Shown here piece by piece: positions 1 through 64,000 of a DNA stretch of 64,000 nt (its first letter is position 1; each line of letters begins with the position of its first letter). The notes under the pieces were generated by a model. The model made no database searches and was not told the DNA's origin. It saw nothing but the letters and a program-made list of their open reading frames with translations. This DNA is from Methanobacteriota archaeon (lineage in GTDB: Archaea > Thermoplasmatota > Thermoplasmata > SG8-5 > JAGLSY01). Made by a program: the position numbers and the translations under genes. The stretch lies in the NCBI GenBank assembly GCA_020696385.1, contig JAEHCQ010000003.1, positions 151,624 through 215,623 of the forward strand, given 5' to 3'.

Positions 1-112
1 TTAATTTTATGTATACTGAGTATTTGATTCTGAGATGTGTATTTCCATGAAATACATGCATCTTTTTTATCTAATACATATTTAATTTTATGTATACTGA
101 GTATTTGATTCT
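1..112. repeat. 31-bp direct repeat (1-31 = 82-112) flanking a hairpin; possible degenerate member of the structured element family
   Basis: TTAATTTTATGTATACTGAGTATTTGATTCT occurs twice; between the copies is AGATG-TGTATTTC-cat-GAAATACA-tg-CATCT. Truncated by the window edge. Confidence 0.6.
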
Positions 113-239
113 TATTTGTTTATTGATTAATGAATATTTAGTGAAAAAGCATATTTACTAATAGCCGATATCAGTCACAAAGATGATCAATACAAGAACT
201 GAACAATTGTATTGATAAACTAAAAATGGAGGGAATACA

Positions 240-473
240 ATGGGAATATTTGACAAAGCAAAAGATGCAACAAAGAAAGGATTGGATAAAGGAGTGGACC
301 TCGGCAAGAAAGGTGTGGACGGAACAAAGGAAGCAGTGAGGAAAAAGACCTGCTCCGAATGCAAGCACTACAATGTCAAGGACGATGTCAGCGGCTCATG
401 CCAGATAGCTGGGGACCGAATGGCATCCGCAGATTCAGCCACATGCCCCCAGAAGGCATTTGAAGCAAAATGA
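240..473 (+). CDS. Small hypothetical protein with amphipathic Lys-rich N-terminus and four-Cys C-terminal motif
   Basis: 77-aa ORF with GGAGG RBS; CSEC-x12-C-x14-C; hairpin after the stop. Confidence 0.7.
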   Translation: MGIFDKAKDATKKGLDKGVDLGKKGVDGTKEAVRKKTCSECKHYNVKDDVSGSCQIAGDRMASADSATCPQKAFEAK

Positions 474-583
474 TACTTGCCATCTGATGGGCAGGATCCG
501 TACAATTAAAAATACCAGGCTTTGAAAGCCTGGTAACTATTTCATTAGTAAATCTTAAATCAACCATTGGCTTACACACCATT

Positions 584-1963
584 GTGAAGCGCATACCAGA
601 TAATGATAGAAAAAGAATATTGGCTGAAATAGAATCACATTCTTTTATGAACGAAGAGGCCAGTATGAACACCAACTATGCCACACCCAGTACAAGCTCG
701 CTTGGGCGCAAGATACAAGAGAACCCGGGTGCGGGTGAACATCGCAGCCCCTTTTCAATAGATCGTGACAGAATACTGTACTCCAAGGCCTTTTTCAGAT
801 TGGCTGGAAAGACGCAGGTCTTCATGTCCCCCCGAAGCCCATTGGTAAGCAATAGAATGACACACACTATGCACGTGGCTCACCTCGCAAGATCTATATC
901 TCGATCATTGAGCTTGAATGAGGATTTAGCCGAAGCTATCGGACTGGGGCATGATATCGGACATCCACCCTTTGGCCATAGAGGGGAGAAGGTACTCGAT
1001 GAATTATGCAAAGAACATGGATGCAAGGGCTTCGAGCATAATGTCCAGAGCGTTCATGTCCTTGAGGTTTTGGAGAAAGATGGAAAGGGACTTAATCTTT
1101 CATGGGAAGTGCTGGATGGTGTCCTTTCACATTGTGGTGAGACCACAGAAAGCGAATTCAGACCCATGGAACTTATCGATGACAAGAAACATGAGGATTC
1201 AATGAGCCCAGCAACCCTTGAAGGATGCCTGGTCAAGATCTGTGACAGGATCGCATATGCCAGAAAAGATATAGAGGATGCGGCCAAAGCTGGCATAATC
1301 AAGGAAGAGGACATCCCAAAAGAGATCACGGATGTTCTCGGTACAACGAATGGCCAGATAATCGATACACTTGTCAAGGATATCATTGTTAATTTCAGAT
1401 GGGATAAAGAGCAATTCATTTCGGAGAATGGCAGAGATCCTGCCAGGCATGAGATATCCATCAAACTGAGCTGGCCAGTCAAAGACGCTCTCAATTCACT
1501 TGTCCATGATTTCAATTATCCCAGAATATACATGAATCCGGAGAATCTAAGATATGAGAATCAGACGGAGAACATGCTCAGGAAGATGTTCTATTCCTTC
1601 ATGGAAGAGCTGGAGTCCCTGGAGATACCAAAGACCATACAGGCCAGCCTTATGGATTTTCATGGTAAAATGGCATCAGATAATGGCATAAACATCGAGC
1701 ATACCAACCTGAAGGAGCTGGAGAAGGATATTGATGGCGACCAGGATAATATAAGGAAATTAAAACTCATCATTATCCGCGAGAATATCAAGCAGGATAA
1801 TGGCAAGATCAATTCCATATTGCCATTCCTTTCAGAGATGAACGATGATTATATTATGAATTCCAGCATCGTGATAATGGTAAGAGATTATATCGCATTG
1901 ATGACGGACACCATGGCCATGAACGTCTTCGAGGCCATGACCATACCCAGACCTTTGGTATAG
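584..1963 (+). CDS. dgt: dGTP triphosphohydrolase-like HD-domain protein
   Basis: RSPFSIDRDRILYSKAFFRLAGKTQVF, NRMTHTMHV, LGHDIGHPPFGHRGE, FEHNVQS, DRIAY and VRDYIALMTD motifs; start codon uncertain. Confidence 0.9.
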   Translation: MKRIPDNDRKRILAEIESHSFMNEEASMNTNYATPSTSSLGRKIQENPGAGEHRSPFSIDRDRILYSKAFFRLAGKTQVFMSPRSPLVSNRMTHTMHVAHLARSISRSLSLNEDLAEAIGLGHDIGHPPFGHRGEKVLDELCKEHGCKGFEHNVQSVHVLEVLEKDGKGLNLSWEVLDGVLSHCGETTESEFRPMELIDDKKHEDSMSPATLEGCLVKICDRIAYARKDIEDAAKAGIIKEEDIPKEITDVLGTTNGQIIDTLVKDIIVNFRWDKEQFISENGRDPARHEISIKLSWPVKDALNSLVHDFNYPRIYMNPENLRYENQTENMLRKMFYSFMEELESLEIPKTIQASLMDFHGKMASDNGINIEHTNLKELEKDIDGDQDNIRKLKLIIIRENIKQDNGKINSILPFLSEMNDDYIMNSSIVIMVRDYIALMTDTMAMNVFEAMTIPRPLV

Positions 1964-1993
1964 GCAAATAGTATGAGCCAGTACAAGAGTGGC

Positions 1994-2422
1994 TCATGTC
2001 ATCTCGATCCCCATTACAATGAGCACAGTGATGACGATGGCATAGACAACTATGCTTATGGTTGAATATGAAATAAGTTTTCTTTCATCCATTTGGAACA
2101 TCTTCATAGTGATCATCATGGTCCATATTCCAGTCCAGGGAGTTCCGAGCAGAATGAACCAGATGCCATATTTATCAACTCTGCTCTTCAATTTCTCGGA
2201 TGTGAGTTTTGAGAGCCAGCCATTCACTCGCTCATTCTTGATCGCTTGAGAATACAGATAATTAATTAAGAAGATAGGAACACAATTACCAAAGGCCGAC
2301 CAGAATATGATCGACATAGGATCCAATCCCAAAGCGAAGCCTGCTGGAACAGCCAGATATATTTCAAAATAGGGAAAAAAGCCAATGAACCATACGGTCA
2401 ATGCTTTTACCAGGTAATCCAT
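1994..2422 (-). CDS. Small multi-drug export family membrane protein (COG2426-like)
   Basis: PYFEIYLAVPAG, GN..P and KYG...PWTGIW motifs; about 4 TM helices. Confidence 0.75.
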   Translation of the reverse strand: MDYLVKALTVWFIGFFPYFEIYLAVPAGFALGLDPMSIIFWSAFGNCVPIFLINYLYSQAIKNERVNGWLSKLTSEKLKSRVDKYGIWFILLGTPWTGIWTMMITMKMFQMDERKLISYSTISIVVYAIVITVLIVMGIEMT

Positions 2423-2442
2423 TTAATCATCTCCGGAGAAGT

Positions 2443-3021
2443 CTACTCTCCAGTATACTTCTCCGCAAATACTTTCCCCGCGACCCTTGCCTTTTTATTA
2501 GGCAAGGTTTCCATCGGATGACCAACTGGCAATATGACCTCGGCTTTGAAATACTGAGGCATGTCAAGCAGTTGATTGAGGAAGCCTGTATCTGAAGGAG
2601 TGTAAGTGACCGTGCCCAATCCTTCATTCTCTATAGCCAAAAGAACATAAGCGATGGAAAGCCAAGTGGATTCTCTCCAATATGGCTTTCTGGTATCCCC
2701 AGCAATAATAAGAAGCATGGGGGCCTTGGTGAGGAACTCTTTCTTGTGATCTATGCCTTTGGCATCGAACCATTTCTTCAATTTTGGATCACAATTCTCA
2801 TGGAATTTTCTATCTGCTTCTTCCGAAGCCTTGCGTATCTTGGCCCTTGTATCCGGGTCAAGGACCTTGATGATGATGAAAGGAAGCTTATCAGCACCAG
2901 ATGGACAAAGAGTACTGGCTTGCATTATCCTTTCAAGGCTTTCAGAAGACACTTCCCCGTCGGTGAAGTCCCTGATAGTACGCCTTCTGCTCATCAACTC
3001 TAATAGATCTTCGGGGGTCAT
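2443..3021 (-). CDS. Nitroreductase family flavoprotein (iodotyrosine deiodinase-like branch)
   Basis: RRTIRDF, PSGA, GLGTVTYTP and ILPVGHP motifs. Confidence 0.85.
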   Translation of the reverse strand: MTPEDLLELMSRRRTIRDFTDGEVSSESLERIMQASTLCPSGADKLPFIIIKVLDPDTRAKIRKASEEADRKFHENCDPKLKKWFDAKGIDHKKEFLTKAPMLLIIAGDTRKPYWRESTWLSIAYVLLAIENEGLGTVTYTPSDTGFLNQLLDMPQYFKAEVILPVGHPMETLPNKKARVAGKVFAEKYTGE

Positions 3022-3025
3022 GTCA

Positions 3026-3553
3026 TCATTCCCATGTTATTTCATAAGTGCAGGTAGGTTCATCATCCAATTCGATGCAGGTTATATCCACATCACCGGT
3101 GTTGCCAGTCAATTCCAGAACCGCCTGTAATCGCCCCTTGTAAAATTCATACCAGATCATGTCATTGGGCCATTCTCTCAAAATTATGGTCACCTTTTTA
3201 TCTCCGATGGCCGAGGCCTCGAATCTACCACCACGGTATTGGCCATCCTGTCTCTTTGTGCTGGTGAATATATCTTTGGGATCCTTGCCCTTGAAGAGCA
3301 TCTGCCATCTGAAATCGAACTTCATGATATCATGGCCTATGCGACTGGCTATGCCTTCTGAGCCATCACCAAAAGCATCATCTATTTTTGAGATTAGAGA
3401 AAGGAAATCAGAGATAGGATACCATTTTTCGATCAGGTATCCTGCAGGATCTACACCGATCTTGTCCAGACTACCTTTACCTCTTTTATTTGATACGTGG
3501 TCTAGAACTTTGAGGATCAGATCTCCCTTCACCATGGCTTCGGACATCATCAT
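3026..3553 (-). CDS. Hypothetical protein, possible V4R/H-NOX-like fold
   Basis: VKG, KWYP and C-terminal CTYEITW patterns; start placed at the Met cluster near 3547-3553. Confidence 0.55.
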   Translation of the reverse strand: MMMSEAMVKGDLILKVLDHVSNKRGKGSLDKIGVDPAGYLIEKWYPISDFLSLISKIDDAFGDGSEGIASRIGHDIMKFDFRWQMLFKGKDPKDIFTSTKRQDGQYRGGRFEASAIGDKKVTIILREWPNDMIWYEFYKGRLQAVLELTGNTGDVDITCIELDDEPTCTYEITWE

Positions 3554-3658
3554 GACCATAGACTGATTATTTATTATGTTTTCCCATGAACAGAGAGACT
3601 TATTGTCCCTTATGCGCCATTCACTCGAAATCCATTTATATACAACCACTCATATGAA

Positions 3659-4330
3659 GTGATGATGATAATCCCGATGGAAGATCTGGTTAACATATAT
3701 TTGCCAAAGATACTGTTGGCAATATTTTGCGGTAGCCTGATCGGCCTGGAAAGAGAACTAAAGGAAAAGCCAGCAGGCATCAAGACCTACATGCTGATCT
3801 GTACTGGAGCTACACTTTTCACAATCATCAGCATAGCATTCACGGATTATTTCGCTTATTCAAATGAGCCAAGCAGGGTTGCCGCTCAGATAATCACCGG
3901 AGTGGGATTCATCGGTGCTGGAACCATCATGTTCGCCAAAGGCCATGTTAGAGGTCTTACGTCCGCTGCCGCCATATGGATGTCTGCCGCGATTGGAATG
4001 GCCATTGGGATCGGCATGCACATGTTCGCCATCATCGTTACCGTGATCATCATATTGACCCTCGTCGCTTTGGGGAAACTGGAGGGGCAGCTGGGCCTGA
4101 AGGGAAAGAGGACCACGACCATTCTTCTGGAACTTTCAGATCCAGAAGAACTAAAAAAGGTCAGAGCTCTTGCCAATAGATCCCGTGGAAGCTGCACGAT
4201 CGTGGGGCTGGACAGGAAAGATGACTATTGCAAGATACGCATGACCTGCACTCTTACAGTGAAGGAAATGAACAGACTCCAGGTCTCGATCCAGGAATTG
4301 AAAGGAAATATCTCTTTCAAGCTGGAGTGA
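3659..4330 (+). CDS. MgtC/SapB family membrane protein
   Basis: IGLERE..KPAGIKT, RVAAQIITGVGFIGAG and GLTSAAAIW motifs. Confidence 0.92.
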   Translation: MMMIIPMEDLVNIYLPKILLAIFCGSLIGLERELKEKPAGIKTYMLICTGATLFTIISIAFTDYFAYSNEPSRVAAQIITGVGFIGAGTIMFAKGHVRGLTSAAAIWMSAAIGMAIGIGMHMFAIIVTVIIILTLVALGKLEGQLGLKGKRTTTILLELSDPEELKKVRALANRSRGSCTIVGLDRKDDYCKIRMTCTLTVKEMNRLQVSIQELKGNISFKLE

Positions 4331-4385
4331 GAATAATTTTAATTCAGAGAATTTCTTGATTTAACTTATTATAATAAAGAAAACT

Positions 4386-5339
4386 TTAGGTCTTTCTCTT
4401 CCAAAGCTTCGGGTACGTGCCAGGCGCCATGAATATCCGTTTGATATCAACAGCAACTCCCTTTTCACCACTGATCATATCCTTGGACCTCTTCTTGGCA
4501 ATTCCAAGTCCTATTGCTTCTCCCTTCTGCGTGAATAAAGCGACAAGGCTGCCTTTCTTGGCCATTCCTTCCACCCTTACGACTCCAGGCAATGCCAGGT
4601 TCGCACCATGGCATACCGCGTCCACAGCGGAGTCCTTGACAGTTATCCTTGGGAGATCATCGAAGAGCTTTTCCATCGGCATGACGAGCTTTCTTATGAT
4701 TGACTCATCACCAGTCTCCTTATAGATCTCGAAAGCATCTTTCAATTCATGCAATCGGTATAATTGTGATTCGTGGAAATGACCGCTCCTGGTCCTTCTC
4801 AATTCCAGCATGTGACCGCCCACACCCAGCACTTCGCCTATGTCCGTGCATAATGTGCGTATGTAGGTTCCGGGATCGCATTCGACCCTGAATAAGACAT
4901 TTCGACCATCCACTTCCAGAATATCGAGTGAATGGATCTTTCGAATACGCAGTTCTCGCTTAACAGCCGCGCGAACAGGTGGTGTCTGGTAGATGTCACC
5001 GATGAATTCCTTGAAAACCTTCTCGATCTTTCCCCTTTGGGAATTTCCGTGAAGCCTGAGAACCGCGACATATTCCTTCGTGCCCTCAAGCAGAACATCC
5101 AGTGCCCTGGTCGCATCCCCGAACACGATGGGAAGCACACCACTGACATTCGGGTCTAATGTTCCCGAATGGCCAGCCTTGTTTAATCCCGCAATGCCCT
5201 TCACCCAGGCAGATACCTGGTGGGAAGTCGGGCCCCTTGGCTTATCGATGAGGACCATACCAAGGCGCAAATAATGCTCAAGCTCCCTTTGCTCAGGCTC
5301 TACACCGTGTGCGCTGGCTGATAGGCTGGAATCAGACAT
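4386..5339 (-). CDS. cbf5: RNA-guided/tRNA pseudouridine synthase Cbf5 (archaeal TruB)
   Basis: DKPRGPTSHQV, GHSGTLDP, GTYIRTLC motifs and a C-terminal PUA domain (KDSAVDAVCHGA). Confidence 0.96.
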   Translation of the reverse strand: MSDSSLSASAHGVEPEQRELEHYLRLGMVLIDKPRGPTSHQVSAWVKGIAGLNKAGHSGTLDPNVSGVLPIVFGDATRALDVLLEGTKEYVAVLRLHGNSQRGKIEKVFKEFIGDIYQTPPVRAAVKRELRIRKIHSLDILEVDGRNVLFRVECDPGTYIRTLCTDIGEVLGVGGHMLELRRTRSGHFHESQLYRLHELKDAFEIYKETGDESIIRKLVMPMEKLFDDLPRITVKDSAVDAVCHGANLALPGVVRVEGMAKKGSLVALFTQKGEAIGLGIAKKRSKDMISGEKGVAVDIKRIFMAPGTYPKLWKRKT

Positions 5340-5856
5340 TGTTCATCCCTCCAATTATAGAATCGACGATCTCGTCGGGTGTCTGATTATCCGAGTGAAC
5401 GACCATGTCATAAACTGCCAGGTCATAGGAATCGATCTTGTAAACATTCATGTATCTCTCATGCTCGCATTCCGCTCTCTCGATGGTCTCCTTCATGACC
5501 ACTTCAATATCCTTGGATTCGCGACCTGCGATCCTCTGGCTGCGGGTCTGGATGGAAGCGTCTATCCATATCTTGAATGCTTTGATACCATTAAGATGAA
5601 GCATGTGGCCTGCCAGTCTTCCCTCGATGATGACATCACCCTTGGCATAAGTCAGAACACGGCGATCCAGTTCCTTATCGATCTCCGGATCTTCAAGAGC
5701 CAATGCTCCGAAATCAGCAAGGTTCATGCCTTTTGCCTCGGCCATTTCTCTAAATATGATGCCCGTGGTGATAAGTTCATAACCCAGCTTATCTGCTAGA
5801 AGTCTGGCGGCAGTTGTTTTGCCACTTCCCGGGGGACCACTGATGGTGATGATCAT
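5332..5856 (-). CDS. cmk: Cytidylate kinase (archaeal type)
   Basis: ITISGPPGSGKTT, IDKELD and EGRLAG motifs; adjacent to cbf5. Confidence 0.93.
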   Translation of the reverse strand: MIITISGPPGSGKTTAARLLADKLGYELITTGIIFREMAEAKGMNLADFGALALEDPEIDKELDRRVLTYAKGDVIIEGRLAGHMLHLNGIKAFKIWIDASIQTRSQRIAGRESKDIEVVMKETIERAECEHERYMNVYKIDSYDLAVYDMVVHSDNQTPDEIVDSIIGGMNNV

Positions 5857-6530
5857 TCACCGACCACGTCCAATTCTTTCAATCTATTGGAAAAGGTGAT
5901 GTACTTGAGAATTCTCTGAAGTACCTGGCCAAATGATAATGAGACCATCATATAGACGAATATCCAGTTCTCGAACCCACACATTGGTGATGTGGCAAAA
6001 TTGGAATCATAGTGCCAGGGTATGGAGAACATCGTGCTGGGAAGTCCATGTACGAAGACTCCCAGATAAGTGAATGTACCAATAATGAATATCATGGTGA
6101 AGGCCATTGGCTTCATCTGTGACATCGATGATTGCATATTGAGTTGCATTATTTCGGGCTGCTTTTTCAGAAGTTCGGCTGTCTTTCTCTCATTCTTTGC
6201 CATTCTGGCATCCCGGAGTTCTTTATTGAAATCTCTCATGATGGATTGATTGCGCGCGGCATCTATCCAGTCGATGAAATAGTGTCTGATGCCAGTGGAC
6301 ATGATGACCATCATGAATCCCGCCAGGAACAGTGTCATGACCGGAAATTTATATTCAAATCCGATAATGGGATCCAATATCACCTTGGCTATCTCTCCAA
6401 CAGCATTACGCATTGATGGAATGAACATTATGAACATGGTCATGAACATCATCATGAACATCATCATCTGACCACTGGATTGTGGTGCCGGTGTTGGATT
6501 CACACCTGCTGAGGGTATACCTTCACTCAT
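5853..6530 (-). CDS. DUF106 / EMC3-TMCO1 (Oxa1 superfamily) membrane protein
   Basis: Three TM helices plus a Met/Gln-rich coiled coil, MKPMAFT and W...Y motifs; conserved position upstream of cmk. Confidence 0.85.
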   Translation of the reverse strand: MSEGIPSAGVNPTPAPQSSGQMMMFMMMFMTMFIMFIPSMRNAVGEIAKVILDPIIGFEYKFPVMTLFLAGFMMVIMSTGIRHYFIDWIDAARNQSIMRDFNKELRDARMAKNERKTAELLKKQPEIMQLNMQSSMSQMKPMAFTMIFIIGTFTYLGVFVHGLPSTMFSIPWHYDSNFATSPMCGFENWIFVYMMVSLSFGQVLQRILKYITFSNRLKELDVVGE

Positions 6531-6615
6531 ATTGAATCTCCTTCGTCGTCAATCGTGGGATTGTATAATAACTTAATTGTTATTGTATAGGATAGGTAAT
6601 TATAAGCGGGCATTA

Positions 6616-7575
6616 TCAGCCACCATCCTTCTTAACGAGATATGCCAGTGTTTTCTCCGAGCAGATATTCAGTATGGCCTCGGATTCTCCGGATCCTGTC
6701 AGACCAGCCGCGCCATCATGACCGCCACTCTCGGCTCCGATCTCTTCCGCGATGTCCCTTAGCATATGGCCCAGGTGTAAGCCGATGTCCAGGGCTCTGC
6801 GGTTCGCCCTGGCTGTGATCCGATACTTCATCTTATCCTGCGAGGCGACAAAGCTCACATCAGCCCCCAGGTTTATCAGGCCGCGTGCGACATTTGATTC
6901 GAATGAGCTGACCTGGCTCGAGGCCACGACCCAGGTTCCTTTTCTGAGATACTTCAAGCGCTGGCCTCCCTTTAATTTGGAAATGCGCTGGGATACCTCA
7001 TCACCAGCTTCCATGTAGAACATTGAAAAGGCCTTTTCCATGCTGATATTGGAAGCATCCAATACCTGGCCTGCATAGTTCAATGTGGTAGGGCTCGCAT
7101 GATGGAAATTACCGGAATCTCCGATCATTCCGGTTAGAAGTGCCAGAGCGATATCATCTCCAATATCCTTGTTCTTTCCAAGATGGCAAAGAAGTGACCA
7201 GACGATCTCGCATGTGGATACCGCCTTCTCATCTATCAGGGATGCGAGGAACTTCTTGTTCTCGGAGCCGGGATGATGATCAATTACAAGTGCCTGGGTC
7301 CAGTCAAAACCGGGCAATTGTAACATGGCATCCGAGTGGGAGTCCACAACAATGATATTATCATAGTTTCCTAATTCCGCATTATTCAAAATATCCATGT
7401 TCAATTCTTTCAGCAGTTTTTTTCCAACACGGCTCACACCAGAAGGTGCGTACAAGAAAGAATCTGGAAATGATAATGCAATTGCGATCCCGGAGCCAAT
7501 TGCATCTGCATCGGCATTGGAATGAACTAATATCAGGTTAGAACCACTTGAAAGTATCCGGGATATATCTTCCAT
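6616..7575 (-). CDS. DHH family phosphoesterase (DHH + DHHA1)
   Basis: HSNADADA, VVDS, IDHH, DSG and GGHDGAAG motifs; start at MEDIS after AGAGG. Confidence 0.9.
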   Translation of the reverse strand: MEDISRILSSGSNLILVHSNADADAIGSGIAIALSFPDSFLYAPSGVSRVGKKLLKELNMDILNNAELGNYDNIIVVDSHSDAMLQLPGFDWTQALVIDHHPGSENKKFLASLIDEKAVSTCEIVWSLLCHLGKNKDIGDDIALALLTGMIGDSGNFHHASPTTLNYAGQVLDASNISMEKAFSMFYMEAGDEVSQRISKLKGGQRLKYLRKGTWVVASSQVSSFESNVARGLINLGADVSFVASQDKMKYRITARANRRALDIGLHLGHMLRDIAEEIGAESGGHDGAAGLTGSGESEAILNICSEKTLAYLVKKDGG

Positions 7576-7630
7576 TGCTTTACCTCTAATAATGGCTGGT
7601 ATGGCTAGGAACTGGATAGGTGATAGATCA

Positions 7631-7990
7631 TCAGTTCTCGGGTGCTTCCTGACCACCCTGCAAGGCCTTGGTCAGTTCTTCCTGAAGGGAGTCGAAGCTT
7701 TCCTTCATGGTCTTTTCCTGCTTTGCCAGGCTCTTGACCCTGATCTCCACTGTCTCCTTCTGCTCTTCCAGCTCGGCGACCAGTGCGTCTTTGTCATCCT
7801 TTTTCACCAGCAGGCTTCCAATGCTCTTGTATATTGGAGTTCCTTTCTCCAATTCCTTGAGCTCATCCAGTGTCTTGTCAAGCTCCGCGGCCTGCATTTC
7901 CATCTGGTATTTCTGACTGCCTATCATCTGCACTTGCTGTTGTAATTGCTGGTACTGGAATAATTTTCCCTGTATTTCCTCATTCATCAT
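7631..7990 (-). CDS. pfdB: Prefoldin subunit beta
   Basis: Gln-rich coiled coils around IYKSIGSLLVK; located between pcc1 and the DHH gene. Confidence 0.95.
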   Translation of the reverse strand: MMNEEIQGKLFQYQQLQQQVQMIGSQKYQMEMQAAELDKTLDELKELEKGTPIYKSIGSLLVKKDDKDALVAELEEQKETVEIRVKSLAKQEKTMKESFDSLQEELTKALQGGQEAPEN

Positions 7991-8225
7991 CAAACCCTCC
8001 AATGATATTATTGGTCTCTGTTGCGATCCTCAGCCATCTCAAATAAGAATTCAAGGCCGCTCTTAGAGAGCTCACATCTTCAGCAGCTATTTTAATCTTT
8101 AGGCTGTCAATCCCGATATCCACCTCCATGCTTGTCTTTGCCAGGTCCTCCGTGACCTCCGGACTAAGACAGCTTGCCAGTTCCTGTGGATTCGAAATAT
8201 CCGATATTACGATCTCCGCTCTCAT
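7980..8225 (-). CDS. pcc1: KEOPS complex subunit Pcc1
   Basis: LSPE...I.AEDVSSLRAALNSYLRW signature. Confidence 0.9.
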   Translation of the reverse strand: MRAEIVISDISNPQELASCLSPEVTEDLAKTSMEVDIGIDSLKIKIAAEDVSSLRAALNSYLRWLRIATETNNIIGGFDDE

Positions 8226-8306
8226 TAGGCATGGGAAGTTGTAGGATATATTTATTTAATGCCATTCCATTTATGTTCTGTAGAGTTAGGTATCGGGGTG
8301 AAGTAA

Positions 8307-9047
8307 ATGGTTCATGATAGGAAGGAAACAAAAATTGTGCCAGATGGTTTGATATTGATGGTAGTCTCAGGATTCTTTTCAAAAAAGAAGAAAAAGAAAG
8401 ATAAGAAAAGAAGGCCGGAACCGCAGAGAATGGCTCCAAAGAAAGTGGAGCCAGTGAGAGCTGGTGGTGTCGTGGCAGCTGAGGAGCCAGAGGCCATTAA
8501 GATAAAGGTCACTGAAGAGGTCGCACCAGTGGATCCGGTAGAGCCCGTAGAACCTGTTGAACCAATGGAACCGATTACTCCTATTGAACCGGTAGAGCCA
8601 GTGGATCCGGTAGAGCCAGTGGAACCTGCTCCAACAGAGGCAATAACACCAGTCGAACCTGCGCCTATCGAAGCGGTTGCTCCACAAGAGACCGCCCTGG
8701 TGGATCAAGACTTGCCTAAAGAAGAGAGCTTGGTAGATCCAGGCCCACCAAAGGAAGAAGCATTGGCCGAGCCTGTTGCTCCGGTTACTCCGATTGAGCC
8801 TCAAATAACAGAGCCAGCACCAGCGCCACCACCAATGGCACCAGCGGAGCCACCTCAGGAAGAAGCTCCGATTGAGGAAGCCAGTACCGAGGCAGAGGTC
8901 GATGCAGGGGACGGCATCACGTTCGCTCTTGAGACATCGGAAACCGAAAAAGATCAGCCAGATGATGAAGAAGAGGAAGGCGAGAAGAAAGAGAAGAAAG
9001 ATGAAAAGCTCGAGGAGATAGAGATCGAGCTGTTCACCTCGGATTAG
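8307..9047 (+). CDS. Pro/Glu/Val-rich low-complexity hypothetical protein
   Basis: GGGGTGA RBS; poly-Lys patch, (PVE)n repeats and an acidic tail. Confidence 0.65.
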   Translation: MVHDRKETKIVPDGLILMVVSGFFSKKKKKKDKKRRPEPQRMAPKKVEPVRAGGVVAAEEPEAIKIKVTEEVAPVDPVEPVEPVEPMEPITPIEPVEPVDPVEPVEPAPTEAITPVEPAPIEAVAPQETALVDQDLPKEESLVDPGPPKEEALAEPVAPVTPIEPQITEPAPAPPPMAPAEPPQEEAPIEEASTEAEVDAGDGITFALETSETEKDQPDDEEEEGEKKEKKDEKLEEIEIELFTSD

Positions 9048-9083
9048 TTATGATAGCTTCATCAATTCAGGCTAATTCCTTAT

Positions 9084-9431
9084 ATGAGATTTCTGTATCC
9101 ATCTAACCGAAGGTTATGGTCTATGGCAGGTGTATCATTCAATAGGATCATGGGTATCTGCATCATACTGTCAGGTGCCGGGACATTGATACTGGGCGCG
9201 GTTTATCCTGAAATCATAAGGGACATATACTGGACAAGTACAAACCTCGGCCCCATGGTCACCGCACTGGGGGTCTTTCTTTTCATAATCGGGATATTGA
9301 CATACCTCAATGATGGCAGTAAAGAAGGCTCTGGAGATGATATGCTGAACATCATCTCTCTGGGTGAACAAAACACTGGCAGTTCATATGAAGGTAATCA
9401 GGATGATCAAAACTTGAATGGCGAAACATAA
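9084..9431 (+). CDS. Small two-TM hypothetical membrane protein
   Basis: Two hydrophobic helices; its last codons overlap the displaced pckG tail copy. The start may be 9123. Confidence 0.6.
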   Translation: MRFLYPSNRRLWSMAGVSFNRIMGICIILSGAGTLILGAVYPEIIRDIYWTSTNLGPMVTALGVFLFIIGILTYLNDGSKEGSGDDMLNIISLGEQNTGSSYEGNQDDQNLNGET

Positions 9432-9455
9432 TTCCCATATCGGTCTTGTGCGTCC
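9407..9455 (-). repeat. Displaced copy of the pckG 3' end (matches 9643-9691)
   Basis: 46/49 identical; the three differences (TTC/TTT, AAA/AAG, CAG/CAA) are all synonymous; encodes DAQDRYGNYVSPFKF*. Confidence 0.92.
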
Positions 9456-9642
9456 GTAAGCCTTTTCTTTTACCCTCGCTCCTCTGGCTCACCCTCCAAA
9501 AGAACAAGTATTCCAATATCGACCAAACAAGTTTGGAAAATAGATGCGCGAAAACACGCATCTAAAAAAGAAAACTCGGGTGAGCCTGCTCGCTCGGGGC
9601 TATTACTAAAGATTATATGCTGAAACTCTCACCTAGTATCAA
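9456..9642 (-). mobile_element. Structured non-coding tail-associated element, copy E1 (core 9473-9599)
   Basis: On the gene strand: CCCCGAGCGAGCAGGCTCACCC...GGGTGAGCCAGAGGAGCGAGGG with internal AGATGCG/CGCATCT and CCAAAC/GTTTGG hairpins; homologous to the 23.8 and 48.2 kb copies. Mobility is inferred. Confidence 0.65.
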
Positions 9643-11535
9643 TCAGAATTTGAATGGCGAAACATAATTCCCATATCGGTCCTGTGCGTCCCCGAGTCTT
9701 TCCTTCTGATCTTCCAGAACATCAAATAATTCTTCAGGAGTGTAGAGAACCCTGGCCGCATACATCTTCAATGTTCTCTTGATCTTGGCAAGATGTTGGG
9801 GTATTCGGACCGTGAACTGATTGATATACTCATCCTCCGTGTATTTAATATCAGGGAAGATGTCCTCGAATATCGGGACAAGATCATAATAATATGGAAT
9901 AAGGCCAGTCGGTGTCCTGATGGCCTTTACCTCATTGTTCACCCTCTTGTCCATCCAGCGAACCCATATTTTCTTGTCACTCTTGTGATTGAGATATTTC
10001 CCGCTCATGTCCTTGAGGAAATAATTAACAGAAAATATACGCGGTGGATCTGGCATATCCTTGGCGAAATCAATGTGATTCTTAATGTAGGTTCCAATTG
10101 GAACAGATAGGAAATCAATATTGGACATTGGATTGAACTTTCTCACACCGCGTTTTCCCAGAGTGGCCGCCGTGGTCTCTGATTCGAGAGCAGCAGCTTT
10201 TGTAACAACACCATGTATCCAATCAAAAGACTCCTCCACCGGAACAAAGGTATCCGAATCCCTTCCACCGTAGATGATCCCGCTGACCTTCACACCATTC
10301 GGATTGTGTAGGTTGACATCCACATTTTCCATGTTCTCAAGTGCCATGCAGAACCTGGCATTCTTGTGAGCCGGGGGTATCTTCCTCCCCAGGTCATCCA
10401 GCTTACCATCGAACCAATCACCAGAATGGTTAATGCCCTTGCCTGGCCATGCATCTGTTTTGCCATCCCAATACGGCTCATTCTTGTCTGTGACCAGTAT
10501 ATTGGAAAATATGATCTCCGCATCCGAGTTTAGAGCATCCCATTGAGACTTGTCATCGGATGCATTGATACCCGGCAATATGCCGAATATACCTCGCTCC
10601 ATATTCACTCCCATGATGTTTCCATCGATCTTCCTGAGCAATGCGATATCATCACCCACTATCGTATCACCCGCGATAGTGGCAGTGGATGTCTTTCCGC
10701 AGGCGGATGGGAATGCGCCAGCGAAATATGTCATTCTTTCTTCACTATCCCCGACACCCATCAATAGCATGTGCTCGGCCAGCCAGCCTTCCTTGGATGC
10801 CTTGTTTATTGCCAATCGCAGAGCCAATTTCTTCATGCCGACCGTATTGCCCGCATACTGCGTATTGGTGCTGAATATCGTATTCTCCAGCAGGTCGATA
10901 TAGACTCTTCTTTTCTTCAGGTCACGGCTGACCATCAGATCCAGGCCAGCTTCCTGAAGCCTACCCTGTGAATGAACGAATCTGAATATCTGTCTATTCT
11001 TTCCATTCTTGACGAATTCATCGTATGCCTGCCTGTAAAGAATATCCTCGGAATGCGCCACATATGCAGAGTCTGTTAATTGAAGACACGGAATTGTAAA
11101 AGGCGAATTGGTCGGCCCCAGGCTGAAGAATCGGACATACATCTCCCTGCCCTTCATCATCCTGTGCAGGATCTTGTGTATCTCCTTCAATCCCTTCTCC
11201 CGGTTCATGGCATTGATCTCGGGACCGATATTGTGAGATTCTGGCATCAGGAATTTAGTATTATCTTTATCCCTGGCCTGGTCTTTGAAATTATCAAAAT
11301 GAATTGTATGGTTCGGCATGGAAAGCCGAGCTTCCTCTCTATTGTGACGGGCGGATTTCCTGATATAATCAATATCCTCTTTTTCATCAGTGCAGACAAA
11401 AACACTTGCTGGCCTGCAAAGATCGATATATTCCGCTACAAAATCATGAACCCGCGGATTATCTATGGCTATCAGTTTCTTGAAGTTTTTATCATCCAAG
11501 TGGCTTTCTAGAAGCCCAATGGCGTCCTGATCCAT
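9643..11535 (-). CDS. pckG: Phosphoenolpyruvate carboxykinase (GTP)
   Basis: WLAEHM, AFPSACGKT, VGDDIA, HKNARF, YGGRD and VNYF motifs. Confidence 0.96.
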   Translation of the reverse strand: MDQDAIGLLESHLDDKNFKKLIAIDNPRVHDFVAEYIDLCRPASVFVCTDEKEDIDYIRKSARHNREEARLSMPNHTIHFDNFKDQARDKDNTKFLMPESHNIGPEINAMNREKGLKEIHKILHRMMKGREMYVRFFSLGPTNSPFTIPCLQLTDSAYVAHSEDILYRQAYDEFVKNGKNRQIFRFVHSQGRLQEAGLDLMVSRDLKKRRVYIDLLENTIFSTNTQYAGNTVGMKKLALRLAINKASKEGWLAEHMLLMGVGDSEERMTYFAGAFPSACGKTSTATIAGDTIVGDDIALLRKIDGNIMGVNMERGIFGILPGINASDDKSQWDALNSDAEIIFSNILVTDKNEPYWDGKTDAWPGKGINHSGDWFDGKLDDLGRKIPPAHKNARFCMALENMENVDVNLHNPNGVKVSGIIYGGRDSDTFVPVEESFDWIHGVVTKAAALESETTAATLGKRGVRKFNPMSNIDFLSVPIGTYIKNHIDFAKDMPDPPRIFSVNYFLKDMSGKYLNHKSDKKIWVRWMDKRVNNEVKAIRTPTGLIPYYYDLVPIFEDIFPDIKYTEDEYINQFTVRIPQHLAKIKRTLKMYAARVLYTPEELFDVLEDQKERLGDAQDRYGNYVSPFKF

Positions 11536-11717
11536 GGTCTTATCCCATTAAATTACAGGCCACATTGGACCTGGCATTTATCCCATACGGGAACATTCGG
11601 ATTTCTGACTTGAAACCGTGATTACGCTAAGTGAAATAAAGGTTTCCACGAATATTGAATAATACAATGATCCGCAAGTCGAACTATAAAGACTTGCGTT
11701 TGGCCTTCGTCTCAATA

Positions 11718-13016
11718 TTATTTGTTCAGGTATTCGCCCGCTCTCTCCATGCCGATCTTGATCTTCTCCAGGTCATGGACCATCGGGCCGTATGAAACTC
11801 GTATCGCATTCTTCAATGACTTGCCGAATCCTCCACCGGGTATGAAGAGAACTCCCGTGTTTTTGAGCACGTCCTGAATGAACTCGTCACCATTTGTTCC
11901 AACATCCACCACGGTGTACAGTCCGCCCTGTGGTGTGAGTGCCCTCATCCCAAGGTTCTGGTCAATGGCTTTCATAGTGACATCCGCGGCCTTCTGATAA
12001 TCCTGTCTGGTGGTCTCAAGATAGGATGCCAGACTTCCGTTTGGAATGGCTTCCTCAAGATAATCCACCATCGCCATCTGATGGAAGGTATCCGGGCACA
12101 GGGTACTGCACTGCTGGACTCTTTCCATTCCATCTATGACGGTCGGGCTGGCCTCGATCCATCCGGTTCGGCGACCCAGGCTTCTTGCCCACTTGGAATT
12201 GGAATGAATCGTTATGAGATTTGGATAGTCATTTGGCGACCAGGAGAAATATTCAGGATACTCGCCAAAGTACTGGGTCTTGTAGGCGAAGTCGATCACA
12301 AGATATGCATTGAATTCCGCGCATATCTGGATAGCTCCTTCCATGAACTTCTGTGGAACTATCTGGCTGGTCGGATTGTCGGGTGAAGGAACCATTAGCA
12401 AGCTGGGTCTTCGCAGGTCCATTATTTTGCGAAGATCTGCCAGGGCTTTGTCCACATCTGGCATGTATTTCCACTGATCGGTATCCATGACCTTGAGATA
12501 GGCCACTTCCGCCCTGGGCACGACAAGATCTATTCCAGTGGAATCGTGGACGATACCGCTGTCCGTGAGAGCGAATACCATCTGGCCGTAATAATTTGCA
12601 TAGGTCGGATCAAGAAGTACAACATCCTGGCCAGGCTCCGTAGTGGTCAGGAACATATCATGAGTTAATTGAGTACTGCTCTGGCCAATTATTATGTTCT
12701 GGGAGCTGATGTTCTTCATATTGAACAATTTCAATTCCATCTCGGCAATTAGCTCTCTATATCTGAGATCGCCCAGCGTGGCACTGTAAGCACCGGTGGT
12801 ATGGAAGCGAGTCTTATCACTGGCTACATCGATATATTTCTGTCTCAGAGGCTCTGGAGCCGGGTGGTTTACCCAACCTCCGCCAAATGATATCACATTA
12901 TCAGGGTCCAAGCCCATATTGATTATGTTCTGCCTCTCGGCCATTTTCATTATCTGCCTTATAGGGGAAGGTGTTTTTATCTGCTCCTGGACTACCTTGG
13001 ACAACTTCAATGCCAT
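11718..13016 (-). CDS. PLP-dependent class I/II aminotransferase
   Basis: DPTYANY, PDNPT, DFAY, SNSKW..LGRRTG and IPG..FG....RVSY motifs. Confidence 0.9.
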   Translation of the reverse strand: MALKLSKVVQEQIKTPSPIRQIMKMAERQNIINMGLDPDNVISFGGGWVNHPAPEPLRQKYIDVASDKTRFHTTGAYSATLGDLRYRELIAEMELKLFNMKNISSQNIIIGQSSTQLTHDMFLTTTEPGQDVVLLDPTYANYYGQMVFALTDSGIVHDSTGIDLVVPRAEVAYLKVMDTDQWKYMPDVDKALADLRKIMDLRRPSLLMVPSPDNPTSQIVPQKFMEGAIQICAEFNAYLVIDFAYKTQYFGEYPEYFSWSPNDYPNLITIHSNSKWARSLGRRTGWIEASPTVIDGMERVQQCSTLCPDTFHQMAMVDYLEEAIPNGSLASYLETTRQDYQKAADVTMKAIDQNLGMRALTPQGGLYTVVDVGTNGDEFIQDVLKNTGVLFIPGGGFGKSLKNAIRVSYGPMVHDLEKIKIGMERAGEYLNK

Positions 13017-13112
13017 TTATCTCACCGAGGTGGCAATCTCCTGCACTCTATTAAAATTTATGTGAATAATGGCAAAACATACATATATTCAAGTTAACCT
13101 ATATGTGAATCA

Positions 13113-13922
13113 ATGGCTGCAAAAAAGGCAAAGACCACGAAAAAGGCTGATACAAAGCCAAAGACCCCTACCAAGAAGGAGTCCAAGCCAAAAAAAGAAA
13201 CAAAGGTCAAACCAAAAAAGCAGACGAAGGCAGAGCCAAAGAAAAGCTCTGCCAAAAAGACTCAGCCAGCACCAGTACCAGTACCAGCACCTCCAAAGAA
13301 GGCCGAGCCCACCCTGAAGTCACTCTCCAATCAACTGAATAGAATGGAGAAAAAGATCGTCAAGCAGGAAGACACAATCAAAACACTCAAGGAATCCAAC
13401 CGCGAAGCCAATAAAAAAATATCCAGCATGGAGAAGAAGCTGGATACCAGGATCAAGCGGGAAGAGGTCATCATGGACGCCCTGAGCCTGAACTCCAGAA
13501 GTAAAAAGGGTAGCAAGGGAGTGGTTGGGGAATTCAACTCCTCCATATTGAAAGTGGAGGAGTATCTGCTGAACACTGGCAATAGAATTGATAATATACT
13601 TTCAGCGGTCAAGAACCATCGTGAATATCTCGTGAAACTGAACAAGCGGGTGTACAAGGAGCACAGCCGCGAGATGATCGAGATACGCGTGGACATCATC
13701 AGCAATTCACTTACGCTGATGATGGTCAATGGGTTTGATTTTGATAAAAGCCTCATCAAGGATGTTGAAAAACTGAAGAAAATGATGGAAAAGAAGGATT
13801 CCGAGCTGAGCAAGATCAGGAAGAAGATGAACACTCTGGACAAGAAATATGAAGAAGAGCTGGAGAGATTCGACTTCAAATCGATTTATGAAAAGAAGCA
13901 GGACCTGCCAGGATACCATTGA
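13113..13922 (+). CDS. Hypothetical coiled-coil protein with Lys/Pro-rich N-terminal tail
   Basis: 269-aa ORF; about 65 low-complexity basic residues followed by heptad-like helices. Confidence 0.7.
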   Translation: MAAKKAKTTKKADTKPKTPTKKESKPKKETKVKPKKQTKAEPKKSSAKKTQPAPVPVPAPPKKAEPTLKSLSNQLNRMEKKIVKQEDTIKTLKESNREANKKISSMEKKLDTRIKREEVIMDALSLNSRSKKGSKGVVGEFNSSILKVEEYLLNTGNRIDNILSAVKNHREYLVKLNKRVYKEHSREMIEIRVDIISNSLTLMMVNGFDFDKSLIKDVEKLKKMMEKKDSELSKIRKKMNTLDKKYEEELERFDFKSIYEKKQDLPGYH

Positions 13923-13973
13923 TTTTTTTCAGCTGGCTTATTGAATTATGTAATATTATTTCATATAGATATG

Positions 13974-13994
13974 TCAATGTACATTGATGTACAT
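13974..13994. promoter_or_regulatory. Palindromic candidate operator upstream of the 14031 gene
   Basis: Perfect 14-bp palindrome TCAATGTACATTGA (13974-13987); ATGTACAT repeated at 10-bp spacing; TTAAATA box just downstream. Confidence 0.5.
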
Positions 13995-14030
13995 ACAATT
14001 AAATATGGGCTTTGACAATATACAATATAG

Positions 14031-14732
14031 ATGGCAAGACCAAGGAAGAAGGAATACAAGGCAGGAGATCAGCTCCACTTCATAATCACAGAGGATTTTG
14101 TTGACTCAGCCAATGCTTTCTTCGGTCATTGCGACGAAGAAATGATCAATGCCTCCAGCGCGATAAGAAGATCAATGGAGGAATGGCTGTATAGGGCCAG
14201 CAAAGGCAAGGGACCAGACCAGGATGCAAACGGGTCTGGAGATGCATTGGCCGATCCTCCACCCATACATGCTCAATCCAGCTGGGGGGCTGGAAACGGA
14301 AAAACAACTTCGATCAAGGGTCAAGGTGTGATCGAACAGATGTTTCTCATCTATAAGGACGGAGCATTGCTTGCTCATGCCACCAGCCATGTCACACCAG
14401 ACCTCGACATGGACATCTTCTCCAGCATGCTGACACTCATCCAGGGCTTTGTAACAGAGAGCTTCAGTGATATGAAAGATACCAATATCAGCATGATAGA
14501 GTTTGGAGACAAAAATATTGTTATCGAGCCTTCAAGAAACCTGGATGTCACCCTCGCGATCGTCTATTTGGGAGATGATCAGAGAGAATATATCGAGAGC
14601 ATTGCCGAGGCCATACATTATGAACTGGAGTTCACATTTGGCAAGAAATTGAAAAAATTCGATGGCAATCTGGAAATGGTCAGAGGAATACGTGAGGTGA
14701 TGCTGAAGCAGATCTATGTGCGGAAAGACTAA
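14031..14732 (+). CDS. Putative ribbon-helix-helix-like N-domain fused to a longin/roadblock-like C-domain
   Basis: MARPRKK..LHFII..SSAIRRSMEEW N-terminus; IEQMFLIYKDGALLAH...FSSMLTLIQGFV...IEFGDKNIVIE C-terminal pattern. Fold calls are inferred. Confidence 0.55.
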   Translation: MARPRKKEYKAGDQLHFIITEDFVDSANAFFGHCDEEMINASSAIRRSMEEWLYRASKGKGPDQDANGSGDALADPPPIHAQSSWGAGNGKTTSIKGQGVIEQMFLIYKDGALLAHATSHVTPDLDMDIFSSMLTLIQGFVTESFSDMKDTNISMIEFGDKNIVIEPSRNLDVTLAIVYLGDDQREYIESIAEAIHYELEFTFGKKLKKFDGNLEMVRGIREVMLKQIYVRKD

Positions 14733-14992
14733 TTCTTCAGTTCCTTCTTCTTTTTGGCATTTTTAAGAAGGGTGACAAGCTTCATTTTTGATTCCTCGAG
14801 CTTCATCTCCCTTTCTCGCAGAGACCGTTCACGATCGATAATGTCGCGTTCCCGTTTTTCAAGATGCTCTTCTCTTTCCATGATCATTGTCAAAAGCTTC
14901 TGGCGCTCCTTTTGAGTACGTTTTTCTATATCATCTAGTTCTTTCTTGCGTTGATCTAATTTATCTTCGCTCACAGGCAACACCTCAATCAA
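14729..14992 (-). CDS. Small charged coiled-coil protein
   Basis: E/R/K-rich heptads; overlaps the GTPase stop, suggesting translational coupling. Confidence 0.65.
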   Translation of the reverse strand: MIEVLPVSEDKLDQRKKELDDIEKRTQKERQKLLTMIMEREEHLEKRERDIIDRERSLREREMKLEESKMKLVTLLKNAKKKKELKN

Positions 14993-15509
14993 AGCTCTTC
15001 GCGATGGACAATCTGGCTAATTCGGCAAAAGCATCCTCGATGCCCTCGCCAGTCTTGGCAGAAGTTATGTAGAAATTTGCATTGTGTTTGGCTGCTATCT
15101 CGGTCAATAGTTCCTCACCAAACTCGGCCTCATCCACGAGATCATTCTTATTTGCCAGGATGACAATTGGTATATCGCCAGATATCTTTGTCACAGCCTC
15201 GATCCAATAATCGATGTTCTCCGCAGTTGGCTTACGCGTGAGGTCACATACCACGATCGCCCCAGAAACATGCTCGAAAGCAACTGATTCGATAATGCGG
15301 AAGTGCTTCTGGCCCATGACATCCCACAGCATGAGGTTGACATCAACCTCCTCGCCATCTATCTCGACCTTGGTCTCCTTCTTCATGACCTTGGCACCCA
15401 TGGTCATTATGTAAGAATCATCGAATTTATCGATAACGAATTTCCTGACTAGACATGTCTTTCCGACCTCGGGATCCCCAACAAGACAGACTTTCCTAAC
15501 GTACGTAAT
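14985..15509 (-). CDS. Rab-like small GTPase; probable ATT start
   Basis: G1 GDPEVGKT, G2 YIMTMG, G3 WDVMGQ, G4 NKND, G5 TSAK; AGGTGAT RBS directly before ATT at 15509. Confidence 0.9.
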   Translation of the reverse strand: MTYVRKVCLVGDPEVGKTCLVRKFVIDKFDDSYIMTMGAKVMKKETKVEIDGEEVDVNLMLWDVMGQKHFRIIESVAFEHVSGAIVVCDLTRKPTAENIDYWIEAVTKISGDIPIVILANKNDLVDEAEFGEELLTEIAAKHNANFYITSAKTGEGIEDAFAELARLSIAKSFD

Positions 15510-15576
15510 ATTATCACCTTGATTAGTAGTAGTATTGTAATAGCAAATGCAATATTTAATGAGTATGCTGAAAATA

Positions 15577-16893
15577 TCAAGAATTGCCAAGTAGCTTTTG
15601 GATATTCTGTATGCGAGCATCTTCCTTCTTGATAATATACCAATCCAGTGCAGCTATGAGGGCTTCCTCGGCCCTGACCATATCGCCCTTCTGGTGGTAC
15701 ATCTTCCCCATCTCCTCTCGAGCAATGGCCAGATAGTCAGGTGAATTCTCATCTATCACAAAATCTATGCTCTTCTGGAAATGCAGCTCGCTTTCATGAT
15801 AGTTCTCAACAGCGGAATAATACTTACCATACATGCAATGGAGCTTCGAGTGTGCTATTGGATCCTTGAAGTTCGCAAGTACTTTGGATGCCCTATCCAG
15901 ATGCTGAATAGCATCTCCAGCCCTTCTGTTCTCGATAAGAGCGCTTGCAAGATTCGTCATCGCCCATCCTTCCATTCTCATAGAACCACCTTTTCTGCAC
16001 TGTTCTATGCCTTTTTCATATCCATCAATGGCCTTACTATACTGACCAGTCTCCTCATATACTCTGGCCAGGTTATTGTATGTCAATCCGATACCTGAAT
16101 TATCACCCAATTTTGTGTAAAGCTCGATAGCCTTCATATTGTGGTAGATGGACATCTCCATGTTCAGAAGGTCGAGGCAGGTATTGCCAAGGCCAGTGTG
16201 TATTCTGGCCATCGCACGATCCTTCCTCTTCTTATCATTCTTTGAAGCAGTGGATATGGAAGTGATCATCTTGATGGATTCCATATAATGATCCAATGAT
16301 GTGGCATGGTCTCCTTCACGCCATGAGATCACTCCAAGACCATTCCATGCCAGAGCTTTATTATAGAGACCCTCAGCACCCATTCTCATATCGATGACAT
16401 TATTGTACAGGTCTCTAGCTTCGTCACGCCCTTCCTTACTATTTGTAAGGGCTCTTGCCAGTTTCCTTGATATTCTGGCTTTCAATATCATATCATCAAG
16501 GGAGTTATTGTCATAGACCACAAGGGCTTCTCTGTAAGCTTTGATGGATTCATCTGCCTTTCCGATCTGCATCTTGGCAGCTCCGATCGTTATCTGGGCC
16601 TCGATGGAATCTATTGGGTCCTCTTTCTGTTTTTCGACAGCATTATTGACCATATCCAGAGCTTTTTTGTATTTCATTATGCCCTTCTTTATCTCATCGG
16701 CTTTCTTATCCCCGGTGAAACTCTTTATCGCCCAATGTATCTGATTGGAAAGTTGAGGTAAGCAATCCGTATTGATACTATCTGGATCTATATTCAGATG
16801 TTGACATTGCTTCTGTAAAATAAACTTGCCAGTGAATCCAACTTCCTTCTCCAGCATAGATACCAATTCATCTCTTAGCTCCAGGTTATTGAT
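15577..16893 (-). CDS. TPR-repeat protein with N-terminal helical domain; probable ATC start
   Basis: TPR motifs (ALAWNGLG, TYNNLARVY, AMTNLAS); paralogue of 17119-18465. The first canonical start is TTG at 16866. Confidence 0.85.
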   Translation of the reverse strand: MNNLELRDELVSMLEKEVGFTGKFILQKQCQHLNIDPDSINTDCLPQLSNQIHWAIKSFTGDKKADEIKKGIMKYKKALDMVNNAVEKQKEDPIDSIEAQITIGAAKMQIGKADESIKAYREALVVYDNNSLDDMILKARISRKLARALTNSKEGRDEARDLYNNVIDMRMGAEGLYNKALAWNGLGVISWREGDHATSLDHYMESIKMITSISTASKNDKKRKDRAMARIHTGLGNTCLDLLNMEMSIYHNMKAIELYTKLGDNSGIGLTYNNLARVYEETGQYSKAIDGYEKGIEQCRKGGSMRMEGWAMTNLASALIENRRAGDAIQHLDRASKVLANFKDPIAHSKLHCMYGKYYSAVENYHESELHFQKSIDFVIDENSPDYLAIAREEMGKMYHQKGDMVRAEEALIAALDWYIIKKEDARIQNIQKLLGNS

Positions 16894-17118
16894 CGCATCA
16901 TCCCCGATATTAAAAGCCCGATGGGGACTTTATATAAAATGATGATTGTGCCAAATATTAAAATGTTATTTAATTCGATAATAGATCATGTCTTTAAGCA
17001 TTTGTCAAATATGAAATTGATGAGGAGTATGGGGAGAATTTTGGCATGGATGAACATCTCTAAAGGCTAAAGGCAGAGATGTATCTCAAAATTCATAATA
17101 TATGCCGCTGGATCGAAC

Positions 17119-18465
17119 TCAAGTTTTCAGAATAGATATACCCAATGGAACATATTCGCTATTATTTATTAGCAGAGATATCTTCTTGATGCTCTTCTTG
17201 TCATCAACCTTCTCATACCAGGATAAAGCGGAGTTCAGAAGAGGTGTAGCCTTCTCAGACTCCCCGATTATATGGTAAAGCGTCCCAAGACCTTCCTGAA
17301 CCTGAGCCAGGCTTTCGGGTGAATCGATATTTTCCATATTCTTCAGACTTATTTTGAAATGTGATTCGCTACTATCCCATTTTCTAAGCTTCTGATAATA
17401 CTCACCATACATGTAATGCAATCTGGATTGAGCTTCATCATCATCAAATTTGGACAGGATCTTTGAAGACCTTTGCAGATATTCACCAGCCTGATCGAAC
17501 TTCCCTTCATTGATAAGCAAACTGGCCAGATTTATCAATGTCCAGCCCTCGGTGAGTAATGTTCCACCTTCTTTTGTGTTCATGATCACCTGCTTGTAAC
17601 CGCTTATCGCTTTCTCATAATCCCTCTTTTGCTCATATATCTGGGCCATCTTGTCATAGAGCTCTCCGACCCGGACAAAATTATCCAATTGTAAGTTGAA
17701 GTCGATAGCGGATTCTGTAAGGTCAATGGCCTTATCGATATAATTCATGTTCATGTAGATATCTGCCAACCCTGCATTAATGATACTTTTGACCCTAATT
17801 TTCTTTTCCCGATTCATCTTGTTCTGTTCATTTAGTTTTTCTATAGCCACCAATGCTTTCTCATAATATTCGAGAGAGAGTTGATCATCATTATCCTTGG
17901 AAGCGATCCATCCAAGACCACAATATGAAAGAGCAACGTCGTAATGGTTATGATGTTTCTTGCCAATCGAGATCACACCATAATACTCCTTGATCGCCAT
18001 TTCATGGCCGTTCGGATCCGTACCAAGTACACGAGCCAATTTCCTTTTGATCTTCATCTTCATTCTTTTATTCCCGGAATATTGGCTATCCTGGAAAAGA
18101 TCATATGCATCCCTGTATGCGTCCTCGGAAGCTTTGAATTTACGCAGGATCAATCTTTTATCCCCTGTTACCATATGAGCATTTATACGATCCATGATCG
18201 CACTTGTTGGATCGGCCAGGATCTCCAGAGCCTTGGAATATTCCAGTAAGCTCCTGAAGACCAATTTTGATTTTCGCTCTCCTATAAAACCACTTATTGC
18301 ATTCTTGATGTTTTTAGATAATTCTCTAAGGTCTTTCAATTCAATGTCATCCTCAGAGTCAAGACCATAGACCTCACACTGTTTTTGTAAAATAAATTTG
18401 CCACAGAAACCTATTTCCATCTCGAGCATCGTGATTAGTTCCTCTTTAAGAAATGATTCTGTCAA
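17119..18465 (-). CDS. TPR-repeat protein, tandem paralogue
   Basis: Shares the MLE.E.GF.GKFILQKQC N-domain and GG....EGW...NLAS TPRs with the downstream gene. Confidence 0.85.
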   Translation of the reverse strand: MTESFLKEELITMLEMEIGFCGKFILQKQCEVYGLDSEDDIELKDLRELSKNIKNAISGFIGERKSKLVFRSLLEYSKALEILADPTSAIMDRINAHMVTGDKRLILRKFKASEDAYRDAYDLFQDSQYSGNKRMKMKIKRKLARVLGTDPNGHEMAIKEYYGVISIGKKHHNHYDVALSYCGLGWIASKDNDDQLSLEYYEKALVAIEKLNEQNKMNREKKIRVKSIINAGLADIYMNMNYIDKAIDLTESAIDFNLQLDNFVRVGELYDKMAQIYEQKRDYEKAISGYKQVIMNTKEGGTLLTEGWTLINLASLLINEGKFDQAGEYLQRSSKILSKFDDDEAQSRLHYMYGEYYQKLRKWDSSESHFKISLKNMENIDSPESLAQVQEGLGTLYHIIGESEKATPLLNSALSWYEKVDDKKSIKKISLLINNSEYVPLGISILKT

Positions 18466-18666
18466 ATTACTCTCCCCCTTATTTAAACAATGTTAAATAC
18501 ATCATATAAATAGCTTATTATTTGATTTGCTATTAAGTGATTTGATACATATTTATTTGTACATAATTAGATACGAATTTTAATTATGAATTCAATTATC
18601 ATGCATCATGCGACAAAGATATTTCATGATCAACTATTTTGGATCAATTGTCAAATATCACAATGA

Positions 18667-20430
18667 TCAATAAGCTTCAATAATGGCCTCGGGGTCGACC
18701 ATTTCAATGTCCTTCTTGATCTCATCATATTCAAGTCCAAGGTCCTGGAGCACATGCCATGCCAGTCTTCTGCCAGTGACCTCTTCGGATATTATGATCT
18801 CATCTGCAAAGTCATTCAGAGCATCCCTATCCCTGTCATTGTATGCCCTTGCAACGATGTACGCATCCTTATTATGCTTATGAACAAGCTGTATCGCGGT
18901 CTCGGCATCCATCATATCAGATAATGCAACAATGACAAGGTCAACTTGCATCACACCTGCAAGTAAAAGCACATCTTCATTGGACGCATCACCACATAAA
19001 TGATGGATATCCTGCTCCATCATCATATGGTTCTTTCTTGGACTGAAGTCCACGACAAGGAAATTCTTGTCCGTCATCTGCAGGCATTTCACAGTGTCCT
19101 GAACAACCTCTGCGAAGCCGAGTATGAGGATGTCTGGTTCTCTATGGATGTGTTTTGGTAGATCGAAGTCATCATCCGCATACACAGTATCAGTCTTCTG
19201 CCGAGGCAAAAAGAATCGATTGTATATCTTTGGCGAAAGTGACATCGCATAAGGAGTGAAGACCATGCTTACCAGGGCTGTTATCAGTATAACTGAGTAA
19301 TATTCATCACGTAGTATTCCTGCTGTGAATCCCAGGGTTGCGATTATGAAAGAGAACTCGCCAATTTGCATCATGCTCATTCCAACATTCAGAGAAGTCT
19401 TTGGATGATAGCCCAATATCTTGGTGGTCATAGTATTGGCAAATCCCTTACCAAAGAAAAGGACCAATATAACGATAATAATGGAAGAGAGCAATGGGAC
19501 AGGGTTCGTCAAAAGCAAGGAGAGATCTATCGCCATACCTGCGGAAACAAAGAAGATGATCAGGAAAATATCTTTCAATGGTCTGATCTGATTTATTATA
19601 TCCAGATTGTGCTCAGATTCGGAAAGGATCATTCCAGCAATGAAGGCTCCAAGAGCAAGAGAAAGGCCAAAGTACTCAGATATAACCGCAGTTGCTATGC
19701 AAAAGCCAAAAATGGTCAGAAGGAAGAGCTCTTTTGATCGGGTCTTGCTTATCAGGTCTATGAACCATGGGAATATCTTTCTTCCAATTATCAGCATTCC
19801 AGTCAAGAATATCACACCAATAGCAACAGGTATCAAGGCTTCGATGCCAAAAGTATCCTCGACCAATATAGATGTGACCAATGTGATAACGATTATAGCT
19901 CCAATATCCTCTACCACAAGACGACCAACCAGGAGTCTTCCATGTAAGGTTTCTGTCTGCCCCCTCTCGGCCAACATCTTTATGATGATTATCGTGCTGC
20001 TTATCATCAGTACAGCACCCAGAAGAACAGCCTCCATGAAGGACCAGCCCATGAGAAGGCCAGTAACTAATCCAAGGATTAGCATGAATATCATTTCTAC
20101 AGTTCCACTTATTGCAGATACACCAATTATCTTCCCCACTCTCTTGGATGAGAATTCCAGACCTACAGCGAATAGAAGCAATGACACTCCCAGATTGGCA
20201 AGGGCTCCGATCTCACCGATATCGGTTATCAGACCAAACCTTGCACCATTCATATCACCGGTCATGAGAGCTCTTATCAAACCGACACCCGGGCCGATAG
20301 CGATGCCTGCAAAAAGGTAGCCAAGGATAGGAGGCTGGCCAAGCAGCTTATGAGCTATAAGACCGAATACAAATGCTGCGGACATAATGATAGCGATGTC
20401 CATTAACAAGGTGAGTGCTTCTAGTTCCAT
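18667..20430 (-). CDS. CPA2 cation:proton antiporter (KefB/KefC/YbaL-like) with TrkA-N domain
   Basis: LLLFAVGLEFS, ISST, VEDI, SLALGAFIAG, QIGEFSF and GDAS motifs. Confidence 0.92.
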   Translation of the reverse strand: MELEALTLLMDIAIIMSAAFVFGLIAHKLLGQPPILGYLFAGIAIGPGVGLIRALMTGDMNGARFGLITDIGEIGALANLGVSLLLFAVGLEFSSKRVGKIIGVSAISGTVEMIFMLILGLVTGLLMGWSFMEAVLLGAVLMISSTIIIIKMLAERGQTETLHGRLLVGRLVVEDIGAIIVITLVTSILVEDTFGIEALIPVAIGVIFLTGMLIIGRKIFPWFIDLISKTRSKELFLLTIFGFCIATAVISEYFGLSLALGAFIAGMILSESEHNLDIINQIRPLKDIFLIIFFVSAGMAIDLSLLLTNPVPLLSSIIIVILVLFFGKGFANTMTTKILGYHPKTSLNVGMSMMQIGEFSFIIATLGFTAGILRDEYYSVILITALVSMVFTPYAMSLSPKIYNRFFLPRQKTDTVYADDDFDLPKHIHREPDILILGFAEVVQDTVKCLQMTDKNFLVVDFSPRKNHMMMEQDIHHLCGDASNEDVLLLAGVMQVDLVIVALSDMMDAETAIQLVHKHNKDAYIVARAYNDRDRDALNDFADEIIISEEVTGRRLAWHVLQDLGLEYDEIKKDIEMVDPEAIIEAY

Positions 20431-20609
20431 CCCGATGCCCTACCAAGGGTTATGATCGCAAGACCATCAAGGAAGGGTAATAATTCTGAATATTTAATAT
20501 ATACTATGTGGAATTTAATTGTGGCACATTGTCACATTGATGAAATATCCATCAATACCCTGCAATTTCAACCAATAATTTTATATCCACATAGTTCCAA
20601 TGTACTATT

Positions 20610-21125
20610 ATGAAAAATGTTGCCGAATTGATCCGCAATGTACCAGATTTCCCGATACCAGGCATAATGTTCAAGGACATTACACCGGTACTCAATGATC
20701 CAATTGCCTTTGATGCTATAATCGATGAATTTGCTGATAGGAACAAGGACAAGGGAATAGAAGGCATCGTCGGGATAGAGAGCAGAGGCTTTATTCTGGG
20801 GGCTCCATTGGCATTGAAAATGGGAATTCCTTTCATACTTATCAGGAAGGAAGGAAAGCTACCATACCACAAGGAGAAAGCCAGCTATGATCTAGAATAT
20901 GGACAGGCCACCATCGAGATTCACAAGGATTCTATCAAGTCCGGGCAAAAGATTATGATCGTGGATGATCTTCTGGCCACAGGAGGAACTGCGGCCGCAT
21001 CCATAGACCTGGTGGAAAGAATTGGCGGGGTAGTTGTGAATTGCTCATTCGCAATCGAACTGTCCGCCCTAGGCGGAAGGGCCAAACTGCCTGATGGAAA
21101 GACAGACAGCCTTATCAAATATTGA
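20610..21125 (+). CDS. apt: Adenine phosphoribosyltransferase
   Basis: PDFPIPGIMFKDIT, ESRGF, YDLEYG and VDDLLATGGT motifs. Confidence 0.96.
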   Translation: MKNVAELIRNVPDFPIPGIMFKDITPVLNDPIAFDAIIDEFADRNKDKGIEGIVGIESRGFILGAPLALKMGIPFILIRKEGKLPYHKEKASYDLEYGQATIEIHKDSIKSGQKIMIVDDLLATGGTAAASIDLVERIGGVVVNCSFAIELSALGGRAKLPDGKTDSLIKY

Positions 21126-21142
21126 TTATCTAGGCGATCTAA

Positions 21143-21706
21143 ATGAAGGGAAAGCTTAGAGAAACACTTGAGAATGCCCCCATTGTGAAGTTCGGAGAGT
21201 ATGAATATTTTATCCATCCAATGAGCGATGGTATTCCACTTATCACAAAAGACCTATTCGAGCAGACGATCGAAAAAATAATGTCCCTGAGTGATTTCGA
21301 TTGCGACAAGATATTGGTAATCGAAGCCATGGGCATACACCTGGGAGCTGGCCTATGTATGAAGACAGGACGCCCCTTCGTCGTGGCAAGAAAACGACCA
21401 TATGGTTTACCTGATGAGGTGGAATTCCAACAGACGACTGGCTATCATGAGAAGAAGATATATCTCAACTATATCGAGAAGGGCGACAAGTTGATCATAG
21501 TTGACGATGTTCTGAGTACTGGTGGAACCCTTATCGGACTGCTCAACGCCCTCAGAGAGATGGAAGTCGAGGTCAATGACATAATCATTCTTTTCAACAA
21601 GGGAGATGTCAAAGAGAAGATCGAGAAGGAATTCGGGGTCAATATCAAGATCGTCTTCAATGTTAAAGTTGAGAATGGTGAGGTAAAAGTCATCGATAAA
21701 ATCTGA
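21143..21706 (+). CDS. hpt: Hypoxanthine/guanine phosphoribosyltransferase (archaeal type)
   Basis: YEYFIHPMSDGIP, EAMGI, RKRPYGL, QTTGY and VDDVLSTGGT motifs. Confidence 0.88.
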   Translation: MKGKLRETLENAPIVKFGEYEYFIHPMSDGIPLITKDLFEQTIEKIMSLSDFDCDKILVIEAMGIHLGAGLCMKTGRPFVVARKRPYGLPDEVEFQQTTGYHEKKIYLNYIEKGDKLIIVDDVLSTGGTLIGLLNALREMEVEVNDIIILFNKGDVKEKIEKEFGVNIKIVFNVKVENGEVKVIDKI

Positions 21707-21805
21707 CCATATAGGCCAATTTTACTAGTTATTCTGCGAAAGGCTTATATTCATGTGCCAATATAAGATGAGAATATATATCAGACGATACTGGAGTGAG
21801 TTGAT

Positions 21806-22684
21806 TTGGAGCTAGCAGAGGATTTGGTCGATAAGAGAGAACAATGCAACATTGATGCAGAGACACATAAAGCGGCAAGAAACCGCCTAAATGATCAGAC
21901 CAAGCACTGGGTGGAAGAGAGGGATAAATACAATGCCCAGACAAGAGAACTTATAGAAGAAGCAAATCAACACAGGACCAACAGAGACAATATGAATGTC
22001 GAGGTCAAAGCTGCGAAGGTAGATCGAGATATATGGAACAAGAAGGTCAATGAATACGCAGAAAAATTGGCGAAGAAAAAAAGAGAGAAGATGCCAAAAA
22101 GAGGACCTTCCATATCAGTATTGAAGAAAAAGCTGAGAGCCCTGGAATTCCAGCAGATGACCAGTGTTTTGACCTCCGACAAGGAAAAGGCTTTGATCGA
22201 AGCCATGTCAGCCGTCATGAAGGAGATCAAAGAATTGGAAGATTCCATTGAAGAGGACTCAGAGGTAATGACCCTCCTGGAAGAATCAAAAGAAGCGAGG
22301 GAAAAGGCCGAGCATTATCACAAGCTCGTTGGGGAACTCGCAGAGGGCGCCCAGAGAGAGCATGACAACATGATGGCCATTTATGAGAAGTCCGATGCCT
22401 TGAGAAAGAAAGCTGACAAGGCACAGGAAGAGTTCATCAAGACAAAGATGTTGGCCGATGAAGAACACAGGCTACACATCGAGTTCATACGCCAGGTTCA
22501 TGACTATGATAAAATAGTCACTGGAATAAAACAGAAGGATGGCGGTGGAGAAGGTAGCACAGACAGGTTCTATCCAGTCAGAGATGCAAAGGTAGCAGCT
22601 GGCGAGATATACGAGAGGTTCAAAAAAGGCGAGAAGCTCAGCACAGAGGACCTTATGCTGCTCCAGCAGTCCGGATACCTGTAA
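21806..22684 (+). CDS. Archaeal coiled-coil protein (COG1340-like)
   Basis: Long coiled coil with LEFQQMTSVL and C-terminal FKKGEKLSTEDLMLLQ. Confidence 0.85.
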   Translation: MELAEDLVDKREQCNIDAETHKAARNRLNDQTKHWVEERDKYNAQTRELIEEANQHRTNRDNMNVEVKAAKVDRDIWNKKVNEYAEKLAKKKREKMPKRGPSISVLKKKLRALEFQQMTSVLTSDKEKALIEAMSAVMKEIKELEDSIEEDSEVMTLLEESKEAREKAEHYHKLVGELAEGAQREHDNMMAIYEKSDALRKKADKAQEEFIKTKMLADEEHRLHIEFIRQVHDYDKIVTGIKQKDGGGEGSTDRFYPVRDAKVAAGEIYERFKKGEKLSTEDLMLLQQSGYL

Positions 22685-22701
22685 GAAATTTGATGGACAG
22701 G

Positions 22702-22868
22702 TTTTTTAAATGCGACTGGACCCATTATTCCCACGCATTTATTTTATCAAACCTTTACAAACAGCATAGGGGTTTGATTCATTTGATTGCGACTGGACCC
22801 ATTATTCCCACGCATTTATTTTATCAAACGTGTATTTGATAGATGCAGGTAATTAGTTTGATTCGATA
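22702..22868 (+). repeat. Element-family hairpin modules (E4) with a 42-bp direct repeat (22711-22752 = 22788-22829)
   Basis: TTTTTTAAATGCGACT-N15-ACGCATTTATTTTATCAAACC...GGTTTGATTC matches the reverse complement of 48185-48251 except in the loops. Confidence 0.8.
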
Positions 22869-22884
22869 TATTTGATGGAAAATC

Positions 22885-22892
22885 TTTATATA
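22885..22892 (+). promoter_or_regulatory. TATA box of the 5S rRNA gene
   Basis: TTTATATA preceded by GGAAAA (BRE-like), about 25 nt upstream of the 5S sequence. Confidence 0.7.
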
Positions 22893-22914
22893 GAAAAGCG
22901 TTATGCATGGCTTG

Positions 22915-23037
22915 GATTGACGGTCAAAGCGGTGGGGCCACACCTGGTCTCATTCCGAACCCAGAAGTTAAGCCCACCTGCGTTCTGCGCTGTACTGTGG
23001 TACGAGAGTCCACGGGAACCGCAGACCGCTGTCAGCC
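22915..23037 (+). rRNA. rrf: 5S ribosomal RNA (stand-alone)
   Basis: CACACCTGGTCTCATTCCGAACCCAGAAGTTAAGCC core; terminal helix TTGACGG/CTGTCAG; T-tract downstream. Confidence 0.96.
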
Positions 23038-23146
23038 ACTTTTCTATTTTTAACTGATCAGTATATCGCAATATCGGTATATCGCAATATCATTATACCC
23101 CCATTTCTGGCAATCATATTTTATATCTTCATCCAGATTTACCACT

Positions 23147-23740
23147 ATGACACATCAACATGATCATGGCGACAAAAAATTCGATCCAACCGGCAAGGAA
23201 AGGCTGGATTCACCAGACCGCAAGTTGATCATGGATCCGGACAAGATAATACCGCAGTTGGACATACTTGACGGCCAACTGGTCGCGGACATAGGTGCCG
23301 GGACTGGTTATTTCTCAGTCCCGTTTTCTGATGCTGTCAGTCCCCGTGGGAAAGTATACGCGATCGACATCAGCCAGAGCATGCTGGATTCCTTGGTCGA
23401 AAAAGCAGAGTCCAGGGGCATACGGAATATTGCCCCTGTGCTTTCAGAGGAAGACACAATTCCGATAGATGACGGAATTGTCGGTCTGGCCTTCATGTCC
23501 ATGGTCCTTCACGAGCTGGATGGGGATGAGACACTTCAAGAGACATATCGGATATTGAAGCAAGGCGGTAGGCTGGCCATACTAGATTATAAAAAGATAG
23601 AGAGCGAGCATGGACCTCCATTATGGCATCGCCTCAGCCAGGAAGAGGCAATTGAGAAATGCGAGAAAGCTGGATTCACTTTCTCGAAGATATTCGACAC
23701 AAGCCCAGATATGTACGGGCTTGTCTTTGAGAAGATATAA
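23147..23740 (+). CDS. Class I SAM-dependent methyltransferase
   Basis: VADIGAGTGYF, YAIDIS, VLHE, LKQGGRLAILD and HGPP motifs. Confidence 0.9.
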   Translation: MTHQHDHGDKKFDPTGKERLDSPDRKLIMDPDKIIPQLDILDGQLVADIGAGTGYFSVPFSDAVSPRGKVYAIDISQSMLDSLVEKAESRGIRNIAPVLSEEDTIPIDDGIVGLAFMSMVLHELDGDETLQETYRILKQGGRLAILDYKKIESEHGPPLWHRLSQEEAIEKCEKAGFTFSKIFDTSPDMYGLVFEKI

Positions 23741-23741
23741 G

Positions 23742-23801
23742 CCTGCTCACTCGGGGTTTGCTTATATGAGCTTACCCCAGCTGTGTTCTATATTACACCC
23801 C
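23742..23801 (-). repeat. Exact 60-bp duplicate of 23890-23949 (40 nt gene tail + 20 nt element start)
   Basis: CCTGCTCACTCGGGGTTTGCTTATATGAGCTTACCCCAGCTGTGTTCTATATTACACCCC occurs twice with a 148-bp period. Confidence 0.95.
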
Positions 23802-23909
23802 TAATACGTCCCCACTTTTTTCTTTAACCTCGCTGTGCTGGATCACCCTCCAAAGAAAAAAGACGGACAAAATAAGAAACTCGGGTGATCCTGCTCACTC
23901 GGGGTTTGC
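23802..23909 (-). mobile_element. Structured non-coding tail-associated element, copy E2 (minimal form)
   Basis: On the gene strand: CCCCGAGTGAGCAGGATCACCCGAGTTTC...TTTGTCCGTCTTTTTTCTTTGGAGGGTGATCCAGCACAGCGAGGTTAAAGAAAAAAGTGG; lacks the internal hairpins. Mobility is inferred. Confidence 0.65.
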
Positions 23910-25043
23910 TTATATGAGCTTACCCCAGCTGTGTTCTATATTACACCCCATATGGCCAAGATCCTCTCTCTGCACTGTCAGTGACCCATCCAGCTTCCGG
24001 AAGGTGAAGTCATCAACTTCCGCCGGATACTCATTGTAATACAGTATGGACTTCATGCCCCAGCGCCTCGGTTGCTGGAATCTCCAGTAGGCCCTGGCAT
24101 AGGCCTGGATCTTGATGAACATCTCCTTCTCATCATCCTTGCCAGACACATAGAAGACTGGCAAGCCCCTCTCGATCTCGTGCTTGATCTTGATGTTCTT
24201 CTTGTCAAATAAGAAAAGTTCTTTTGTTGGATGGTGATAGAACCTCATGTTCTTCGATAATCGGATATCACCCCAGTCCAGCACGGATGTTGGTTTTTCT
24301 GTTGTGCGGAATATCTGTGGCCCGAAAAATGGGTTAAAATATTCGAAATAGCTACCATTCTCCGAGTGGCCGATACCCCAGTACCATGTGGGTGCTGGCG
24401 CGTTCACGGTCACGCGCTGTTCATAAGCAGTTCCTTCAACAGGCTGGCCGTCAATAGTGCCCTTCATCTTCATGCCGTATATCTTTAAGATATTGTACCC
24501 CATCTTTTTGGTATACTGGCGTTCATTGAAGCGATGCTCCTGCATATAATCGTTCCAGGGTGTCATCTCGAAGTGAAAATCATTCTTGTCATCCTTGACA
24601 TTGACCGTGTACTTGTCTGGCCCTCCAAAAAAGCGGTAGTCCGCGCCTTCGACCAGGGGCTTGAGTTCGCCTTCCTCTCCATCATGGCGAACCTCAAAGT
24701 CAGATTCCTTGATGAGTAGCGGGTCCTTCATGGTATTTCCATCATACCACCAGGCACAGGTCATGCCATTGAATTTCAAAACACCTTCATCATCCAGGGT
24801 GGGCAACTGCTTGAGCTTCCACTTCATGTCCATGACCTTGATATCATCAGTATATTTCGTTGACCATAGTATCATGAACTGTTTGGTCTTCCCGGGATTA
24901 TCAGGATCCTTGATAAAAAATATCCACCACCACCACCACCAGGTGAGATTGGGTAGCATATTGTCTGTTTTCAATACCCAAATGTTCTCATATGGCTTGT
25001 GAGCATCTGATTCAATTTCATTGACCATCCTGACTGGTATCAT
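23910..25043 (-). CDS. Hypothetical aromatic-rich protein (possible AttH/tocopherol-cyclase-like beta fold) with a W6 run
   Basis: 377-aa ORF; TWWWWWWIFF, GTAYEQRV..PAPTWYWG and IEHSWG. Fold is a guess. Confidence 0.7.
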   Translation of the reverse strand: MIPVRMVNEIESDAHKPYENIWVLKTDNMLPNLTWWWWWWIFFIKDPDNPGKTKQFMILWSTKYTDDIKVMDMKWKLKQLPTLDDEGVLKFNGMTCAWWYDGNTMKDPLLIKESDFEVRHDGEEGELKPLVEGADYRFFGGPDKYTVNVKDDKNDFHFEMTPWNDYMQEHRFNERQYTKKMGYNILKIYGMKMKGTIDGQPVEGTAYEQRVTVNAPAPTWYWGIGHSENGSYFEYFNPFFGPQIFRTTEKPTSVLDWGDIRLSKNMRFYHHPTKELFLFDKKNIKIKHEIERGLPVFYVSGKDDEKEMFIKIQAYARAYWRFQQPRRWGMKSILYYNEYPAEVDDFTFRKLDGSLTVQREDLGHMGCNIEHSWGKLI

Positions 25044-25124
25044 GGAAGGCCTAAATATATTTAATGCAGAAAAATAGAGAGATAGATAAGTAAACTAAAT
25101 TAGTTCAAAGTCAGCTCAAAGAAA

Positions 25125-26114
25125 CTAAGCTGAGACACCGCTCTCGCCTACAACAACATCGAAGTAGGCCTGGTTAATAGTCAATTTAGATATGATATCG
25201 CTATCCACCGAGAGGCTTATGACCTCTACCGGATCCATAACAAAAGTAGTGTTGGTGTAGCTTCTGGTGATATCATATTCAACGCCATTGGTAAATCCAT
25301 ACCGGGTCATCATATTGTCCATGTACGTGTACCATGCGTCCCCATAGTGGGTGGTCTGGTTCACATAGATATTACCAGTGATAGCATCAGTTATAGGGAT
25401 CTGAGAATTCACATCATCATAGGTAGCAGTTGTAGCAGACCTGACGTAGGTCGTTATGCCCCTATTGTCGAAACCATTAAAGGTCTGATTCTTGCCAATA
25501 AGAGATACCTGGGTGACGATCATATTGTACTTGGCACCCTCTTTTCTAAGTGTGACCTGTGGTGGAGCCTTGATAAGCTCTCCCTCTGTCTGATGGAGTA
25601 TGACCGCGTCATTCTCGTATATCATTGACTGGATAACATAATATCTGTTTGGAACGAGAAGTTTTACCATACCGCTGGAATTACTCCAGAACATACGGTC
25701 GCCATTATTGGTTCCAGATACATTGTACATCCAATTCACCTGAGATTGAGAATCAGCAGGATCTGGATTGACCGATAATTGTCCCAAAGTGGGAGCGGCG
25801 AACATCGGTATTCCCGGTGCCCCCAGAGTAATTGGTGAATAAAGTGATACATCGTATTTGCCCATCATACCAGCCAGTATCTGAATGTTTATACTGTGTT
25901 TCAGGGTGGCGAACTCTCCCTCCACATTATTCATGTGAGTGGCTTCATTATCTTCCATCCAGATGGGGACATACTGGTTCATGAACATGGATAGGAATGT
26001 CAAAAAGATCATCATCGCCATGATGGTACCTATGGTGGAGGATACGCCCTCATTGTTCCACGATAGGCGTCGGGTCAACCTGCGACCTTTATTGTTAGAA
26101 TTCGTCGATAACAT
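25125..26114 (-). CDS. Archaeal pilin-like protein with class III signal peptide
   Basis: Basic leader, then NNEG/VSSTIGTIMAMMIF hydrophobic helix and a YVP.W....EA.H motif. Confidence 0.75.
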   Translation of the reverse strand: MLSTNSNNKGRRLTRRLSWNNEGVSSTIGTIMAMMIFLTFLSMFMNQYVPIWMEDNEATHMNNVEGEFATLKHSINIQILAGMMGKYDVSLYSPITLGAPGIPMFAAPTLGQLSVNPDPADSQSQVNWMYNVSGTNNGDRMFWSNSSGMVKLLVPNRYYVIQSMIYENDAVILHQTEGELIKAPPQVTLRKEGAKYNMIVTQVSLIGKNQTFNGFDNRGITTYVRSATTATYDDVNSQIPITDAITGNIYVNQTTHYGDAWYTYMDNMMTRYGFTNGVEYDITRSYTNTTFVMDPVEVISLSVDSDIISKLTINQAYFDVVVGESGVSA

Positions 26115-26348
26115 GATGTAATTCCACCACATCCTAATTATGCAAATCTGCTATTTATATGTATCGTGGAATATAGATTTCATCACAAACATCCCGTGAA
26201 AATTTAATACACTGGCATATACTAATTTCTAATATTTATTCTAGGTAATTTCTTGGTTAATTGATGATTATTATTGGGTTATAACCACTATAACATTATA
26301 TAGTCTTTGAAAGATACACTATACTATAGAGGCAGAGAAGGTGATTCT

Positions 26349-29300
26349 TTGAATAGGAGAATAAGTAGAAAATTAGTTTGGGATAATAGGGGTGTCAGCG
26401 AAGTTGTAGGTACGATCCTCATGCTGGCCATAACCGTAGTTCTTTTTTCGAGCATAACACTCTGGGTGAGCAATATGCCTGAGCCACAGAGCCGTGTTTA
26501 TGTGGAGATAGAAGGTAAAATAATCCCTATTGACAACAATGATTGGTCCCAAGGCGCCTGGATAAATTTGACCCACGTAGGTGGTGTAGACCTTGATACA
26601 TTCTGGACAATGTTGATCTTGGAGATCGATGGAGCACGCACCACACTGAGAATAGGAAACAGTGTCAATTACCTAGGAGAATTCTGGGAACCCACAGAAG
26701 TATGGACCTATAATATCGGCATTGGAGTTCTCACAGAGAATTCAGATGTAAGGATCACCATAATCGATGAGGATGTGGATACTCAAGTTTGGGAAGGTCA
26801 GCTTATGGGAGAGAGCACATGGTTCGAGCCGATAATCATGAATGTCTGGATCGATTCAGACATGGTAAGTGAATTTGCAGATCCAGGCCCTATACAGTAT
26901 GCTCCAACAGATTTCAAGATATTTGCCCAGATAATAGATCCAGAAGGAGATGACCCAGATCATGGTCTGAACATAACCAATGTCTGGATCAACCTCACAT
27001 CTATCGGCAGAGGATACATTCAGCTGGAAGATGATGATTTTGACAATGTTTTCACCAATACCAGCCGAGGGCCAGAAAGTGACAGCCCGGTCGGATACTA
27101 TGAATTCATGGTCAATGCGACGGACTATGATGGCAAATACGTGGAAAAGAAGTTCAGGTTCTCTGTTGGCGGTGAGGTCGGACAAAACCCACAGATAGCT
27201 GTCAGGAAGAATACTGATACAGATAAATACATATGGACAGTACCAGAGAATCCACTCCATGGAGATACAGTCCAGCTATATGCCAAGATCACGAACCTTG
27301 GAGGAGCTGGAGCATTGGTTGATGTAAGATTCTGGGACAATACAACTGGAACCAATATCAGTACAGAACAACCCTTGATAAACTTTGGAGATTATATCGT
27401 ATCGACCACCTGGTTAGCATCACCTGGTGGATTACATAATATAACTGTGAATGCCACAGTGAACGAGACGTGGTCTGTCAACAATGGAATTTATGAGATA
27501 ATTCTCAATGACAATCAGAACAGTACGGATGTTATCGTCCTGCCGACCATACTTCTTGTGGATGATGATGCATACATGAATGATGGAAGCTCAGCAGATA
27601 CATCCAGCTTCATGCGTGCTTCCCTTGAAGCATCTGATTTTGATTATGATTTTACTGTTGTGAGCACAGGCGGAGATGGGCCTTCATATGATGCTGGAGA
27701 TTATAGATTGGAGGAGTATGATATAGTTATCTGGATGACCGGGTATGAAAAGACCAATACCCTGAAAGCCAATGACATGAATAATATCACCACCTTCCTG
27801 GACAATGGAGGAAGCCTCTGGCTCATAGGCGAGGGGATATTCGAGGATGCAGCAGTAACAGATTCATTCCTGACCAGCATATATGCAACTAGAGCTGATG
27901 GGATAGTGACAGTTGGAGATGAGCCAGTCAAAGGTATTGCCGATCACAATGTCACGGGTTATTTCAGCATCAAGAACCTGACCCTTTCAGAGAGATTGAT
28001 AGGACAGAGTACTGGGTATGATATCAGCACCTGGGGAGCCGGAGAGAATGCCTTCATTGAGAATGAGACCATACCGATAACGGTATTGGCAACGAACTAT
28101 AGTGACGATACAAAGAGAATATTCACCCAGTCATTCGAATTCTCCATGATAGAGACAACAGGTGACATGGCTCAGCTTACCTACAAGGTCATCACATGGC
28201 TTGGAAAGATCGATATAAAGTTCGGAAGAGACCTTGCTGTCTCCGAGCAGTTTATAACGCCTCATACCGTGTTCTACCAACAGCCAGTTACTATAACCGG
28301 AGTTATACGTAACAATGGTTTTGCCAATGAGACCTCGGTCAACTGGTCCTTGACGATAACAAATGCTCTCGGACAGGAATGGTCATACAAGAGTACGGAT
28401 CCTGGCGACCCAGATGGAAGTGTATCTCTGGGAATAGGTCAGAGCAATTCATATACGATAACCAGAGAATGGACACCTACGACCATTGGAGCTCACATAA
28501 TAATATTCGAAGTAGATCCAGACAATCAGATAATCGAGACCAATGAGAATAATAATGTGTTATCGGACCTACTTGAATCCGGCGAGATAGATGTCCAATA
28601 CATCGTCCTTGTTGTGGATGATGAAGGAATTAGTGGGATGAATGAGACTGGCAGTGTTACAAGTGCGCTGAATGATACATTGGGCTATGATTATGACCTT
28701 ATCTATGGAACTGAAGCGAACAAGACCCTTCTCACGAAATACAATGCAATCATCTGGGTAACTGGTGATGCGATCGATCCATTATCTTCCGAAGAAATGG
28801 GAAATATCACCAACTATCTGAATGCCAGTGGCAGATTATGGCTCACTGGTAAGGACTGTGTTGGTGACCTCATAGATACAGATCTGGAAACAGATTATCT
28901 TCAATTGAATACAATAACCATTGATGAGGCAATGCCATCAACACTGTACGGCCTGGATACCGATCCGATAATCGATCCAAATCCGATAACCCATGGTATG
29001 AAATACGAGTCAAATGGTTCTCAAGATTGTGATTCCATCACTCCATTGGCCAATGGAACTGGCATATTATATCAGGACATGGTTGCTGGAACCTTCAATG
29101 GAATAAGCCACGACAGCGGAACTTACAAGACAGTGACCACCACCTTCGCATTGAACTCGATCAATTCCACCGAGGAGAAAGCGGAAATGGTCTTCATGAT
29201 CCTTCACTGGTTCGACAAGCCAGATGAGCGAACAGAGCTAAGGATCACAAATTCTGACATTAAAATAATGAACTCCATGGGCATAATGACGCATCCACAG

Positions 29301-32129
29301 ATAGGCGATGCATACATCCTCCAGGCAACAGTACATAATCCTGGCGGCGACGATGCGAATTTCCTTGTGAGATTCATGGATGGCGACACCCAGGTAGGCG
29401 CAGATTCAATATCAATATCGGCCAATAGTAAGACAACGGCCGAGATAGTCTGGATACCATTATTCGCGGGTCAGAGGACCATCAGAGTGATGGTGGACCC
29501 GCTTTTAGAGGCGGATGAGATATTCGAAACACACAATAATGAGGCTATCAATGAGATCTACGTTTACTTCTTCTGGGATGATATGGAGAATGGAACATAC
29601 AGATGGAGCCACTCCAGCACGGTGATGCTCATAAACGGAGAAACTCCATTGGATTATTTCTCCGAGACCACATTGTACACGGATATCGCGACAGACTGGA
29701 ATAATACCGAGAGCAATAATATAACTAATTGCACGGATCCTGGCTTTTTCAACTCTTATAGCCAGTCTTACTGGATGCAGGAACCACAGGGTAATTTGAC
29801 AGCCGAGTCGGTGACCAGAGGAGCCATAGGGGCAGATAATATTCCGAAAGTCACAGAGACCAGGTACATGGACGATGATGACGTTACTGTCAATGGACTC
29901 GCAGCTAATGACCTTGCCACGTCTCAAAGTGCTGGGAATGAGAACATACAAACAGGTGGTGCTGGTACGTTCTATGTTGGTGCCAGGGTCTACGTACGGA
30001 CCATAGGAGGCGTTGAAACAGAAATAACCGGCGGTGTTACTGCAGTTGTTTCCAGAGTGATACCTGGTTCAAATAGTGCTGGAGGTCAATTATATTCCAA
30101 TACATGGACTTGCCCTCTTACCTTAATGGCAGCCACAGATTCAGTAGTGATTAAGATCTACCAAGAGATAGGTGACACCTCACCAGATGTCCTTTCGACC
30201 CAGTTCACTACAGAACAACTCGGGGCAACACAATTGGACAATGTCCAATGGACCTTTAATTATTATCTATATACTCGTAAACAGGGAGGTAGCACATATG
30301 GTCAGTTCATTTATGGAGATTCCACCTACGACTCCAGAATAGATAATTTCCAATATTCATCAGGAGGTGCTGCTAATAACGCACCAAATATGCCCACTTT
30401 CGTATCTCACGGTGGGGTCATTGACCCACTTGGACCAGATGTAGGAGACGACACACCGAGCCTAGATTGGGACTTCACAGATCCCGATGTTGGTGATATA
30501 CAAATCGTCTATCAGGTGATCGTCTACAGAGATTCTGATGATGCAGCTATCTGGGATAGTGGCTCTGTTGCCTCGGCTGCTTCAGTAGCAACCTGTGGTG
30601 TTGTTCTTACCAATGCAGAAACATATTACTGGACTGTAGTTGTGAGTGATGGTATGGATTGGAGCCCGGTGGGTGGTGGTAAGAATACATTTTACTTCAC
30701 TATCAATATAACAGTGAATCAACCACCAAATACACCATCAAACCCATCCCCTGCGGATGGCACTGGAGGAGTATCATCAACAGCCACAATTTCATGGACA
30801 TGTACAGATCCCGATGGTGATCCAATAACATATGATGTATATCTGGATACTTCCAATCCACCCACTACACTTATTGAAAATGATATCTCAGCCAGTAGTG
30901 CAACACCCACACTCCTGGAGGACACGATCTATTACTGGTATGTGGTGGCATATGATGACAGTTTACTGTCAGCAACCAGCCAGATATGGATCTTTGCCAC
31001 AGGCGGATCTGGTAGTGGAGGGGGAGGAGACTTCGGCCTCACACCAAATGGAACTGTTAATATCAATAAAACTGCAGTCACCGAAGGTGTGGATCTACGA
31101 AATACAGAATCTTCAACACTATCCTTCTGGCACAAGTACAATATGGTATCTGGAGTGAATGGCGGTGTGCTGATGGTGGGATACAAAGAATCAGCTGGTG
31201 GCAATTTCAAATACAGATACGTGATACCATCAAATGCCTACACAGGCAGTCTGAAGGTAGATGATATTGATAGAAAAGACGATATGGGAACCTGGATGAG
31301 ATGGGCATGGAATGGTGTCAGCACCCGAGGTACATTCGGCTGGGAAAAGGTCACCATGGATATCCTGCCATACGTTAATGAAACTGGAATTGCAGGTTAT
31401 GAACCATTATCCGATGTGAGAGTGAAATTCGCCTATTACCAGTATGGTAGTGGCAGTGGCTACGGGTGGTTCATAGATGATGTCAGAATTGAAGTATCCA
31501 GATCAGACTATACAGATATTGATTCTAATTCTGCCGATGTGTGGAATCGCACAGATGAGGACTCACACAGCGGAGATTGGGCATGGAGCAATTATGACAT
31601 AGATACCGGCTATATGAAAGCCGGAATTGATAATTCCCTGATGACATCCCCAATAGATCTTACCAATGCCAGATGGGCCGAGCTCAGTGCTTACTTCAAG
31701 TTCAATATCAACACCCAGGACGGAGCACCACCAGATGGATTCAGAGTGGAGGTGACCTCAGATAATGGAGTCACTTGGGAACCGCTGACGCTCAGTGTCA
31801 GATCCGCTTGGGGAGTTTCAGGAACTGGAACAGATCTGGATGATAATAATACTGATGGAAAATCATACACAGGAATCCCAGATTCCGGAGAAGGAGCTGC
31901 GGTCGCAGATGGTTATTGGGTCGAAGCAGGCACATTATCCCGTCTGAACATAGACCTCAGTCAGTATTCTGGTAATTCCGTACAGATAAGGTTCAGAGTT
32001 GTGACCACCCTGACCGTTCCTGCAACTGCATATAGTCATTATGCGCAGGATCTGGCCACAGTGGGCTTTGGTGGCTTCTGGGTAGATGATGTGATAATAC
32101 GTGGTGAGACCACTAATGTATACGGATAG
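26349..32129 (+). CDS. Giant type IV pilin-like adhesin (class III signal, CARDB/Ig repeats, FN3-like insert)
   Basis: DNRG/VSEVVGTILMLAITVVLFS; VDP.N.I.E.NE.NN CARDB motifs; ILLVDDD domains; TTG start after GGTGA. Confidence 0.85.
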   Translation: MNRRISRKLVWDNRGVSEVVGTILMLAITVVLFSSITLWVSNMPEPQSRVYVEIEGKIIPIDNNDWSQGAWINLTHVGGVDLDTFWTMLILEIDGARTTLRIGNSVNYLGEFWEPTEVWTYNIGIGVLTENSDVRITIIDEDVDTQVWEGQLMGESTWFEPIIMNVWIDSDMVSEFADPGPIQYAPTDFKIFAQIIDPEGDDPDHGLNITNVWINLTSIGRGYIQLEDDDFDNVFTNTSRGPESDSPVGYYEFMVNATDYDGKYVEKKFRFSVGGEVGQNPQIAVRKNTDTDKYIWTVPENPLHGDTVQLYAKITNLGGAGALVDVRFWDNTTGTNISTEQPLINFGDYIVSTTWLASPGGLHNITVNATVNETWSVNNGIYEIILNDNQNSTDVIVLPTILLVDDDAYMNDGSSADTSSFMRASLEASDFDYDFTVVSTGGDGPSYDAGDYRLEEYDIVIWMTGYEKTNTLKANDMNNITTFLDNGGSLWLIGEGIFEDAAVTDSFLTSIYATRADGIVTVGDEPVKGIADHNVTGYFSIKNLTLSERLIGQSTGYDISTWGAGENAFIENETIPITVLATNYSDDTKRIFTQSFEFSMIETTGDMAQLTYKVITWLGKIDIKFGRDLAVSEQFITPHTVFYQQPVTITGVIRNNGFANETSVNWSLTITNALGQEWSYKSTDPGDPDGSVSLGIGQSNSYTITREWTPTTIGAHIIIFEVDPDNQIIETNENNNVLSDLLESGEIDVQYIVLVVDDEGISGMNETGSVTSALNDTLGYDYDLIYGTEANKTLLTKYNAIIWVTGDAIDPLSSEEMGNITNYLNASGRLWLTGKDCVGDLIDTDLETDYLQLNTITIDEAMPSTLYGLDTDPIIDPNPITHGMKYESNGSQDCDSITPLANGTGILYQDMVAGTFNGISHDSGTYKTVTTTFALNSINSTEEKAEMVFMILHWFDKPDERTELRITNSDIKIMNSMGIMTHPQIGDAYILQATVHNPGGDDANFLVRFMDGDTQVGADSISISANSKTTAEIVWIPLFAGQRTIRVMVDPLLEADEIFETHNNEAINEIYVYFFWDDMENGTYRWSHSSTVMLINGETPLDYFSETTLYTDIATDWNNTESNNITNCTDPGFFNSYSQSYWMQEPQGNLTAESVTRGAIGADNIPKVTETRYMDDDDVTVNGLAANDLATSQSAGNENIQTGGAGTFYVGARVYVRTIGGVETEITGGVTAVVSRVIPGSNSAGGQLYSNTWTCPLTLMAATDSVVIKIYQEIGDTSPDVLSTQFTTEQLGATQLDNVQWTFNYYLYTRKQGGSTYGQFIYGDSTYDSRIDNFQYSSGGAANNAPNMPTFVSHGGVIDPLGPDVGDDTPSLDWDFTDPDVGDIQIVYQVIVYRDSDDAAIWDSGSVASAASVATCGVVLTNAETYYWTVVVSDGMDWSPVGGGKNTFYFTINITVNQPPNTPSNPSPADGTGGVSSTATISWTCTDPDGDPITYDVYLDTSNPPTTLIENDISASSATPTLLEDTIYYWYVVAYDDSLLSATSQIWIFATGGSGSGGGGDFGLTPNGTVNINKTAVTEGVDLRNTESSTLSFWHKYNMVSGVNGGVLMVGYKESAGGNFKYRYVIPSNAYTGSLKVDDIDRKDDMGTWMRWAWNGVSTRGTFGWEKVTMDILPYVNETGIAGYEPLSDVRVKFAYYQYGSGSGYGWFIDDVRIEVSRSDYTDIDSNSADVWNRTDEDSHSGDWAWSNYDIDTGYMKAGIDNSLMTSPIDLTNARWAELSAYFKFNINTQDGAPPDGFRVEVTSDNGVTWEPLTLSVRSAWGVSGTGTDLDDNNTDGKSYTGIPDSGEGAAVADGYWVEAGTLSRLNIDLSQYSGNSVQIRFRVVTTLTVPATAYSHYAQDLATVGFGGFWVDDVIIRGETTNVYG

Positions 32130-32142
32130 GAGGTATGATATA

Positions 32143-35100
32143 ATGGATTTCGAAAAAAGAATGAAAAGGAGGATCGTCTGGGACAAAAGAGGTGTGTCAG
32201 AGGTCATCGGAACTATTCTTACGATGACCATTACTGTCGTTCTCTTCTCCAGTATCATCCTGATGGTGGGGAGATTTCCCGCACCTGGAAGCAATGCCTT
32301 TGTCACCTTCACAGGGGTTGTGGACCCACAGAATGACTGGGCAGACGGAGCGTATATAAACCTCACAAATGCTGGCGGGATCGCCATGCCAGCAGGCTAT
32401 ACCCAGATATACATGAAGATAGACAATGTGAATTACAATCTCAGGACAAGAGGGGTGTATAATGGTTCATTATATGGACAGATGGGCTCCAATGAGAACT
32501 GGGAAGCTGGTGATGTGTGGTCCTTCAAAGTGGATGCCAGTAATATCACGGCTCAATCATCAGTGAATATAGCTATCATTGATGTGAACAAGGACACTGT
32601 TGTCTGGACCCATGAACTTTTCAGTGGAAGTCAGTCTCTTTCCCCGGTAATGATAGAGGGATGGGTGGATTCAGATACAAGCACACCAAGACAAGACCCA
32701 ATAAGGTTCAATCATCCTTTCACCTTCTATGCCAAGATAATAGACCCAAATGATGATCTGGATCCTACCTCGGTCTATGTAGATATGTCAGATATCGGCC
32801 TTGGCTCACAGATAATAATGGGGGATGATGATTCTGATGGAATATACATAAATGTCAGCACCATGGGAGGCAATAGGGCTGTTGGATACTACAAGTTCTT
32901 CGTCCATGCTACTGATATGTCAGGAAATAAAATTTCCAGCACGATCGTAGTCCCAGTAGGTCAGGATATCGGTAATGTCGTGAACCTGGCTATTCTGAAT
33001 GAAACAATAAAGTTCAGCATTGACAATCCAAAACACGGAGATATTATCACCATCTCCGCAGTGGTAAGGAATACCGGATTGGATTATTCCTGGGTTGACG
33101 TGTACTTCTACGATGGGGATAGATCAACCGACCCCATCGGACAGGACGATATACTGATATCCGGTGTGGATTCTCAGACCACGTTCATCAACTGGCGAGC
33201 TGCCCCTGGCGGTATTCATAATATATCAGTTGAGGCCGTTGTAAGAGCTCCAAAGGAGGATTTCAATCCATCAAACAATTACAATTGGACCAAGTTGTCA
33301 GTTCTACCAACCATTCTGCTTGTGGATGATGATAATCAGGACAATGACAGATCGGATACAGATACGGTCAGTTTCATGCGCTCTGCCCTTGAATCCTGTT
33401 CATTCCAATACGATTATCTAAGGGTGGGATTGAATCAAAATGGCCCAGGGTATAATTATGGAAGTTACAGATTACAGGATTATGATATCGTAATATGGAT
33501 GCTGGGTTACCAGAAGACCAGTACCTTCACCTTCAATGATCAGGATAATCTACAAAGATATCTCACAGATACATCTGGTAACAGGAACAATACAGGAAGC
33601 CTATGGGTGATAGGTAATAATTGGCTTGAGGACGTCAATCTTGACCCTCCAGCTTCCAACTTCACAAGTGATTATCTCCACATTGCCTCTGATTCCGTTA
33701 TCGCCACACCAGGTAATACGATAGAAGGTCTGGATTCACATATAGTATCCAATGAATGGTCGGCCACTGGAGCCAGTGGAGCTTTTGATATTATAAACAG
33801 AGAAGGTGGGGATGACACATTCTACAATATAACCAGGGCTCCTGCCGCGAATGGAAACGTAGAGGACATGCTGATCATGGGCAATGATACAACAGTGGTT
33901 GCTATAAACTACGAGAACACCACCCTTGATGAGAGGATCGTGGTCTTCCCATGGGAATTCTCCAGAATAGATGATCCATCTGTACAGACTCAAATGGCCT
34001 TCAAGGTCATCAGATGGTTGGGCGGAATAGATGAGACACTTGGCCAGGATCTGGCAATATCCAGCCAGACCATATCAGACTCCTTCATATTCTATCAGCA
34101 GAATGTCACGATAAGCGCCATGATACGTAATAATGGAGAGGGCGATCTGACCAATGTCAAGGCCATGATGTACATCGATGGGGATGAAATACCACAGAGC
34201 GATCGCACTATATCGTTCATTGCTGGCAATGGCGGTACTGTAAAGGTATCATACAATTGGCAAGCAAACCTTGTGGGAACCCATATCATCAAATGGAGAG
34301 TGGATCCGAACAATATTATTAAGGAGACCAATGAGAACAATAATGAGGTCTCGGACTACCTGAGCACGGGCGAACTTATCGTGGAGTTCAGGATATTGAT
34401 AATCGATGATGATGATAGTTTCAACAATGGAGGATCTGAATTCGATGAGACCTCTGTCATAAAACAAGCCATGGATGATCTGGGATACATATACGAGAAT
34501 CATACTGTAAATGCCACACTGAATGTTAATGGCCCAGATAAAGAGGTATTGGATGATTACAGCGCGGTCATTTGGGTCACTGGCAATGCCATCATGAACA
34601 CACTGACATCTATTGACGAGGAAAATATCAAGGACTACATGAAGAACCATAATGGTAGGTTCTGGCTTGTAGGAGCCAATTGTATCGGTGATAATGTGAC
34701 CTCGGGATTCGAGGACACGATCTTCGGAATACAGGACATAGAGGATGATGAAGCACTTCCCTCAATACTAGATGGAGTGCTGGATGACCCAATCACCCAC
34801 GGCATGGAGCTTCAAATAACAGATAGTGGGAATGCGGATACATTAACGCCCATGACGGGAGCATATGGCATTCTGGATAACGATGGTGATGATGAATATT
34901 ACGGAGTAAGATACTTCTCCAATTCATCCTCCTCATATAGTGTTGTTATGACGATGTCCTTGATGGACATAGATGGTAATGCATCTGGATACATTGAAGA
35001 CAATGATGCCAGAACAGAGCTTGTGTACATGATATTCCACTGGTTCGAAAAACCAGACCAGAGAACGGAACTGAGGATCACCAACACAGACCTCACTGTA

Positions 35101-37479
35101 TCGAATGAACATCCAATATTGGGAGACGCATACATCATTCAAGCCACTGTACACAATGCAGGTAATACAGAAGGTAATGCATTAGTTAGATTCATGGATG
35201 GGAGTACCCAGATAGGTTCTGATTCCATCAGTATAAGCCCGGATGATACAACGACAGCCGAGGTTATTTGGAGACCGCTCTTCGCAGGCAACAGGAACCT
35301 GACCATCATGGTCGATCCGATCTCTGAAGTGGATGAGGTATTCGAGTGGTTCAATAACAATATCACCTTGCCTATCTATGTTTACTTCTTCTGGGATGAT
35401 ATGGAATCCAGATCTGAAACTCTGAGCAAATGGGACCATTATTCCACGGTCGTCAATATCAATGGAGAGAATCCAATAGACTTCTTCACCACGACCACGA
35501 CCATGGAAACAGATGTGATCTACAATTGGTCAGATGCAGAATCCTATGGTGTGGATGTAGTTACAGATGAGTTCCACACCTATGATACCTCCTTCTTCAT
35601 GGAAGAACCCATGGGGCCTTTTGGAGAGCCTTCTGATCTTTTAATAGCAATTATACTAGATAATTCACCTTCAATGACAGACAGGTCTTTCGGTAATAGG
35701 ACATACCTTGAGATCGCCCAGGATGCTGCAGCAGGAATGGTTAATGGATTCAGCGATGAATCAGCAGTCGGAGTCTATGATTTCAAGGGTGCGAATGAGA
35801 ATATCCTTATTGGCATAACTTCACTCGCAGGTACTGGAAGGCAGACGGTCATAGATGCTATCTACGATAATCTGGATCAGGGTAATACGAACACTGCGAT
35901 ATGGGACACAATAGGCATGGGCTATGATGCTGTGAATGCCGCAAAGGCACTATATCCAGATAATTACGCAGCAGTTGTTTCACTCGGTGATGGGGCGGAT
36001 TACCAGGCCGCAGACAGTTCGGCTTACAAATTGCAAAGCATAGAATCTGGAAGTGATGAATGGGCCCCATGGGGAGACATGCTCCCTCAATTGGGTTATC
36101 CTGAACAAAACTACCCCGATCATGAGGGAAAATATTGGTTCTTTGAGGATACACTCCCAGGCATATGGGAGACTGCTGGTAGTGGAGCCTACAAACCAGA
36201 TAGAAAGGGATTGCTAAATTCAGACATACCTATCTACACCGTGGGTCTCGCTTTAGAGCACTATAATACACCTTATGAGTCAGAGATACCTGCATACCCT
36301 GGTGACGGAACACAGGATACAAGCACTCACGTCATAAATACAGAGTCTGGAACAGTAGAATACAATTTCTGGAGAATAGCCAACACTTCCAATGCAGAGT
36401 ACTTCTATTCAGAGGATGGCTCGGATCTCGAAGATATATTCACAACCATCGGCCAGATAATCGGAGCCAAGGGTTTCAATCAGACCAGAGCAGTGGATGA
36501 TCCAAATGTGGATAAGCGAGCGGTGACCGAGACCTTTAATCTAACAGGTGTCGAGAGCGCGAAGCTCAGCTTCTGGCATAAATACAATCTTATCCAGGGA
36601 GGAAATGGAGCCTTCCTGCAGGTCGCATACAAGGATGACGCTATCGACGGAAATGGTGATGGTGATCCGGCCAATGATTGGGATTACAAGTACGTGGTCC
36701 CACCAGGACAGTATTCTGGCGGATTGTATTACAATTACAATGTATCCGATGATTTCAGTACCACGATCAAATGGTGCTGGAATGGCCTGAGCGGAGGTGG
36801 TGCATTCACATGGGATTATGTCAATCTGGACATATCGGATTATATTCCCGAAGGTTACAGGGATGAGGTTCGAGTGGTGTTCAATTACACCCAGTTCGGC
36901 GGAGGTATGGGTGATGGATGGTGGATAGATGATGTCCAGCTGAAGGTATCCAGATATGATGATATATCTCCAACCACACACAAGGATGTGTGGGATCTCG
37001 TAAACATGACAGATCTGGGAATGAGCGCCAACAGTGGTGATCATTGCTGGGCCAACTTCGATCCATATGATAGTAATTCCACGAAAGGTGGTATAGACAA
37101 TTCACTTCAGACAATGCCAATCGACCTGACCGGTGCCAGGAATGCTTATCTTTCCGCCTATATCAAGTTCAATCTCAATACAGATGATGGTTCACCACCG
37201 GATGGCTTCAGGGTGGAGGTCTCCACCAATGGAGGCATGACCTGGAATGCCATTAATAATGGAGCGAGAACGGTCAGTGGTACGATGGATTGGATGCAGA
37301 TCGGCGATCTTACCGAGATAAACGTGGATCTGACCAATTACCGTGGCCACCAGATAGTGATAAGGTTCAGAGTGACCACAACCTCCGATATCACATATGA
37401 TCATTATGATGATATCAATGCAGATGGAGGATTCTTCGTGGATGATGTCCAGATCAAGGGTGAATCCATCCACGGGTGA
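32143..37479 (+). CDS. Giant type IV pilin-like adhesin paralogue with a vWA (MIDAS) insert
   Basis: DKRG/VSEVIGTIL; same scaffold as the upstream gene; ILDNSPSM...NT...SLGDG MIDAS motif; GGAGG RBS. Confidence 0.85.
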   Translation: MDFEKRMKRRIVWDKRGVSEVIGTILTMTITVVLFSSIILMVGRFPAPGSNAFVTFTGVVDPQNDWADGAYINLTNAGGIAMPAGYTQIYMKIDNVNYNLRTRGVYNGSLYGQMGSNENWEAGDVWSFKVDASNITAQSSVNIAIIDVNKDTVVWTHELFSGSQSLSPVMIEGWVDSDTSTPRQDPIRFNHPFTFYAKIIDPNDDLDPTSVYVDMSDIGLGSQIIMGDDDSDGIYINVSTMGGNRAVGYYKFFVHATDMSGNKISSTIVVPVGQDIGNVVNLAILNETIKFSIDNPKHGDIITISAVVRNTGLDYSWVDVYFYDGDRSTDPIGQDDILISGVDSQTTFINWRAAPGGIHNISVEAVVRAPKEDFNPSNNYNWTKLSVLPTILLVDDDNQDNDRSDTDTVSFMRSALESCSFQYDYLRVGLNQNGPGYNYGSYRLQDYDIVIWMLGYQKTSTFTFNDQDNLQRYLTDTSGNRNNTGSLWVIGNNWLEDVNLDPPASNFTSDYLHIASDSVIATPGNTIEGLDSHIVSNEWSATGASGAFDIINREGGDDTFYNITRAPAANGNVEDMLIMGNDTTVVAINYENTTLDERIVVFPWEFSRIDDPSVQTQMAFKVIRWLGGIDETLGQDLAISSQTISDSFIFYQQNVTISAMIRNNGEGDLTNVKAMMYIDGDEIPQSDRTISFIAGNGGTVKVSYNWQANLVGTHIIKWRVDPNNIIKETNENNNEVSDYLSTGELIVEFRILIIDDDDSFNNGGSEFDETSVIKQAMDDLGYIYENHTVNATLNVNGPDKEVLDDYSAVIWVTGNAIMNTLTSIDEENIKDYMKNHNGRFWLVGANCIGDNVTSGFEDTIFGIQDIEDDEALPSILDGVLDDPITHGMELQITDSGNADTLTPMTGAYGILDNDGDDEYYGVRYFSNSSSSYSVVMTMSLMDIDGNASGYIEDNDARTELVYMIFHWFEKPDQRTELRITNTDLTVSNEHPILGDAYIIQATVHNAGNTEGNALVRFMDGSTQIGSDSISISPDDTTTAEVIWRPLFAGNRNLTIMVDPISEVDEVFEWFNNNITLPIYVYFFWDDMESRSETLSKWDHYSTVVNINGENPIDFFTTTTTMETDVIYNWSDAESYGVDVVTDEFHTYDTSFFMEEPMGPFGEPSDLLIAIILDNSPSMTDRSFGNRTYLEIAQDAAAGMVNGFSDESAVGVYDFKGANENILIGITSLAGTGRQTVIDAIYDNLDQGNTNTAIWDTIGMGYDAVNAAKALYPDNYAAVVSLGDGADYQAADSSAYKLQSIESGSDEWAPWGDMLPQLGYPEQNYPDHEGKYWFFEDTLPGIWETAGSGAYKPDRKGLLNSDIPIYTVGLALEHYNTPYESEIPAYPGDGTQDTSTHVINTESGTVEYNFWRIANTSNAEYFYSEDGSDLEDIFTTIGQIIGAKGFNQTRAVDDPNVDKRAVTETFNLTGVESAKLSFWHKYNLIQGGNGAFLQVAYKDDAIDGNGDGDPANDWDYKYVVPPGQYSGGLYYNYNVSDDFSTTIKWCWNGLSGGGAFTWDYVNLDISDYIPEGYRDEVRVVFNYTQFGGGMGDGWWIDDVQLKVSRYDDISPTTHKDVWDLVNMTDLGMSANSGDHCWANFDPYDSNSTKGGIDNSLQTMPIDLTGARNAYLSAYIKFNLNTDDGSPPDGFRVEVSTNGGMTWNAINNGARTVSGTMDWMQIGDLTEINVDLTNYRGHQIVIRFRVTTTSDITYDHYDDINADGGFFVDDVQIKGESIHG

Positions 37480-37494
37480 TAGGTTGGAAATGGA

Positions 37495-40400
37495 ATGAAA
37501 AGTAACTACCATGCCCAAATAGTGATAGCATTATTACTGCTCTCCAGCCTTGGGTTTGTTCCTGTCAGTGGCACATATCAGTCAGATATTGAAGTGATGG
37601 ATATCGGGACAAGAAGTGTCAGCTATCTTTCCTATCATGGTTACGATGCAACAATGAGTATTCTCAATGACATGGTCAGAGAAAATCCGAATATAGCAAG
37701 CCTGCACGACCTGGGGGATACTTCCCAGGGCAGGGACATCATGGCCGTCAAGGTCTCGGATGATGTGGGAACCGATGATGATACCGAGCCAGATATTCTT
37801 TACATGGGTGCTCATCATGGTAATGAGCCCATTTCCGCCGAGGTCCCTCTGTACATACTGGACTATCTGCTTTCCAATTATGAGAGCAATGGCACCATCA
37901 GAAGATGGATCGACACAACCGAGATCTGGTTCATCCCAATGGTAAACCCGGATGGAATAGAAGCTGGCACCAGGAAGAATGCCAATGGCACAGGTGTTGA
38001 TCTGAACAGGAATTATGATCAAAACTGGGGCACGGAGGGGACAAGCAATGATCCAGATAGCAATGTTTACTGCGGCGAGTACCCGTTCTCCGAGCCCGAG
38101 ACAAAGGCAATACGTGAACTGGCACTTGATAGACAGTTCACTCTTTCCATGTCATTCCACAGTTATGGAGAGGTCATTTACTATCCATGGGGCAATTCGA
38201 TAGATACTGTATCTCCGCAAAAAGACCTGCTGGAGAATATCGGTTCAGAGATAGGTGAAAGGAATGGATACATGCCCACGGAGGCAAATATGGATGGGAC
38301 CTATATCACATCCGGAGATAGTGATGACTGGCTGTATTCCATAGGCACATTGCCCTTCACCGTCGAGCTTTCGACAGTGTACGCACCACCAGAACATGAG
38401 ATACAGGACATCTGTGAAAAAAATCTTGAATCTTCCCTGTATCTGTTGGATATCGCGAATGAGCCAGAAGCATCCATGGAGGATGACTGGACCTTCATGG
38501 TCTACATGGCAGGAGACAATTCACTGAGCTCCGAAGCCCTAAAAGACCTCAATGAGATGGAGGTCGGGGGCTCGACCCAGGATGTCAATATAATTACATT
38601 ATTCGATGGTGCCACCGTAGGAGATTCAAAGATATTTCAGGTCACCAAAGACCCAAACGGCTACAATGCCGCCATAACCAGCCAGGTGATTGACGACCTG
38701 GGGGCTGTCATAAGTCCAGCCACCAATGAGGTGAATATGAGCTCTCACCTCGTTCTCGAGGACTTTATCGACTGGACAATGGACAATTATCCAGCCCGGA
38801 ACAATGCTTTGATCATCTGGGATCATGGAGATGGATTGTTCGGTGGGTTGGCCAGGGATGGAACTTATTGGATGCCTACATGGGATATGAGGCAGACACT
38901 TATCGGGCATCATTTCGACATCATAGGCATGGATCTATGCTGGCATGGGAACCTGGAGACCGCTTATGAACTGGTTGGTCTCGCCGACATTTTTATCGGA
39001 TCCATAGCGGAGGAACCATCTGAAGGCTGGGATTATTCAGCGATCAGTGAATTCCTGGCTACTAATCCCAATTCAGATGCGATAGTGTTTGCCAGTGAGA
39101 TAATTGATAGTTACCAGGAATCGACCATCGGGATACCCTGGGCGACCCTGTCCGCAATTGACCTATATCTGTTGGAAGAGGACGTGATGCCACATCTGGA
39201 CGCCCTCTCAATAAGATTACGAGACCTGATGTACAATGAACAATCCAGCATCAGGGGGGCGAGATCCCTTTGCTCGGTCTTTGATGTGAATAGACAGCAT
39301 TTCGTGGATCTTGGAGAATTCCTGGATAATCTACTGGCCGCTGATACATCTACAGCATTGGAGGAATATGCCATATCTTCAAGGATCTTTCTGGAAAGAG
39401 CTGTCATAAACAGCTGTTCGGGCATCGCTTACCCTAACATAGCGGGCATGGGCATCTACCTGCCAGAGCAGATATATGATAATCGTTACAGCACGATGTT
39501 CCAATTCTCGAATTCAAATTGGGTGGATTTCCTCCCGGTCTTCAGAGCCCCCCTCCAGACACCGGTGATCGAACATGACATTGAAGTGGATGTTATGGGA
39601 TCATCTGGCTCGATAGATTTCAATGTGACAGTGATAGATGATAACCTGGATACGGATGAATTATTCATCAATTATCGTCTTGGAAGCGGGAGCTGGGAGA
39701 AAGAAGATCTGGTAGGATCTGGAAGCTCCTATTATGCGAGTATTTCCAGCTTGGGAGTCTATGAGGTCGAATATTATTTCTCGGCCACGGACTTGACTGG
39801 CAATACCATCACATATCCCTATGGCATTAATCTGGGAAATACAGAATATCTATCATACGAGATGGCAGATAGACCCGCACTGGCCATCAATTCCATTGAG
39901 CATTCCCCCATAGATGATACACTTCCTGGAGACAATTTCACTATAAGGATCCAGATAGAGAATCAGGGCAATGTGTATTTTGGTGGTGTCCGTGTGATCC
40001 TTTACCAGATGGAGGGAAATGGCAACATGACATTCATTGATGACCATACCCAGTCAATGCCAGCAGGGGAAATGGCCAATGCCACGTTCAACTGGGTTGC
40101 AGAAGCCGGGAACCATACCCTATTGATGGAATTGACATACAATGGAGAAAGCCTCGATAATATCACTATCGAGGCACAAATAGCTGATTCAGATAGTGGC
40201 CAGTTCATCACAGAAGAGGAGCTTGAGGACGAACTGAACAGCCTCTGGCTCGGAGTAATTGTGATGGTCGCTGGAGCCACATTGGTCTCCATGGGAGCCC
40301 TGATAATGGGCAAGCGTAACATAAAGAGGAAGAAGAAAGCACTGGCCTTCAAGGCGGTGGACAATGCCACGTATTATGTTAACAGCTTCGCGGATTTCGG

Positions 40401-40557
40401 ATCAGACATCAGTTTGGCTTCCTGGAAACTGGAAAAAGCCAGGAAAGCCATAGATGAAGAAAAGTATGACACGGCCTACCGCCTGTCGATCGAGGCAAAG
40501 AGATCGGTAGAGCCCGTTGAAAATGAAGGCGTGGATACAGATAATGGAGGAATTTAA
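37495..40557 (+). CDS. Secreted, membrane-anchored M14 zinc carboxypeptidase-C11 clostripain fusion
   Basis: Signal peptide; M14 motifs HHGNE, NPDG, RKN, DLNRN, FHSY, FTVEL; C11 motifs WTFMVYMAGDNSL, WDHGDG, DLC, EEP..GW.Y; C-terminal TM helix. Confidence 0.9.
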   Translation: MKSNYHAQIVIALLLLSSLGFVPVSGTYQSDIEVMDIGTRSVSYLSYHGYDATMSILNDMVRENPNIASLHDLGDTSQGRDIMAVKVSDDVGTDDDTEPDILYMGAHHGNEPISAEVPLYILDYLLSNYESNGTIRRWIDTTEIWFIPMVNPDGIEAGTRKNANGTGVDLNRNYDQNWGTEGTSNDPDSNVYCGEYPFSEPETKAIRELALDRQFTLSMSFHSYGEVIYYPWGNSIDTVSPQKDLLENIGSEIGERNGYMPTEANMDGTYITSGDSDDWLYSIGTLPFTVELSTVYAPPEHEIQDICEKNLESSLYLLDIANEPEASMEDDWTFMVYMAGDNSLSSEALKDLNEMEVGGSTQDVNIITLFDGATVGDSKIFQVTKDPNGYNAAITSQVIDDLGAVISPATNEVNMSSHLVLEDFIDWTMDNYPARNNALIIWDHGDGLFGGLARDGTYWMPTWDMRQTLIGHHFDIIGMDLCWHGNLETAYELVGLADIFIGSIAEEPSEGWDYSAISEFLATNPNSDAIVFASEIIDSYQESTIGIPWATLSAIDLYLLEEDVMPHLDALSIRLRDLMYNEQSSIRGARSLCSVFDVNRQHFVDLGEFLDNLLAADTSTALEEYAISSRIFLERAVINSCSGIAYPNIAGMGIYLPEQIYDNRYSTMFQFSNSNWVDFLPVFRAPLQTPVIEHDIEVDVMGSSGSIDFNVTVIDDNLDTDELFINYRLGSGSWEKEDLVGSGSSYYASISSLGVYEVEYYFSATDLTGNTITYPYGINLGNTEYLSYEMADRPALAINSIEHSPIDDTLPGDNFTIRIQIENQGNVYFGGVRVILYQMEGNGNMTFIDDHTQSMPAGEMANATFNWVAEAGNHTLLMELTYNGESLDNITIEAQIADSDSGQFITEEELEDELNSLWLGVIVMVAGATLVSMGALIMGKRNIKRKKKALAFKAVDNATYYVNSFADFGSDISLASWKLEKARKAIDEEKYDTAYRLSIEAKRSVEPVENEGVDTDNGGI

Positions 40558-40721
40558 TTGCCATATGGTTACATTGGTTCTATTTATGCCATACTTAATA
40601 CTACTGTTAATATTACTAATAACCTATATATACAATTAATGTTTACTATAAGTAATAACACACCAAACATAAATTCTCTAATTATAAATATAGATTTAGA
40701 GAAAATACCGATCGGGGTGAC

Positions 40722-43700
40722 TTGATGAGAAGGGGAACGAACAATAGTGTGAATTTCGCAGGAAAATGTATGAGCATCATCATCGTATGGTGCATGGTCT
40801 TGAGTGGCTTCATGGGCCTGTTCATGGTCAATGTGGGAACAGCCAGTCAGATCAATCCAAACACGATCAGCGTGGATCTGATTGTCGACTCAGGTGACTT
40901 TGTAATAGAGAGTTTCCCAGGCGACCCTTGGATCTATGATCTTGATGGTAATCTGACTATCAGTGGCGCAAACTCATTGATATTGAAGAACTCGACATTG
41001 AATATACTTCAATTAGGTGCGTACAGTCTGGATGTTTCAGTTGGTGGAACCATTGAAATGATCAATTCCACGATCACTACAGAAGACCTCCAGTATATCG
41101 ATGCCAGTTTTATTACAAATTCGAATTTGATAATGGATGACAACTCTGCCCTTCTTTTCCCAGGCAACTTATCCTTTGATGCATCATCTGTTGATATTAA
41201 GAATTCTCAGATAATTAGCCCAGCCATATATTTTGACACTTGTACAGATGTGAGTATTGCGGACTCTGAAATAGAGGTTCCAGCAAATGCAAATGGCTCA
41301 TTCAATCTGGACAATACAGAAATGTCAATTATCAACACAGATATAAATCTGGATTACACCACAGATAACAGTACCAATCACCAGATGAACCTAACAGCAG
41401 GTTCATTTGTATATGCCTACAATATGACTGTAGGAGACCTTACAGAATCGATTTTCATCTTTGATGACGCTGTCTCTGAAGTTTACTACTACAAATGGGC
41501 AGATTTCTCGGTTGTTGACTCGAACAATAACCCGATAGATGGAGCGGAAGTCAGCTATGATTTCCACCACACAGATGCAGCAGCCATCACTTATGTGGAC
41601 AGTATGAATGATCTGGCATTAGCTCCACATGCAAATGCAGATGCCAGGATGATCGATTATCTTAACAGTATGTCGCCAGACATAATCACCTCTGCAAACT
41701 ATGATGAGACCAACAGTGACGGAATGGCCATGATCCCTCTCTTCACTACCCTCCACTCACAGGCAGAGCAGGCAATAGATGTCGATGGTCATCACTATGG
41801 AGAATACGATGCAGATATCACATACATGGCAGCAACTGGCAGTACCTATGTTGACTTTTCACCTTACCCGAACATTGAATGGATGGACAATACAGTCGAA
41901 ACCCCACCAGTCCAGCTAACAGCCATCACACTAGTTAGGCCGGATCTCACACTCGCAACAAGTGATATCACCTTCACACCAGCAACCGGCATCATGATCG
42001 GTGACTCGGTCGAGATAAATGTCACAATAGAGAATGTGGAGATCACAAATGCATTGGATGTCTTTGTCCAAGTATTTGATTATGACGATGTCTCTGGAAT
42101 TCCAACCGAGATATACAATACGACCATACCTTCCATACCTGGAAACGGAGATGTTTACTTCCTGGTCGACTGGAACAATATACAGGTCGGTGGATGGCAT
42201 GACATCATGGTGGTCATAGATTACAATAATTCAATAATAGAAGAAGAAGAGCTCAATAATACAGCTATTGCTTCAATTTATATAACCCCAGACCTGCCAG
42301 AATTGTCTATCGAAACAGCTAATATCGGCTTCTCACAGGAGAACATCTCCTTTGATAATGAGATCACGATAAGCGCCAGGGTGCTCAATAATGGAACATT
42401 GAACTGGACCATCGTGATAGTATCCTTCTATGAAGATAACCCAGATATGAATGGGGACGGAATATTGGATATCGATGCTGGAGACAATTTCATAGCATCA
42501 AGCGTCATTGGAATAATAGAACCCAATATCCTGGTAGAGACTTCAGTACCATGGACACCATCGGTCGATGGCACATACACGGTATATGTCTGGGTTGATC
42601 CAAGCAACAATATCCCCGAATTCTATGAAGATAATAATCTGGCTTCCAGAGATGTCATCATAACACCAAAACCAAACCCAACAATAACAAACCTGGGATT
42701 CGATGATGAGACACCGATGACAGGACAAACAGTTGTAATATCACTGGACCTGATCAACACAGGTAATATAGACGCAACAGGAAATATCACAGTAGAATTC
42801 TTCGATTATGACCTGAATGGAGTCCTGATCGGACAGATCGGAACAGCACATATGAAAAGAGACCTGAACATGAGCGAGACCTTCCTGATCCAACAGAACT
42901 GGATACCCGTGAACATTAATTACCACACCATTGAGGTCATCATAACCTCGGATGCGGATGTTGATGAAGGCGATCTCACAGACAATGAATTCTACATTGA
43001 CATTCTGGTATATGATGGGGGTGTCTTCGATCTTATAGTCAATGACGCATTGCCACCATTATCAGCAGGTGACCTTGAGATAATAGGACATTATGGACAG
43101 GATGGATATGTTCTCGTTGAGGAAAATGGAATATTGACAATCGATGCATCCACTTTTGACATGAAACTGGAGAGGTCCTATCAATACAATATCATAGTCA
43201 AGGACAATGGAACATTGAACATTATGGATACAATATTCTGGACACAGAACAACTTCATGGACTTGCACATAATGGATAATGCAGTTGTCAATGTGGCAGG
43301 AACAAGCTTGCCAGATCAATTGAACATAATCGCAGGTGACTCTTCGCAGATCACATTCCACAATTCACAAGTTAGAGGTGTGTTCAGTGTACCGGATTCG
43401 GATGCAAATGTAAGTCTGGTGGTAGAGAACTGTACATTCAGTAAGCCAATAACACAATTCGGTGGAACATCTGTTGCTCATCTGACAGCTTTGACCATGG
43501 CCATACCATCCATCCAAGCACAAGACACAGCAGATATCAAGATATACAGGTGGTTGGAAGTTGAGGTCATCGATGTAAATGATTATCCAATACCCGGCGC
43601 AATGGTCGACCTGGATTATCAGGTAGGTAATGCACTTCAGCCAGGTCTTCACCAGACCAAGACAACAGGTGCAGATGGAAAAGTATTGTTCAGAACTCTC

Positions 43701-46523
43701 AGTGATATAATCAATCACACAATACACCAGAGCTCGGCATCTGTTAGCAGTTACAAGTTGACCTCTTCATTCCTGACATTCCAGAACCACATAAACATAA
43801 CTTTGCCATCATATCCCGACATGACAAGCGGCTCGAATTACATAGATAACCTTGTCATCAAAATGAGTGATGTCAGACCAGATCTTGACCCACCATTATG
43901 GGCATCTGCTACGACCATCGGAAAGGATGAGGCCGTGATGATATGGACAAATGTCTCGAACATGGGAGATGTGGATGCTCACGACGTCGTAGTCCGATTT
44001 GCAGATGAGACCAATAGTTACGTTCTTGAGGATGTACCTATTGCATTGCTTGAGGCAGGCACATACCAGTGGGTGTACATCAACTACACATGGCCTTTGA
44101 TATCAGATATCGGAGAGCACCTGGTGAACGTGACCGTGGATTGGAACAATAATATTATAGAACAGAATGAGACAAACAATTACAATTCCACCTTGATACA
44201 TGTTATTGGAAGACCAGACTTATCAATAACAGATGATAGTATTGTGATATACAATAACAATGATGACATGGTGATCAACTATCCAGTGAACATCGGCGTC
44301 ACAGTTGACAATACGGGAGACATCGACATCAGCAATGTAAGTGTTCGTATTTACGATTCTGAAACAAATGGAACTCTCATAGGAGAAACTAATATTGCCA
44401 CCGTACCATTTGATCAATCTAGTGCGGTCTTCATAGAATGGATCCCATCAGTTGTTGGGGATTATGATCTGTTCGTTGTCATTGATGAGAATAATACGAT
44501 CTTCGAAATTCATGAAGATAACAATACAGCAGGAATGAATGTCACAGTTGTGGATTATTCGGATCTGTATGTTTCACAGATAGTCTTCAAAGAACAAAAT
44601 GGAAATGAAGTAGATGAAGTTGATAACAGAACATACGTGGATGTATGTGCTCAGATAATCAATGCAGGTGAGACGCGTAATATAGGAACTGTTCAATTCA
44701 ATGATCATTACGGCAATGAATTCGCTTCCTTTGAACTGCCTTATATGAATCCAGGAGATATCATATGGGCCAATGAAACCTGGTTCGCATCAGAAGACCT
44801 GGAAGGCGACTCAATTATCAGGAACGTCGAGGTGTGGGTGACAACCTACTACACGATGATCGAGAATCCTGTAGGAGACAATAGCCTTGTAGAACCTATA
44901 ACCATCATTGATACACGCGCGGATCTTACCGCCACGGCAGATGATGTCAATGTAACAACAGAGAACATAATCGAAGCCAATAACTTCGGTGTCAATGTCA
45001 CTGTTTACAATGATGGGATCGATACAGCTATTAATTTCACTGTCGAGATATTCTATGATGAGATGGTCGATGGTAATCTCATCGGCAGCATGTTGGTCGA
45101 TAGCCTTGTAGGAAACGATATGACAAGTATGGACATAACCTGCTCCGGTATACCAACAGAAGGCGAGCATTACCTTCTCATATCCATTGACAGAGATGTG
45201 ATAATTGGTGATAACTTCACCGTGAACGGAATGGACTACAACATAACAGGTAATGTTGAAGAGTTCGACGAGATGAACAATGATCTTATCAATGTCACAG
45301 TAGATGTCGAAGCACCTGATTATCAGATCCTCCTCAACTCACCATCGGTTCTGCAGAACTATACATTGGGTGTGGAGAACAATACATTTGTAACAGGAAG
45401 GCTGACCAAGGTCATTGGCGGCCAGGGTGTAGCTGGAATAACAATAACGATTCAGCTTGACAGCAATACCGTGACAACAGTAACAGATGCAAGCGGTAAC
45501 TTCGCAGCACCAATTGACCTTCCAACATCAGTGGGACAGTACACGATAGTGGCAAGCGCGGAGAACTCAGTTGATACATCCGTCCTTATAAATCTGAATG
45601 AGGAAGGCGGCATAGATCCAGTCCTTATCATGATCATAGTTATCATTATCATAGCTGCGGTCATAATAGGTATAACACTTTACTTCAAATTCGTGGGTCT
45701 TGGTAAGACCGTGGAATGTGGAGAGTGTGGTGCTTTCATACCGGAATCAGCTGCAAAGTGTCCAAAGTGTAATACCGAGTTCGAATCAGACACAGCAAAG
45801 TGCAGTGTTTGTGGTGCATGGGTACCAATGAACAGCAAGGCATGCCCAGAATGTAACTCAGAGTTCACCATCGGAGACGAGGAGATCGATGATTACAAGG
45901 CCCAAATGCAGAAACAATATGATGAGGTCGTCAATGGCTTCAGAACAGAAGCCAAGAAAGAACTTGGTAGTACATTCTCAGAAGATGACTTCCAGGCCTG
46001 GTGGGCGACACAGGCAACCTTCATAACCTTCGACCAGTGGCTCAAGGAAGACGAGGAGATGAAACGCCTCGGATCCAAGCCCTGCCCGAACTGTACAACA
46101 CCGAACAGCATAACAGCAACCATCTGCCACAAGTGCGGAACTGTTATGGCCGAAGAGAAGAAGGTAGCTCCAGTTGCAGCTGCTCCAGTGGCTGTGAAGA
46201 AAGCAGCAACACAGGAAAAGGTAGCACCAACACCAGTTGCAGCAGCACCTGTTGAGGATGCACCTGCTCCCGAACCAGCAGCCGAAGAAAATCCAGCAGG
46301 AGATGAGAAAAAGAAATGCCCATCCTGTGGTATGGAACTTGGAGCACATGAAAAGGCCTGTCCAATATGCGCCTATGAATTCGACAAGGGTGAAGAGAAG
46401 CCCCCAGAAGGTGGCAGTCCACCAGCGGGCGGAGCTGCACCCACCAAGAAGGTCGTTAGAAAACCAGTCAAGAAGGTTGTAAGAAGACCAGTACAGAAGA
46501 CTGGTGGCGAAGGGCAGCAGTGA
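40722..46523 (+). CDS. Large cell-surface protein: beta-helix-like and CARDB repeats, TM helix, cytoplasmic zinc ribbons
   Basis: Signal peptide, repeated PDL...D..N.I.E..E.NN motifs, TM VLIMIIVIIIIAAVII, eight CxxC motifs and a basic tail. Confidence 0.85.
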   Translation: MMRRGTNNSVNFAGKCMSIIIVWCMVLSGFMGLFMVNVGTASQINPNTISVDLIVDSGDFVIESFPGDPWIYDLDGNLTISGANSLILKNSTLNILQLGAYSLDVSVGGTIEMINSTITTEDLQYIDASFITNSNLIMDDNSALLFPGNLSFDASSVDIKNSQIISPAIYFDTCTDVSIADSEIEVPANANGSFNLDNTEMSIINTDINLDYTTDNSTNHQMNLTAGSFVYAYNMTVGDLTESIFIFDDAVSEVYYYKWADFSVVDSNNNPIDGAEVSYDFHHTDAAAITYVDSMNDLALAPHANADARMIDYLNSMSPDIITSANYDETNSDGMAMIPLFTTLHSQAEQAIDVDGHHYGEYDADITYMAATGSTYVDFSPYPNIEWMDNTVETPPVQLTAITLVRPDLTLATSDITFTPATGIMIGDSVEINVTIENVEITNALDVFVQVFDYDDVSGIPTEIYNTTIPSIPGNGDVYFLVDWNNIQVGGWHDIMVVIDYNNSIIEEEELNNTAIASIYITPDLPELSIETANIGFSQENISFDNEITISARVLNNGTLNWTIVIVSFYEDNPDMNGDGILDIDAGDNFIASSVIGIIEPNILVETSVPWTPSVDGTYTVYVWVDPSNNIPEFYEDNNLASRDVIITPKPNPTITNLGFDDETPMTGQTVVISLDLINTGNIDATGNITVEFFDYDLNGVLIGQIGTAHMKRDLNMSETFLIQQNWIPVNINYHTIEVIITSDADVDEGDLTDNEFYIDILVYDGGVFDLIVNDALPPLSAGDLEIIGHYGQDGYVLVEENGILTIDASTFDMKLERSYQYNIIVKDNGTLNIMDTIFWTQNNFMDLHIMDNAVVNVAGTSLPDQLNIIAGDSSQITFHNSQVRGVFSVPDSDANVSLVVENCTFSKPITQFGGTSVAHLTALTMAIPSIQAQDTADIKIYRWLEVEVIDVNDYPIPGAMVDLDYQVGNALQPGLHQTKTTGADGKVLFRTLSDIINHTIHQSSASVSSYKLTSSFLTFQNHINITLPSYPDMTSGSNYIDNLVIKMSDVRPDLDPPLWASATTIGKDEAVMIWTNVSNMGDVDAHDVVVRFADETNSYVLEDVPIALLEAGTYQWVYINYTWPLISDIGEHLVNVTVDWNNNIIEQNETNNYNSTLIHVIGRPDLSITDDSIVIYNNNDDMVINYPVNIGVTVDNTGDIDISNVSVRIYDSETNGTLIGETNIATVPFDQSSAVFIEWIPSVVGDYDLFVVIDENNTIFEIHEDNNTAGMNVTVVDYSDLYVSQIVFKEQNGNEVDEVDNRTYVDVCAQIINAGETRNIGTVQFNDHYGNEFASFELPYMNPGDIIWANETWFASEDLEGDSIIRNVEVWVTTYYTMIENPVGDNSLVEPITIIDTRADLTATADDVNVTTENIIEANNFGVNVTVYNDGIDTAINFTVEIFYDEMVDGNLIGSMLVDSLVGNDMTSMDITCSGIPTEGEHYLLISIDRDVIIGDNFTVNGMDYNITGNVEEFDEMNNDLINVTVDVEAPDYQILLNSPSVLQNYTLGVENNTFVTGRLTKVIGGQGVAGITITIQLDSNTVTTVTDASGNFAAPIDLPTSVGQYTIVASAENSVDTSVLINLNEEGGIDPVLIMIIVIIIIAAVIIGITLYFKFVGLGKTVECGECGAFIPESAAKCPKCNTEFESDTAKCSVCGAWVPMNSKACPECNSEFTIGDEEIDDYKAQMQKQYDEVVNGFRTEAKKELGSTFSEDDFQAWWATQATFITFDQWLKEDEEMKRLGSKPCPNCTTPNSITATICHKCGTVMAEEKKVAPVAAAPVAVKKAATQEKVAPTPVAAAPVEDAPAPEPAAEENPAGDEKKKCPSCGMELGAHEKACPICAYEFDKGEEKPPEGGSPPAGGAAPTKKVVRKPVKKVVRRPVQKTGGEGQQ

Positions 46524-46530
46524 TCAAGAA

Positions 46531-46570
46531 TAAGGAGGGCTCTTACGAACCCTCCTTACTTTCCTTTATT
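46531..46570 (+). terminator. Hairpin plus T-rich tract
   Basis: TAAGGAGGG/CCCTCCTTA followed by CTTTCCTTTATT. Confidence 0.6.
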
Positions 46571-46603
46571 GGAACATGAAAATTATATTCACACGGTGAT
46601 ACC

Positions 46604-47011
46604 ATGTCAGAGAGAAAAATTAGAATATTGATCGCAAAACCAGGGCTGGATGGCCATGATAGAGGCGCCAAAATTGTGGCTCGGGCTTTGAGAGATGCTG
46701 GATTCGAGGTCATCTACACGGGCTTGCATCAAACACCGGAACAGATCGTGGAGACTGCCATACAGGAAGATGTGGATGCCATCGGGCTCAGTTGCTTATC
46801 AGGAGCGCACATGACCCTGTTTCCCAAAGTGACCAGATTATTGAAGGAAAGAGGTATAGATGATATACTGGTGACCGGAGGAGGAATTGTCCCCGAGGAA
46901 GATATTCCAAAGCTCAAAGAAGCAGGTATCGATCAGGTCTTTGGGCCGGGTACTCCTTTGCAGGATATCATAGATTATCACAAAGATAATTGCAACAGTA
47001 ACAGGAAGTAA
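46604..47011 (+). CDS. Methylmalonyl-CoA mutase family cobalamin-binding small subunit
   Basis: [27 protein letters not shown] and FGPGT motifs. Confidence 0.95.
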
Positions 47012-47015
47012 TTCA

Positions 47016-47960
47016 ATGGACCTCGCAGAAAGAGTTCTGTCCGGTGATAAGAGGGGCGTTGCAAGACTTATAAGCCTCATCGAGTCAGAGGATGATGAGG
47101 CGTATGTTCAACTTGGAAAGTTACATTCTCACACAGGCAATGCTCATATAATCGGTATTACCGGGCCACCCGGTTCGGGAAAGAGCACCATTGTGGATAA
47201 ATTGGCCAAGGCCTACAGAGAGATAGGCAAGACAGTGGGAATTGTCGCTGTAGATCCAACAAGCCCTTTCACAGGAGGAGCGATCCTGGGAGATCGGATC
47301 AGGATGACCGACCTCACATTGGATCCTGGGGTATTCATAAGAAGCATGGGAACACGTGGACATCTTGGTGGGCTTTCAAGAGCCGCATCCGGGGCTGTCA
47401 GGGTGCTAGATGCCTTCGGAATGGATATCATCATTCTGGAAACAGTGGGAGCTGGTCAATCCGAAGTTGAAATTGTTAGTCATGCTCACACAACTATCAT
47501 AGTCGAAATGCCAGGTCTGGGGGATGAGATACAGACCATCAAGGCAGGCATCATGGAGATCGGAGATATCTTTATCATAAACAAGGCCGACAGGGAAGGA
47601 GCGGACAAAACATCGATGGAGATACAGGCGATGTTGGGTCTGAACCCGAACAAACCTGAATGGGTGCCGCCTATAATTCAAACGATCGCCAGAAAAGGAA
47701 AAGGCGTGGATGCGGTTGTCGAAAAAATAGAAGACCACTATAAATATCTGAAGGATAGTGGGATGTTCGAGAAGATGATCGAGCAGGGAATAAGAGAGGA
47801 ACTTGATATTCAGATAAAAAGTCAGCTCGGAAGAATTATAAAAAATAATATCGATGATAAAACTCTGGAAAAACTTGTAAAAGATATCATCGACAAAAAT
47901 ATCGACCCTTACTCTGCCGCGAAATTTGTACTAAAGGACATTGAAGATATATTGAATTAA
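47016..47960 (+). CDS. meaB: Mutase-associated GTPase MeaB
   Basis: GITGPPGSGKST, AVDPTSPFTGGAILGDRIRM, ETVGAGQSE and NKAD motifs. Confidence 0.95.
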   Translation: MDLAERVLSGDKRGVARLISLIESEDDEAYVQLGKLHSHTGNAHIIGITGPPGSGKSTIVDKLAKAYREIGKTVGIVAVDPTSPFTGGAILGDRIRMTDLTLDPGVFIRSMGTRGHLGGLSRAASGAVRVLDAFGMDIIILETVGAGQSEVEIVSHAHTTIIVEMPGLGDEIQTIKAGIMEIGDIFIINKADREGADKTSMEIQAMLGLNPNKPEWVPPIIQTIARKGKGVDAVVEKIEDHYKYLKDSGMFEKMIEQGIREELDIQIKSQLGRIIKNNIDDKTLEKLVKDIIDKNIDPYSAAKFVLKDIEDILN

Positions 47961-48011
47961 CTGAGCGGCCTTAGTTTTCTATAGTATACATTACAAATTC
48001 AAGATGTGAAA

Positions 48012-48054
48012 AATTATTTCTTATATTTTCACAGATCTTTATGAAGTTCTTGAA
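48012..48054 (-). repeat. Older, decayed displaced guaAA 3' tail
   Basis: Reads FKNFIKICE, then (after a 1-nt deletion in an A run) KYKK*, using alternative codons. Confidence 0.75.
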
Positions 48055-48064
48055 GGTTCATGTC

Positions 48065-48120
48065 AATTATTTCTTGTACTTAGCGCAGATCTTAATGAAG
48101 TTTTTAAAAATGTCTTCACC
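48065..48120 (-). repeat. Displaced guaAA 3' tail (matches 48330-48385)
   Basis: 50/56 identical; all six differences are synonymous third positions; encodes GEDIFKNFIKICAKYKK*. Confidence 0.95.
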
Positions 48121-48329
48121 ACCACTTTTTTCTTTAAACCTCGCTGTGCTGTATCGGGCTCCAAAGAAAAAAGACGGACAAATCGAATCAAGCCAGTCGG
48201 CTTGATCAAAATAAATGCGTAGGCTCCATAGGTAAAGTCGCATTTAAAAAAGAAACTCGCCCAAGCTCGATTTATCGAGATTGTGAAAGCTCAGCTTTGC
48301 TGAGATTCAGCCTGCTCGCTCGGCATGTT
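48121..48329 (-). mobile_element. Structured non-coding tail-associated element, copy E3 (longest form)
   Basis: Shares CCACTTTTTTCTTTAA, CCTCGCTGTGCTG, CTCCAAAGAAAAAAGACGGACAAA, AAGAAACTCG and CCTGCTCGCTCGG blocks with E2/E1; internal hairpins at 48187-48206 and 48213-48245. Mobility is inferred. Confidence 0.7.
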
Positions 48330-48331
48330 AA

Positions 48332-48904
48332 TTATTTCTTGTACTTAGCACAGATCTTAATGAAATTTTTGAATATATCCTCACCGTACTCTGTATGTTC
48401 AACTTCGGGATGGAACTGCACACCGTAAAATGGTTTTTCTTTGTGCGCGAAGGCTTGGTGCGCACAATCTTTTGAATGCGCGAAGTTCTTGAATGTGTCC
48501 GGCATGATCTTGACCTCATCATTGTGAGATTCCCAAACCTGGAAAGGTGATATCACACCCTCGAACAATTCATTTTCCTCTTCGATGATGACGGATGTCT
48601 TACCGAACTCGGGAACAGTCGCGGGTCCTGCGGTTCCACCGTAATATAGTGCCATGAACTGCGCGCCGACACAGATCCCCATGATAGGAAACTCTGCTTT
48701 GTCAAGGTAGTCCCCACTATTTCCCAGCATCAATGCTTCTTCACCAATTCTTGGAGCACCGCCGGATAGAATTAGACCATCTACATCCAGGTCCTCAAAT
48801 GGTGTAGTATTCGGGATTATCTCTGTTTCCACATCGAGGTATTTCAAAACTCGCCATTCTCTATGTGTCCACTGTCCGCCATTGTCTACAACGAAGATCT
48901 TCAT
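48332..48904 (-). CDS. guaAA: GMP synthase subunit A (glutamine amidotransferase)
   Basis: VVDNGGQWTHR, LSGG, GICVGAQ, SHNDEV and QFHPEV motifs. Confidence 0.96.
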   Translation of the reverse strand: MKIFVVDNGGQWTHREWRVLKYLDVETEIIPNTTPFEDLDVDGLILSGGAPRIGEEALMLGNSGDYLDKAEFPIMGICVGAQFMALYYGGTAGPATVPEFGKTSVIIEEENELFEGVISPFQVWESHNDEVKIMPDTFKNFAHSKDCAHQAFAHKEKPFYGVQFHPEVEHTEYGEDIFKNFIKICAKYKK

Positions 48905-48984
48905 TGACAGGGTGATAGAAAGAAAGGATAAAATGATTGTGGATTTATCCTAGCATTGTGCTTAATTGATTTGCAGAGGACGGA

Positions 48985-49938
48985 TCATTCCCATTCGATA
49001 GTTCCAGGTGGTTTGTTCGTGATATCATATACCACACGGTTGATCTTATCCGGCATGGTATTGGTTATCCTGATAGATATCTTCTCCAGAACTTCATGTG
49101 GAATCTTGGAATAAGCCGCGGTCATGCCATCAATGGATTGGACAGCCCTAACGCAAACAGTATATCCATAGGCCCGTACATCGCCCTGAACTCCAACTGT
49201 CTGAATCGGGGTCAATACTGCGAAGTACTGCCATGGAAGCTCCATCTTTCCCTCTTTCGCCGCAAGCTCCAGCTCTTCCTCAACAATGAAGCATGCTTCT
49301 CTGACGATCTCTGCTTTTTCCAATGTTGGTTCACCAATGATCCTGATAGCGAGACCAGGTCCTGGGAAGGGTTGCTTCTCAGATATTGAAATACCGAGAT
49401 ATCTTCCAACCTTTCTTACCTCATCCTTGTACAGATCCCTAAGAGGTTCGACAAGCTTCAGGTTCATGTCCTTAGGCAATGCGCCGACATTATGATGGGA
49501 TTTGATGACATCCCTGAGGTCACCACCGCTCTCGATCCAGTCCGGTGCTATTGTGCCCTGAACCAGATATTTCGCATCGATGTCCTTCGCATATCGGTCA
49601 AATATACGAATGAAAGTGTGGCCGATAGCCTTCCTTTTGGCCTCTGGCTCGACAGCTCCCTCCAATTCTTTGGAGAATTCCTCAGCGGCCTCGGCCACCT
49701 GGAGGTTGACTCCCATATCACGCAGAAGTTCAGCAACTTCTTTGGATTCGTTCTTCCTCATGTAACCAGTATCAACATGCACACCGTATAATCGGTCACC
49801 AATAGCACGCGCCACAAGTACCGCGGCCACAGTGCTGTCCACTCCTCCAGAGCAGGCGATTATGGCAGTGCCGTCTATATCGGTCTTCAATTTCTCTATT
49901 GATTCATTGACGAACTTCTCAGGATCGAACATATACAT
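48985..49938 (-). CDS. guaAB: GMP synthase subunit B (ATP pyrophosphatase)
   Basis: SGGVDS, QGTIAPDWIES, IKSHHNVG, PFPGPGL and KPPGTIEWE motifs. Confidence 0.96.
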   Translation of the reverse strand: MYMFDPEKFVNESIEKLKTDIDGTAIIACSGGVDSTVAAVLVARAIGDRLYGVHVDTGYMRKNESKEVAELLRDMGVNLQVAEAAEEFSKELEGAVEPEAKRKAIGHTFIRIFDRYAKDIDAKYLVQGTIAPDWIESGGDLRDVIKSHHNVGALPKDMNLKLVEPLRDLYKDEVRKVGRYLGISISEKQPFPGPGLAIRIIGEPTLEKAEIVREACFIVEEELELAAKEGKMELPWQYFAVLTPIQTVGVQGDVRAYGYTVCVRAVQSIDGMTAAYSKIPHEVLEKISIRITNTMPDKINRVVYDITNKPPGTIEWE

Positions 49939-50409
49939 CTACTCCTCGTATGATTCTGCATCGGACCTTACTTTTTTCTCCTGCGAGATTCGATGATCCT
50001 TCAGCTTCTGTGCCAATTGTGGATCGGATAATGCGAGTATCTCCGCTGCGAGCAAAGCTGCATTGTCACCACGATCAAGGCCAACACCACCCACGGGAAT
50101 TCCCGGGGGCATCTGCACTATGGCCAAAATAGAGTCGAGGTTGACCTTGCCACTTACCGGCACTCCGATAACTGGCTTGATAGTATGAGCTGCCACGGCT
50201 CCAGGCAATGCGGCAGCCAGTCCGGCGATGGTTATGAAGACCTTCGCATCCGAACCCTCAACAAGACTTTCCACCAATTTTGGAGTCCTGTGAGCTGATG
50301 CCACAGTTAATTTATGGGGTATACCCAGATCCTTCAGGACGGCAGTGGCCTTCTTGCCTACTGATTCGTCGCTCTTGCTTCCCATTATGATCAGAACATC
50401 TACTGTCAT
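49939..50409 (-). CDS. purE: N5-CAIR mutase
   Basis: IMGSKSD, SAHRTP, AALPG and MPPGIPV motifs. Confidence 0.95.
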   Translation of the reverse strand: MTVDVLIIMGSKSDESVGKKATAVLKDLGIPHKLTVASAHRTPKLVESLVEGSDAKVFITIAGLAAALPGAVAAHTIKPVIGVPVSGKVNLDSILAIVQMPPGIPVGGVGLDRGDNAALLAAEILALSDPQLAQKLKDHRISQEKKVRSDAESYEE

Positions 50410-50463
50410 TGAGAAGGTGAAACCTGAAGGTTATGATAAATGTTACGTGTCGGAAATTCCTAT

Positions 50464-50787
50464 TCAGGATTTCATTATTGAAAGCAAGAATATACCGACA
50501 GCTGCAAGAGCTCCAAGGGCTGCGGCTGCAATCACATATATAGATTGCTTGATCAGATCCACAAATGCTGTATCAATTGGCAGCATTGGCTCACCCATGA
50601 ACCACGTTGATAAAATGACCCATATAATGCCCAGTACAAGGCCGGCTATCATCAAGCCTGCTCCAATCTTCCTGCTCTTTCCGCTACCAAAATATGTTGT
50701 GAAAACACCTGCAACTGCAAGAAACAATGCAAATGTCAACATGAATATTGTTGCGAACTGCTCTAAAGTTATATCCATCCCATTCAC
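50464..50787 (-). CDS. Small three-TM hypothetical membrane protein
   Basis: GVFTTYFGSGKSRKIG; three hydrophobic helices; GAGGTGA RBS. Confidence 0.7.
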   Translation of the reverse strand: MNGMDITLEQFATIFMLTFALFLAVAGVFTTYFGSGKSRKIGAGLMIAGLVLGIIWVILSTWFMGEPMLPIDTAFVDLIKQSIYVIAAAALGALAAVGIFLLSIMKS

Positions 50788-50794
50788 CTCAGAT

Positions 50795-51028
50795 TTAGAA
50801 TTTGATTCCGGTTAATGTTTTAGTGTCAATGACTCCTGGTATGCTCCTTATCCTATCTACAACAACCTGGCCAAGTACATTGAAATCATCAGCCTGTATC
50901 TTAGCAATGAGATCATATTCTCCAAATAAAGGATGGAGTTCGACTATCTCCTTGACCTTAACTAGTTCATTGTACACTTCATGCTCCTTTGCTGGAGCCG
51001 TGGATATCAGAACAAAACCTACAGCCAT
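50795..51028 (-). CDS. Stand-alone Lrp/AsnC ligand-binding (RAM) domain protein
   Basis: GFVLI, LFGEYDLIAK and IRSIPGVIDTKTL motifs. Confidence 0.9.
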   Translation of the reverse strand: MAVGFVLISTAPAKEHEVYNELVKVKEIVELHPLFGEYDLIAKIQADDFNVLGQVVVDRIRSIPGVIDTKTLTGIKF

Positions 51029-51127
51029 GTATTCACCTATTAATGATAATAAGATTATGTCCTATAAAGGTTTCTCTTTTTTTACCTCCAATCAAATTAT
51101 GATGATCGTTTATGGTATCATGACATT

Positions 51128-51715
51128 TCATAGTATCAAATAAAGGAAATATATGACGAACAATGGAACCACCATCATAAGAAAATCATCATCCACATAT
51201 TTCACACTGGGCTTCTCAACAGCTATAGCCACACCGGCTCCAACGATCGCAAGGACCGCCATGGTGGATACGGCCATATCATATCCAAGGGGTTCGGAGA
51301 AAAACAGGAAGCTGAAGAAAGTGATGAGGAAGTATACCAGTAGCGGAATATATGGATAGCCTTTCATATTCCGTCTTTTCATCTCACCTATCAGAGGGTC
51401 GGTCCAGCCGATACCTGTTATTGCGGGTATCACAAAGAGCAATGGGAAGAACATGAAGGCGATGAAGACACCTATGGAAGCCCACCCATAAGCAGACAGT
51501 TGGTTTGCTTCATATTCCCTCATTCCGAAATATACTTTTTTTCTCCTGAGACGGTTGACCTCGTGGAACATTATCATAGCAAATACAAGGATAAGGAGAT
51601 TCTGCCTTCCAAAGCCAAAAAAATCCTCAGGAAATAGATAATATATAAAAACAAAAGGAGCAAATAGGTGGAATACTCTTCTGGCTATGTGACCATTGTT
51701 CTTCTTGAGGTCCAT
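51128..51715 (-). CDS. Dolichol/phytol kinase-like (CTP-transferase family) membrane protein
   Basis: RRVFH, MREYE, DPLIGE and DDDF motifs; multiple TM helices. Confidence 0.75.
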   Translation of the reverse strand: MDLKKNNGHIARRVFHLFAPFVFIYYLFPEDFFGFGRQNLLILVFAMIMFHEVNRLRRKKVYFGMREYEANQLSAYGWASIGVFIAFMFFPLLFVIPAITGIGWTDPLIGEMKRRNMKGYPYIPLLVYFLITFFSFLFFSEPLGYDMAVSTMAVLAIVGAGVAIAVEKPSVKYVDDDFLMMVVPLFVIYFLYLIL

Positions 51716-51870
51716 GCTACAGTATATGAATATGATACAAATATGATTCTGTCAATATTCATCTATAATATGTATCTAAAATAGTATAATATGTGTAATA
51801 TGTGTAGTATGTGTAATTATAATAGAATATATACATTATAATAACATATAAAGAAGGAAAGACATTCGTA

Positions 51871-54800
51871 TCAATTATAATTGACAACTTTTCTTTTTCT
51901 CAGTATCAATGGGATACATACCATGATGATGATCGGTATGAATGAATGGAATTCCGGAGCTACTATCACATCCCCTGGAAGTGTATGAGATGTTTCCGTT
52001 TCCTGAATGCCCCTTGTGCCCCTTGTACCCACATTAAATGGATGAGATGCATTGAAATGCTCATCCGGAATATCTGATCCGCCAGACCAGTCAGAAGACC
52101 TGAAGAATAATCTTATATCATCGGACGTATCAAGATCTATTGACATTTCCATACTTGTGGAATCAAGATATGCTTCCACATTATCAGATGCGGAGACAGA
52201 CCAACCATCATCATTCGACCAAACATACAATGAACTGCTGGTGATCAGACCATTCATTCCAGATAATTGCATCATCTGATCTGCCCCGATATCTCCGATT
52301 GGCTGTCCAGTGTTAGTATCATTATCAGAATCTATGAATATCTCGGTGACATCCTCGCCAGTTATCCTTGGAATAACACTCACTTGTGGTCCGATATAGA
52401 TCGAGGCTTTGGTTATAGTATTGTTCAGCCATGTGTCTGGGCCACCATTGTTATAGTCGGTCAACCCATCATTATCATCATCATTATCCTGAGAATCCGG
52501 GATACCATCATTATCAAAATCAAATTCAAAGCCAGTTTCATTCATATCGGTTATTCCATCACGGTCAGAATCCACAAAAATAGCGGTTGTGGGGTTCACA
52601 GGATCAACTGGAGTATTGGCAAGACCACTGTTTTGATGAGGAATAATCTCCCCGCCAAGAATCTGGCCATCCACATTGATAAACACGGCGAGCTGGCTAC
52701 CATCATAGGCAGCGGCAAACTCTCTCACATCGATATCATTGTTCCCATTCGTGCTTTCATCATCATTCTCATCGGTCTCGGTATCATACCAGTCCAGGAA
52801 GCCGCCATCCATTGTGATAGAGGATGGCGAGCCTCCGATATAGGAATATGATAAAGCTGAAAGATCGGTCTTCAAGGTGGTTGTTCCATATCCGGTACTC
52901 ACACTGGATGAATCTCTAAGCTTCATCCTCAATGTACTATCGGAATAGGCTGATGAATCGATATCCGCCCCAATGTACAGTGTCCGAGCTCCATTTACCT
53001 GGAAACCATTCATGGACATCGTTGCCAGGCCATTCGATATATCAGACACCTCGGAGAGAGCATTGCCGCTTTCATCAGTAATGAAGCATCGTTGGATCGC
53101 TACAGATGGTAGAGTTCCTTCCAATCGAACAGATATGCTGTCTATTGTGTGGATTCCCTCACCAAAGGGCACGATATCCAATTGTAGATATTGCTGGCTG
53201 TGGGAGGTCACTATCCCGGGTGCGATACCTTTCTGTGTTATTCCGATTGCACTTTTTTCAATGCTGATAATGGAATCCGCACTGTCCTCATAACCATCCC
53301 AGCTGTGAGAGGTTATAAAAATGTCCACAGGAGTTGGTTCGTAAAGACCCAATAGGTCCCAACCGATCTGTATTTCGAGATCACCAGCATTCACACCAGA
53401 CTGTATTGTCGAGCCTGGTTTGAACATGCTCCAATCCAGCCCATCATCGGATGAGCCAGTATCCGAAATATATTCGTGAAGGGTCGATGATGTCACCTGG
53501 CCGCTCCATCCGGATACCATCAGCATATGGTCAGCCCCCATGCCCGCGATCTTATAGCCAGTTGACCAGCTATTATCATCATCGAGGAATATGTAAAATG
53601 TGTCCTGAAGAGCACTGGAAGCAACAGGCTCGCCAGTGAGTATATCACCATTGACGCCCAGATACAATGCGAGATATTTTTCACCATTGTCCTCAGCACT
53701 ACATTGGACAATGTCCACATTGGAATTGAAGGAGGCATCTGGAATAGTATCGAATGTCAATTTCTGATAATTCTCCCAATCGGCAAAATCCCCGTCTATC
53801 TGTATGTCATATGCATCCTGAGTTCCAGCTGGCTGATACATCACACCGAGCATCGCGGATACCAACATGAGCACGGAGGCCATTAGAACAAATTTTCTGA
53901 ACAATTGCCTGCGCTTGACCTCGCGTGAGTAGCCGATGGATGGAATTCCAATTTCCGGCATGGTGGGTTGAAGTGTACTGTAAACACGACCCTGACCATT
54001 GACCATACCGTTAACACGGCCTGTTCTTCTACCATTGGTGAGGCCATTCACCCTCCCATTGACCAAGCCATTGATCATACCATTGACCATGCCATTAACA
54101 CGACCTGTTCCATTCGTCAGGCCGTTAACATACCCATCGAATTCCCTTATGCCATTGATCTTGCCGGTTATTCTGGCCTTTCCATCTTCCAGGCCATTCA
54201 CCTTCCCGCTGATGCTTCCAACACCATTGATCATTCCATTGATCCTGCCAGTACCATTGATCATTCCATTGATCCTGCCTTCCACCTTGTCAATTCCATT
54301 CACAAGGCCAGTGACACGACCCCGCCCACTCATGGCACCATGCAAATATCCTCTATTGATCAGTCCTTTTTCTTCTTCCATCGGGCCATAACAAGAGGGG
54401 CATTTTGGCATGCCTTCATCGATGGTCTCGCCACAATCAGCACATATATTTGGCTCATCTTCTTGATCTGCAAATTGAGTTAGTTCTTCACTAAGTTCTT
54501 CCAGGTCTTTGGCGAAATCATTATCAAGGTCATCCAGTGGAGCAAGAGGTGCGGATATCTCGAAATCATCTTCAAGAGTATCCTCACCAGATCCCAATTC
54601 GAGATCCTCTATCGAATCCAGGTTTTCATCATCGGAGACATCGAATCCAAGCTCAGATTCCCCACCGACAGTACCAAGATCCCAGTCATCATCTTCGCCA
54701 TCATCATCGACCTGCGAGCTTATCAGATCATCCAGACCATCAAGAATATCATCACTGATATCCAGCAGTTCATCCTCTATGACATGATCCACCTGAACCT

Positions 54801-56244
54801 CCTGGCTCTCCAGTTCATCATCATCGAATGATTCAAGAGCCAGGTCATCAAGCAGATCATCCAGATCATCGCTATCTTCATCGATGATAGTCGGTTTGGC
54901 GATGGATATATCGATATCACCATCAAGGTCCAATTCATCATAGCCAGCCCCATCAATATCTGTGGCGATTTCATCAGCATATGCATATTCTGGCTCATCC
55001 ACACCGTCAATATCAACATCAAGGGACAGATCATCAAGCAGATCTACCATTTCAGGACTTTCATCGTCAATTATAGTCGGCTTGGCTATCAATATATCAT
55101 CAGGAGCATCAAGGCCCAATTCATCATCAATGTCTGGCTCAAAGCCTGAAGTTTCAGGAACAATAGCCTCTTCAGGCCCATCGATCATATCATCAAGTGC
55201 GTCAATAAGATCCTCACTGATATCCATGCCAGGTGTAAATGAAAGGTCATCACTTTCGCCGATATCATCATCAGACAATTGAAACTCATCAAGATCATCC
55301 AGTATGGATTCCAGATCATCGCTATCCACATCCGCCTCGTCGATGGGTGCGACATAGTGGCCTTCATCAGCATCGGCCACTTCCTTTTCTTCTGTTCCAG
55401 ATCGGGATGAGTCGCCGATCATAGAATCCAGATCGCTCATCAGATCATCGCTGATGTCGACACCATAATCGGTGTCATCAGCGTCATCAACGCCATCAGC
55501 ACCAGTATCTGTTTCTGGATCAATGGCAATATCAGCATCCGAATCAGAGTCCATATCTATGGCATCTGCAGCAGCATCAATATCTGTGATATCTGACTCA
55601 AGAGTATCCTCAATATCCATATCATCCAATTCACTCAATATCAGGGTGATATCATCGCCATCCAGATCTAAGACAATGGTTTCAGCCTCGGAAATATCAT
55701 CAGATGTCTCCATGGCCTCTATCTTACCATTTATCATCTCGTCAAGAGCATCGATCATATCATCACTGATATCAAGGCCATTGTCTGCAATGAACTCATC
55801 AGAGATATCATCATCCAGGAATTCTCCAAGGATATCGTCCAGTACATCCTCTTCGAGCTCAGATACCATATCTGCATCTAATGATGCGATCTCCGTATCT
55901 GCGAATATAATATCATCATCAGTCTCGGATAGAACATCCGCAGTAGTAGGTTCGACCGAGGGCATTTCTGTTTCAACTTCTGACCCATAATCAGCATCTG
56001 GCTCAGCTTCGACTTCGGGCTCATGTTCGTCTGAAAAAAGTGTTCGAACATGGTCTACTATCTCCTCCGCATCTTCCAAAGGTATACTCGGAACCTTCGA
56101 GGAGAGTTCAGAAGCAGTGAGCGATCTAAGATCATCCAGGCTTTGGATACCGAGAAGATACATTGACCGGGCTCTCGCTCGACCAATACCAGGAACCTGT
56201 GTTAATTGATTGATTGCATCTTTTTTGCTTCCCATATCCCCCAT
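51871..56244 (-). CDS. Large membrane protein: HhH domain, Asp-rich disordered region, zinc ribbon, xxNG repeats, TM helix, extracellular domains, PEF-CTERM-like tail
   Basis: LTQVPGIGRARA; CADC..CPSC; (R/M/L)(V/I/T)NG repeats; IDGDFADW; DxDxDG motifs; VAPEF-hydrophobic-RKRK terminus. Confidence 0.8.
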   Translation of the reverse strand: MGDMGSKKDAINQLTQVPGIGRARARSMYLLGIQSLDDLRSLTASELSSKVPSIPLEDAEEIVDHVRTLFSDEHEPEVEAEPDADYGSEVETEMPSVEPTTADVLSETDDDIIFADTEIASLDADMVSELEEDVLDDILGEFLDDDISDEFIADNGLDISDDMIDALDEMINGKIEAMETSDDISEAETIVLDLDGDDITLILSELDDMDIEDTLESDITDIDAAADAIDMDSDSDADIAIDPETDTGADGVDDADDTDYGVDISDDLMSDLDSMIGDSSRSGTEEKEVADADEGHYVAPIDEADVDSDDLESILDDLDEFQLSDDDIGESDDLSFTPGMDISEDLIDALDDMIDGPEEAIVPETSGFEPDIDDELGLDAPDDILIAKPTIIDDESPEMVDLLDDLSLDVDIDGVDEPEYAYADEIATDIDGAGYDELDLDGDIDISIAKPTIIDEDSDDLDDLLDDLALESFDDDELESQEVQVDHVIEDELLDISDDILDGLDDLISSQVDDDGEDDDWDLGTVGGESELGFDVSDDENLDSIEDLELGSGEDTLEDDFEISAPLAPLDDLDNDFAKDLEELSEELTQFADQEDEPNICADCGETIDEGMPKCPSCYGPMEEEKGLINRGYLHGAMSGRGRVTGLVNGIDKVEGRINGMINGTGRINGMINGVGSISGKVNGLEDGKARITGKINGIREFDGYVNGLTNGTGRVNGMVNGMINGLVNGRVNGLTNGRRTGRVNGMVNGQGRVYSTLQPTMPEIGIPSIGYSREVKRRQLFRKFVLMASVLMLVSAMLGVMYQPAGTQDAYDIQIDGDFADWENYQKLTFDTIPDASFNSNVDIVQCSAEDNGEKYLALYLGVNGDILTGEPVASSALQDTFYIFLDDDNSWSTGYKIAGMGADHMLMVSGWSGQVTSSTLHEYISDTGSSDDGLDWSMFKPGSTIQSGVNAGDLEIQIGWDLLGLYEPTPVDIFITSHSWDGYEDSADSIISIEKSAIGITQKGIAPGIVTSHSQQYLQLDIVPFGEGIHTIDSISVRLEGTLPSVAIQRCFITDESGNALSEVSDISNGLATMSMNGFQVNGARTLYIGADIDSSAYSDSTLRMKLRDSSSVSTGYGTTTLKTDLSALSYSYIGGSPSSITMDGGFLDWYDTETDENDDESTNGNNDIDVREFAAAYDGSQLAVFINVDGQILGGEIIPHQNSGLANTPVDPVNPTTAIFVDSDRDGITDMNETGFEFDFDNDGIPDSQDNDDDNDGLTDYNNGGPDTWLNNTITKASIYIGPQVSVIPRITGEDVTEIFIDSDNDTNTGQPIGDIGADQMMQLSGMNGLITSSSLYVWSNDDGWSVSASDNVEAYLDSTSMEMSIDLDTSDDIRLFFRSSDWSGGSDIPDEHFNASHPFNVGTRGTRGIQETETSHTLPGDVIVAPEFHSFIPIIIMVCIPLILRKRKVVNYN

Positions 56245-56370
56245 TCACCTCTGAAGTAGAGTCCCATCCCCAAATTCGCATCATTAATGTAATATTAACA
56301 ATGCTAAATGCGCTAATATACAGGTTATATAAATAACTTATACATAATTATTTGGCAAAATAATGTATTT

Positions 56371-56394
56371 CTAACACAGGAGAACCTGTGTTAG
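56371..56394. promoter_or_regulatory. Perfect 10-bp inverted repeat in a divergent promoter region
   Basis: CTAACACAGG-agaa-CCTGTGTTAG. Confidence 0.45.
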
Positions 56395-56528
56395 TTCATT
56401 GATATTTTGCATAAAATTTCAACATAACTAAGAATGCTCAAATCGCATTTACAAAGTAAATGGGATAAAATACCTAAGTATTGCAAACAAATATATTTAT
56501 CGGTCGGCGTAATCGGGGTTCTGATAAT

Positions 56529-57551
56529 ATGAAACTCACGTATTCAGATGCCGGAGTGGATATAGACAAGAAATCAGATGCGATAGAAGCACTGGTAAAG
56601 ACCCTTGGCTATGACAGAGAGGGATTTGGAAAGAAGATCAAGCTGCCAGGTGGCTATGCTGGTCTGGTGGAGTTCGGGCCCTATGCCCTCGCGCTCTCCA
56701 CGGATACCGTTGGTACCAAATTACTGGTTGCCAATGAATGCAAAAAATGGGATACATTGGGTATCGATTGTATCGCGATGAGTGCCAATGACATGATCTG
56801 TTTGGGCGCGGAACCATTGTCCTTTGTTGATTTCATTTCCATCGATGTCCCTGAAGAGGAGATCAGCCGCCAGCTTGGAATTGGGCTGGAGACCGGGGCA
56901 GTGCAGGCGAATCTGTCCATTGTTGGTGGTGAGATCGCTGTTGTTCCCGAACTGGTTAATTCCTTTGATTTTGGAGGAACCTGCCTTGGATGGGTCAAGA
57001 GAGATGAGATAATCACAGGACAGGACATCCAAGTTGGAGACGCCATCATAGGCCTGAAAAGTACAGGTGTACATTGCAATGGACTGACACTTGCCAGAAA
57101 GGTGCTAGAAGTCAATCAGGTACCATACAATGAGAGTTTCGAAAAACTGGAACAGAGCATCGGCCTCGAGCTGCTCGAACCCACAAAGATGTATGTTCGA
57201 GAGATCATGAGAGTTATCAAGGAATTCGACATACATGGGATGGCGAATATCACCGGCGGCGGATTAAGGAATTACATACGCCTGAAGGAAGGTGTGGGAT
57301 TCGAAATATCCGATCCCATTAAGCCAAATCCGATATTCGATCTGCTGGCGGAATTGGGCAATATAAGCATTGAAGAGATGTACCAGACCTTCAATATGGG
57401 TATGGGCTACACTATCATCTCATCTCCTGACCAGGCAGATGACATCATAAAAAGCCTGAAGCCAGACTGCGAAGCAAAGGTGGTCGGAACCGTGATAGAA
57501 GGAGCCGGAGTCACATGCCCGCCTCTCGGCCTGGAATACTTGAGATACTGA
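56529..57551 (+). CDS. purM: Phosphoribosylformylglycinamidine cyclo-ligase (AIR synthetase)
   Basis: TYSDAGVDI, TDTVGTK, GGE, GVHCNG, ITGGG and TFNMGMG motifs. Confidence 0.95.
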   Translation: MKLTYSDAGVDIDKKSDAIEALVKTLGYDREGFGKKIKLPGGYAGLVEFGPYALALSTDTVGTKLLVANECKKWDTLGIDCIAMSANDMICLGAEPLSFVDFISIDVPEEEISRQLGIGLETGAVQANLSIVGGEIAVVPELVNSFDFGGTCLGWVKRDEIITGQDIQVGDAIIGLKSTGVHCNGLTLARKVLEVNQVPYNESFEKLEQSIGLELLEPTKMYVREIMRVIKEFDIHGMANITGGGLRNYIRLKEGVGFEISDPIKPNPIFDLLAELGNISIEEMYQTFNMGMGYTIISSPDQADDIIKSLKPDCEAKVVGTVIEGAGVTCPPLGLEYLRY

Positions 57552-57621
57552 ACAAACACTCCGCAGATAGATGAAAGGGATTGTCTGCCAGTTCAGTCAC
57601 AATTCGATCAGAGGTAATGAT

Positions 57622-58149
57622 ATGACAATATACGAGTTTGAAGGAAAAGTGCCAAAGATAGGTAAGGGCGCTTATGTTTTCGATGAGGCCGTGATCATCG
57701 GCGATGTTGAGATCGGAGAGGGATGCTACATAGGAGCTGGAGCAGTTCTTCGAGGGGATTATGGCACCATAAGAGTTGGCGATAATACAGCGGTTGAGGA
57801 CAACTGCACCATCCATGCCAGACCCGGAGAAATATGCACGATAGGCAACAATGTCACACTGGGCCATGGCGCGATAATCCACAATGCGACGATCAAAGAT
57901 TGGGTGGTCGTCGGTATGGGAGCTATAGTCTCCGATTATTCCACAGTGGGTGAATGGGCCGCGATAGGTGAAGGAGCTGTTGTCAAAAATAAATCTGAAA
58001 TACCGGACGGCGCCATTGCCGTCGGCGTGCCAGCGAAGGTCGTATCCCAGACATCCGAAGAATACCGCAAACAATGGACGGAATTCAAAGGCATTTACAC
58101 AGATCTGGCAACCAATAGATATCCAGATGGATTGAAGAAGATCGGATAG
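57622..58149 (+). CDS. Gamma carbonic anhydrase family (hexapeptide repeat) protein
   Basis: IIGDVEIG, VLRGD, EDNCTIH, GHGAIIH and GVPAK motifs. Confidence 0.92.
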   Translation: MTIYEFEGKVPKIGKGAYVFDEAVIIGDVEIGEGCYIGAGAVLRGDYGTIRVGDNTAVEDNCTIHARPGEICTIGNNVTLGHGAIIHNATIKDWVVVGMGAIVSDYSTVGEWAAIGEGAVVKNKSEIPDGAIAVGVPAKVVSQTSEEYRKQWTEFKGIYTDLATNRYPDGLKKIG

Positions 58150-58154
58150 ACATT

Positions 58155-59237
58155 ATGATAAGCTCCAGTGTCAAGAAATTGCTCATTATCCAGGCCATGA
58201 TGAACATCGCCATGGCCATCGCGGGTTCCTTCAGCCTGATATATCTTGTGAATCGAGGCTTTTCTTATCAGGAATCATTGATATATCTGATAGTCGCGAT
58301 ACTTACCACGATAGTTCTGACGATAATACTATCGAACAGAGGGGGCATGCACTCCAAAAGATCAATTATGGCATCCAATCTCTTTTTGGCGATCTCTTAT
58401 GGCTCATTTCTCGTACTGGATGGATACGCGCTGCTGATAATTCCAGGCATATTCTATGGCTTTCAAATAGTCTTTTTCTGGATACCGCTCAATGTACTTC
58501 TGGCCCAGCAATCGAAAGATTCGAACAGGGGATTCACGATAGGTGTTTCTTTTTTCATTTACCCAGTGGTCGCTGTCCTGATGCCAGTACTGGGTGGCTC
58601 GATAATCGAGAGTCTGGATTTCTATGTCGTATTCCTGATAGCCACGATAATATTGTTGATCAATGCCATCACGATCGCCATCTACAGGGATCTGCCCTGG
58701 GGCAAGCTGAGAATGAGAATAAGGAGCATGAAAGAGAGCCTGTGGAAAGGTCTCTTCTTCCAGGGTATGCAGGAAGGTGTGTTTTTCTTTGCCAGTCCCT
58801 TGCTCACATACCATTTCGCGGGCGGTGAGTTCAAGACCGGGATAATGTTCTCTTTCTTCGCCCTCATTGGGACACTAGCGGCCGTATTTATTGCCAGAGT
58901 TTCAGATCGAGAGCAGAAACGCCTGGTATTCGCAAAAATAGGCGCGCTGGGAGCCATACCTGGAATGTTAATAGCCGGCATGGCCAGCGACATCAATGTA
59001 TTCCTTTTGGGAATGGGCATACTGAACTTCTTCATACCAATGGTCGCAATATTCCTAATGACTCAGGCAGGAGATGGAAAGAACAAGGGAAGCGCGATGT
59101 TAACTAGGGAATTCTGCCTTAACACAGGAAGATTAGTAACACTTGGAATGAGTTTATTTCTCATTCCATTCCTTGGGATCGGAGGACTGCTGGCATTGTC
59201 ATCAGTATTTCTGATCGGTGTGCTAGCTGTTAAGTAA
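58155..59237 (+). CDS. MFS-type transporter
   Basis: About 12 TM helices; ARVSDRE motif A-like sequence and REF.LN.GR. Confidence 0.8.
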   Translation: MISSSVKKLLIIQAMMNIAMAIAGSFSLIYLVNRGFSYQESLIYLIVAILTTIVLTIILSNRGGMHSKRSIMASNLFLAISYGSFLVLDGYALLIIPGIFYGFQIVFFWIPLNVLLAQQSKDSNRGFTIGVSFFIYPVVAVLMPVLGGSIIESLDFYVVFLIATIILLINAITIAIYRDLPWGKLRMRIRSMKESLWKGLFFQGMQEGVFFFASPLLTYHFAGGEFKTGIMFSFFALIGTLAAVFIARVSDREQKRLVFAKIGALGAIPGMLIAGMASDINVFLLGMGILNFFIPMVAIFLMTQAGDGKNKGSAMLTREFCLNTGRLVTLGMSLFLIPFLGIGGLLALSSVFLIGVLAVK

Positions 59238-59241
59238 AAGA

Positions 59242-59460
59242 TCAATGAGGGCTCCCCAACGTTAAAACGTGGGGTATCCTCTCTGTTAAATCATTAAGGA
59301 TTAACGAGTATATGAGCCCTTATTGAATACATCCCAAGCTAATACTATAATCGCTCCATATCCACAAATCTAAAGATTGTGGTATTAGAGCTTGGGGATA
59401 TTCAATAAAAAATCGGATCAATTGGAAAATGGTGGTCTGCCAGGTTTTTATACCTGGCAG
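59242..59460. other. Highly palindromic intergenic region between convergent genes
   Basis: Nested inverted repeats at 59242-59326 and 59320-59408, plus the hairpin CTGCCAGG/CCTGGCAG at 59437-59460. Confidence 0.6.
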
Positions 59461-59494
59461 TCCCATATTTTGGATAATTCAACAAGAAGGTGAT

Positions 59495-60478
59495 CTACTT
59501 CTTATCTGCCTTCTTCTCATCATCCTTTTTGGCCTTGGGTTTTGCCTTTGGCTTGGCTTTTGGCTTTGGCTTGTCTTCTTTCTTTTCATCTGCCTTAACG
59601 TCTGCCTTGGCTTCTTCCTTTGGCTCTTCTTTCTTGATGTATTCCTCGATGAACTTGATGGATTTGTAATCCGTGTGTTCTCTGAGATCTCCAACTATCC
59701 TGTACTTCATGATGAACCAATTCTGGTCGTACTTGCATATCTCGGGCAGGGTGATCTCCAAAAGATCGTCCTTTCCAGATATCATGAAGTCAGTCGAGTT
59801 TCCATAATCCATGGCTATTATGCCCAAAGCCTTCTCATCAGATTTGCTGGCCTTCTTGGATATGGTGTACTCATAGCGGACGGTCTTGCCTGCCAGAGGA
59901 GCATTGAAATCAACTCTCACACGCCCGGACTGAACAGTGACTATCCTTCCAGTCTTGTTCTTGATGGAAACTTCCATCCCAGGATATGGTTGGTATTCTT
60001 CTTTGGCAAAGTCCCTCATTGGGAATATCTCAACAAGCTTTGGGTCCCAGGCACCATCTCCCTCGGATGGTGGGATCTCGACAGTGGTCTTCTTACCGAC
60101 CTCTGCACCTTCGAGTGAATTGTCCAGACCTGCAACGACCCTGTTTGCTCCCACAAGTGTGGTCAGGGGCTGGTATTTGGCCTTTTCATCGAAAATATCC
60201 TCGGCCTTGGCAAGCTCCTCGCTTGTGGTCTCGAACAATTCCTCGGAATCGTCCAGAATGACCCAGGCATCGAAATCAAAGGTAACTATATCTCCCTTTG
60301 AAGCCTTATCGACCTTTTTAGGTTTGGAAGTGCTGGACTTCTTGGTCTCAGTCTTTTTAGTATCAGACGTCTTGGTCTCAGTCTTCTTAGCCTCGGTCTT
60401 CTTTGGCTTGGCGGTACTGGACTTCTTTGTCTCGGTCTTCTTTTTATCAGCAGTTTGCTTCTTCTTATCATCAGCCAT
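59495..60478 (-). CDS. Long-type FKBP peptidyl-prolyl isomerase (SlyD-like) with Lys-rich tails
   Basis: FETT, VVAGLD, VEIPPSEG.G, RVRVDFNAPLAGK motifs and an archaeal long C-domain; GGAGG RBS. Confidence 0.9.
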   Translation of the reverse strand: MADDKKKQTADKKKTETKKSSTAKPKKTEAKKTETKTSDTKKTETKKSSTSKPKKVDKASKGDIVTFDFDAWVILDDSEELFETTSEELAKAEDIFDEKAKYQPLTTLVGANRVVAGLDNSLEGAEVGKKTTVEIPPSEGDGAWDPKLVEIFPMRDFAKEEYQPYPGMEVSIKNKTGRIVTVQSGRVRVDFNAPLAGKTVRYEYTISKKASKSDEKALGIIAMDYGNSTDFMISGKDDLLEITLPEICKYDQNWFIMKYRIVGDLREHTDYKSIKFIEEYIKKEEPKEEAKADVKADEKKEDKPKPKAKPKAKPKAKKDDEKKADKK

Positions 60479-60579
60479 GTGACAATCCTCCTTTGAAGGT
60501 ATCACCGCATAAAGGCGATTGTATTAAATGATTTTGCATGATAAAGCACGATAAGGTCTTAACAGATCAATGGTAAATA

Positions 60580-60587
60580 TTATATAA
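60580..60587 (+). promoter_or_regulatory. Candidate TATA box upstream of the structured rpl10e leader
   Basis: TTATATAA about 20-25 nt upstream of the structured region. Confidence 0.5.
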
Positions 60588-60620
60588 AGCAAGTTATTAC
60601 GCGACTTACCTGATTGGTAG

Positions 60621-60791
60621 TTCAGCACCCGAGTTTGGCTTGTGGTGAGTGCTACAGGATCAAACAATAGTGTTCGATTCAATCCCCAAGAGGGTGAATT
60701 TGAAAGCGAGAACGAAGTGATTGCTTTCAAAATTCCGACAGATATGGAGGAATTTTGATTGCGAGAACGAAGTGATTGCAAACAAATTTCC
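60621..60791 (+). other. Structured leader/ncRNA-like region with element-family motifs (E5) and two GAA-loop hairpins
   Basis: CACCCGAGTTT...ATCAAAC..GTTCGATTC...GAGGGTGA; 19-bp repeat GCGAGAACGAAGTGATTGC at 60706 and 60761. Confidence 0.5.
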
Positions 60792-60814
60792 GGCTTGAAA
60801 AGGAGGAAATAGAT

Positions 60815-61333
60815 ATGGCAGGCAGAAAACCAGCAAAGATGTACAGACAGATCAAAGGTCAGTCCTATACCAGACGCAAGTATATGGGCGGAGTTCCACA
60901 TTTGAGGATCACTAATTTCGAGACCGGAAACAGGCAGACCGATTTCCCGGTAGAGATGCACCTTATTGTGAACGATTCCTGCCAGATCAGACACAATTCT
61001 CTGGAAGCAGCTCGTATTGCAGCCAACAGGTTCATCCAGAGGAAAACTGGAGCACAGGGTTATTTCCTTAAGATCCGTGTGTACCCTCATGAGGTCATCA
61101 GAGAGAATAAGATGGCCACAGGAGCAGGTGCAGATAGGATATCAAGTGGCATGAGAGGAGCCTTCGGAAAACCCGTCGGCACTGCAGCCAGGGTCAAGAG
61201 AGACCAGCCAATCATCACTCTAAAGGTCAACCAGGCCAACTACGAGGATGCAAAGATCGCTCTGTGGAAAGCAGGTCTGAAGATCACCAGTCCATGCAGG
61301 ATTGCCATTATCAGTGGCGAATCTAATGAGTGA
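60815..61333 (+). CDS. rpl10e: 50S ribosomal protein uL16 (L10e)
   Basis: YTRRKYMGGVP, QIRHNSLEAAR, RENKMATGAGADRISSGMRGAFGKP motifs. Confidence 0.97.
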   Translation: MAGRKPAKMYRQIKGQSYTRRKYMGGVPHLRITNFETGNRQTDFPVEMHLIVNDSCQIRHNSLEAARIAANRFIQRKTGAQGYFLKIRVYPHEVIRENKMATGAGADRISSGMRGAFGKPVGTAARVKRDQPIITLKVNQANYEDAKIALWKAGLKITSPCRIAIISGESNE

Positions 61334-61346
61334 GTGAAGAAGCAAC

Positions 61347-61380
61347 TGGCTGGCTTTCAAATGCCAGCCATTTTGTATAT
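61347..61380 (+). terminator. Hairpin plus T-tract after rpl10e
   Basis: TGGCTGGC/GCCAGCCA followed by TTTTG. Confidence 0.6.
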
Positions 61381-61557
61381 TTTAATATCATATTTCACTT
61401 CAATATTTCATTTCAGCATATCATCTGCATATTAAGCAATATGATCAAAGATAAATTGTAGCAATATGCATTATGATCAAAAAATCAATATCAAAAAATT
61501 AAGAGTGGCAGAGGAGTAATTTCTCCTCTGCATTTTTGTTCCATTAACAGGCAACAC

Positions 61558-62199
61558 TCAGTATTGTGGGGGCTGCTGCTGGCCCTGCTGTGGTGGTTGT
61601 TGTGGCGGCTGCTGCGGTGGTGGAGGCTGCTGGTACTGCTGTTGTGGTGGCGGAGCCTGTTGGTATGGTTGTTGCTGGTAAGGTTGCTGCTGGTACTGTT
61701 GTTGTGGTGGTGGTTGTTGGTAGCCTATAAATGCCGGTTCCTTGACCACATAGCAGTGAGCCAGGGTATCGCCAAGACTCTGATTGGTATCCTTCACCAG
61801 AACTAATATTATGTCCAATATGAAGAGTACACCAGTTATCTTGATGATATTCCTTACCAGGGCAGTTGAAAAGCTAACTGGCCTGTATTGTTCATCTACC
61901 ACCTTCATCTTCATCATCTTCTTTCCAATAGAAGCACCATTAGGGCCACTTTCCATGATCGGAAAGTAGATTATTGATATGACGGCCCAGATCACGAAGC
62001 TAAGGTACCAACCAAAGAAGATACCAATAATTGCAGCTATGACCCAGATCAGGATACCATCAATAAGCAAAGCAACGAACCTGTGTATGATGTCAGCATG
62101 TTCCATCGCACGTCCAACATGCTGCGGTGGGTAGTAGCCCTGCGCGGGTTGTTGTTGTCCCTGTGGTGGCGGTTGCTGATAATAATTTCCTTGTCCCAT
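61558..62199 (-). CDS. RDD family membrane protein with Gln/Pro/Tyr-rich tails
   Basis: RFVALLID, SIGKK and QSLGD.LA..YVV motifs. Confidence 0.9.
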   Translation of the reverse strand: MGQGNYYQQPPPQGQQQPAQGYYPPQHVGRAMEHADIIHRFVALLIDGILIWVIAAIIGIFFGWYLSFVIWAVISIIYFPIMESGPNGASIGKKMMKMKVVDEQYRPVSFSTALVRNIIKITGVLFILDIILVLVKDTNQSLGDTLAHCYVVKEPAFIGYQQPPPQQQYQQQPYQQQPYQQAPPPQQQYQQPPPPQQPPQQPPQQGQQQPPQY

Positions 62200-62283
62200 T
62201 TAAATCACCTTTATTCAGCCATATACCAAACTCAATCTATTTCAACTTATCCACGTAAAAACATAAAACATATAAAAGATAAA

Positions 62284-62371
62284 AGTGGCAGAGGAGTAAT
62301 TTCTCCTCTGCATTTTTGTTCCATTAACAGGCAACACTCAGTATTGTGGGGGCTGCTGCTGGCCCTGCTGT
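62284..62371 (-). repeat. Exact 88-bp duplicate of 61504-61591 (RDD tail + 3' UTR + terminator hairpin), lying as a displaced tail behind the second RDD gene
   Basis: Identical sequence including GCAGAGGAG/CTCCTCTGC; separated from the 62384 stop codon by 12 nt. Confidence 0.93.
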
Positions 62372-62383
62372 ACCCAGCATCAA

Positions 62384-63091
62384 TCAATACTGTGGGGGCT
62401 GCTGCTGGCCCTGCTGTGGTGGCTGCTGTGGTGGTGGAGCCTGTGGGTACTGCGGTGGCGGAGCCTGCTGCTGCGGTGGTTGCTGATATTGTGGCTGCTG
62501 TTGATACTGCTGCGGTGGTGGTTGTGGCATGTAGCCAGCATACTGAGGTGCTTCCTTGACCACGTAAGTGTGGGCAAGCATATCCCTCAAACTCTGATTG
62601 TCATCCCTAACCAGTATCATGATCACATCAATAACGAATATCAATCCACCGATGTACGGAATGTACCTTGGAATATTCCTTAAGAAAGCCTTTCCCATAT
62701 CGATGTCCCTGTACTGTTCATCTACCACTTTCAGCTTCATTACCTTCTTACCGATAGTAGCACCAGTTTTACCGCCTTCCATTACAACGAAGTAAAGAAG
62801 GAATATAACTTGAGATATTATATTCATAATAAACATAACACCACCGAACACTCCTGTGGTCAGAGAATTTGGATCAGTCAAGTCAAATGTCAAGAATCCT
62901 CCAAATATGACGATAGCATAGATGATTCCGACCAAGATTCCGACCAAGATCGCATCGATCAAGATAGCGACGAATCTCTGCACGATATCAGCGTGTTCCA
63001 TTGCTCGTCCTACATGCTGTGGTGGGTAATACCCAGGCGGTTGTTGATATTGCTGCTGCGGTGGTGGCTGTTGATAATTTCCTTGTCCCAT
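62384..63091 (-). CDS. RDD family membrane protein, tandem paralogue
   Basis: Same MGQGNY..PPQHVGRAMEHADI start and QQGQQQPPQY end as the downstream gene. Confidence 0.9.
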   Translation of the reverse strand: MGQGNYQQPPPQQQYQQPPGYYPPQHVGRAMEHADIVQRFVAILIDAILVGILVGIIYAIVIFGGFLTFDLTDPNSLTTGVFGGVMFIMNIISQVIFLLYFVVMEGGKTGATIGKKVMKLKVVDEQYRDIDMGKAFLRNIPRYIPYIGGLIFVIDVIMILVRDDNQSLRDMLAHTYVVKEAPQYAGYMPQPPPQQYQQQPQYQQPPQQQAPPPQYPQAPPPQQPPQQGQQQPPQY

Positions 63092-63236
63092 TTTTTTCAC
63101 CCTTCCATATTTACATCATCATGGCACTTTGGCCATAACTATAATGATAATGTTTGGGTAGTATATCAATATTACTACAATTTAGCTACAAATTATCTCA
63201 AACCACTGCAAAAAAGCATATAATTTCAGGAGTTTA

Positions 63237-64000
63237 TCATAATGGAGCAAGAGCAGTTGTCAACAGAGTACCCAGCTCATCCAGGGCCCTGAGCTGGTAA
63301 ACCTCTCTATGTGGCAGAGGGAATCCCGCGGCCTTCATATACCACACAGCATGCTTGCGCATACGCTTAATTCCAGAATCCTTGCCATAGTATTCTGTCT
63401 CCAGCCTGGCATGGTCCATTATAGTACTCAGAAGCAATTCTTTCGACATCCTTTCGAACTTGCCAGTCCTGAAAAGGGAAAAGGATGTTCCAATAAGATC
63501 TGGCCGACCACGTAAGCCACGGCCCAACAACACACCCTCCGCCCCCGTGTGATGGAGTAGATCAACCGCTTTCTCCTCGGTAAGCCCGCCTCCATTGGCC
63601 AGGATCGGAATACCAGCCTCCCCGACCACACTTTTCAGGGCATCCCAATCACTATCACCACTAAATTTCTGCGCAACAGTACGCCCGTGGAAAGTTAGAA
63701 AAGATGCTCCAGCCTCCTCCAGCCTTCTGGCAAGCATGATGGATTCATCCTTGTAATATCCCAGTCTTAGCTTTACAGAAACAGGAATGTCGATACTGCC
63801 AGATATTTGGCTCACCATGTCAGCCAGCTTGTCCGGGTCCTTCAATAGAGTACCACCACTGCCAGTCTTCAGGATGATCGGCTCTGGACATGCGGCATTG
63901 ATGTCCAGGATATCCGCTCCCATCCCCTCGGCCATCTTTGCAGCGGTGACCATTCTTTCAACCTTGTTTCCCACGATCTGAAAGGCAACTGGGTGATGCT
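63237..64000 (-). CDS. dus: tRNA-dihydrouridine synthase (5' end outside window)
   Basis: DINAACP, SGGTLL, SVKLRLG, HGRT, ANGG, GRG and MRKH motifs. Confidence 0.9.
   Translation of the reverse strand, partial: HHPVAFQIVGNKVERMVTAAKMAEGMGADILDINAACPEPIILKTGSGGTLLKDPDKLADMVSQISGSIDIPVSVKLRLGYYKDESIMLARRLEEAGASFLTFHGRTVAQKFSGDSDWDALKSVVGEAGIPILANGGGLTEEKAVDLLHHTGAEGVLLGRGLRGRPDLIGTSFSLFRTGKFERMSKELLLSTIMDHARLETEYYGKDSGIKRMRKHAVWYMKAAGFPLPHREVYQLRALDELGTLLTTALAPL

What the first reader, a model, noticed from the sequence alone, without database searches (positions are those of the whole stretch)
9407..48385. Candidate new system: a structured non-coding element that duplicates or replaces the 3' tails of unrelated genes with synonymously recoded copies
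Seen: three unrelated genes (pckG, the 23910 hypothetical gene, guaAA) share the layout, on the gene strand, ORF-STOP-[element]-second copy of the last 40-60 nt of the same ORF including its stop. The elements (9456-9642, 23802-23909, 48121-48329) share ordered blocks: CCGAG(C/T)GAGCAGG, GAGTTT(T)CTT, TTGGAG and GCGAGG..AAAGAAAA. The ends can pair through a stem with tandem G.A mismatches (CC-GA-GC-GA / GA-GC-GA-GG in E1), which forms only on the gene strand. The inner stem covaries: GGCTCACCC/GGGTGAGCC in E1, GGATCACCC/GGGTGATCC in E2, GGGC/GCCC in E3. Tail copies differ from the gene at 0, 3 and 6 positions, and all 9 differences are synonymous. Established: a neutral target-site duplication should decay at all codon positions, and integrase-type islands restore a target 3' end but normally use one fixed site per integrase. 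Inference: one scaffold is paired with different targets. Either it imports an allelic or recoded tail and displaces the old one (a programmable attP), or scaffold plus tail acts as a guide and the gene is recoded to escape re-targeting. No transposase, integrase or RT gene is present in the window, so these would be non-autonomous copies.
Basis: partly seen in the sequence, partly recalled or inferred. Interest (0 to 1): 0.93.

Follow-up and report, generated by a model that had tools for sequence, protein, structure and literature searches.

The report
Archaeal triple-helix repeat duplicating gene tails
A small repeated non-coding element that sits just after stop codons in an uncultured archaeon seems to fold into a three-stranded RNA helix like the one that protects some human and viral RNAs, and the duplicated gene ends beside it are by-products of its insertion, not a recoding system.

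Summary
E1-E3 belong to a family of about 39 loci in this 2.28 Mb genome. It was found in 25 of 41 related genomes and 32 of 151 across the class.

Covariation supports a rod-like stem (14 of 16 pairs compensatory). It also supports pairing of the A-rich 3' tract with one U-rich loop strand, while the other U-rich strand mirrors the tract in parallel. The register (3, 4 or 5 A before the G) co-varies in all three strands. This resembles the MALAT1/ENE U-A-U triple helix, which the papers I searched do not report for archaea.

At 29 of 39 loci the element is flanked by a 17 to ~330 nt direct duplication of the upstream gene tail or tRNA end. Copy differences fall at codon position 3 (77 of 98).

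Comparison with a congeneric genome explains this. 15 of 21 sites are empty there. At the shared E2 site both copies are identical within each genome, although the tails differ at 8 sites between genomes. That indicates gene conversion and allelic recombination, not programmed recoding.

The insertion mechanism is unresolved. No RT, DDE or TnpB gene was found. A single-copy IS200-type Y1 gene co-distributes with the element.

The parts
9642..9691 (-). E1 copy A: working 3' tail of pckG, with its stop codon at 9643-9645
   Evidence: It aligns to copy B over 50 nt with 3 differences, all third-position and synonymous.
9598..9641 (-). E1 linker / variable 5' extension (44 nt). It starts TGATACTAGGTGA, which is rich in stop codons.
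   Evidence: The sequence is unique in this genome. A similar motif, TGATTAACTAGGTGA, lies before G004 copies.
9456..9597 (-). Element E1: 5' motif CCGAGCGAGCAGG, stem CTCACCC/GGGTGAG, U-rich strands, two inserted hairpin modules, 3' motif, A-tract AAAAGAAAA and GGCTTAC
   Evidence: R1 hit, 66.5 bits, E 8.8e-13.
9406..9455 (-). E1 copy B: displaced second copy of the pckG tail. It continues into the native downstream DNA. The last 8 codons of the convergent ORF 9084..9431(+) lie in it.
   Evidence: An in-frame TAA lies directly upstream of it, seen by reading the sequence.
23903..23949 (-). E2 copy A: tail of the 377-aa ORF, with its stop at 23910-23912
   Evidence: 47 of 47 nt are identical to copy B.
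23802..23902 (-). Element E2, the minimal form. U1 is 23869-23879, U2 about 23852-23862, the A-tract 23815-23825, and GTGGGG plus filler 23802-23814.
   Evidence: 89 bits, E 3.3e-18.
23755..23801 (-). E2 copy B of the tail
   Evidence: The orthologous A/B pair in G002 is also identical within that genome.
23742..23754 (-). Solo 13-nt 5' motif (CCGAGTGAGCAGG) after copy B. It is probably the remnant of a second element.
48324..48385 (-). E3 copy A: tail of the GMP synthase GATase subunit, with its stop at 48332-48334
48121..48323 (-). Element E3, a long form with four inserted hairpin modules
   Evidence: G002 carries the short form at the same site.
48059..48120 (-). E3 copy B of the tail
   Evidence: It has 6 third-position differences from A.
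48003..48058 (-). E3 copy C: an older, more diverged third copy of the same tail (...FKNFIKIC...)
   Evidence: The similarity was read from the sequence and not scored.

Best explanation
E1-E3 are copies of a clade-wide family of small non-coding elements. The core is about 90 nt, and copies reach about 210 nt with inserted hairpin modules. The family has about 39 loci in this genome.

On the gene strand each copy folds into a rod with an outer 6-bp helix, a conserved internal loop and an 8-bp variable helix. The top of the rod carries two U-rich strands, U1 and U2. A genomically encoded A-rich tract directly after the rod pairs with U2 by Watson-Crick pairs. It matches U1 in parallel. This gives a U-A-U triple helix with one C-G-C triple, like the MALAT1 and viral ENE 3'-end structures.

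Inferred function: placed in sense orientation just after stop codons and tRNA genes, the element caps the transcript's 3' end against 3'-to-5' decay. Its T-tracts could also act as terminators in both directions.

The element is gained and lost on the time scale of species within a genus. Insertion comes with a direct duplication of 17 to about 330 nt of the target. When the target is a gene end, the tail therefore exists twice.

The 'synonymous recoding' is a population-genetic by-product. Copy A is under purifying selection. Copy B is overwritten by gene conversion from A, and by homologous recombination with intact alleles that enters from the downstream flank.

Shown: the family, its distribution, both sets of covariation, the duplications, the codon-position bias, empty and occupied orthologous sites, and concerted evolution at E2.

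Inferred: that the folded molecule is RNA, the stabilising function, and the way the duplication is made. The mobilising enzyme is unknown. The best lead is a single-copy IS200-type Y1 (HUH) transposase that acts on single-stranded hairpin DNA.
For: Family and spread
- 33 motif hits against 2 for the control.
- 39 nhmmer loci.
- R1 hits in 25 of 41 relatives and 32 of 151 class genomes, confined to 8 families.

Rod structure
- On 60 copies from 5 genomes, 86.2% of cells pair against 63.7% in shuffles.
- The covariation score is 0.585, against 0.169 in shuffles and 0.02-0.12 for slid partners.
- 14 of 16 pairs show compensatory changes.
- The tandem G.A pairs are replaced by U-A pairs in the ATTTTC...GAAAAT subfamily.
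- The G-U pairs fit only the gene strand.

Triple helix
- The A-tract has an exact Watson-Crick complement in U2. This includes changes outside A/U: GAAGAA/TTCTTC, GAAGTA/TACTTC, GAAAGAG/CTCTTTC and GGATTA/TAATCC.
- The longest complement averages 10.1 for an element's own A-tract against 8.3 for the A-tracts of other elements. 0 of 2000 permutations reach the observed value for either the Watson-Crick or the parallel match.
- The run lengths (A before G, U2 after C, U1 before C) are 3/3/3 in 9 copies, 4/4/4 in 13 and 5/5/5 in 9, out of 52. A-run equals U2-run in 43 of 52 copies. C occupies the matching position in U1 in 50 of 52 and in U2 in 52 of 52.
- MALAT1 has five U-A-U triples, a C-G-C triple, a C-G pair and four U-A-U triples (PMC4836648, passages read).

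Placement
- The 5' side lies within 45 nt of a co-oriented stop codon in 17 of 37 loci. Only 1 locus shows the antisense-only case (binomial p=1.4e-4).
- tRNA 3' ends are also targets.

Duplications
- 29 of 39 loci exceed the null's 99th percentile.
- Codon positions of the differences are 14/7/77, with 77 synonymous and 21 not.
- The pattern replicates in G002 with 3/1/12.

Turnover and concerted evolution
- 15 empty and 6 occupied orthologous sites in G002.
- At E2, A=B within each genome while the tails differ at 8 sites between genomes. E3 and the locus C22:356917 / G002 C11:474593 are mosaics.

Y1 lead
- All 20 genomes with a Y1 at least 47% identical to this genome's carry the element. 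None of the 119 element-free genomes has such a Y1.
- The gene is single-copy, and tRNA-homologous sequence lies near it in several fetched loci.
Against: - No expression data could be had. No sequencing run was listed.
- Minimum free energies on the gene strand are no better than shuffles (z -0.31, -0.04, -0.27). The structural case therefore rests on covariation alone.
- Topology: the A-tract starts 2-4 nt after the base of a rod of about 20 layers, yet it pairs with U2 at the top. Rod and triplex cannot both form on a straight rod. A sharp kink or two alternative conformers must be assumed. This is inference.
- The internal U-tracts could terminate archaeal transcription before the A-tract is made. 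This rests on general knowledge of oligo-T termination and was not tested.
- The copies are related, so the permutation counts overstate significance.
- A single-stranded DNA fold would satisfy the same covariation.
- The right edge of the duplication sits at stop +0 to +2 nt in most protein-tail cases. In 4 loci the stop of copy A lies in the inserted DNA. Gene conversion does not explain this.
- At C50 a 250-nt non-coding duplication is still alignable at 15.6% divergence. That argues against simple erosion of a once-longer duplication.
- Y1 lead: 12 element-bearing genomes lack the Y1, including family f12 (7 of 7). The Y1 gene has an element within 1.5 kb in only 1 of 29 loci. Known Y1 transposition makes no duplication (recalled).
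Confidence: 0.6

Rival explanations
1. Homology-programmed integration cassette. The mobile unit is scaffold plus a copy of a gene tail. As a small circle or fragment it integrates by recombination with the matching tail (Campbell type). It thereby imports an allelic tail and displaces the old one.
For: - The anatomy A-linker-element-B is what a single crossover of a circle [tail-linker-element] would give.
- Some copy pairs look like alleles from different lineages. At C3:2427, A equals the G002 tail at 11 of 14 differing sites, while B carries 11 private third-position changes. At C11:577279 the last 5 codons of B are recoded synonymously, including CGC to AGG and CTT to TTA.
- Excision by A/B recombination would give such circles and would also give clean empty sites.
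Against: - A and B usually share derived states of this lineage (100 A=B sites against 44 and 25).
- E2 shows homogenisation in place in two species.
- The linker is not duplicated after B at most loci. Only 3 of 24 loci, all tandem arrays, score above the null.
- 10 of 39 loci lack a duplication.
- About 40 different targets need a separate way of capturing new tails, and none was seen.
- No circle junctions could be looked for, because no reads were available.
Confidence: 0.12
2. SINE-like copying from the 3' end through an RNA or single-stranded intermediate. Synthesis is primed at a nick by microhomology with the element's 3' end. It runs to the 5' end, then switches template to the 3' end of a host transcript or back to the target. 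This makes the duplication.
For: - The 3' junction is precise and follows an A-rich tract.
- The starts of copy B are G-rich and overlap the element's ...CGG or ...GGGG end. This was read.
- The 5' junction is variable, with 0-53 nt of extra sequence.
- A 5'-truncated copy that keeps only the last 36 nt has the same A/B anatomy (C11:78050).
- The element lies in sense orientation, and the duplication's right edge falls at stop codons and tRNA trailers.
Against: - RVT_1 gave 0 hits in this 94.5%-complete genome. It hit only 4 of the 25 element-bearing genomes.
- No transcripts ending at stop codons are known to me.
- No RNA data are available.
Confidence: 0.1
3. REP/RAYT-like system. The element is a single-stranded-DNA hairpin repeat moved by the resident single-copy IS200-type Y1 transposase. 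The conserved fold is a DNA recognition structure, not an RNA.
For: - This genome has one Y1_Tnp gene. It matches the IS200 model NF033573 at 119.5 bits.
- Co-distribution is 20 of 20, against 0 of 119 element-free genomes.
- The gene is single-copy in the order, has its own promoter-like motif, and tRNA-homologous sequence lies near it in several fetched loci.
- The fold is strand-specific, with conserved feet and variable stems. That suits HUH enzymes (recalled).
- The hairpin modules inside the elements resemble repeats found next to Y1 genes.
Against: - The RAYT model NF047646 scores 28.2 bits, below its cut-off of 80.
- Only 1 of 29 Y1 loci has an element within 1.5 kb.
- Family f12 (7 of 7), G032 and four incomplete genomes have the element without this Y1.
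- Y1 transposition makes no target duplication (recalled).
- A DNA recognition hairpin gives no reason for three-strand register covariation with a downstream A-tract.
- The ends of Y1 units in family f6 showed no clear likeness to the element's ends.
Confidence: 0.2
4. Strain-mixing or assembly artefact that produces false tail duplicates.
For: The genome is a 50-contig metagenome-type assembly, and the copy differences look allelic.
Against: - The same element and A/B layout, with the same boundaries, occurs at orthologous E2, E3 and tRNA loci in a separately assembled congeneric genome.
- There are 29 such loci, each with a conserved element between the copies.
- Family members occur in dozens of genomes.
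Confidence: 0.01

Closest known systems
MALAT1 / MEN-beta ENE+A triple helix
   Same: A U-rich double strand clamps a genomically encoded A-rich 3' tract. U-A-U triples are interrupted by a C-G-C triple. U1 runs parallel (Hoogsteen) and U2 antiparallel (Watson-Crick) to the tract. The expected role is protection of a non-polyadenylated 3' end (PMC4836648, passages).
   Different: This element is archaeal, multi-copy and apparently mobile. It sits after ordinary coding genes and tRNAs. The stem below the clamp is long and carries a conserved internal loop. No tRNA-like RNase P site follows the tract. No sequence or Rfam relation was found.
Viral ENEs (KSHV PAN) and double ENEs in plant and fungal transposable-element RNAs
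   Same: A triple-helix 3'-end protector is carried by a selfish or mobile element (PMC13541005, passages read).
   Different: Those clamp a post-transcriptional poly(A) tail in eukaryotic nuclei. Here the A-tract is encoded in the DNA, and archaea do not carry eukaryote-type poly(A) tails (recalled).
Bacterial REP/BIME elements with RAYT (Y1) transposases
   Same: Short, structured, multi-copy extragenic repeats lie at gene 3' ends. REPs are known to stabilise upstream mRNA (recalled). A single-copy Y1 transposase co-distributes with the repeat.
   Different: The Y1 here matches the IS200 model, not the RAYT model, and is not flanked by the repeat. REPs make no long duplications and have no A-tract or U-clamp.
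IS1549 / IS1634 (long, variable direct repeats)
   Same: Direct repeats of variable length, 8-514 bp, form on insertion, and no mechanism is known (PMC2266710, passages read). Here the range is 17 to about 330 nt.
   Different: Those are autonomous DDE insertion sequences. DDE_Tnp_1 gave 0 hits in this genome and in all 3 congeners. This element has no terminal inverted repeats.
Integrase-borne islands that restore tRNA or gene 3' ends
   Same: They duplicate the 3' part of a tRNA or protein gene, so the gene stays intact, and the copies differ like alleles.
   Different: An island has one fixed site per integrase and spans kilobases including an integrase gene. Here a 90-nt scaffold sits at about 30 different targets with no adjacent recombinase.

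Membership tests
ENE+A / MALAT1-type triple helix | Two U-rich strands in an internal loop or clamp closed by a stem | tested here: met
   Alignments A2 and A3. The stem below the clamp covaries.
ENE+A / MALAT1-type triple helix | Downstream A-rich tract Watson-Crick complementary to the 3' U-strand, with covariation | tested here: met
   Exact complements of 7-13 nt in 52 of 52 copies, including compensations outside A/U. The average is 10.1 for an element's own A-tract against 8.3 for other elements' A-tracts, with 0 of 2000 permutations as high.
ENE+A / MALAT1-type triple helix | 5' U-strand parallel to the A-tract, with C opposite the G (Hoogsteen register) | tested here: met
   Register 3/3/3, 4/4/4 or 5/5/5 in 31 of 52 copies. 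8 more are 4/4/5 copies, several of which read GAT instead of GAG before U1. C follows the U1 run in 50 of 52. This is sequence-level support only.
ENE+A / MALAT1-type triple helix | The triple helix forms physically and protects the 3' end from decay | not testable with these tools
   No RNA reads were listed and no structure probing is possible. The topology caveat is described in the report.
ENE+A / MALAT1-type triple helix | Match to a curated RNA family | tested here: not met
   Rfam at gathering threshold on the window gave only 5S rRNA. Rfam at E<=1 on 8 copies gave only a flanking tRNA and two sub-threshold mir-3613 hits.
MITE (classical) | Terminal inverted repeats, a short fixed target duplication, and a related autonomous IS | tested here: not met
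   The conserved ends are not inverted copies of each other. Duplications range from 17 to about 330 nt. No long copy with an ORF was seen in this genome.
REP/RAYT | RAYT-type Y1 transposase flanked by its repeats | tested here: not met
   NF047646 scores 28.2 bits, below its cut-off of 80, while the IS200 model scores 119.5. An element lies within 1.5 kb in 1 of 29 Y1 loci.
REP/RAYT | Co-distribution of the repeat with a single-copy Y1 gene | tested here: inconclusive
   20 of 20 genomes with the Y1 carry the element, but 12 element-bearing genomes lack it. The pattern is phylogenetically clustered.
IS1634/IS1549-type element | DDE (DDE_Tnp_1) transposase present | tested here: not met
   0 hits in G000, G001, G002, G003 and other copy-rich genomes.
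Non-LTR / SINE-type retroposon | A reverse transcriptase available in the genome | tested here: not met
   RVT_1 gave 0 hits in G000. It is present in 4 of the 25 element-bearing genomes.
Non-LTR / SINE-type retroposon | Fixed A-rich 3' end, variable duplication, 5' truncation | tested here: met
Diversity-generating retroelement | Template and variable repeats that differ at adenines, next to an RT gene | tested here: not met
   Differences fall at third codon positions and 77 of 98 are synonymous. No RT was found.
Integrase-type island (attL/attR) | A recombinase gene lies inside the duplicated boundaries, with one site per integrase | tested here: not met
   Only 90-210 nt lie between the copies and hold no ORF. 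The 4 integrase-family hits lie on contigs C1 and C47, away from the window.

The most novel reading that the evidence does not exclude
The element is a mobile two-state RNA switch that links translation to mRNA survival. In the rod state the 5' motif pairs with the 3' motif and the A-tract is free. A ribosome terminating at the stop codon 0-50 nt upstream opens the 5' motif. This frees the 3' motif to act as a linker, so that the A-tract docks into the U-clamp and forms a MALAT1-like triple helix that blocks 3'-to-5' decay. Covariation supports both sets of pairs, yet they cannot coexist on a straight rod. The preference for the position right after stop codons would then be functional.
Probability: 0.15. 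Interest if true: 0.9.

Novelty: new variant of a known kind. Interest (0 to 1): 0.78.

Why it matters
ENE-type triple helices that protect RNA 3' ends are known from herpesviruses and other viruses, two vertebrate long non-coding RNAs, and plant and fungal transposons. The 2026 review I read in passages (PMC13541005) lists no archaeal or bacterial case. My three searches on triple helices, archaeal mRNA stability and Thermoplasmata repeats found none either.

If this fold is real, archaea independently use the same solution for RNAs without poly(A) tails, and they spread it through the genome as a repeat. It would give a compact, sequence-defined 3'-end stabiliser for archaeal genetics.

It would also give a natural test case with dozens of covarying copies per genome for the rules of U-A-U and C-G-C triplexes.

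The long, variable duplications at gene ends are a further puzzle. A mechanism for them would also bear on the unexplained long repeats made by IS1549 and IS1634.

For genome annotation, the finding warns that duplicated gene tails with only synonymous differences can arise from gene conversion and need no dedicated recoding system.

Tried and rejected
- Rfam: gathering threshold on the window and E<=1 on 8 copies gave no relevant family.
- Sequencing runs for window:9000-18999: none was listed and no RNA holder was listed.
- Mobilising enzymes: RVT_1, DDE_Tnp_1 and TnpB gave 0 hits in this genome and showed no positive association across 41 genomes. TnpB is almost confined to genomes without the element.
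- guaA locus in 14 named Thermoplasmata relatives (search for related loci): only G002 carries the element there.
- Tandem duplication of a whole [tail+element] unit as the general mechanism: the sequence after copy B resembles an element's 5' part above the null only in 3 of 24 loci, all arrays. Rejected as general.
- Ends of the multi-copy Y1 units in family f6 compared with the element's ends: no convincing likeness.
- Thermodynamic support: z-scores on the gene strand are not significant.
- Column-wise test of the U2/A-tract pairs with the count of structure pairs: not run. In alignment A3 the G of the A-tract is aligned but the C of U2 shifts by one column between subfamilies. I used anchored counts in scripts instead.
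- Canonical K-turn at the conserved internal loop: the strands do not fit the pattern of a 3-nt bulge plus tandem G.A as I recall it. Not claimed.
- DGR, integrase island and assembly artefact: see the membership tests and the rival explanations.
- Rows dropped from the 14/7/77 count: 21 of the 39 loci. These were loci without a duplication, tRNA loci, loci whose upstream ORF was under 100 aa, and loci whose copy B was not adjacent. The count uses the remaining 18. One kept locus, C11:577215, shows copy B at +86 because the nhmmer hit was partial. It starts at +3 once the element ends are set by motif.
- The 15 empty / 6 occupied split is my reading of BLAST coordinates. It covers 21 loci whose flanks were found in the 1.59 of 2.1 Mb of G002 that I fetched. 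C11:530545 is 'empty' only in the sense of an 84-nt gap against a 445-nt gap.
- Supplementary files of papers were not seen. The IS1634 family tables of PMC2266710 might bear on archaeal members.

Full report
**1. Observation**

The three loci are as described. All lie on the minus strand. They sit behind pckG (9643..11535; PEPCK_GTP 4.8e-101), a 377-aa ORF without a Pfam hit (23910..25043), and the GATase subunit of GMP synthase (48332..48904). Each gene ends in a tail (copy A). A conserved element follows, and then a second copy of the tail (copy B).

A and B differ at 3, 0 and 6 coding positions, all third-position and synonymous. The 13-nt 5' motif occurs 4 times in the window against 0.05 expected. 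It occurs 33 times in the 2.28-Mb genome against 2 for the reversed control.

**2. The family**

An HMM built from 12 short copies finds 39 loci. The core is about 90 nt. Its parts, in order, are:
- the 5' motif CCGAGCGAGCAGG;
- a variable 7-8-nt arm;
- GAG;
- a U-rich strand (U1);
- a short loop or inserted hairpin modules;
- a second U-rich strand (U2);
- GGAG;
- the complementary arm;
- CCAGCRCAGCGAGG;
- 2-4 nt;
- an A-rich tract with one G;
- a subfamily-specific end (GGCTTMC, GTGGGG, TACTC or GCCTG).

A covariance model (R1) hits 25 of 41 relatives, with 1-37 hits per genome. It hits 32 of 151 genomes sampled over the class, confined to families f1-f4, f6, f12, f15 and f19. Named relatives are uncultured Thermoplasmata MAGs. 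Rfam has no matching family.

**3. Structure**

On 60 copies from five genomes, 86.2% of cells in the rod pair, against 63.7% in shuffles. The covariation score is 0.585, against 0.169 in shuffles and 0.02-0.12 when partners are slid. 14 of 16 pairs show compensatory changes.

The outer helix is telling. CCGAGC/GCGAGG, with tandem G.A pairs, is replaced as a whole by ATTTTC/GAAAAT, GCTTTC/GAAAGC, ACACCC/GGGTGT and others. G-U pairs (for example 5 at columns 10/139 and 12 at 14/135) and the G.A pairs fit only the gene strand.

Independently, the A-tract is the exact Watson-Crick complement of U2 in every copy examined (52 of 52, with 7-13 nt). This includes changes outside A/U: GAAGAA/TTCTTC, GAAGTA/TACTTC, GAAAGAG/CTCTTTC and GGATTA/TAATCC. 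An element's own A-tract matches better than the A-tracts of other elements (10.1 against 8.3 nt; 0 of 2000 permutations as high).

U1 mirrors the tract in parallel, with a C where the tract has its G. Three run lengths co-vary: the A's before the G, the U's after the C in U2, and the U's before the C in U1. They are 3/3/3 in 9 copies, 4/4/4 in 13 and 5/5/5 in 9. A further 8 are 4/4/5 copies, several of which read GAT instead of GAG before U1 (of 52).

This is the geometry of a pyrimidine-motif triple helix. MALAT1 has five U-A-U triples, a C-G-C triple, a C-G pair and four U-A-U triples (PMC4836648, passages read).

Caveats:
- Free-energy z-scores on the gene strand are not significant.
- Copies are related, so permutation counts overstate.
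- The A-tract starts only 2-4 nt after the base of the rod but must reach its top. A kink at the conserved internal loop, or two alternative conformers, has to be assumed. Some G004 copies carry GCTCGG after the A-tract, which could replace GCGAGG as the partner of the 5' motif.
- Single-stranded DNA could form the same pairs.

**4. Placement**

The 5' side of the element lies within 45 nt of a co-oriented stop codon in 17 of 37 loci. The mirror case alone occurs once (p=1.4e-4). At least three loci follow tRNA genes in the same orientation. Several copies in other genomes abut the 3' end of a convergent tRNA.

**5. Duplications**

Upstream and downstream flanks share a direct repeat above the 99th percentile of a mismatched-flank null in 29 of 39 loci.
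- Copy B starts 0-13 nt after the fixed 3' end.
- Copy A ends 0-53 nt before the 5' motif. The intervening 'linker' is mostly unique sequence.
- Lengths run from 17 to 226 nt for protein tails. At C50 the repeat is about 310 nt and spans the tail of the Y1 gene, a spacer and a tRNA.
- A copy that keeps only the last 36 nt of the element has the same anatomy.

In the 18 loci with an upstream ORF of at least 100 aa, differences fall at codon positions 14/7/77. 77 are synonymous and 21 are not. G002 gives 3/1/12 in 7 loci.

In most protein-tail cases similarity ends at the stop codon, +0 to +2 nt. In four loci the stop codon of copy A lies in the inserted DNA.

Arrays of [tail-element] units occur at seven or more loci. 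I estimate that about 0.4 chance coincidences would be expected.

**6. Why the copies differ only synonymously**

I fetched 1.59 Mb of the closest genome, G002, which is about 89% identical in pckG. Of 21 loci whose flanks were found, 15 are empty in G002, with a single clean tail. Six are occupied.

Three-way comparison of A, B and the G002 tail gives 100 sites where A=B differs from G002, 44 where only A matches G002, and 25 where only B does. The copies therefore mostly share the history of this lineage, with mosaic blocks.

E2 and E3 are orthologous insertions. They have the same left boundary and homologous filler and linker in both genomes.
- At E2, A and B are identical within each genome although the tails differ at 8 sites between genomes. 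That is concerted evolution.
- At E3 the two B copies differ at 5 of 54 sites, all third positions.
- At a third shared locus (C22:356917 / G002 C11:474593), the 3' part of B equals A, while its 5' part keeps the allele seen in the other species.

Copy B is not translated in E1, because an in-frame TAA precedes it. It is contiguous with the native downstream flank. Recombination with empty-site alleles, in which that tail is the working one, can therefore also refresh it. Together with selection on A, this accounts for the synonymous bias without any recoding device.

**7. How the duplication is made**

This is unresolved.
- For copying that starts at the 3' end: the precise 3' junction, G-rich microhomology at the start of B, the variable 5' junction, the 5'-truncated copy and the sense orientation.
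- Against a retro-mechanism: no RVT_1 in this genome, and RVT_1 in only 4 of 25 element-bearing genomes.
- DDE_Tnp_1 is absent here and in the congeners. It would be needed for an IS1549/IS1634-like process, which makes 8-514-bp repeats (PMC2266710, passages read).
- TnpB is absent.
- The genome has one IS200-type Y1 transposase gene. Across 151 genomes, a Y1 at least 47% identical occurs in 20, all of which carry the element, and in none of the 119 without it. But 12 element-bearing genomes lack it, including all 7 of family f12. The gene is flanked by an element in only 1 of 29 loci. It is a lead, not a finding.
- Erosion of a once-longer duplication could place the right edge at the stop codon. 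However, the C50 duplication keeps 250 non-coding nt at 15.6% divergence, which argues against erosion as the whole answer.

**8. Comparison and novelty**

The fold works like an ENE+A element. It is not a sequence relative of any curated family. The repeat biology resembles REP/BIME elements, and the duplications resemble those of IS1549/IS1634, but defining features of each are not met (see the membership tests).

I found no report of such an element in archaea. This rests on three searches and on passages of a 2026 review.

**Verdict**

What is there is probably a mobile, stop-codon-proximal triple-helix RNA element whose insertion duplicates gene tails.

Noticed in passing
window 9084-9431 (+) and 9406-9455: The convergent 115-aa ORF ends inside copy B of the pckG tail. 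Its last residues (...QNLNGET*) differ from those at the G002 orthologous site (...NDNVHDNVDK*). The insertion or duplication has therefore changed a neighbour's C-terminus.
   Followed up: partly
window 48126-48323 and 9461-9597; G000:C46:40825-41037, C33:252810-252993: Long copies carry hairpin modules inserted between U1 and U2 (AAATGCG...CGCATTT, AGATGCG...CGCATCT, GATCAAGC...GCTTGATC). Similar GAATGCG...CATTCG hairpin repeats lie just downstream of the Y1 genes in several genus-g5 loci (L168, L169, L173, L174, L176). They may be a second small mobile repeat.
   Followed up: no
G000:C33:134749, C48:46832, C49:2484; window 23742-23754: The 5' motif occurs alone, as only its first 13 nt, a few nt after stop codons. 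Internally deleted copies keep only the two ends (C11:52345, C49:2484). The recurrent 13-nt break point is unexplained.
   Followed up: partly
L170:1890-1960 and 1395-1455; loci L166, L173-L176: A conserved promoter-like motif, ACTTTCRCCCACCCC followed by about 10 nt and TTTATATA, precedes the Y1 gene in many genomes. It also precedes the adjacent tRNA gene in G000 and G001.
   Followed up: no
G000:C11:77828-77960, C33:98674-98721, C33:137626-137670, C47:143093-143133; C11:201496-201587, C33:120776-120838, C22:133607-133660: At least two other short repeat families turned up in the flanks of elements. Some elements sit inside or next to them.
   Followed up: no
window 22916-23037 (+): A 5S rRNA gene (96.3 bits) lies just upstream of the methyltransferase gene that neighbours E2.
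   Followed up: no
L131 276-349, and the downstream flanks of L123, L129, L131 and L132: Rfam found a tRNA on the opposite strand of L131, next to the element copies there. In several other relatives the sequence just after the element's 3' end reads like the 3' end of a convergent tRNA. On that strand the complement of the A-tract would be an oligo-T run right behind the tRNA.
   Followed up: partly
L170 vs L167 (G000:C50 and G002:C1): The Y1 gene lies among the same neighbouring genes in both congeners, although their order differs. It is only about 70% identical, while the flanking genes are about 89% identical. This suggests fast evolution or allelic replacement.
   Followed up: partly

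Follow-up and report, generated by a model that had tools for sequence, protein, structure and literature searches.

The 203-nt sequence that separates the functional 3' end of guaAA from a duplicate of that end is a member of an old family of small, non-coding, structured repeats. Members are commonly followed by a second copy of the sequence on their left, and three covarying pairings suggest that they fold into a pseudoknot in which a U.A-U triple helix surrounds a 3' A-rich tract. Structure-provoked template switching is the insertion route that we favour. Taken as a whole (a structured family, re-copying of the left flank, homogenised copies, a pseudoknot and template switching without a transposase), we consider this account probable.

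The locus lies in a window of 64,000 nucleotides, the whole stretch of DNA analysed here, which belongs to a 2.28-Mb assembly of a Methanobacteriota archaeon (94.5% complete; G000, the genome under study). All genomes compared are metagenome bins. The guaAA reading frame scores 245 bits in a profile search with NF001975, against a cut-off of 198. Its neighbours are guaAB upstream and the convergent meaB downstream. Features of the locus are collected in Table 1.

Table 1. Features at the 3' end of guaAA (window positions).
Feature	Position	Strand	Basis
guaAA, GMP synthase subunit A (glutamine amidotransferase), 190 aa	48332..48904	-	ORF; NF001975
Tail 1, left copy of the 62-nt repeat: functional guaAA end, final 17 codons, stop and 8 nt	48324..48385	-	
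Element, 203 nt: ~95-nt core and four nested hairpin modules missing from the G002 orthologue	48121..48323	-	
Constant left end, CCGAGCGAGCAGG	48311..48323	-	near-invariant columns in alignment A1
Two small hairpin modules, CTCAGC..GCTGAG and CTCGAT..ATCGAG	48266..48310	-	absent from the G002 copy; recur in other element copies
Helix S1, 5' strand, CTTGGGC	48259..48265	-	covariation test
U-rich strand 1, GAGTTTCTTTTTT, proposed Hoogsteen strand	48246..48258	-	register covariation
Two larger hairpin modules, AAATGCG..CGCATTT and ATCAAGCC..GGCTTGAT, between the U-rich strands	48187..48245	-	absent from G002
U-rich strand 2, 5' strand of helix H2, GTCCGTCTTTTTTCTTT	48163..48179	-	
Helix S1, 3' strand, GCCCGAT	48153..48159	-	covariation test
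Constant linker, ACAGCACAGCGAGG (family consensus CCAGCRCAGCGAGG)	48139..48152	-	
3' A-rich tract and distal pairing, AAAGAAAAAAGTGG, 3' strand of H2	48122..48135	-	
Tail 2, right copy of the 62-nt repeat: same peptide and stop; begins 1 nt past the element 3' end	48059..48120	-	
AACC between tails 2 and 3; CC is probably the last remnant of a deleted second element	48055..48058	-	
Tail 3, decayed third copy without the first 6 codons; substitutions and a 1-nt deletion	48012..48054	-	
meaB (methylmalonyl-CoA mutase-associated GTPase), convergent downstream gene, locus boundary	47016..47960	+	

A repeat search of the region returns tails 1 and 2 as a 62-nt direct repeat of 89% identity, and blastn of the region against the whole 2.28-Mb assembly aligns them at 88.7% over 62 nt (E 4.6e-16). 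Tail 3 aligns with either tail at 84% over 43-44 nt in the same blastn search (E 3.3e-5); the repeat search finds it as two partial copies, 48012-48028 and 48030-48054, each 84-88% identical to the matching portions of tails 1 and 2. The similarity of the three tails is far above chance. Together with the recurrence of the order tail 1, element, tail 2 in the independently assembled sister species G002, these searches show that the three tails of the original prediction are real. Its reading of their coding content is borne out by codon comparison. Of 18 codons compared between tails 1 and 2, six differ, all synonymously (GAG/GAA, GAT/GAC, ATA/ATT, TTC/TTT, AAT/AAC, TGT/TGC), and five of these six cluster where tail 2 adjoins the element, within the repeat's first seven codons. 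A seventh difference lies past the stop codon (TTAACATG versus TTGACATG). Tail 3, separated from tail 2 by AACC, is more diverged, with GCT>GAA (alanine to glutamate), other substitutions and the 1-nt deletion.

Two further ideas about the tails were discarded. An ORF at 48067-48243 starts inside a hairpin module and runs into tail 2, which would make tail 2 a translated sequence, but G002 lacks this module. Mutagenesis of the tail by a DGR-like system was set aside as well: in the codon comparison the differences show no adenine specificity. Exact and degenerate patterns for the guaAA tail matched 0 stretches in metagenome contigs.

What, then, is the sequence between tails 1 and 2? It holds no integrase, no integrase-sized ORF and no ORF of a family of its own. 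Its core follows a fixed order over ~95 nt: CCGAGCGAGCAGG, a variable 7-bp helix S1, two U-rich strands, the linker CCAGCRCAGCGAGG, and an A-rich 3' end, which folds back to pair with the second U-rich strand. Optional hairpin modules sit between the two U-rich strands. In alignment A1, CCGAGCGAGCAGG at one end is not the inverted counterpart of AAAGAAAAAAGTGG at the other, so the element lacks terminal inverted repeats.

An HMM search of G000 gave 48 matches, which merge into 43 elements. With at most one mismatch, the 14-nt linker motif occurs 25 times in this genome (control, 0). It is present in 20 of 21 other searched genomes of the order (Thermoplasmata-type), and outside the order it is no commoner than the reversed-pattern control. 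A scan of 185,579 species genomes gave 42 matches, 41 of them MAGs whose deposited name is Thermoplasmata, Methanomassiliicoccales or Methanobacteriota archaeon. When two mismatches are allowed, the left-end motif by itself is too noisy for such counts (154 matches versus 112 in the reversed genome). Viral contigs gave 0 matches to the element pattern, Rfam gave none at E up to 1 for the guaAA locus or seven cores, and the literature, supplementary files aside, yielded no description of such an element. Elements usually sit a few bases past a gene end. Dispersed copies in G000 are 80-94% identical, with no pair above 94%, so there is no fresh insertion among them to inspect; judged by this divergence, the copies appear to be old.

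Is the duplicated gene end peculiar to guaAA? At 34 of the 43 elements the alignment of left with right flank scores more than 25, which marks the 95th percentile among 400 random controls; 25 elements exceed the 99th percentile. The second copy of the left flank lies directly past the element 3' end, starting at -7 to +6 nt relative to it in most copies, and is 17-340 nt long (17-225 nt in the comparisons of flanks, ~340 nt at C50). The material duplicated may be a gene 3' end, a gene 5' end or a tRNA. Each of the 43 copies has its own local flank duplicated, and they share no common att site. The same pattern is seen in 16 of 30 full-length copies from other MAGs, and at least one 5'-truncated copy (C11:78069) keeps its duplication. 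Among 17 left junctions examined there is no fixed target motif; by eye, about half of the 17 show microhomology linking the element 3' end with bases to the left of the left copy, examples being GGCCTTC/GGCTTAC and AAGTG. The idea that S1 is copied from the target was rejected: a 6-mer of the element's own S1 occurs in the flanks of 3 of 22 copies, where shuffling gives a mean of 4.5.

Comparison of guaAA ends across related genomes, as originally proposed, turned up a relative, G001, in which the site is empty. Further sites are empty in G001-G003 (C46:100242 and C22:311319). The guaAA end is occupied in 5 of 17 genomes of the order with data, by two element subfamilies; three genomes of another family carry the different subfamily there. 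In G002 the array reads tail 1, element, tail 2, followed by the remnant of a second element: CCGAGCGAG, the element left end, is retained directly past its own tail 2, where G000 retains CC. At guaAA in G012 and G014 the right copy likewise runs into an element left end, and 5 of 24 right copies in G000 continue into the element's own left-end 9-mer, compared with 0 of 24 control windows. The ancestral array would accordingly have been tail 1, element, tail 2, second element, tail 3, the second element having been lost independently in G000 and G002 while tail 3 decayed. The claim that successive invasions pushed older tails outward thus survives in part. The tails are copies displaced by an inserted element, and the remnant CCGAGCGAG indicates that a second element once stood between tails 2 and 3; three tails, however, need no serial invasion, as unequal crossing-over between repeats yields the same array.

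Why does a displaced gene end still look like a gene end? Between G000 and G002 the guaAA genes have a pS of 0.575, yet their tails 2 differ at only 5 of 54 sites; the elements are identical at 94 of 101 aligned positions (62 of 62 in the right part). On this comparison tail 2 is not a decaying fossil. At C33:175431-175525, occupied in both species, each genome has perfectly matching left and right copies (50/50 in G000, 39/39 in G002), but the two genomes differ from one another there at 7 or more sites, including AGC versus TCC for serine. In 11 comparisons in which the left copy overlaps an ORF of at least 200 aa, synonymous changes account for 61 of the differing codons and non-synonymous ones for 9, and differing copies retain a stop codon (TGA/TAA, TAG/TAA). 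Differences that are exclusively silent recur at many loci, at one edge of the repeat or the other, and flanking copies stay alike within a genome while diverging between species. This pattern speaks against the suggestion that the silent changes at guaAA recode a recognition site. Since copies are alike within and diverged between genomes, the differences stem from gene conversion and recombination with functional sequence, and concerted evolution explains the silent-only differences better than recoding. Copies flanking an intact element are homogenised by gene conversion, unequal exchange and recombination with functional alleles, which accounts for the intact peptide and the purely silent differences of tail 2. 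The decay of tail 3 is at odds with gene conversion, which should still reach it.

The predicted fold rests on three covarying pairings. S1 is paired in 89.8% of cases versus 71.6% in shuffles, and 104 cells are changed on both sides versus 38 +/- 6, a value reached in 0 of 500 shuffles. H2 is the minimum-free-energy helix; its duplex energy is lower with a core's own strands than with those of other subfamilies in 43 of 47 cores, a self-versus-cross test by script, because run lengths differ by subfamily and make column-wise pair counts impossible on the MAFFT alignment. For the third strand, the run before the single C of U-rich strand 1 agrees in length with those before the single C of U-rich strand 2 and before the A-tract's single G. 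The raw classes are (4,4,4) in 15 cores, (3,3,3) in 10, (5,5,5) in 5 and (4,5,4) in 9; in these last nine, the GAN position that precedes has one additional T. In 40 of 47 cores it is the core's own tract that gives the better parallel register. The ENE-type layout is present, with two U-rich strands round a stem and a downstream A-rich tract in matching register. As RNA or single-stranded DNA, the element would fold into a pseudoknot whose A-rich tract forms Watson-Crick pairs with U-rich strand 2 and Hoogsteen triples with U-rich strand 1, as in ENE + A-tract structures. A further pairing, P1, can join the first six bases of CCGAGCGAGCAGG to GCGAGG of the linker with tandem G.A; a variant subfamily has ATTTTC/GAAAAT at these positions. 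P1, S1 and H2 can hardly form simultaneously, because P1 leaves just 2-5 nt ahead of the A-tract, and they may be alternative folds. Wobble counts in S1 (G.T 13, A.C 7) weakly favour the stated folding strand. The left gene is co-oriented at 27 of the 43 elements and the element is antisense to both neighbours at 9, a mild orientation bias; in the 27, the predicted fold could shield the transcript 3' end.

How could element and duplicate have arisen? On the favoured view no dedicated transposase would be required. The replicating strand, having copied the compact structure, would slip back to a short upstream homology and re-copy the gene end, and the resulting arrays would later lengthen or shorten by unequal exchange. 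The sharp, constant left end is not accounted for by template switching alone. We also entertain, as a speculative extension that we hold doubtful, an archaeal counterpart of ENE + A-tract acting as an RNA 3' cap and spreading without a transposase: a fold-driven template switch of the replisome would copy the element with the gene end, spare ends would be renewed from the working copy, and loss by recombination would be scarless and reversible.

Template switching has to be weighed against spread between lineages at the same locus, in which the element travels with a piece of the donor gene end, entering by homology on one side and by an illegitimate join upstream, so that the two copies are donor and resident alleles. 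At C22:311319 the 15 nt of the left copy adjoining the element match the allele of G001 and G003 (1-2 differences), whereas the right copy matches that of the sister species G002 (2 differences); the preceding 64 nt show no difference. Allele sharing at C46:100242 is mosaic. Where copies differ, each resembles a different species' allele, which import of foreign alleles fits as well as conversion in place does. Several pairs with conserved coding and diverged non-coding parts, and the microhomology at the right junction, point the same way. Such import nevertheless requires an occupied donor allele and leaves the first arrival at a locus unexplained, no donor genome with a matching allele was found, and the within-genome identity at C33, occupied in both species, speaks for homogenisation in place. 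As an origin of the duplications we judge it unlikely.

Slightly less probable in our estimation is an enzyme, for example a conserved single-copy Y1 (IS200/RAYT-like) transposase or an unrecognised nuclease, that inserts the element at staggered nicks whose fill-in makes the duplicate. The element ends are as sharp and constant as this would demand; besides G000, 15 of the 21 other genomes of the order have a Y1_Tnp gene of conserved sequence, mostly single-copy, and in G000 an element lies ~270 nt downstream of it. Against this, the Y1 loci of those 15 other genomes were scanned, Y1 ORFs were detected in 12, and a strict motif search over ~0.5-2.5 kb of flank at each found no element near them; Y1 genes are also present in genomes of other orders, and a stagger of 17-340 nt is unlike any enzyme of fixed geometry. 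Y1 transposases are known to insert without target duplication beside a fixed short target, which does not suit the motif-less left junctions.

A non-autonomous, SINE-like retroelement would produce target duplications of variable length by target-primed reverse transcription, and the A-rich 3' end, the variable duplications and the truncated copy at C11:78069 are what one would look for; A-tract triple helices are known from transposable-element RNAs, according to PMC13541005. A search of G000, 94.5% complete as it is, with the reverse transcriptase profile RVT_1 (PF00078) nevertheless gave 0 matches while control genomes were positive, the microhomology lies left of the left copy, the wrong side for priming on an RNA 3' end, and copies only 80-94% identical are old. 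We regard this origin as very unlikely.

Integrase-bearing genomic islands that repeatedly entered the guaAA 3' end with replacement tails and were later deleted to short scars, the parallel first drawn for this locus, are highly improbable. Direct repeats of a gene end round foreign DNA do reproduce an attL/attR layout, and the site is occupied repeatedly in the order; but the insert is 203 nt without an integrase, the 29 genomes examined show no larger insert or island behind guaAA, about 40 other loci carry the same element, each with its own local duplication of varying length, and no att site is common to them. An assembly artefact, joining strain variants of the gene end through a repeated element, is the least credible reading, for although all genomes are metagenome bins and two copies can resemble two alleles, the geometry recurs in independent MAGs from different depositors and at orthologous loci with species-specific repeats, right copies mostly begin at the element's last base, and many copies are identical, unlike strain variants.

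Small structured repeat families are well known in bacteria and poorly charted in archaea. Three aspects of the present one are notable: sequence comparison lends support to a U.A-U triple helix in an archaeon, formed around an encoded A-tract; the flanking duplications are long and variable and leave the interrupted gene intact; and concerted evolution gives a non-functional gene end the appearance of purifying selection. Those who annotate metagenome bins, or draw inferences from dN/dS in them, should be wary of such apparent selection on duplicates. If it is true that the fold protects transcript ends, it would represent a new mechanism of mRNA stabilisation in archaea; if the structure itself causes the duplication, it would be an example of enzyme-free DNA spread.

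How does the family relate to known systems? Integrative islands at the 3' ends of tRNA, tmRNA or guaA genes duplicate the gene end and, as here, leave the gene intact with a displaced end copy past the insert. Unlike them, the element carries neither recombinase nor cargo, and the repeats are local to each copy and abut an element of 95-200 nt. Mobile endonuclease ORFs at mitochondrial gene ends bring a replacement C-terminus, as in Allomyces atp6, where a functional replacement tail is likewise followed by the displaced original with mostly silent differences; those inserts encode a homing endonuclease, whereas the element encodes nothing and its flanking copies are homogenised within a genome. 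With MITEs it shares small size, lack of coding capacity, multiple copies, presence or absence between relatives and flanking direct repeats. It differs from them in lacking terminal inverted repeats, in a duplication of 17-340 nt rather than a fixed 2-10 nt, in having no related transposase-bearing parent in sight, and in copies that are old and conserved at orthologous sites.

REP/BIME with RAYT, BOX, ERIC and RUP are small structured intergenic repeats of bacteria, and like them the family has tens of dispersed non-coding copies, mostly just past gene ends. Conserved hairpins with compensatory changes recall REP/BIME-type repeats, the variable number of internal hairpins recalls the modular BOX, and the conserved single-copy Y1 transposase in the same genomes recalls REP/RAYT. 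The host, however, is an archaeon, and a pseudoknot or triple helix is predicted in place of the simple palindrome of REP/BIME. To our knowledge the REP/BIME, BOX, ERIC and RUP families make no long, variable direct duplications of their left flank. REP/RAYT insertion is known to occur without target duplication, whereas 34 of 43 element copies are flanked by one, and within the Y1 flanks scanned by strict motif search an element was found beside the gene in G000 only.

ENE + A-rich tract triple helices are formed in PAN and MALAT1/MEN-beta. They are also known from plant and fungal transposon RNAs (PMC13541005). The element has the same order of parts (stem, U-rich strand, upper hairpin or hairpins, U-rich strand, stem, A-rich tract), and its U.A-U runs are likewise broken by one C.G-C position, covarying in all three strands. 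Unlike ENE, the element is archaeal and many-copied and has no sequence homology to any Rfam family, and its A-tract, embedded in a DNA element that looks mobile, leads into another short helix.

The 3' end of guaAA occurs three times. Its last 17 codons, the stop and 8 further bases (tail 1) recur as tail 2 with 89% identity over 62 nt (repeat search; blastn against the whole assembly, E 4.6e-16), and all six codons that differ between them are synonymous. The shorter, more diverged tail 3, with substitutions and a 1-nt deletion, matches at 84% over 43-44 nt (blastn, E 3.3e-5). The three successive tails of the original prediction are thus borne out by repeat search, blastn and codon comparison. 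The 203 nt between tails 1 and 2 are not unique: 49 blastn matches at E up to 1 are spread over 11 contigs of the source genome (G000), and on reading 14 of the matched loci we recognised a discrete unit of three parts. An HMM made from an alignment of 46 cores gave 48 matches in G000, which merged into 43 elements. The guaAA copy consists of a ~95-nt core and four extra hairpin modules, which its orthologue in the sister species G002 lacks.

Features of the guaAA region and of selected element loci (window positions, or G000 contig C with contig positions)
Feature	Position	Strand	Remarks
guaAB	48985-49938	minus
guaAA	48332-48904	minus
meaB	47016-47960		convergent to guaAA
Tail 1	48324-48385
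Tail 2	48059-48120
Tail 3	48012-48054
Interval between tails 1 and 2	48121-48323
Element part 1			constant left end CCGAGCGAGCAGG
Element part 2			constant internal motif CCAGCRCAGCGAGG
Element part 3			A-rich right end
Second full element in window	23808-23902 (C33:175431-175525)	minus	behind a 394-aa ORF; right copy continues into the left end (13 nt) of another element
Third element copy	9454-9597	minus	144 nt with modules; 50-nt flanking duplication, 94% identity
Internal hairpin modules solely	22702-22827	plus
Linker and A-tract alone	C11:78040-78100		~31 nt; flanked by a 27-nt gene-end duplication
Element between two diverged ~340-nt copies	C50:1167-2060		each copy: Y1 gene end, spacer, complete tRNA-Phe(GAA) gene (87-88 nt)
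Y1 (IS200/RAYT-like) transposase	C50:1965-2396	minus	motifs DHVHLF and CYHGSVGQGF
370-aa gene	C22:310010-311229		N-terminal response-regulator receiver domain
Arrays of two or three units	C47:27148-27601; C33:72720-73072; C11:530545-530801		also in other MAGs
GC-rich hairpin repeat	C11:636545-636700		also at G002 locus L091
~62-nt unit (GGACCATTCCATAATAAATTCGCAATGGTC...)	C46:40470-40760		at least 3 head-to-tail copies, adjoining an element

With one mismatch allowed, the 14-nt internal motif occurs 25 times in G000 (0 in the reversed control) and in 20 of the 21 other searched genomes of the same order; outside the order, counts are no higher than control. Among 185,579 species, each represented by one genome, 41 of 42 motif matches lie in MAGs deposited as Thermoplasmata, Methanomassiliicoccales or Methanobacteriota archaeon, and the remaining stretch is without the rest of the element. 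The element pattern was not found in viral contigs and matches no Rfam family, and no description of it was found in Rfam or by full-text literature search. All compared genomes are metagenome bins.

The flanking duplication is a property of the element family. We aligned 260 nt left against 260 nt right of each element, with 400 random placements as control. Scores exceeded 25, the 95th percentile of controls, in 34 of 43 elements, and 54, the 99th percentile, in 25. In most cases the right copy starts between -7 and +6 nt from the element's last base. Repeats range from 17 to 225 nt, with ~340 nt on C50, where a whole tRNA-Phe gene lies within each copy. What is duplicated is whatever stands left of the element: the 3' ends of genes (guaAA and some ten more), the 5' ends of opposite-strand genes (C46:40838, C47:27148, C11:662707) or tRNA ends (C33:26018). 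The same pattern is seen at 16 of 30 full-length elements in other MAGs of the order. Element-free, single-copy sites exist in the relative G001 for guaAA, and in G001, G002 and a further relative, G003, for both C46:100242 and C22:311319. Directly after the right copy of C22:311319 stands the 370-aa gene, which is absent from the syntenic site of G001 and G002; this element therefore borders a variable segment. The copy reduced to linker and A-tract is either 5'-truncated or a recombinant between two AGCGAG-containing motifs. Other repeats accompany the elements: one, a hairpin rich in GC (..GGCTGGGTGAGGATAA.GAC.CCGCCCCTGC..GGGGC.GGG..), recurs near them in both G000 and G002, and three element copies have a third repeat (GGGGCATGCTCGAA..GCATAT.ATT.CAATTC) as their left flank.

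Is the guaAA end a hotspot for integration? The original prediction drew a parallel with guaA as a known hotspot for bacterial genomic islands and suggested comparing relatives for empty sites and larger islands. We examined 30 guaAA loci, 29 of them with downstream sequence. G001 is empty, with a single tail and no element, and no larger insert stands behind guaAA at any of the 29, so that the island site was not borne out. In G002 the order is tail 1, element (93 nt), tail 2 and then, without a gap, CCGAGCGAG, the element's left end, fused to an apparent tail 3 end; at the matching place G000 retains CC alone and most of tail 3. The ancestral array was therefore tail 1-element-tail 2-element-tail 3, and from these remnants the second element appears to have been deleted separately in the two lineages. 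In three genomes of another family (G012, G014 and G020; ~65% guaAA identity), guaAA is likewise followed directly by an element and a second tail; their elements belong to a variant subfamily and the downstream gene differs. The guaAA end is occupied in 5 of 17 genomes of the order with data, against 0 of 12 outside it, and is either a preferred or a very old site.

Why are the differences between copies so often silent? Where an ORF of at least 200 aa overlaps the left copy (11 comparisons), synonymous codon differences outnumber non-synonymous ones by 61 to 9, and stops are kept even where changed (TGA/TAA, TAG/TAA). C46:40838 was dropped from this count, its differing codons preceding the ATG; with doubtful short ORFs included, all 19 comparisons give a raw total of 63 to 25. 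A neutrally drifting right copy cannot produce such a ratio. At the second full element of the window, occupied in both species, the two copies of each genome match completely, at 50/50 positions in G000 and 39/39 in G002, whereas at least 7 positions differ between the species, including AGC versus TCC for one serine. Between the two guaAA genes pS is 0.575 at synonymous sites, while tail 2 differs at 5/54 positions and tail 1 at 4/54. The copies therefore evolve in concert. Differing positions cluster at one repeat edge, where the two versions match alleles of different relatives: in C22:311319, the final 15 nt agree with G001/G003 in the left copy and with G002 in the right, the preceding 64 nt being identical, and C46:100242 is an allele mosaic. 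Evidently both copies are overwritten with selected sequence, through gene conversion and recombination with other lineages. This concerted overwriting explains the clustering of silent changes, and the recoded recognition site suggested for it earlier is not needed.

How did the duplication arise? Our preferred mechanism is template switching. Right after copying the compact structure, a strand would re-anneal a little upstream and copy the gene end a second time; unequal exchange between the repeats would then expand, contract and homogenise the array. We infer this from several observations. At about half of 17 junctions, inspected by eye, the last bases of the element resemble those just left of the left copy over 2-10 nt. 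At empty sites, the position that the element's left end now takes shows CCGA- or GAGC-like bases. In G000, 5 of 24 right copies (0 of 24 control windows) continue into the beginning of another element, as also happens in G002, G012 and G014, and arrays of two or three units occur. Enzymatic insertion is a less likely alternative; the 17 left junctions share no target motif, and a stagger of 17-340 nt is unlike an enzyme of fixed geometry. Import of the element with a donor tail is likewise a less likely alternative, as is a retro-mechanism; no reverse transcriptase was found in G000. No dispersed element pair in G000 exceeds 94% identity. The Y1 gene, which G000 shares with 15 of 21 other genomes of the order (G001, G002, G006-G009, G012, G014 and others), is conserved and mostly single-copy. 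It looks vertically inherited rather than insertion-sequence cargo, and its protein is a candidate partner of this or another repeat family.

Three interactions of the element covary. Pairing in helix S1 (plus GCAGG/CCAGC) amounts to 89.8%, where shuffles give 71.6%. The helix has 104 doubly changed cells; shuffles have 38 +/- 6, none of the 500 reaches 104, and shifting the partner by 1-3 columns lowers pairing to 18-41%. In the minimum-free-energy helix H2, the second U-rich strand (U2) pairs with the 3' A-rich tract. Its distal part co-changes between subfamilies (GTCCGTC..GTGG, GGAAACC..GGCTTCC, CTGAATA..TACTCG, CCCC..TGGG), and duplex energy is lower with a core's own strand than with those of other subfamilies in 43 of 47 cores. 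The third interaction sets the first U-rich strand (U1) parallel to the A-tract: uninterrupted T.A/C.G runs have a mean length of 6.7 with the own tract and 4.1 with those of other classes, and the own tract gives the longer run in 40 of 47 cores. The register agrees, in that the T count before U1's single C equals the A count before the A-tract's single G and the T count after U2's last C. Raw classes are (4,4,4) in 15 cores, (3,3,3) in 10, (5,5,5) in 5 and (4,5,4) in 9, in which the preceding GAN position has a T; the register fails or the C is absent in nine cores. Such a layout is that of a pseudoknot whose strands would form a U.A-U/C.G-C triple helix in the major groove.

Between species, the orthologous guaAA elements agree at 94 of 101 aligned positions (62/62 in the right part); a second orthologous pair has 8 differences over 93 positions, including two compensatory S1 pairs, and conversion from other element copies could yield such paired changes too. 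A fourth pairing joins the first six bases to the linker end (CCGAGC/GCGAGG, with tandem G.A; ATTTTC/GAAAAT in the variant subfamily). Because it leaves just 2-5 nt ahead of the A-tract, the helices can hardly all coexist and may be alternative folds. Two pyrimidine strands and one purine strand are found on the given strand only, and S1 has 13 G.T against 7 A.C; the predicted fold could be formed by RNA or by single-stranded DNA of either strand.

What might such a structure do? Behind a co-oriented gene stand 27 of 43 elements, about 16 of them beginning no more than 25 nt from the stop; 9 of the 43 run antisense to the genes on both sides. For the majority, a putative role in capping the 3' ends of transcripts is plausible. 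The archaeal element shares its layout with ENE plus A-tract elements (in part after PMC13541005).
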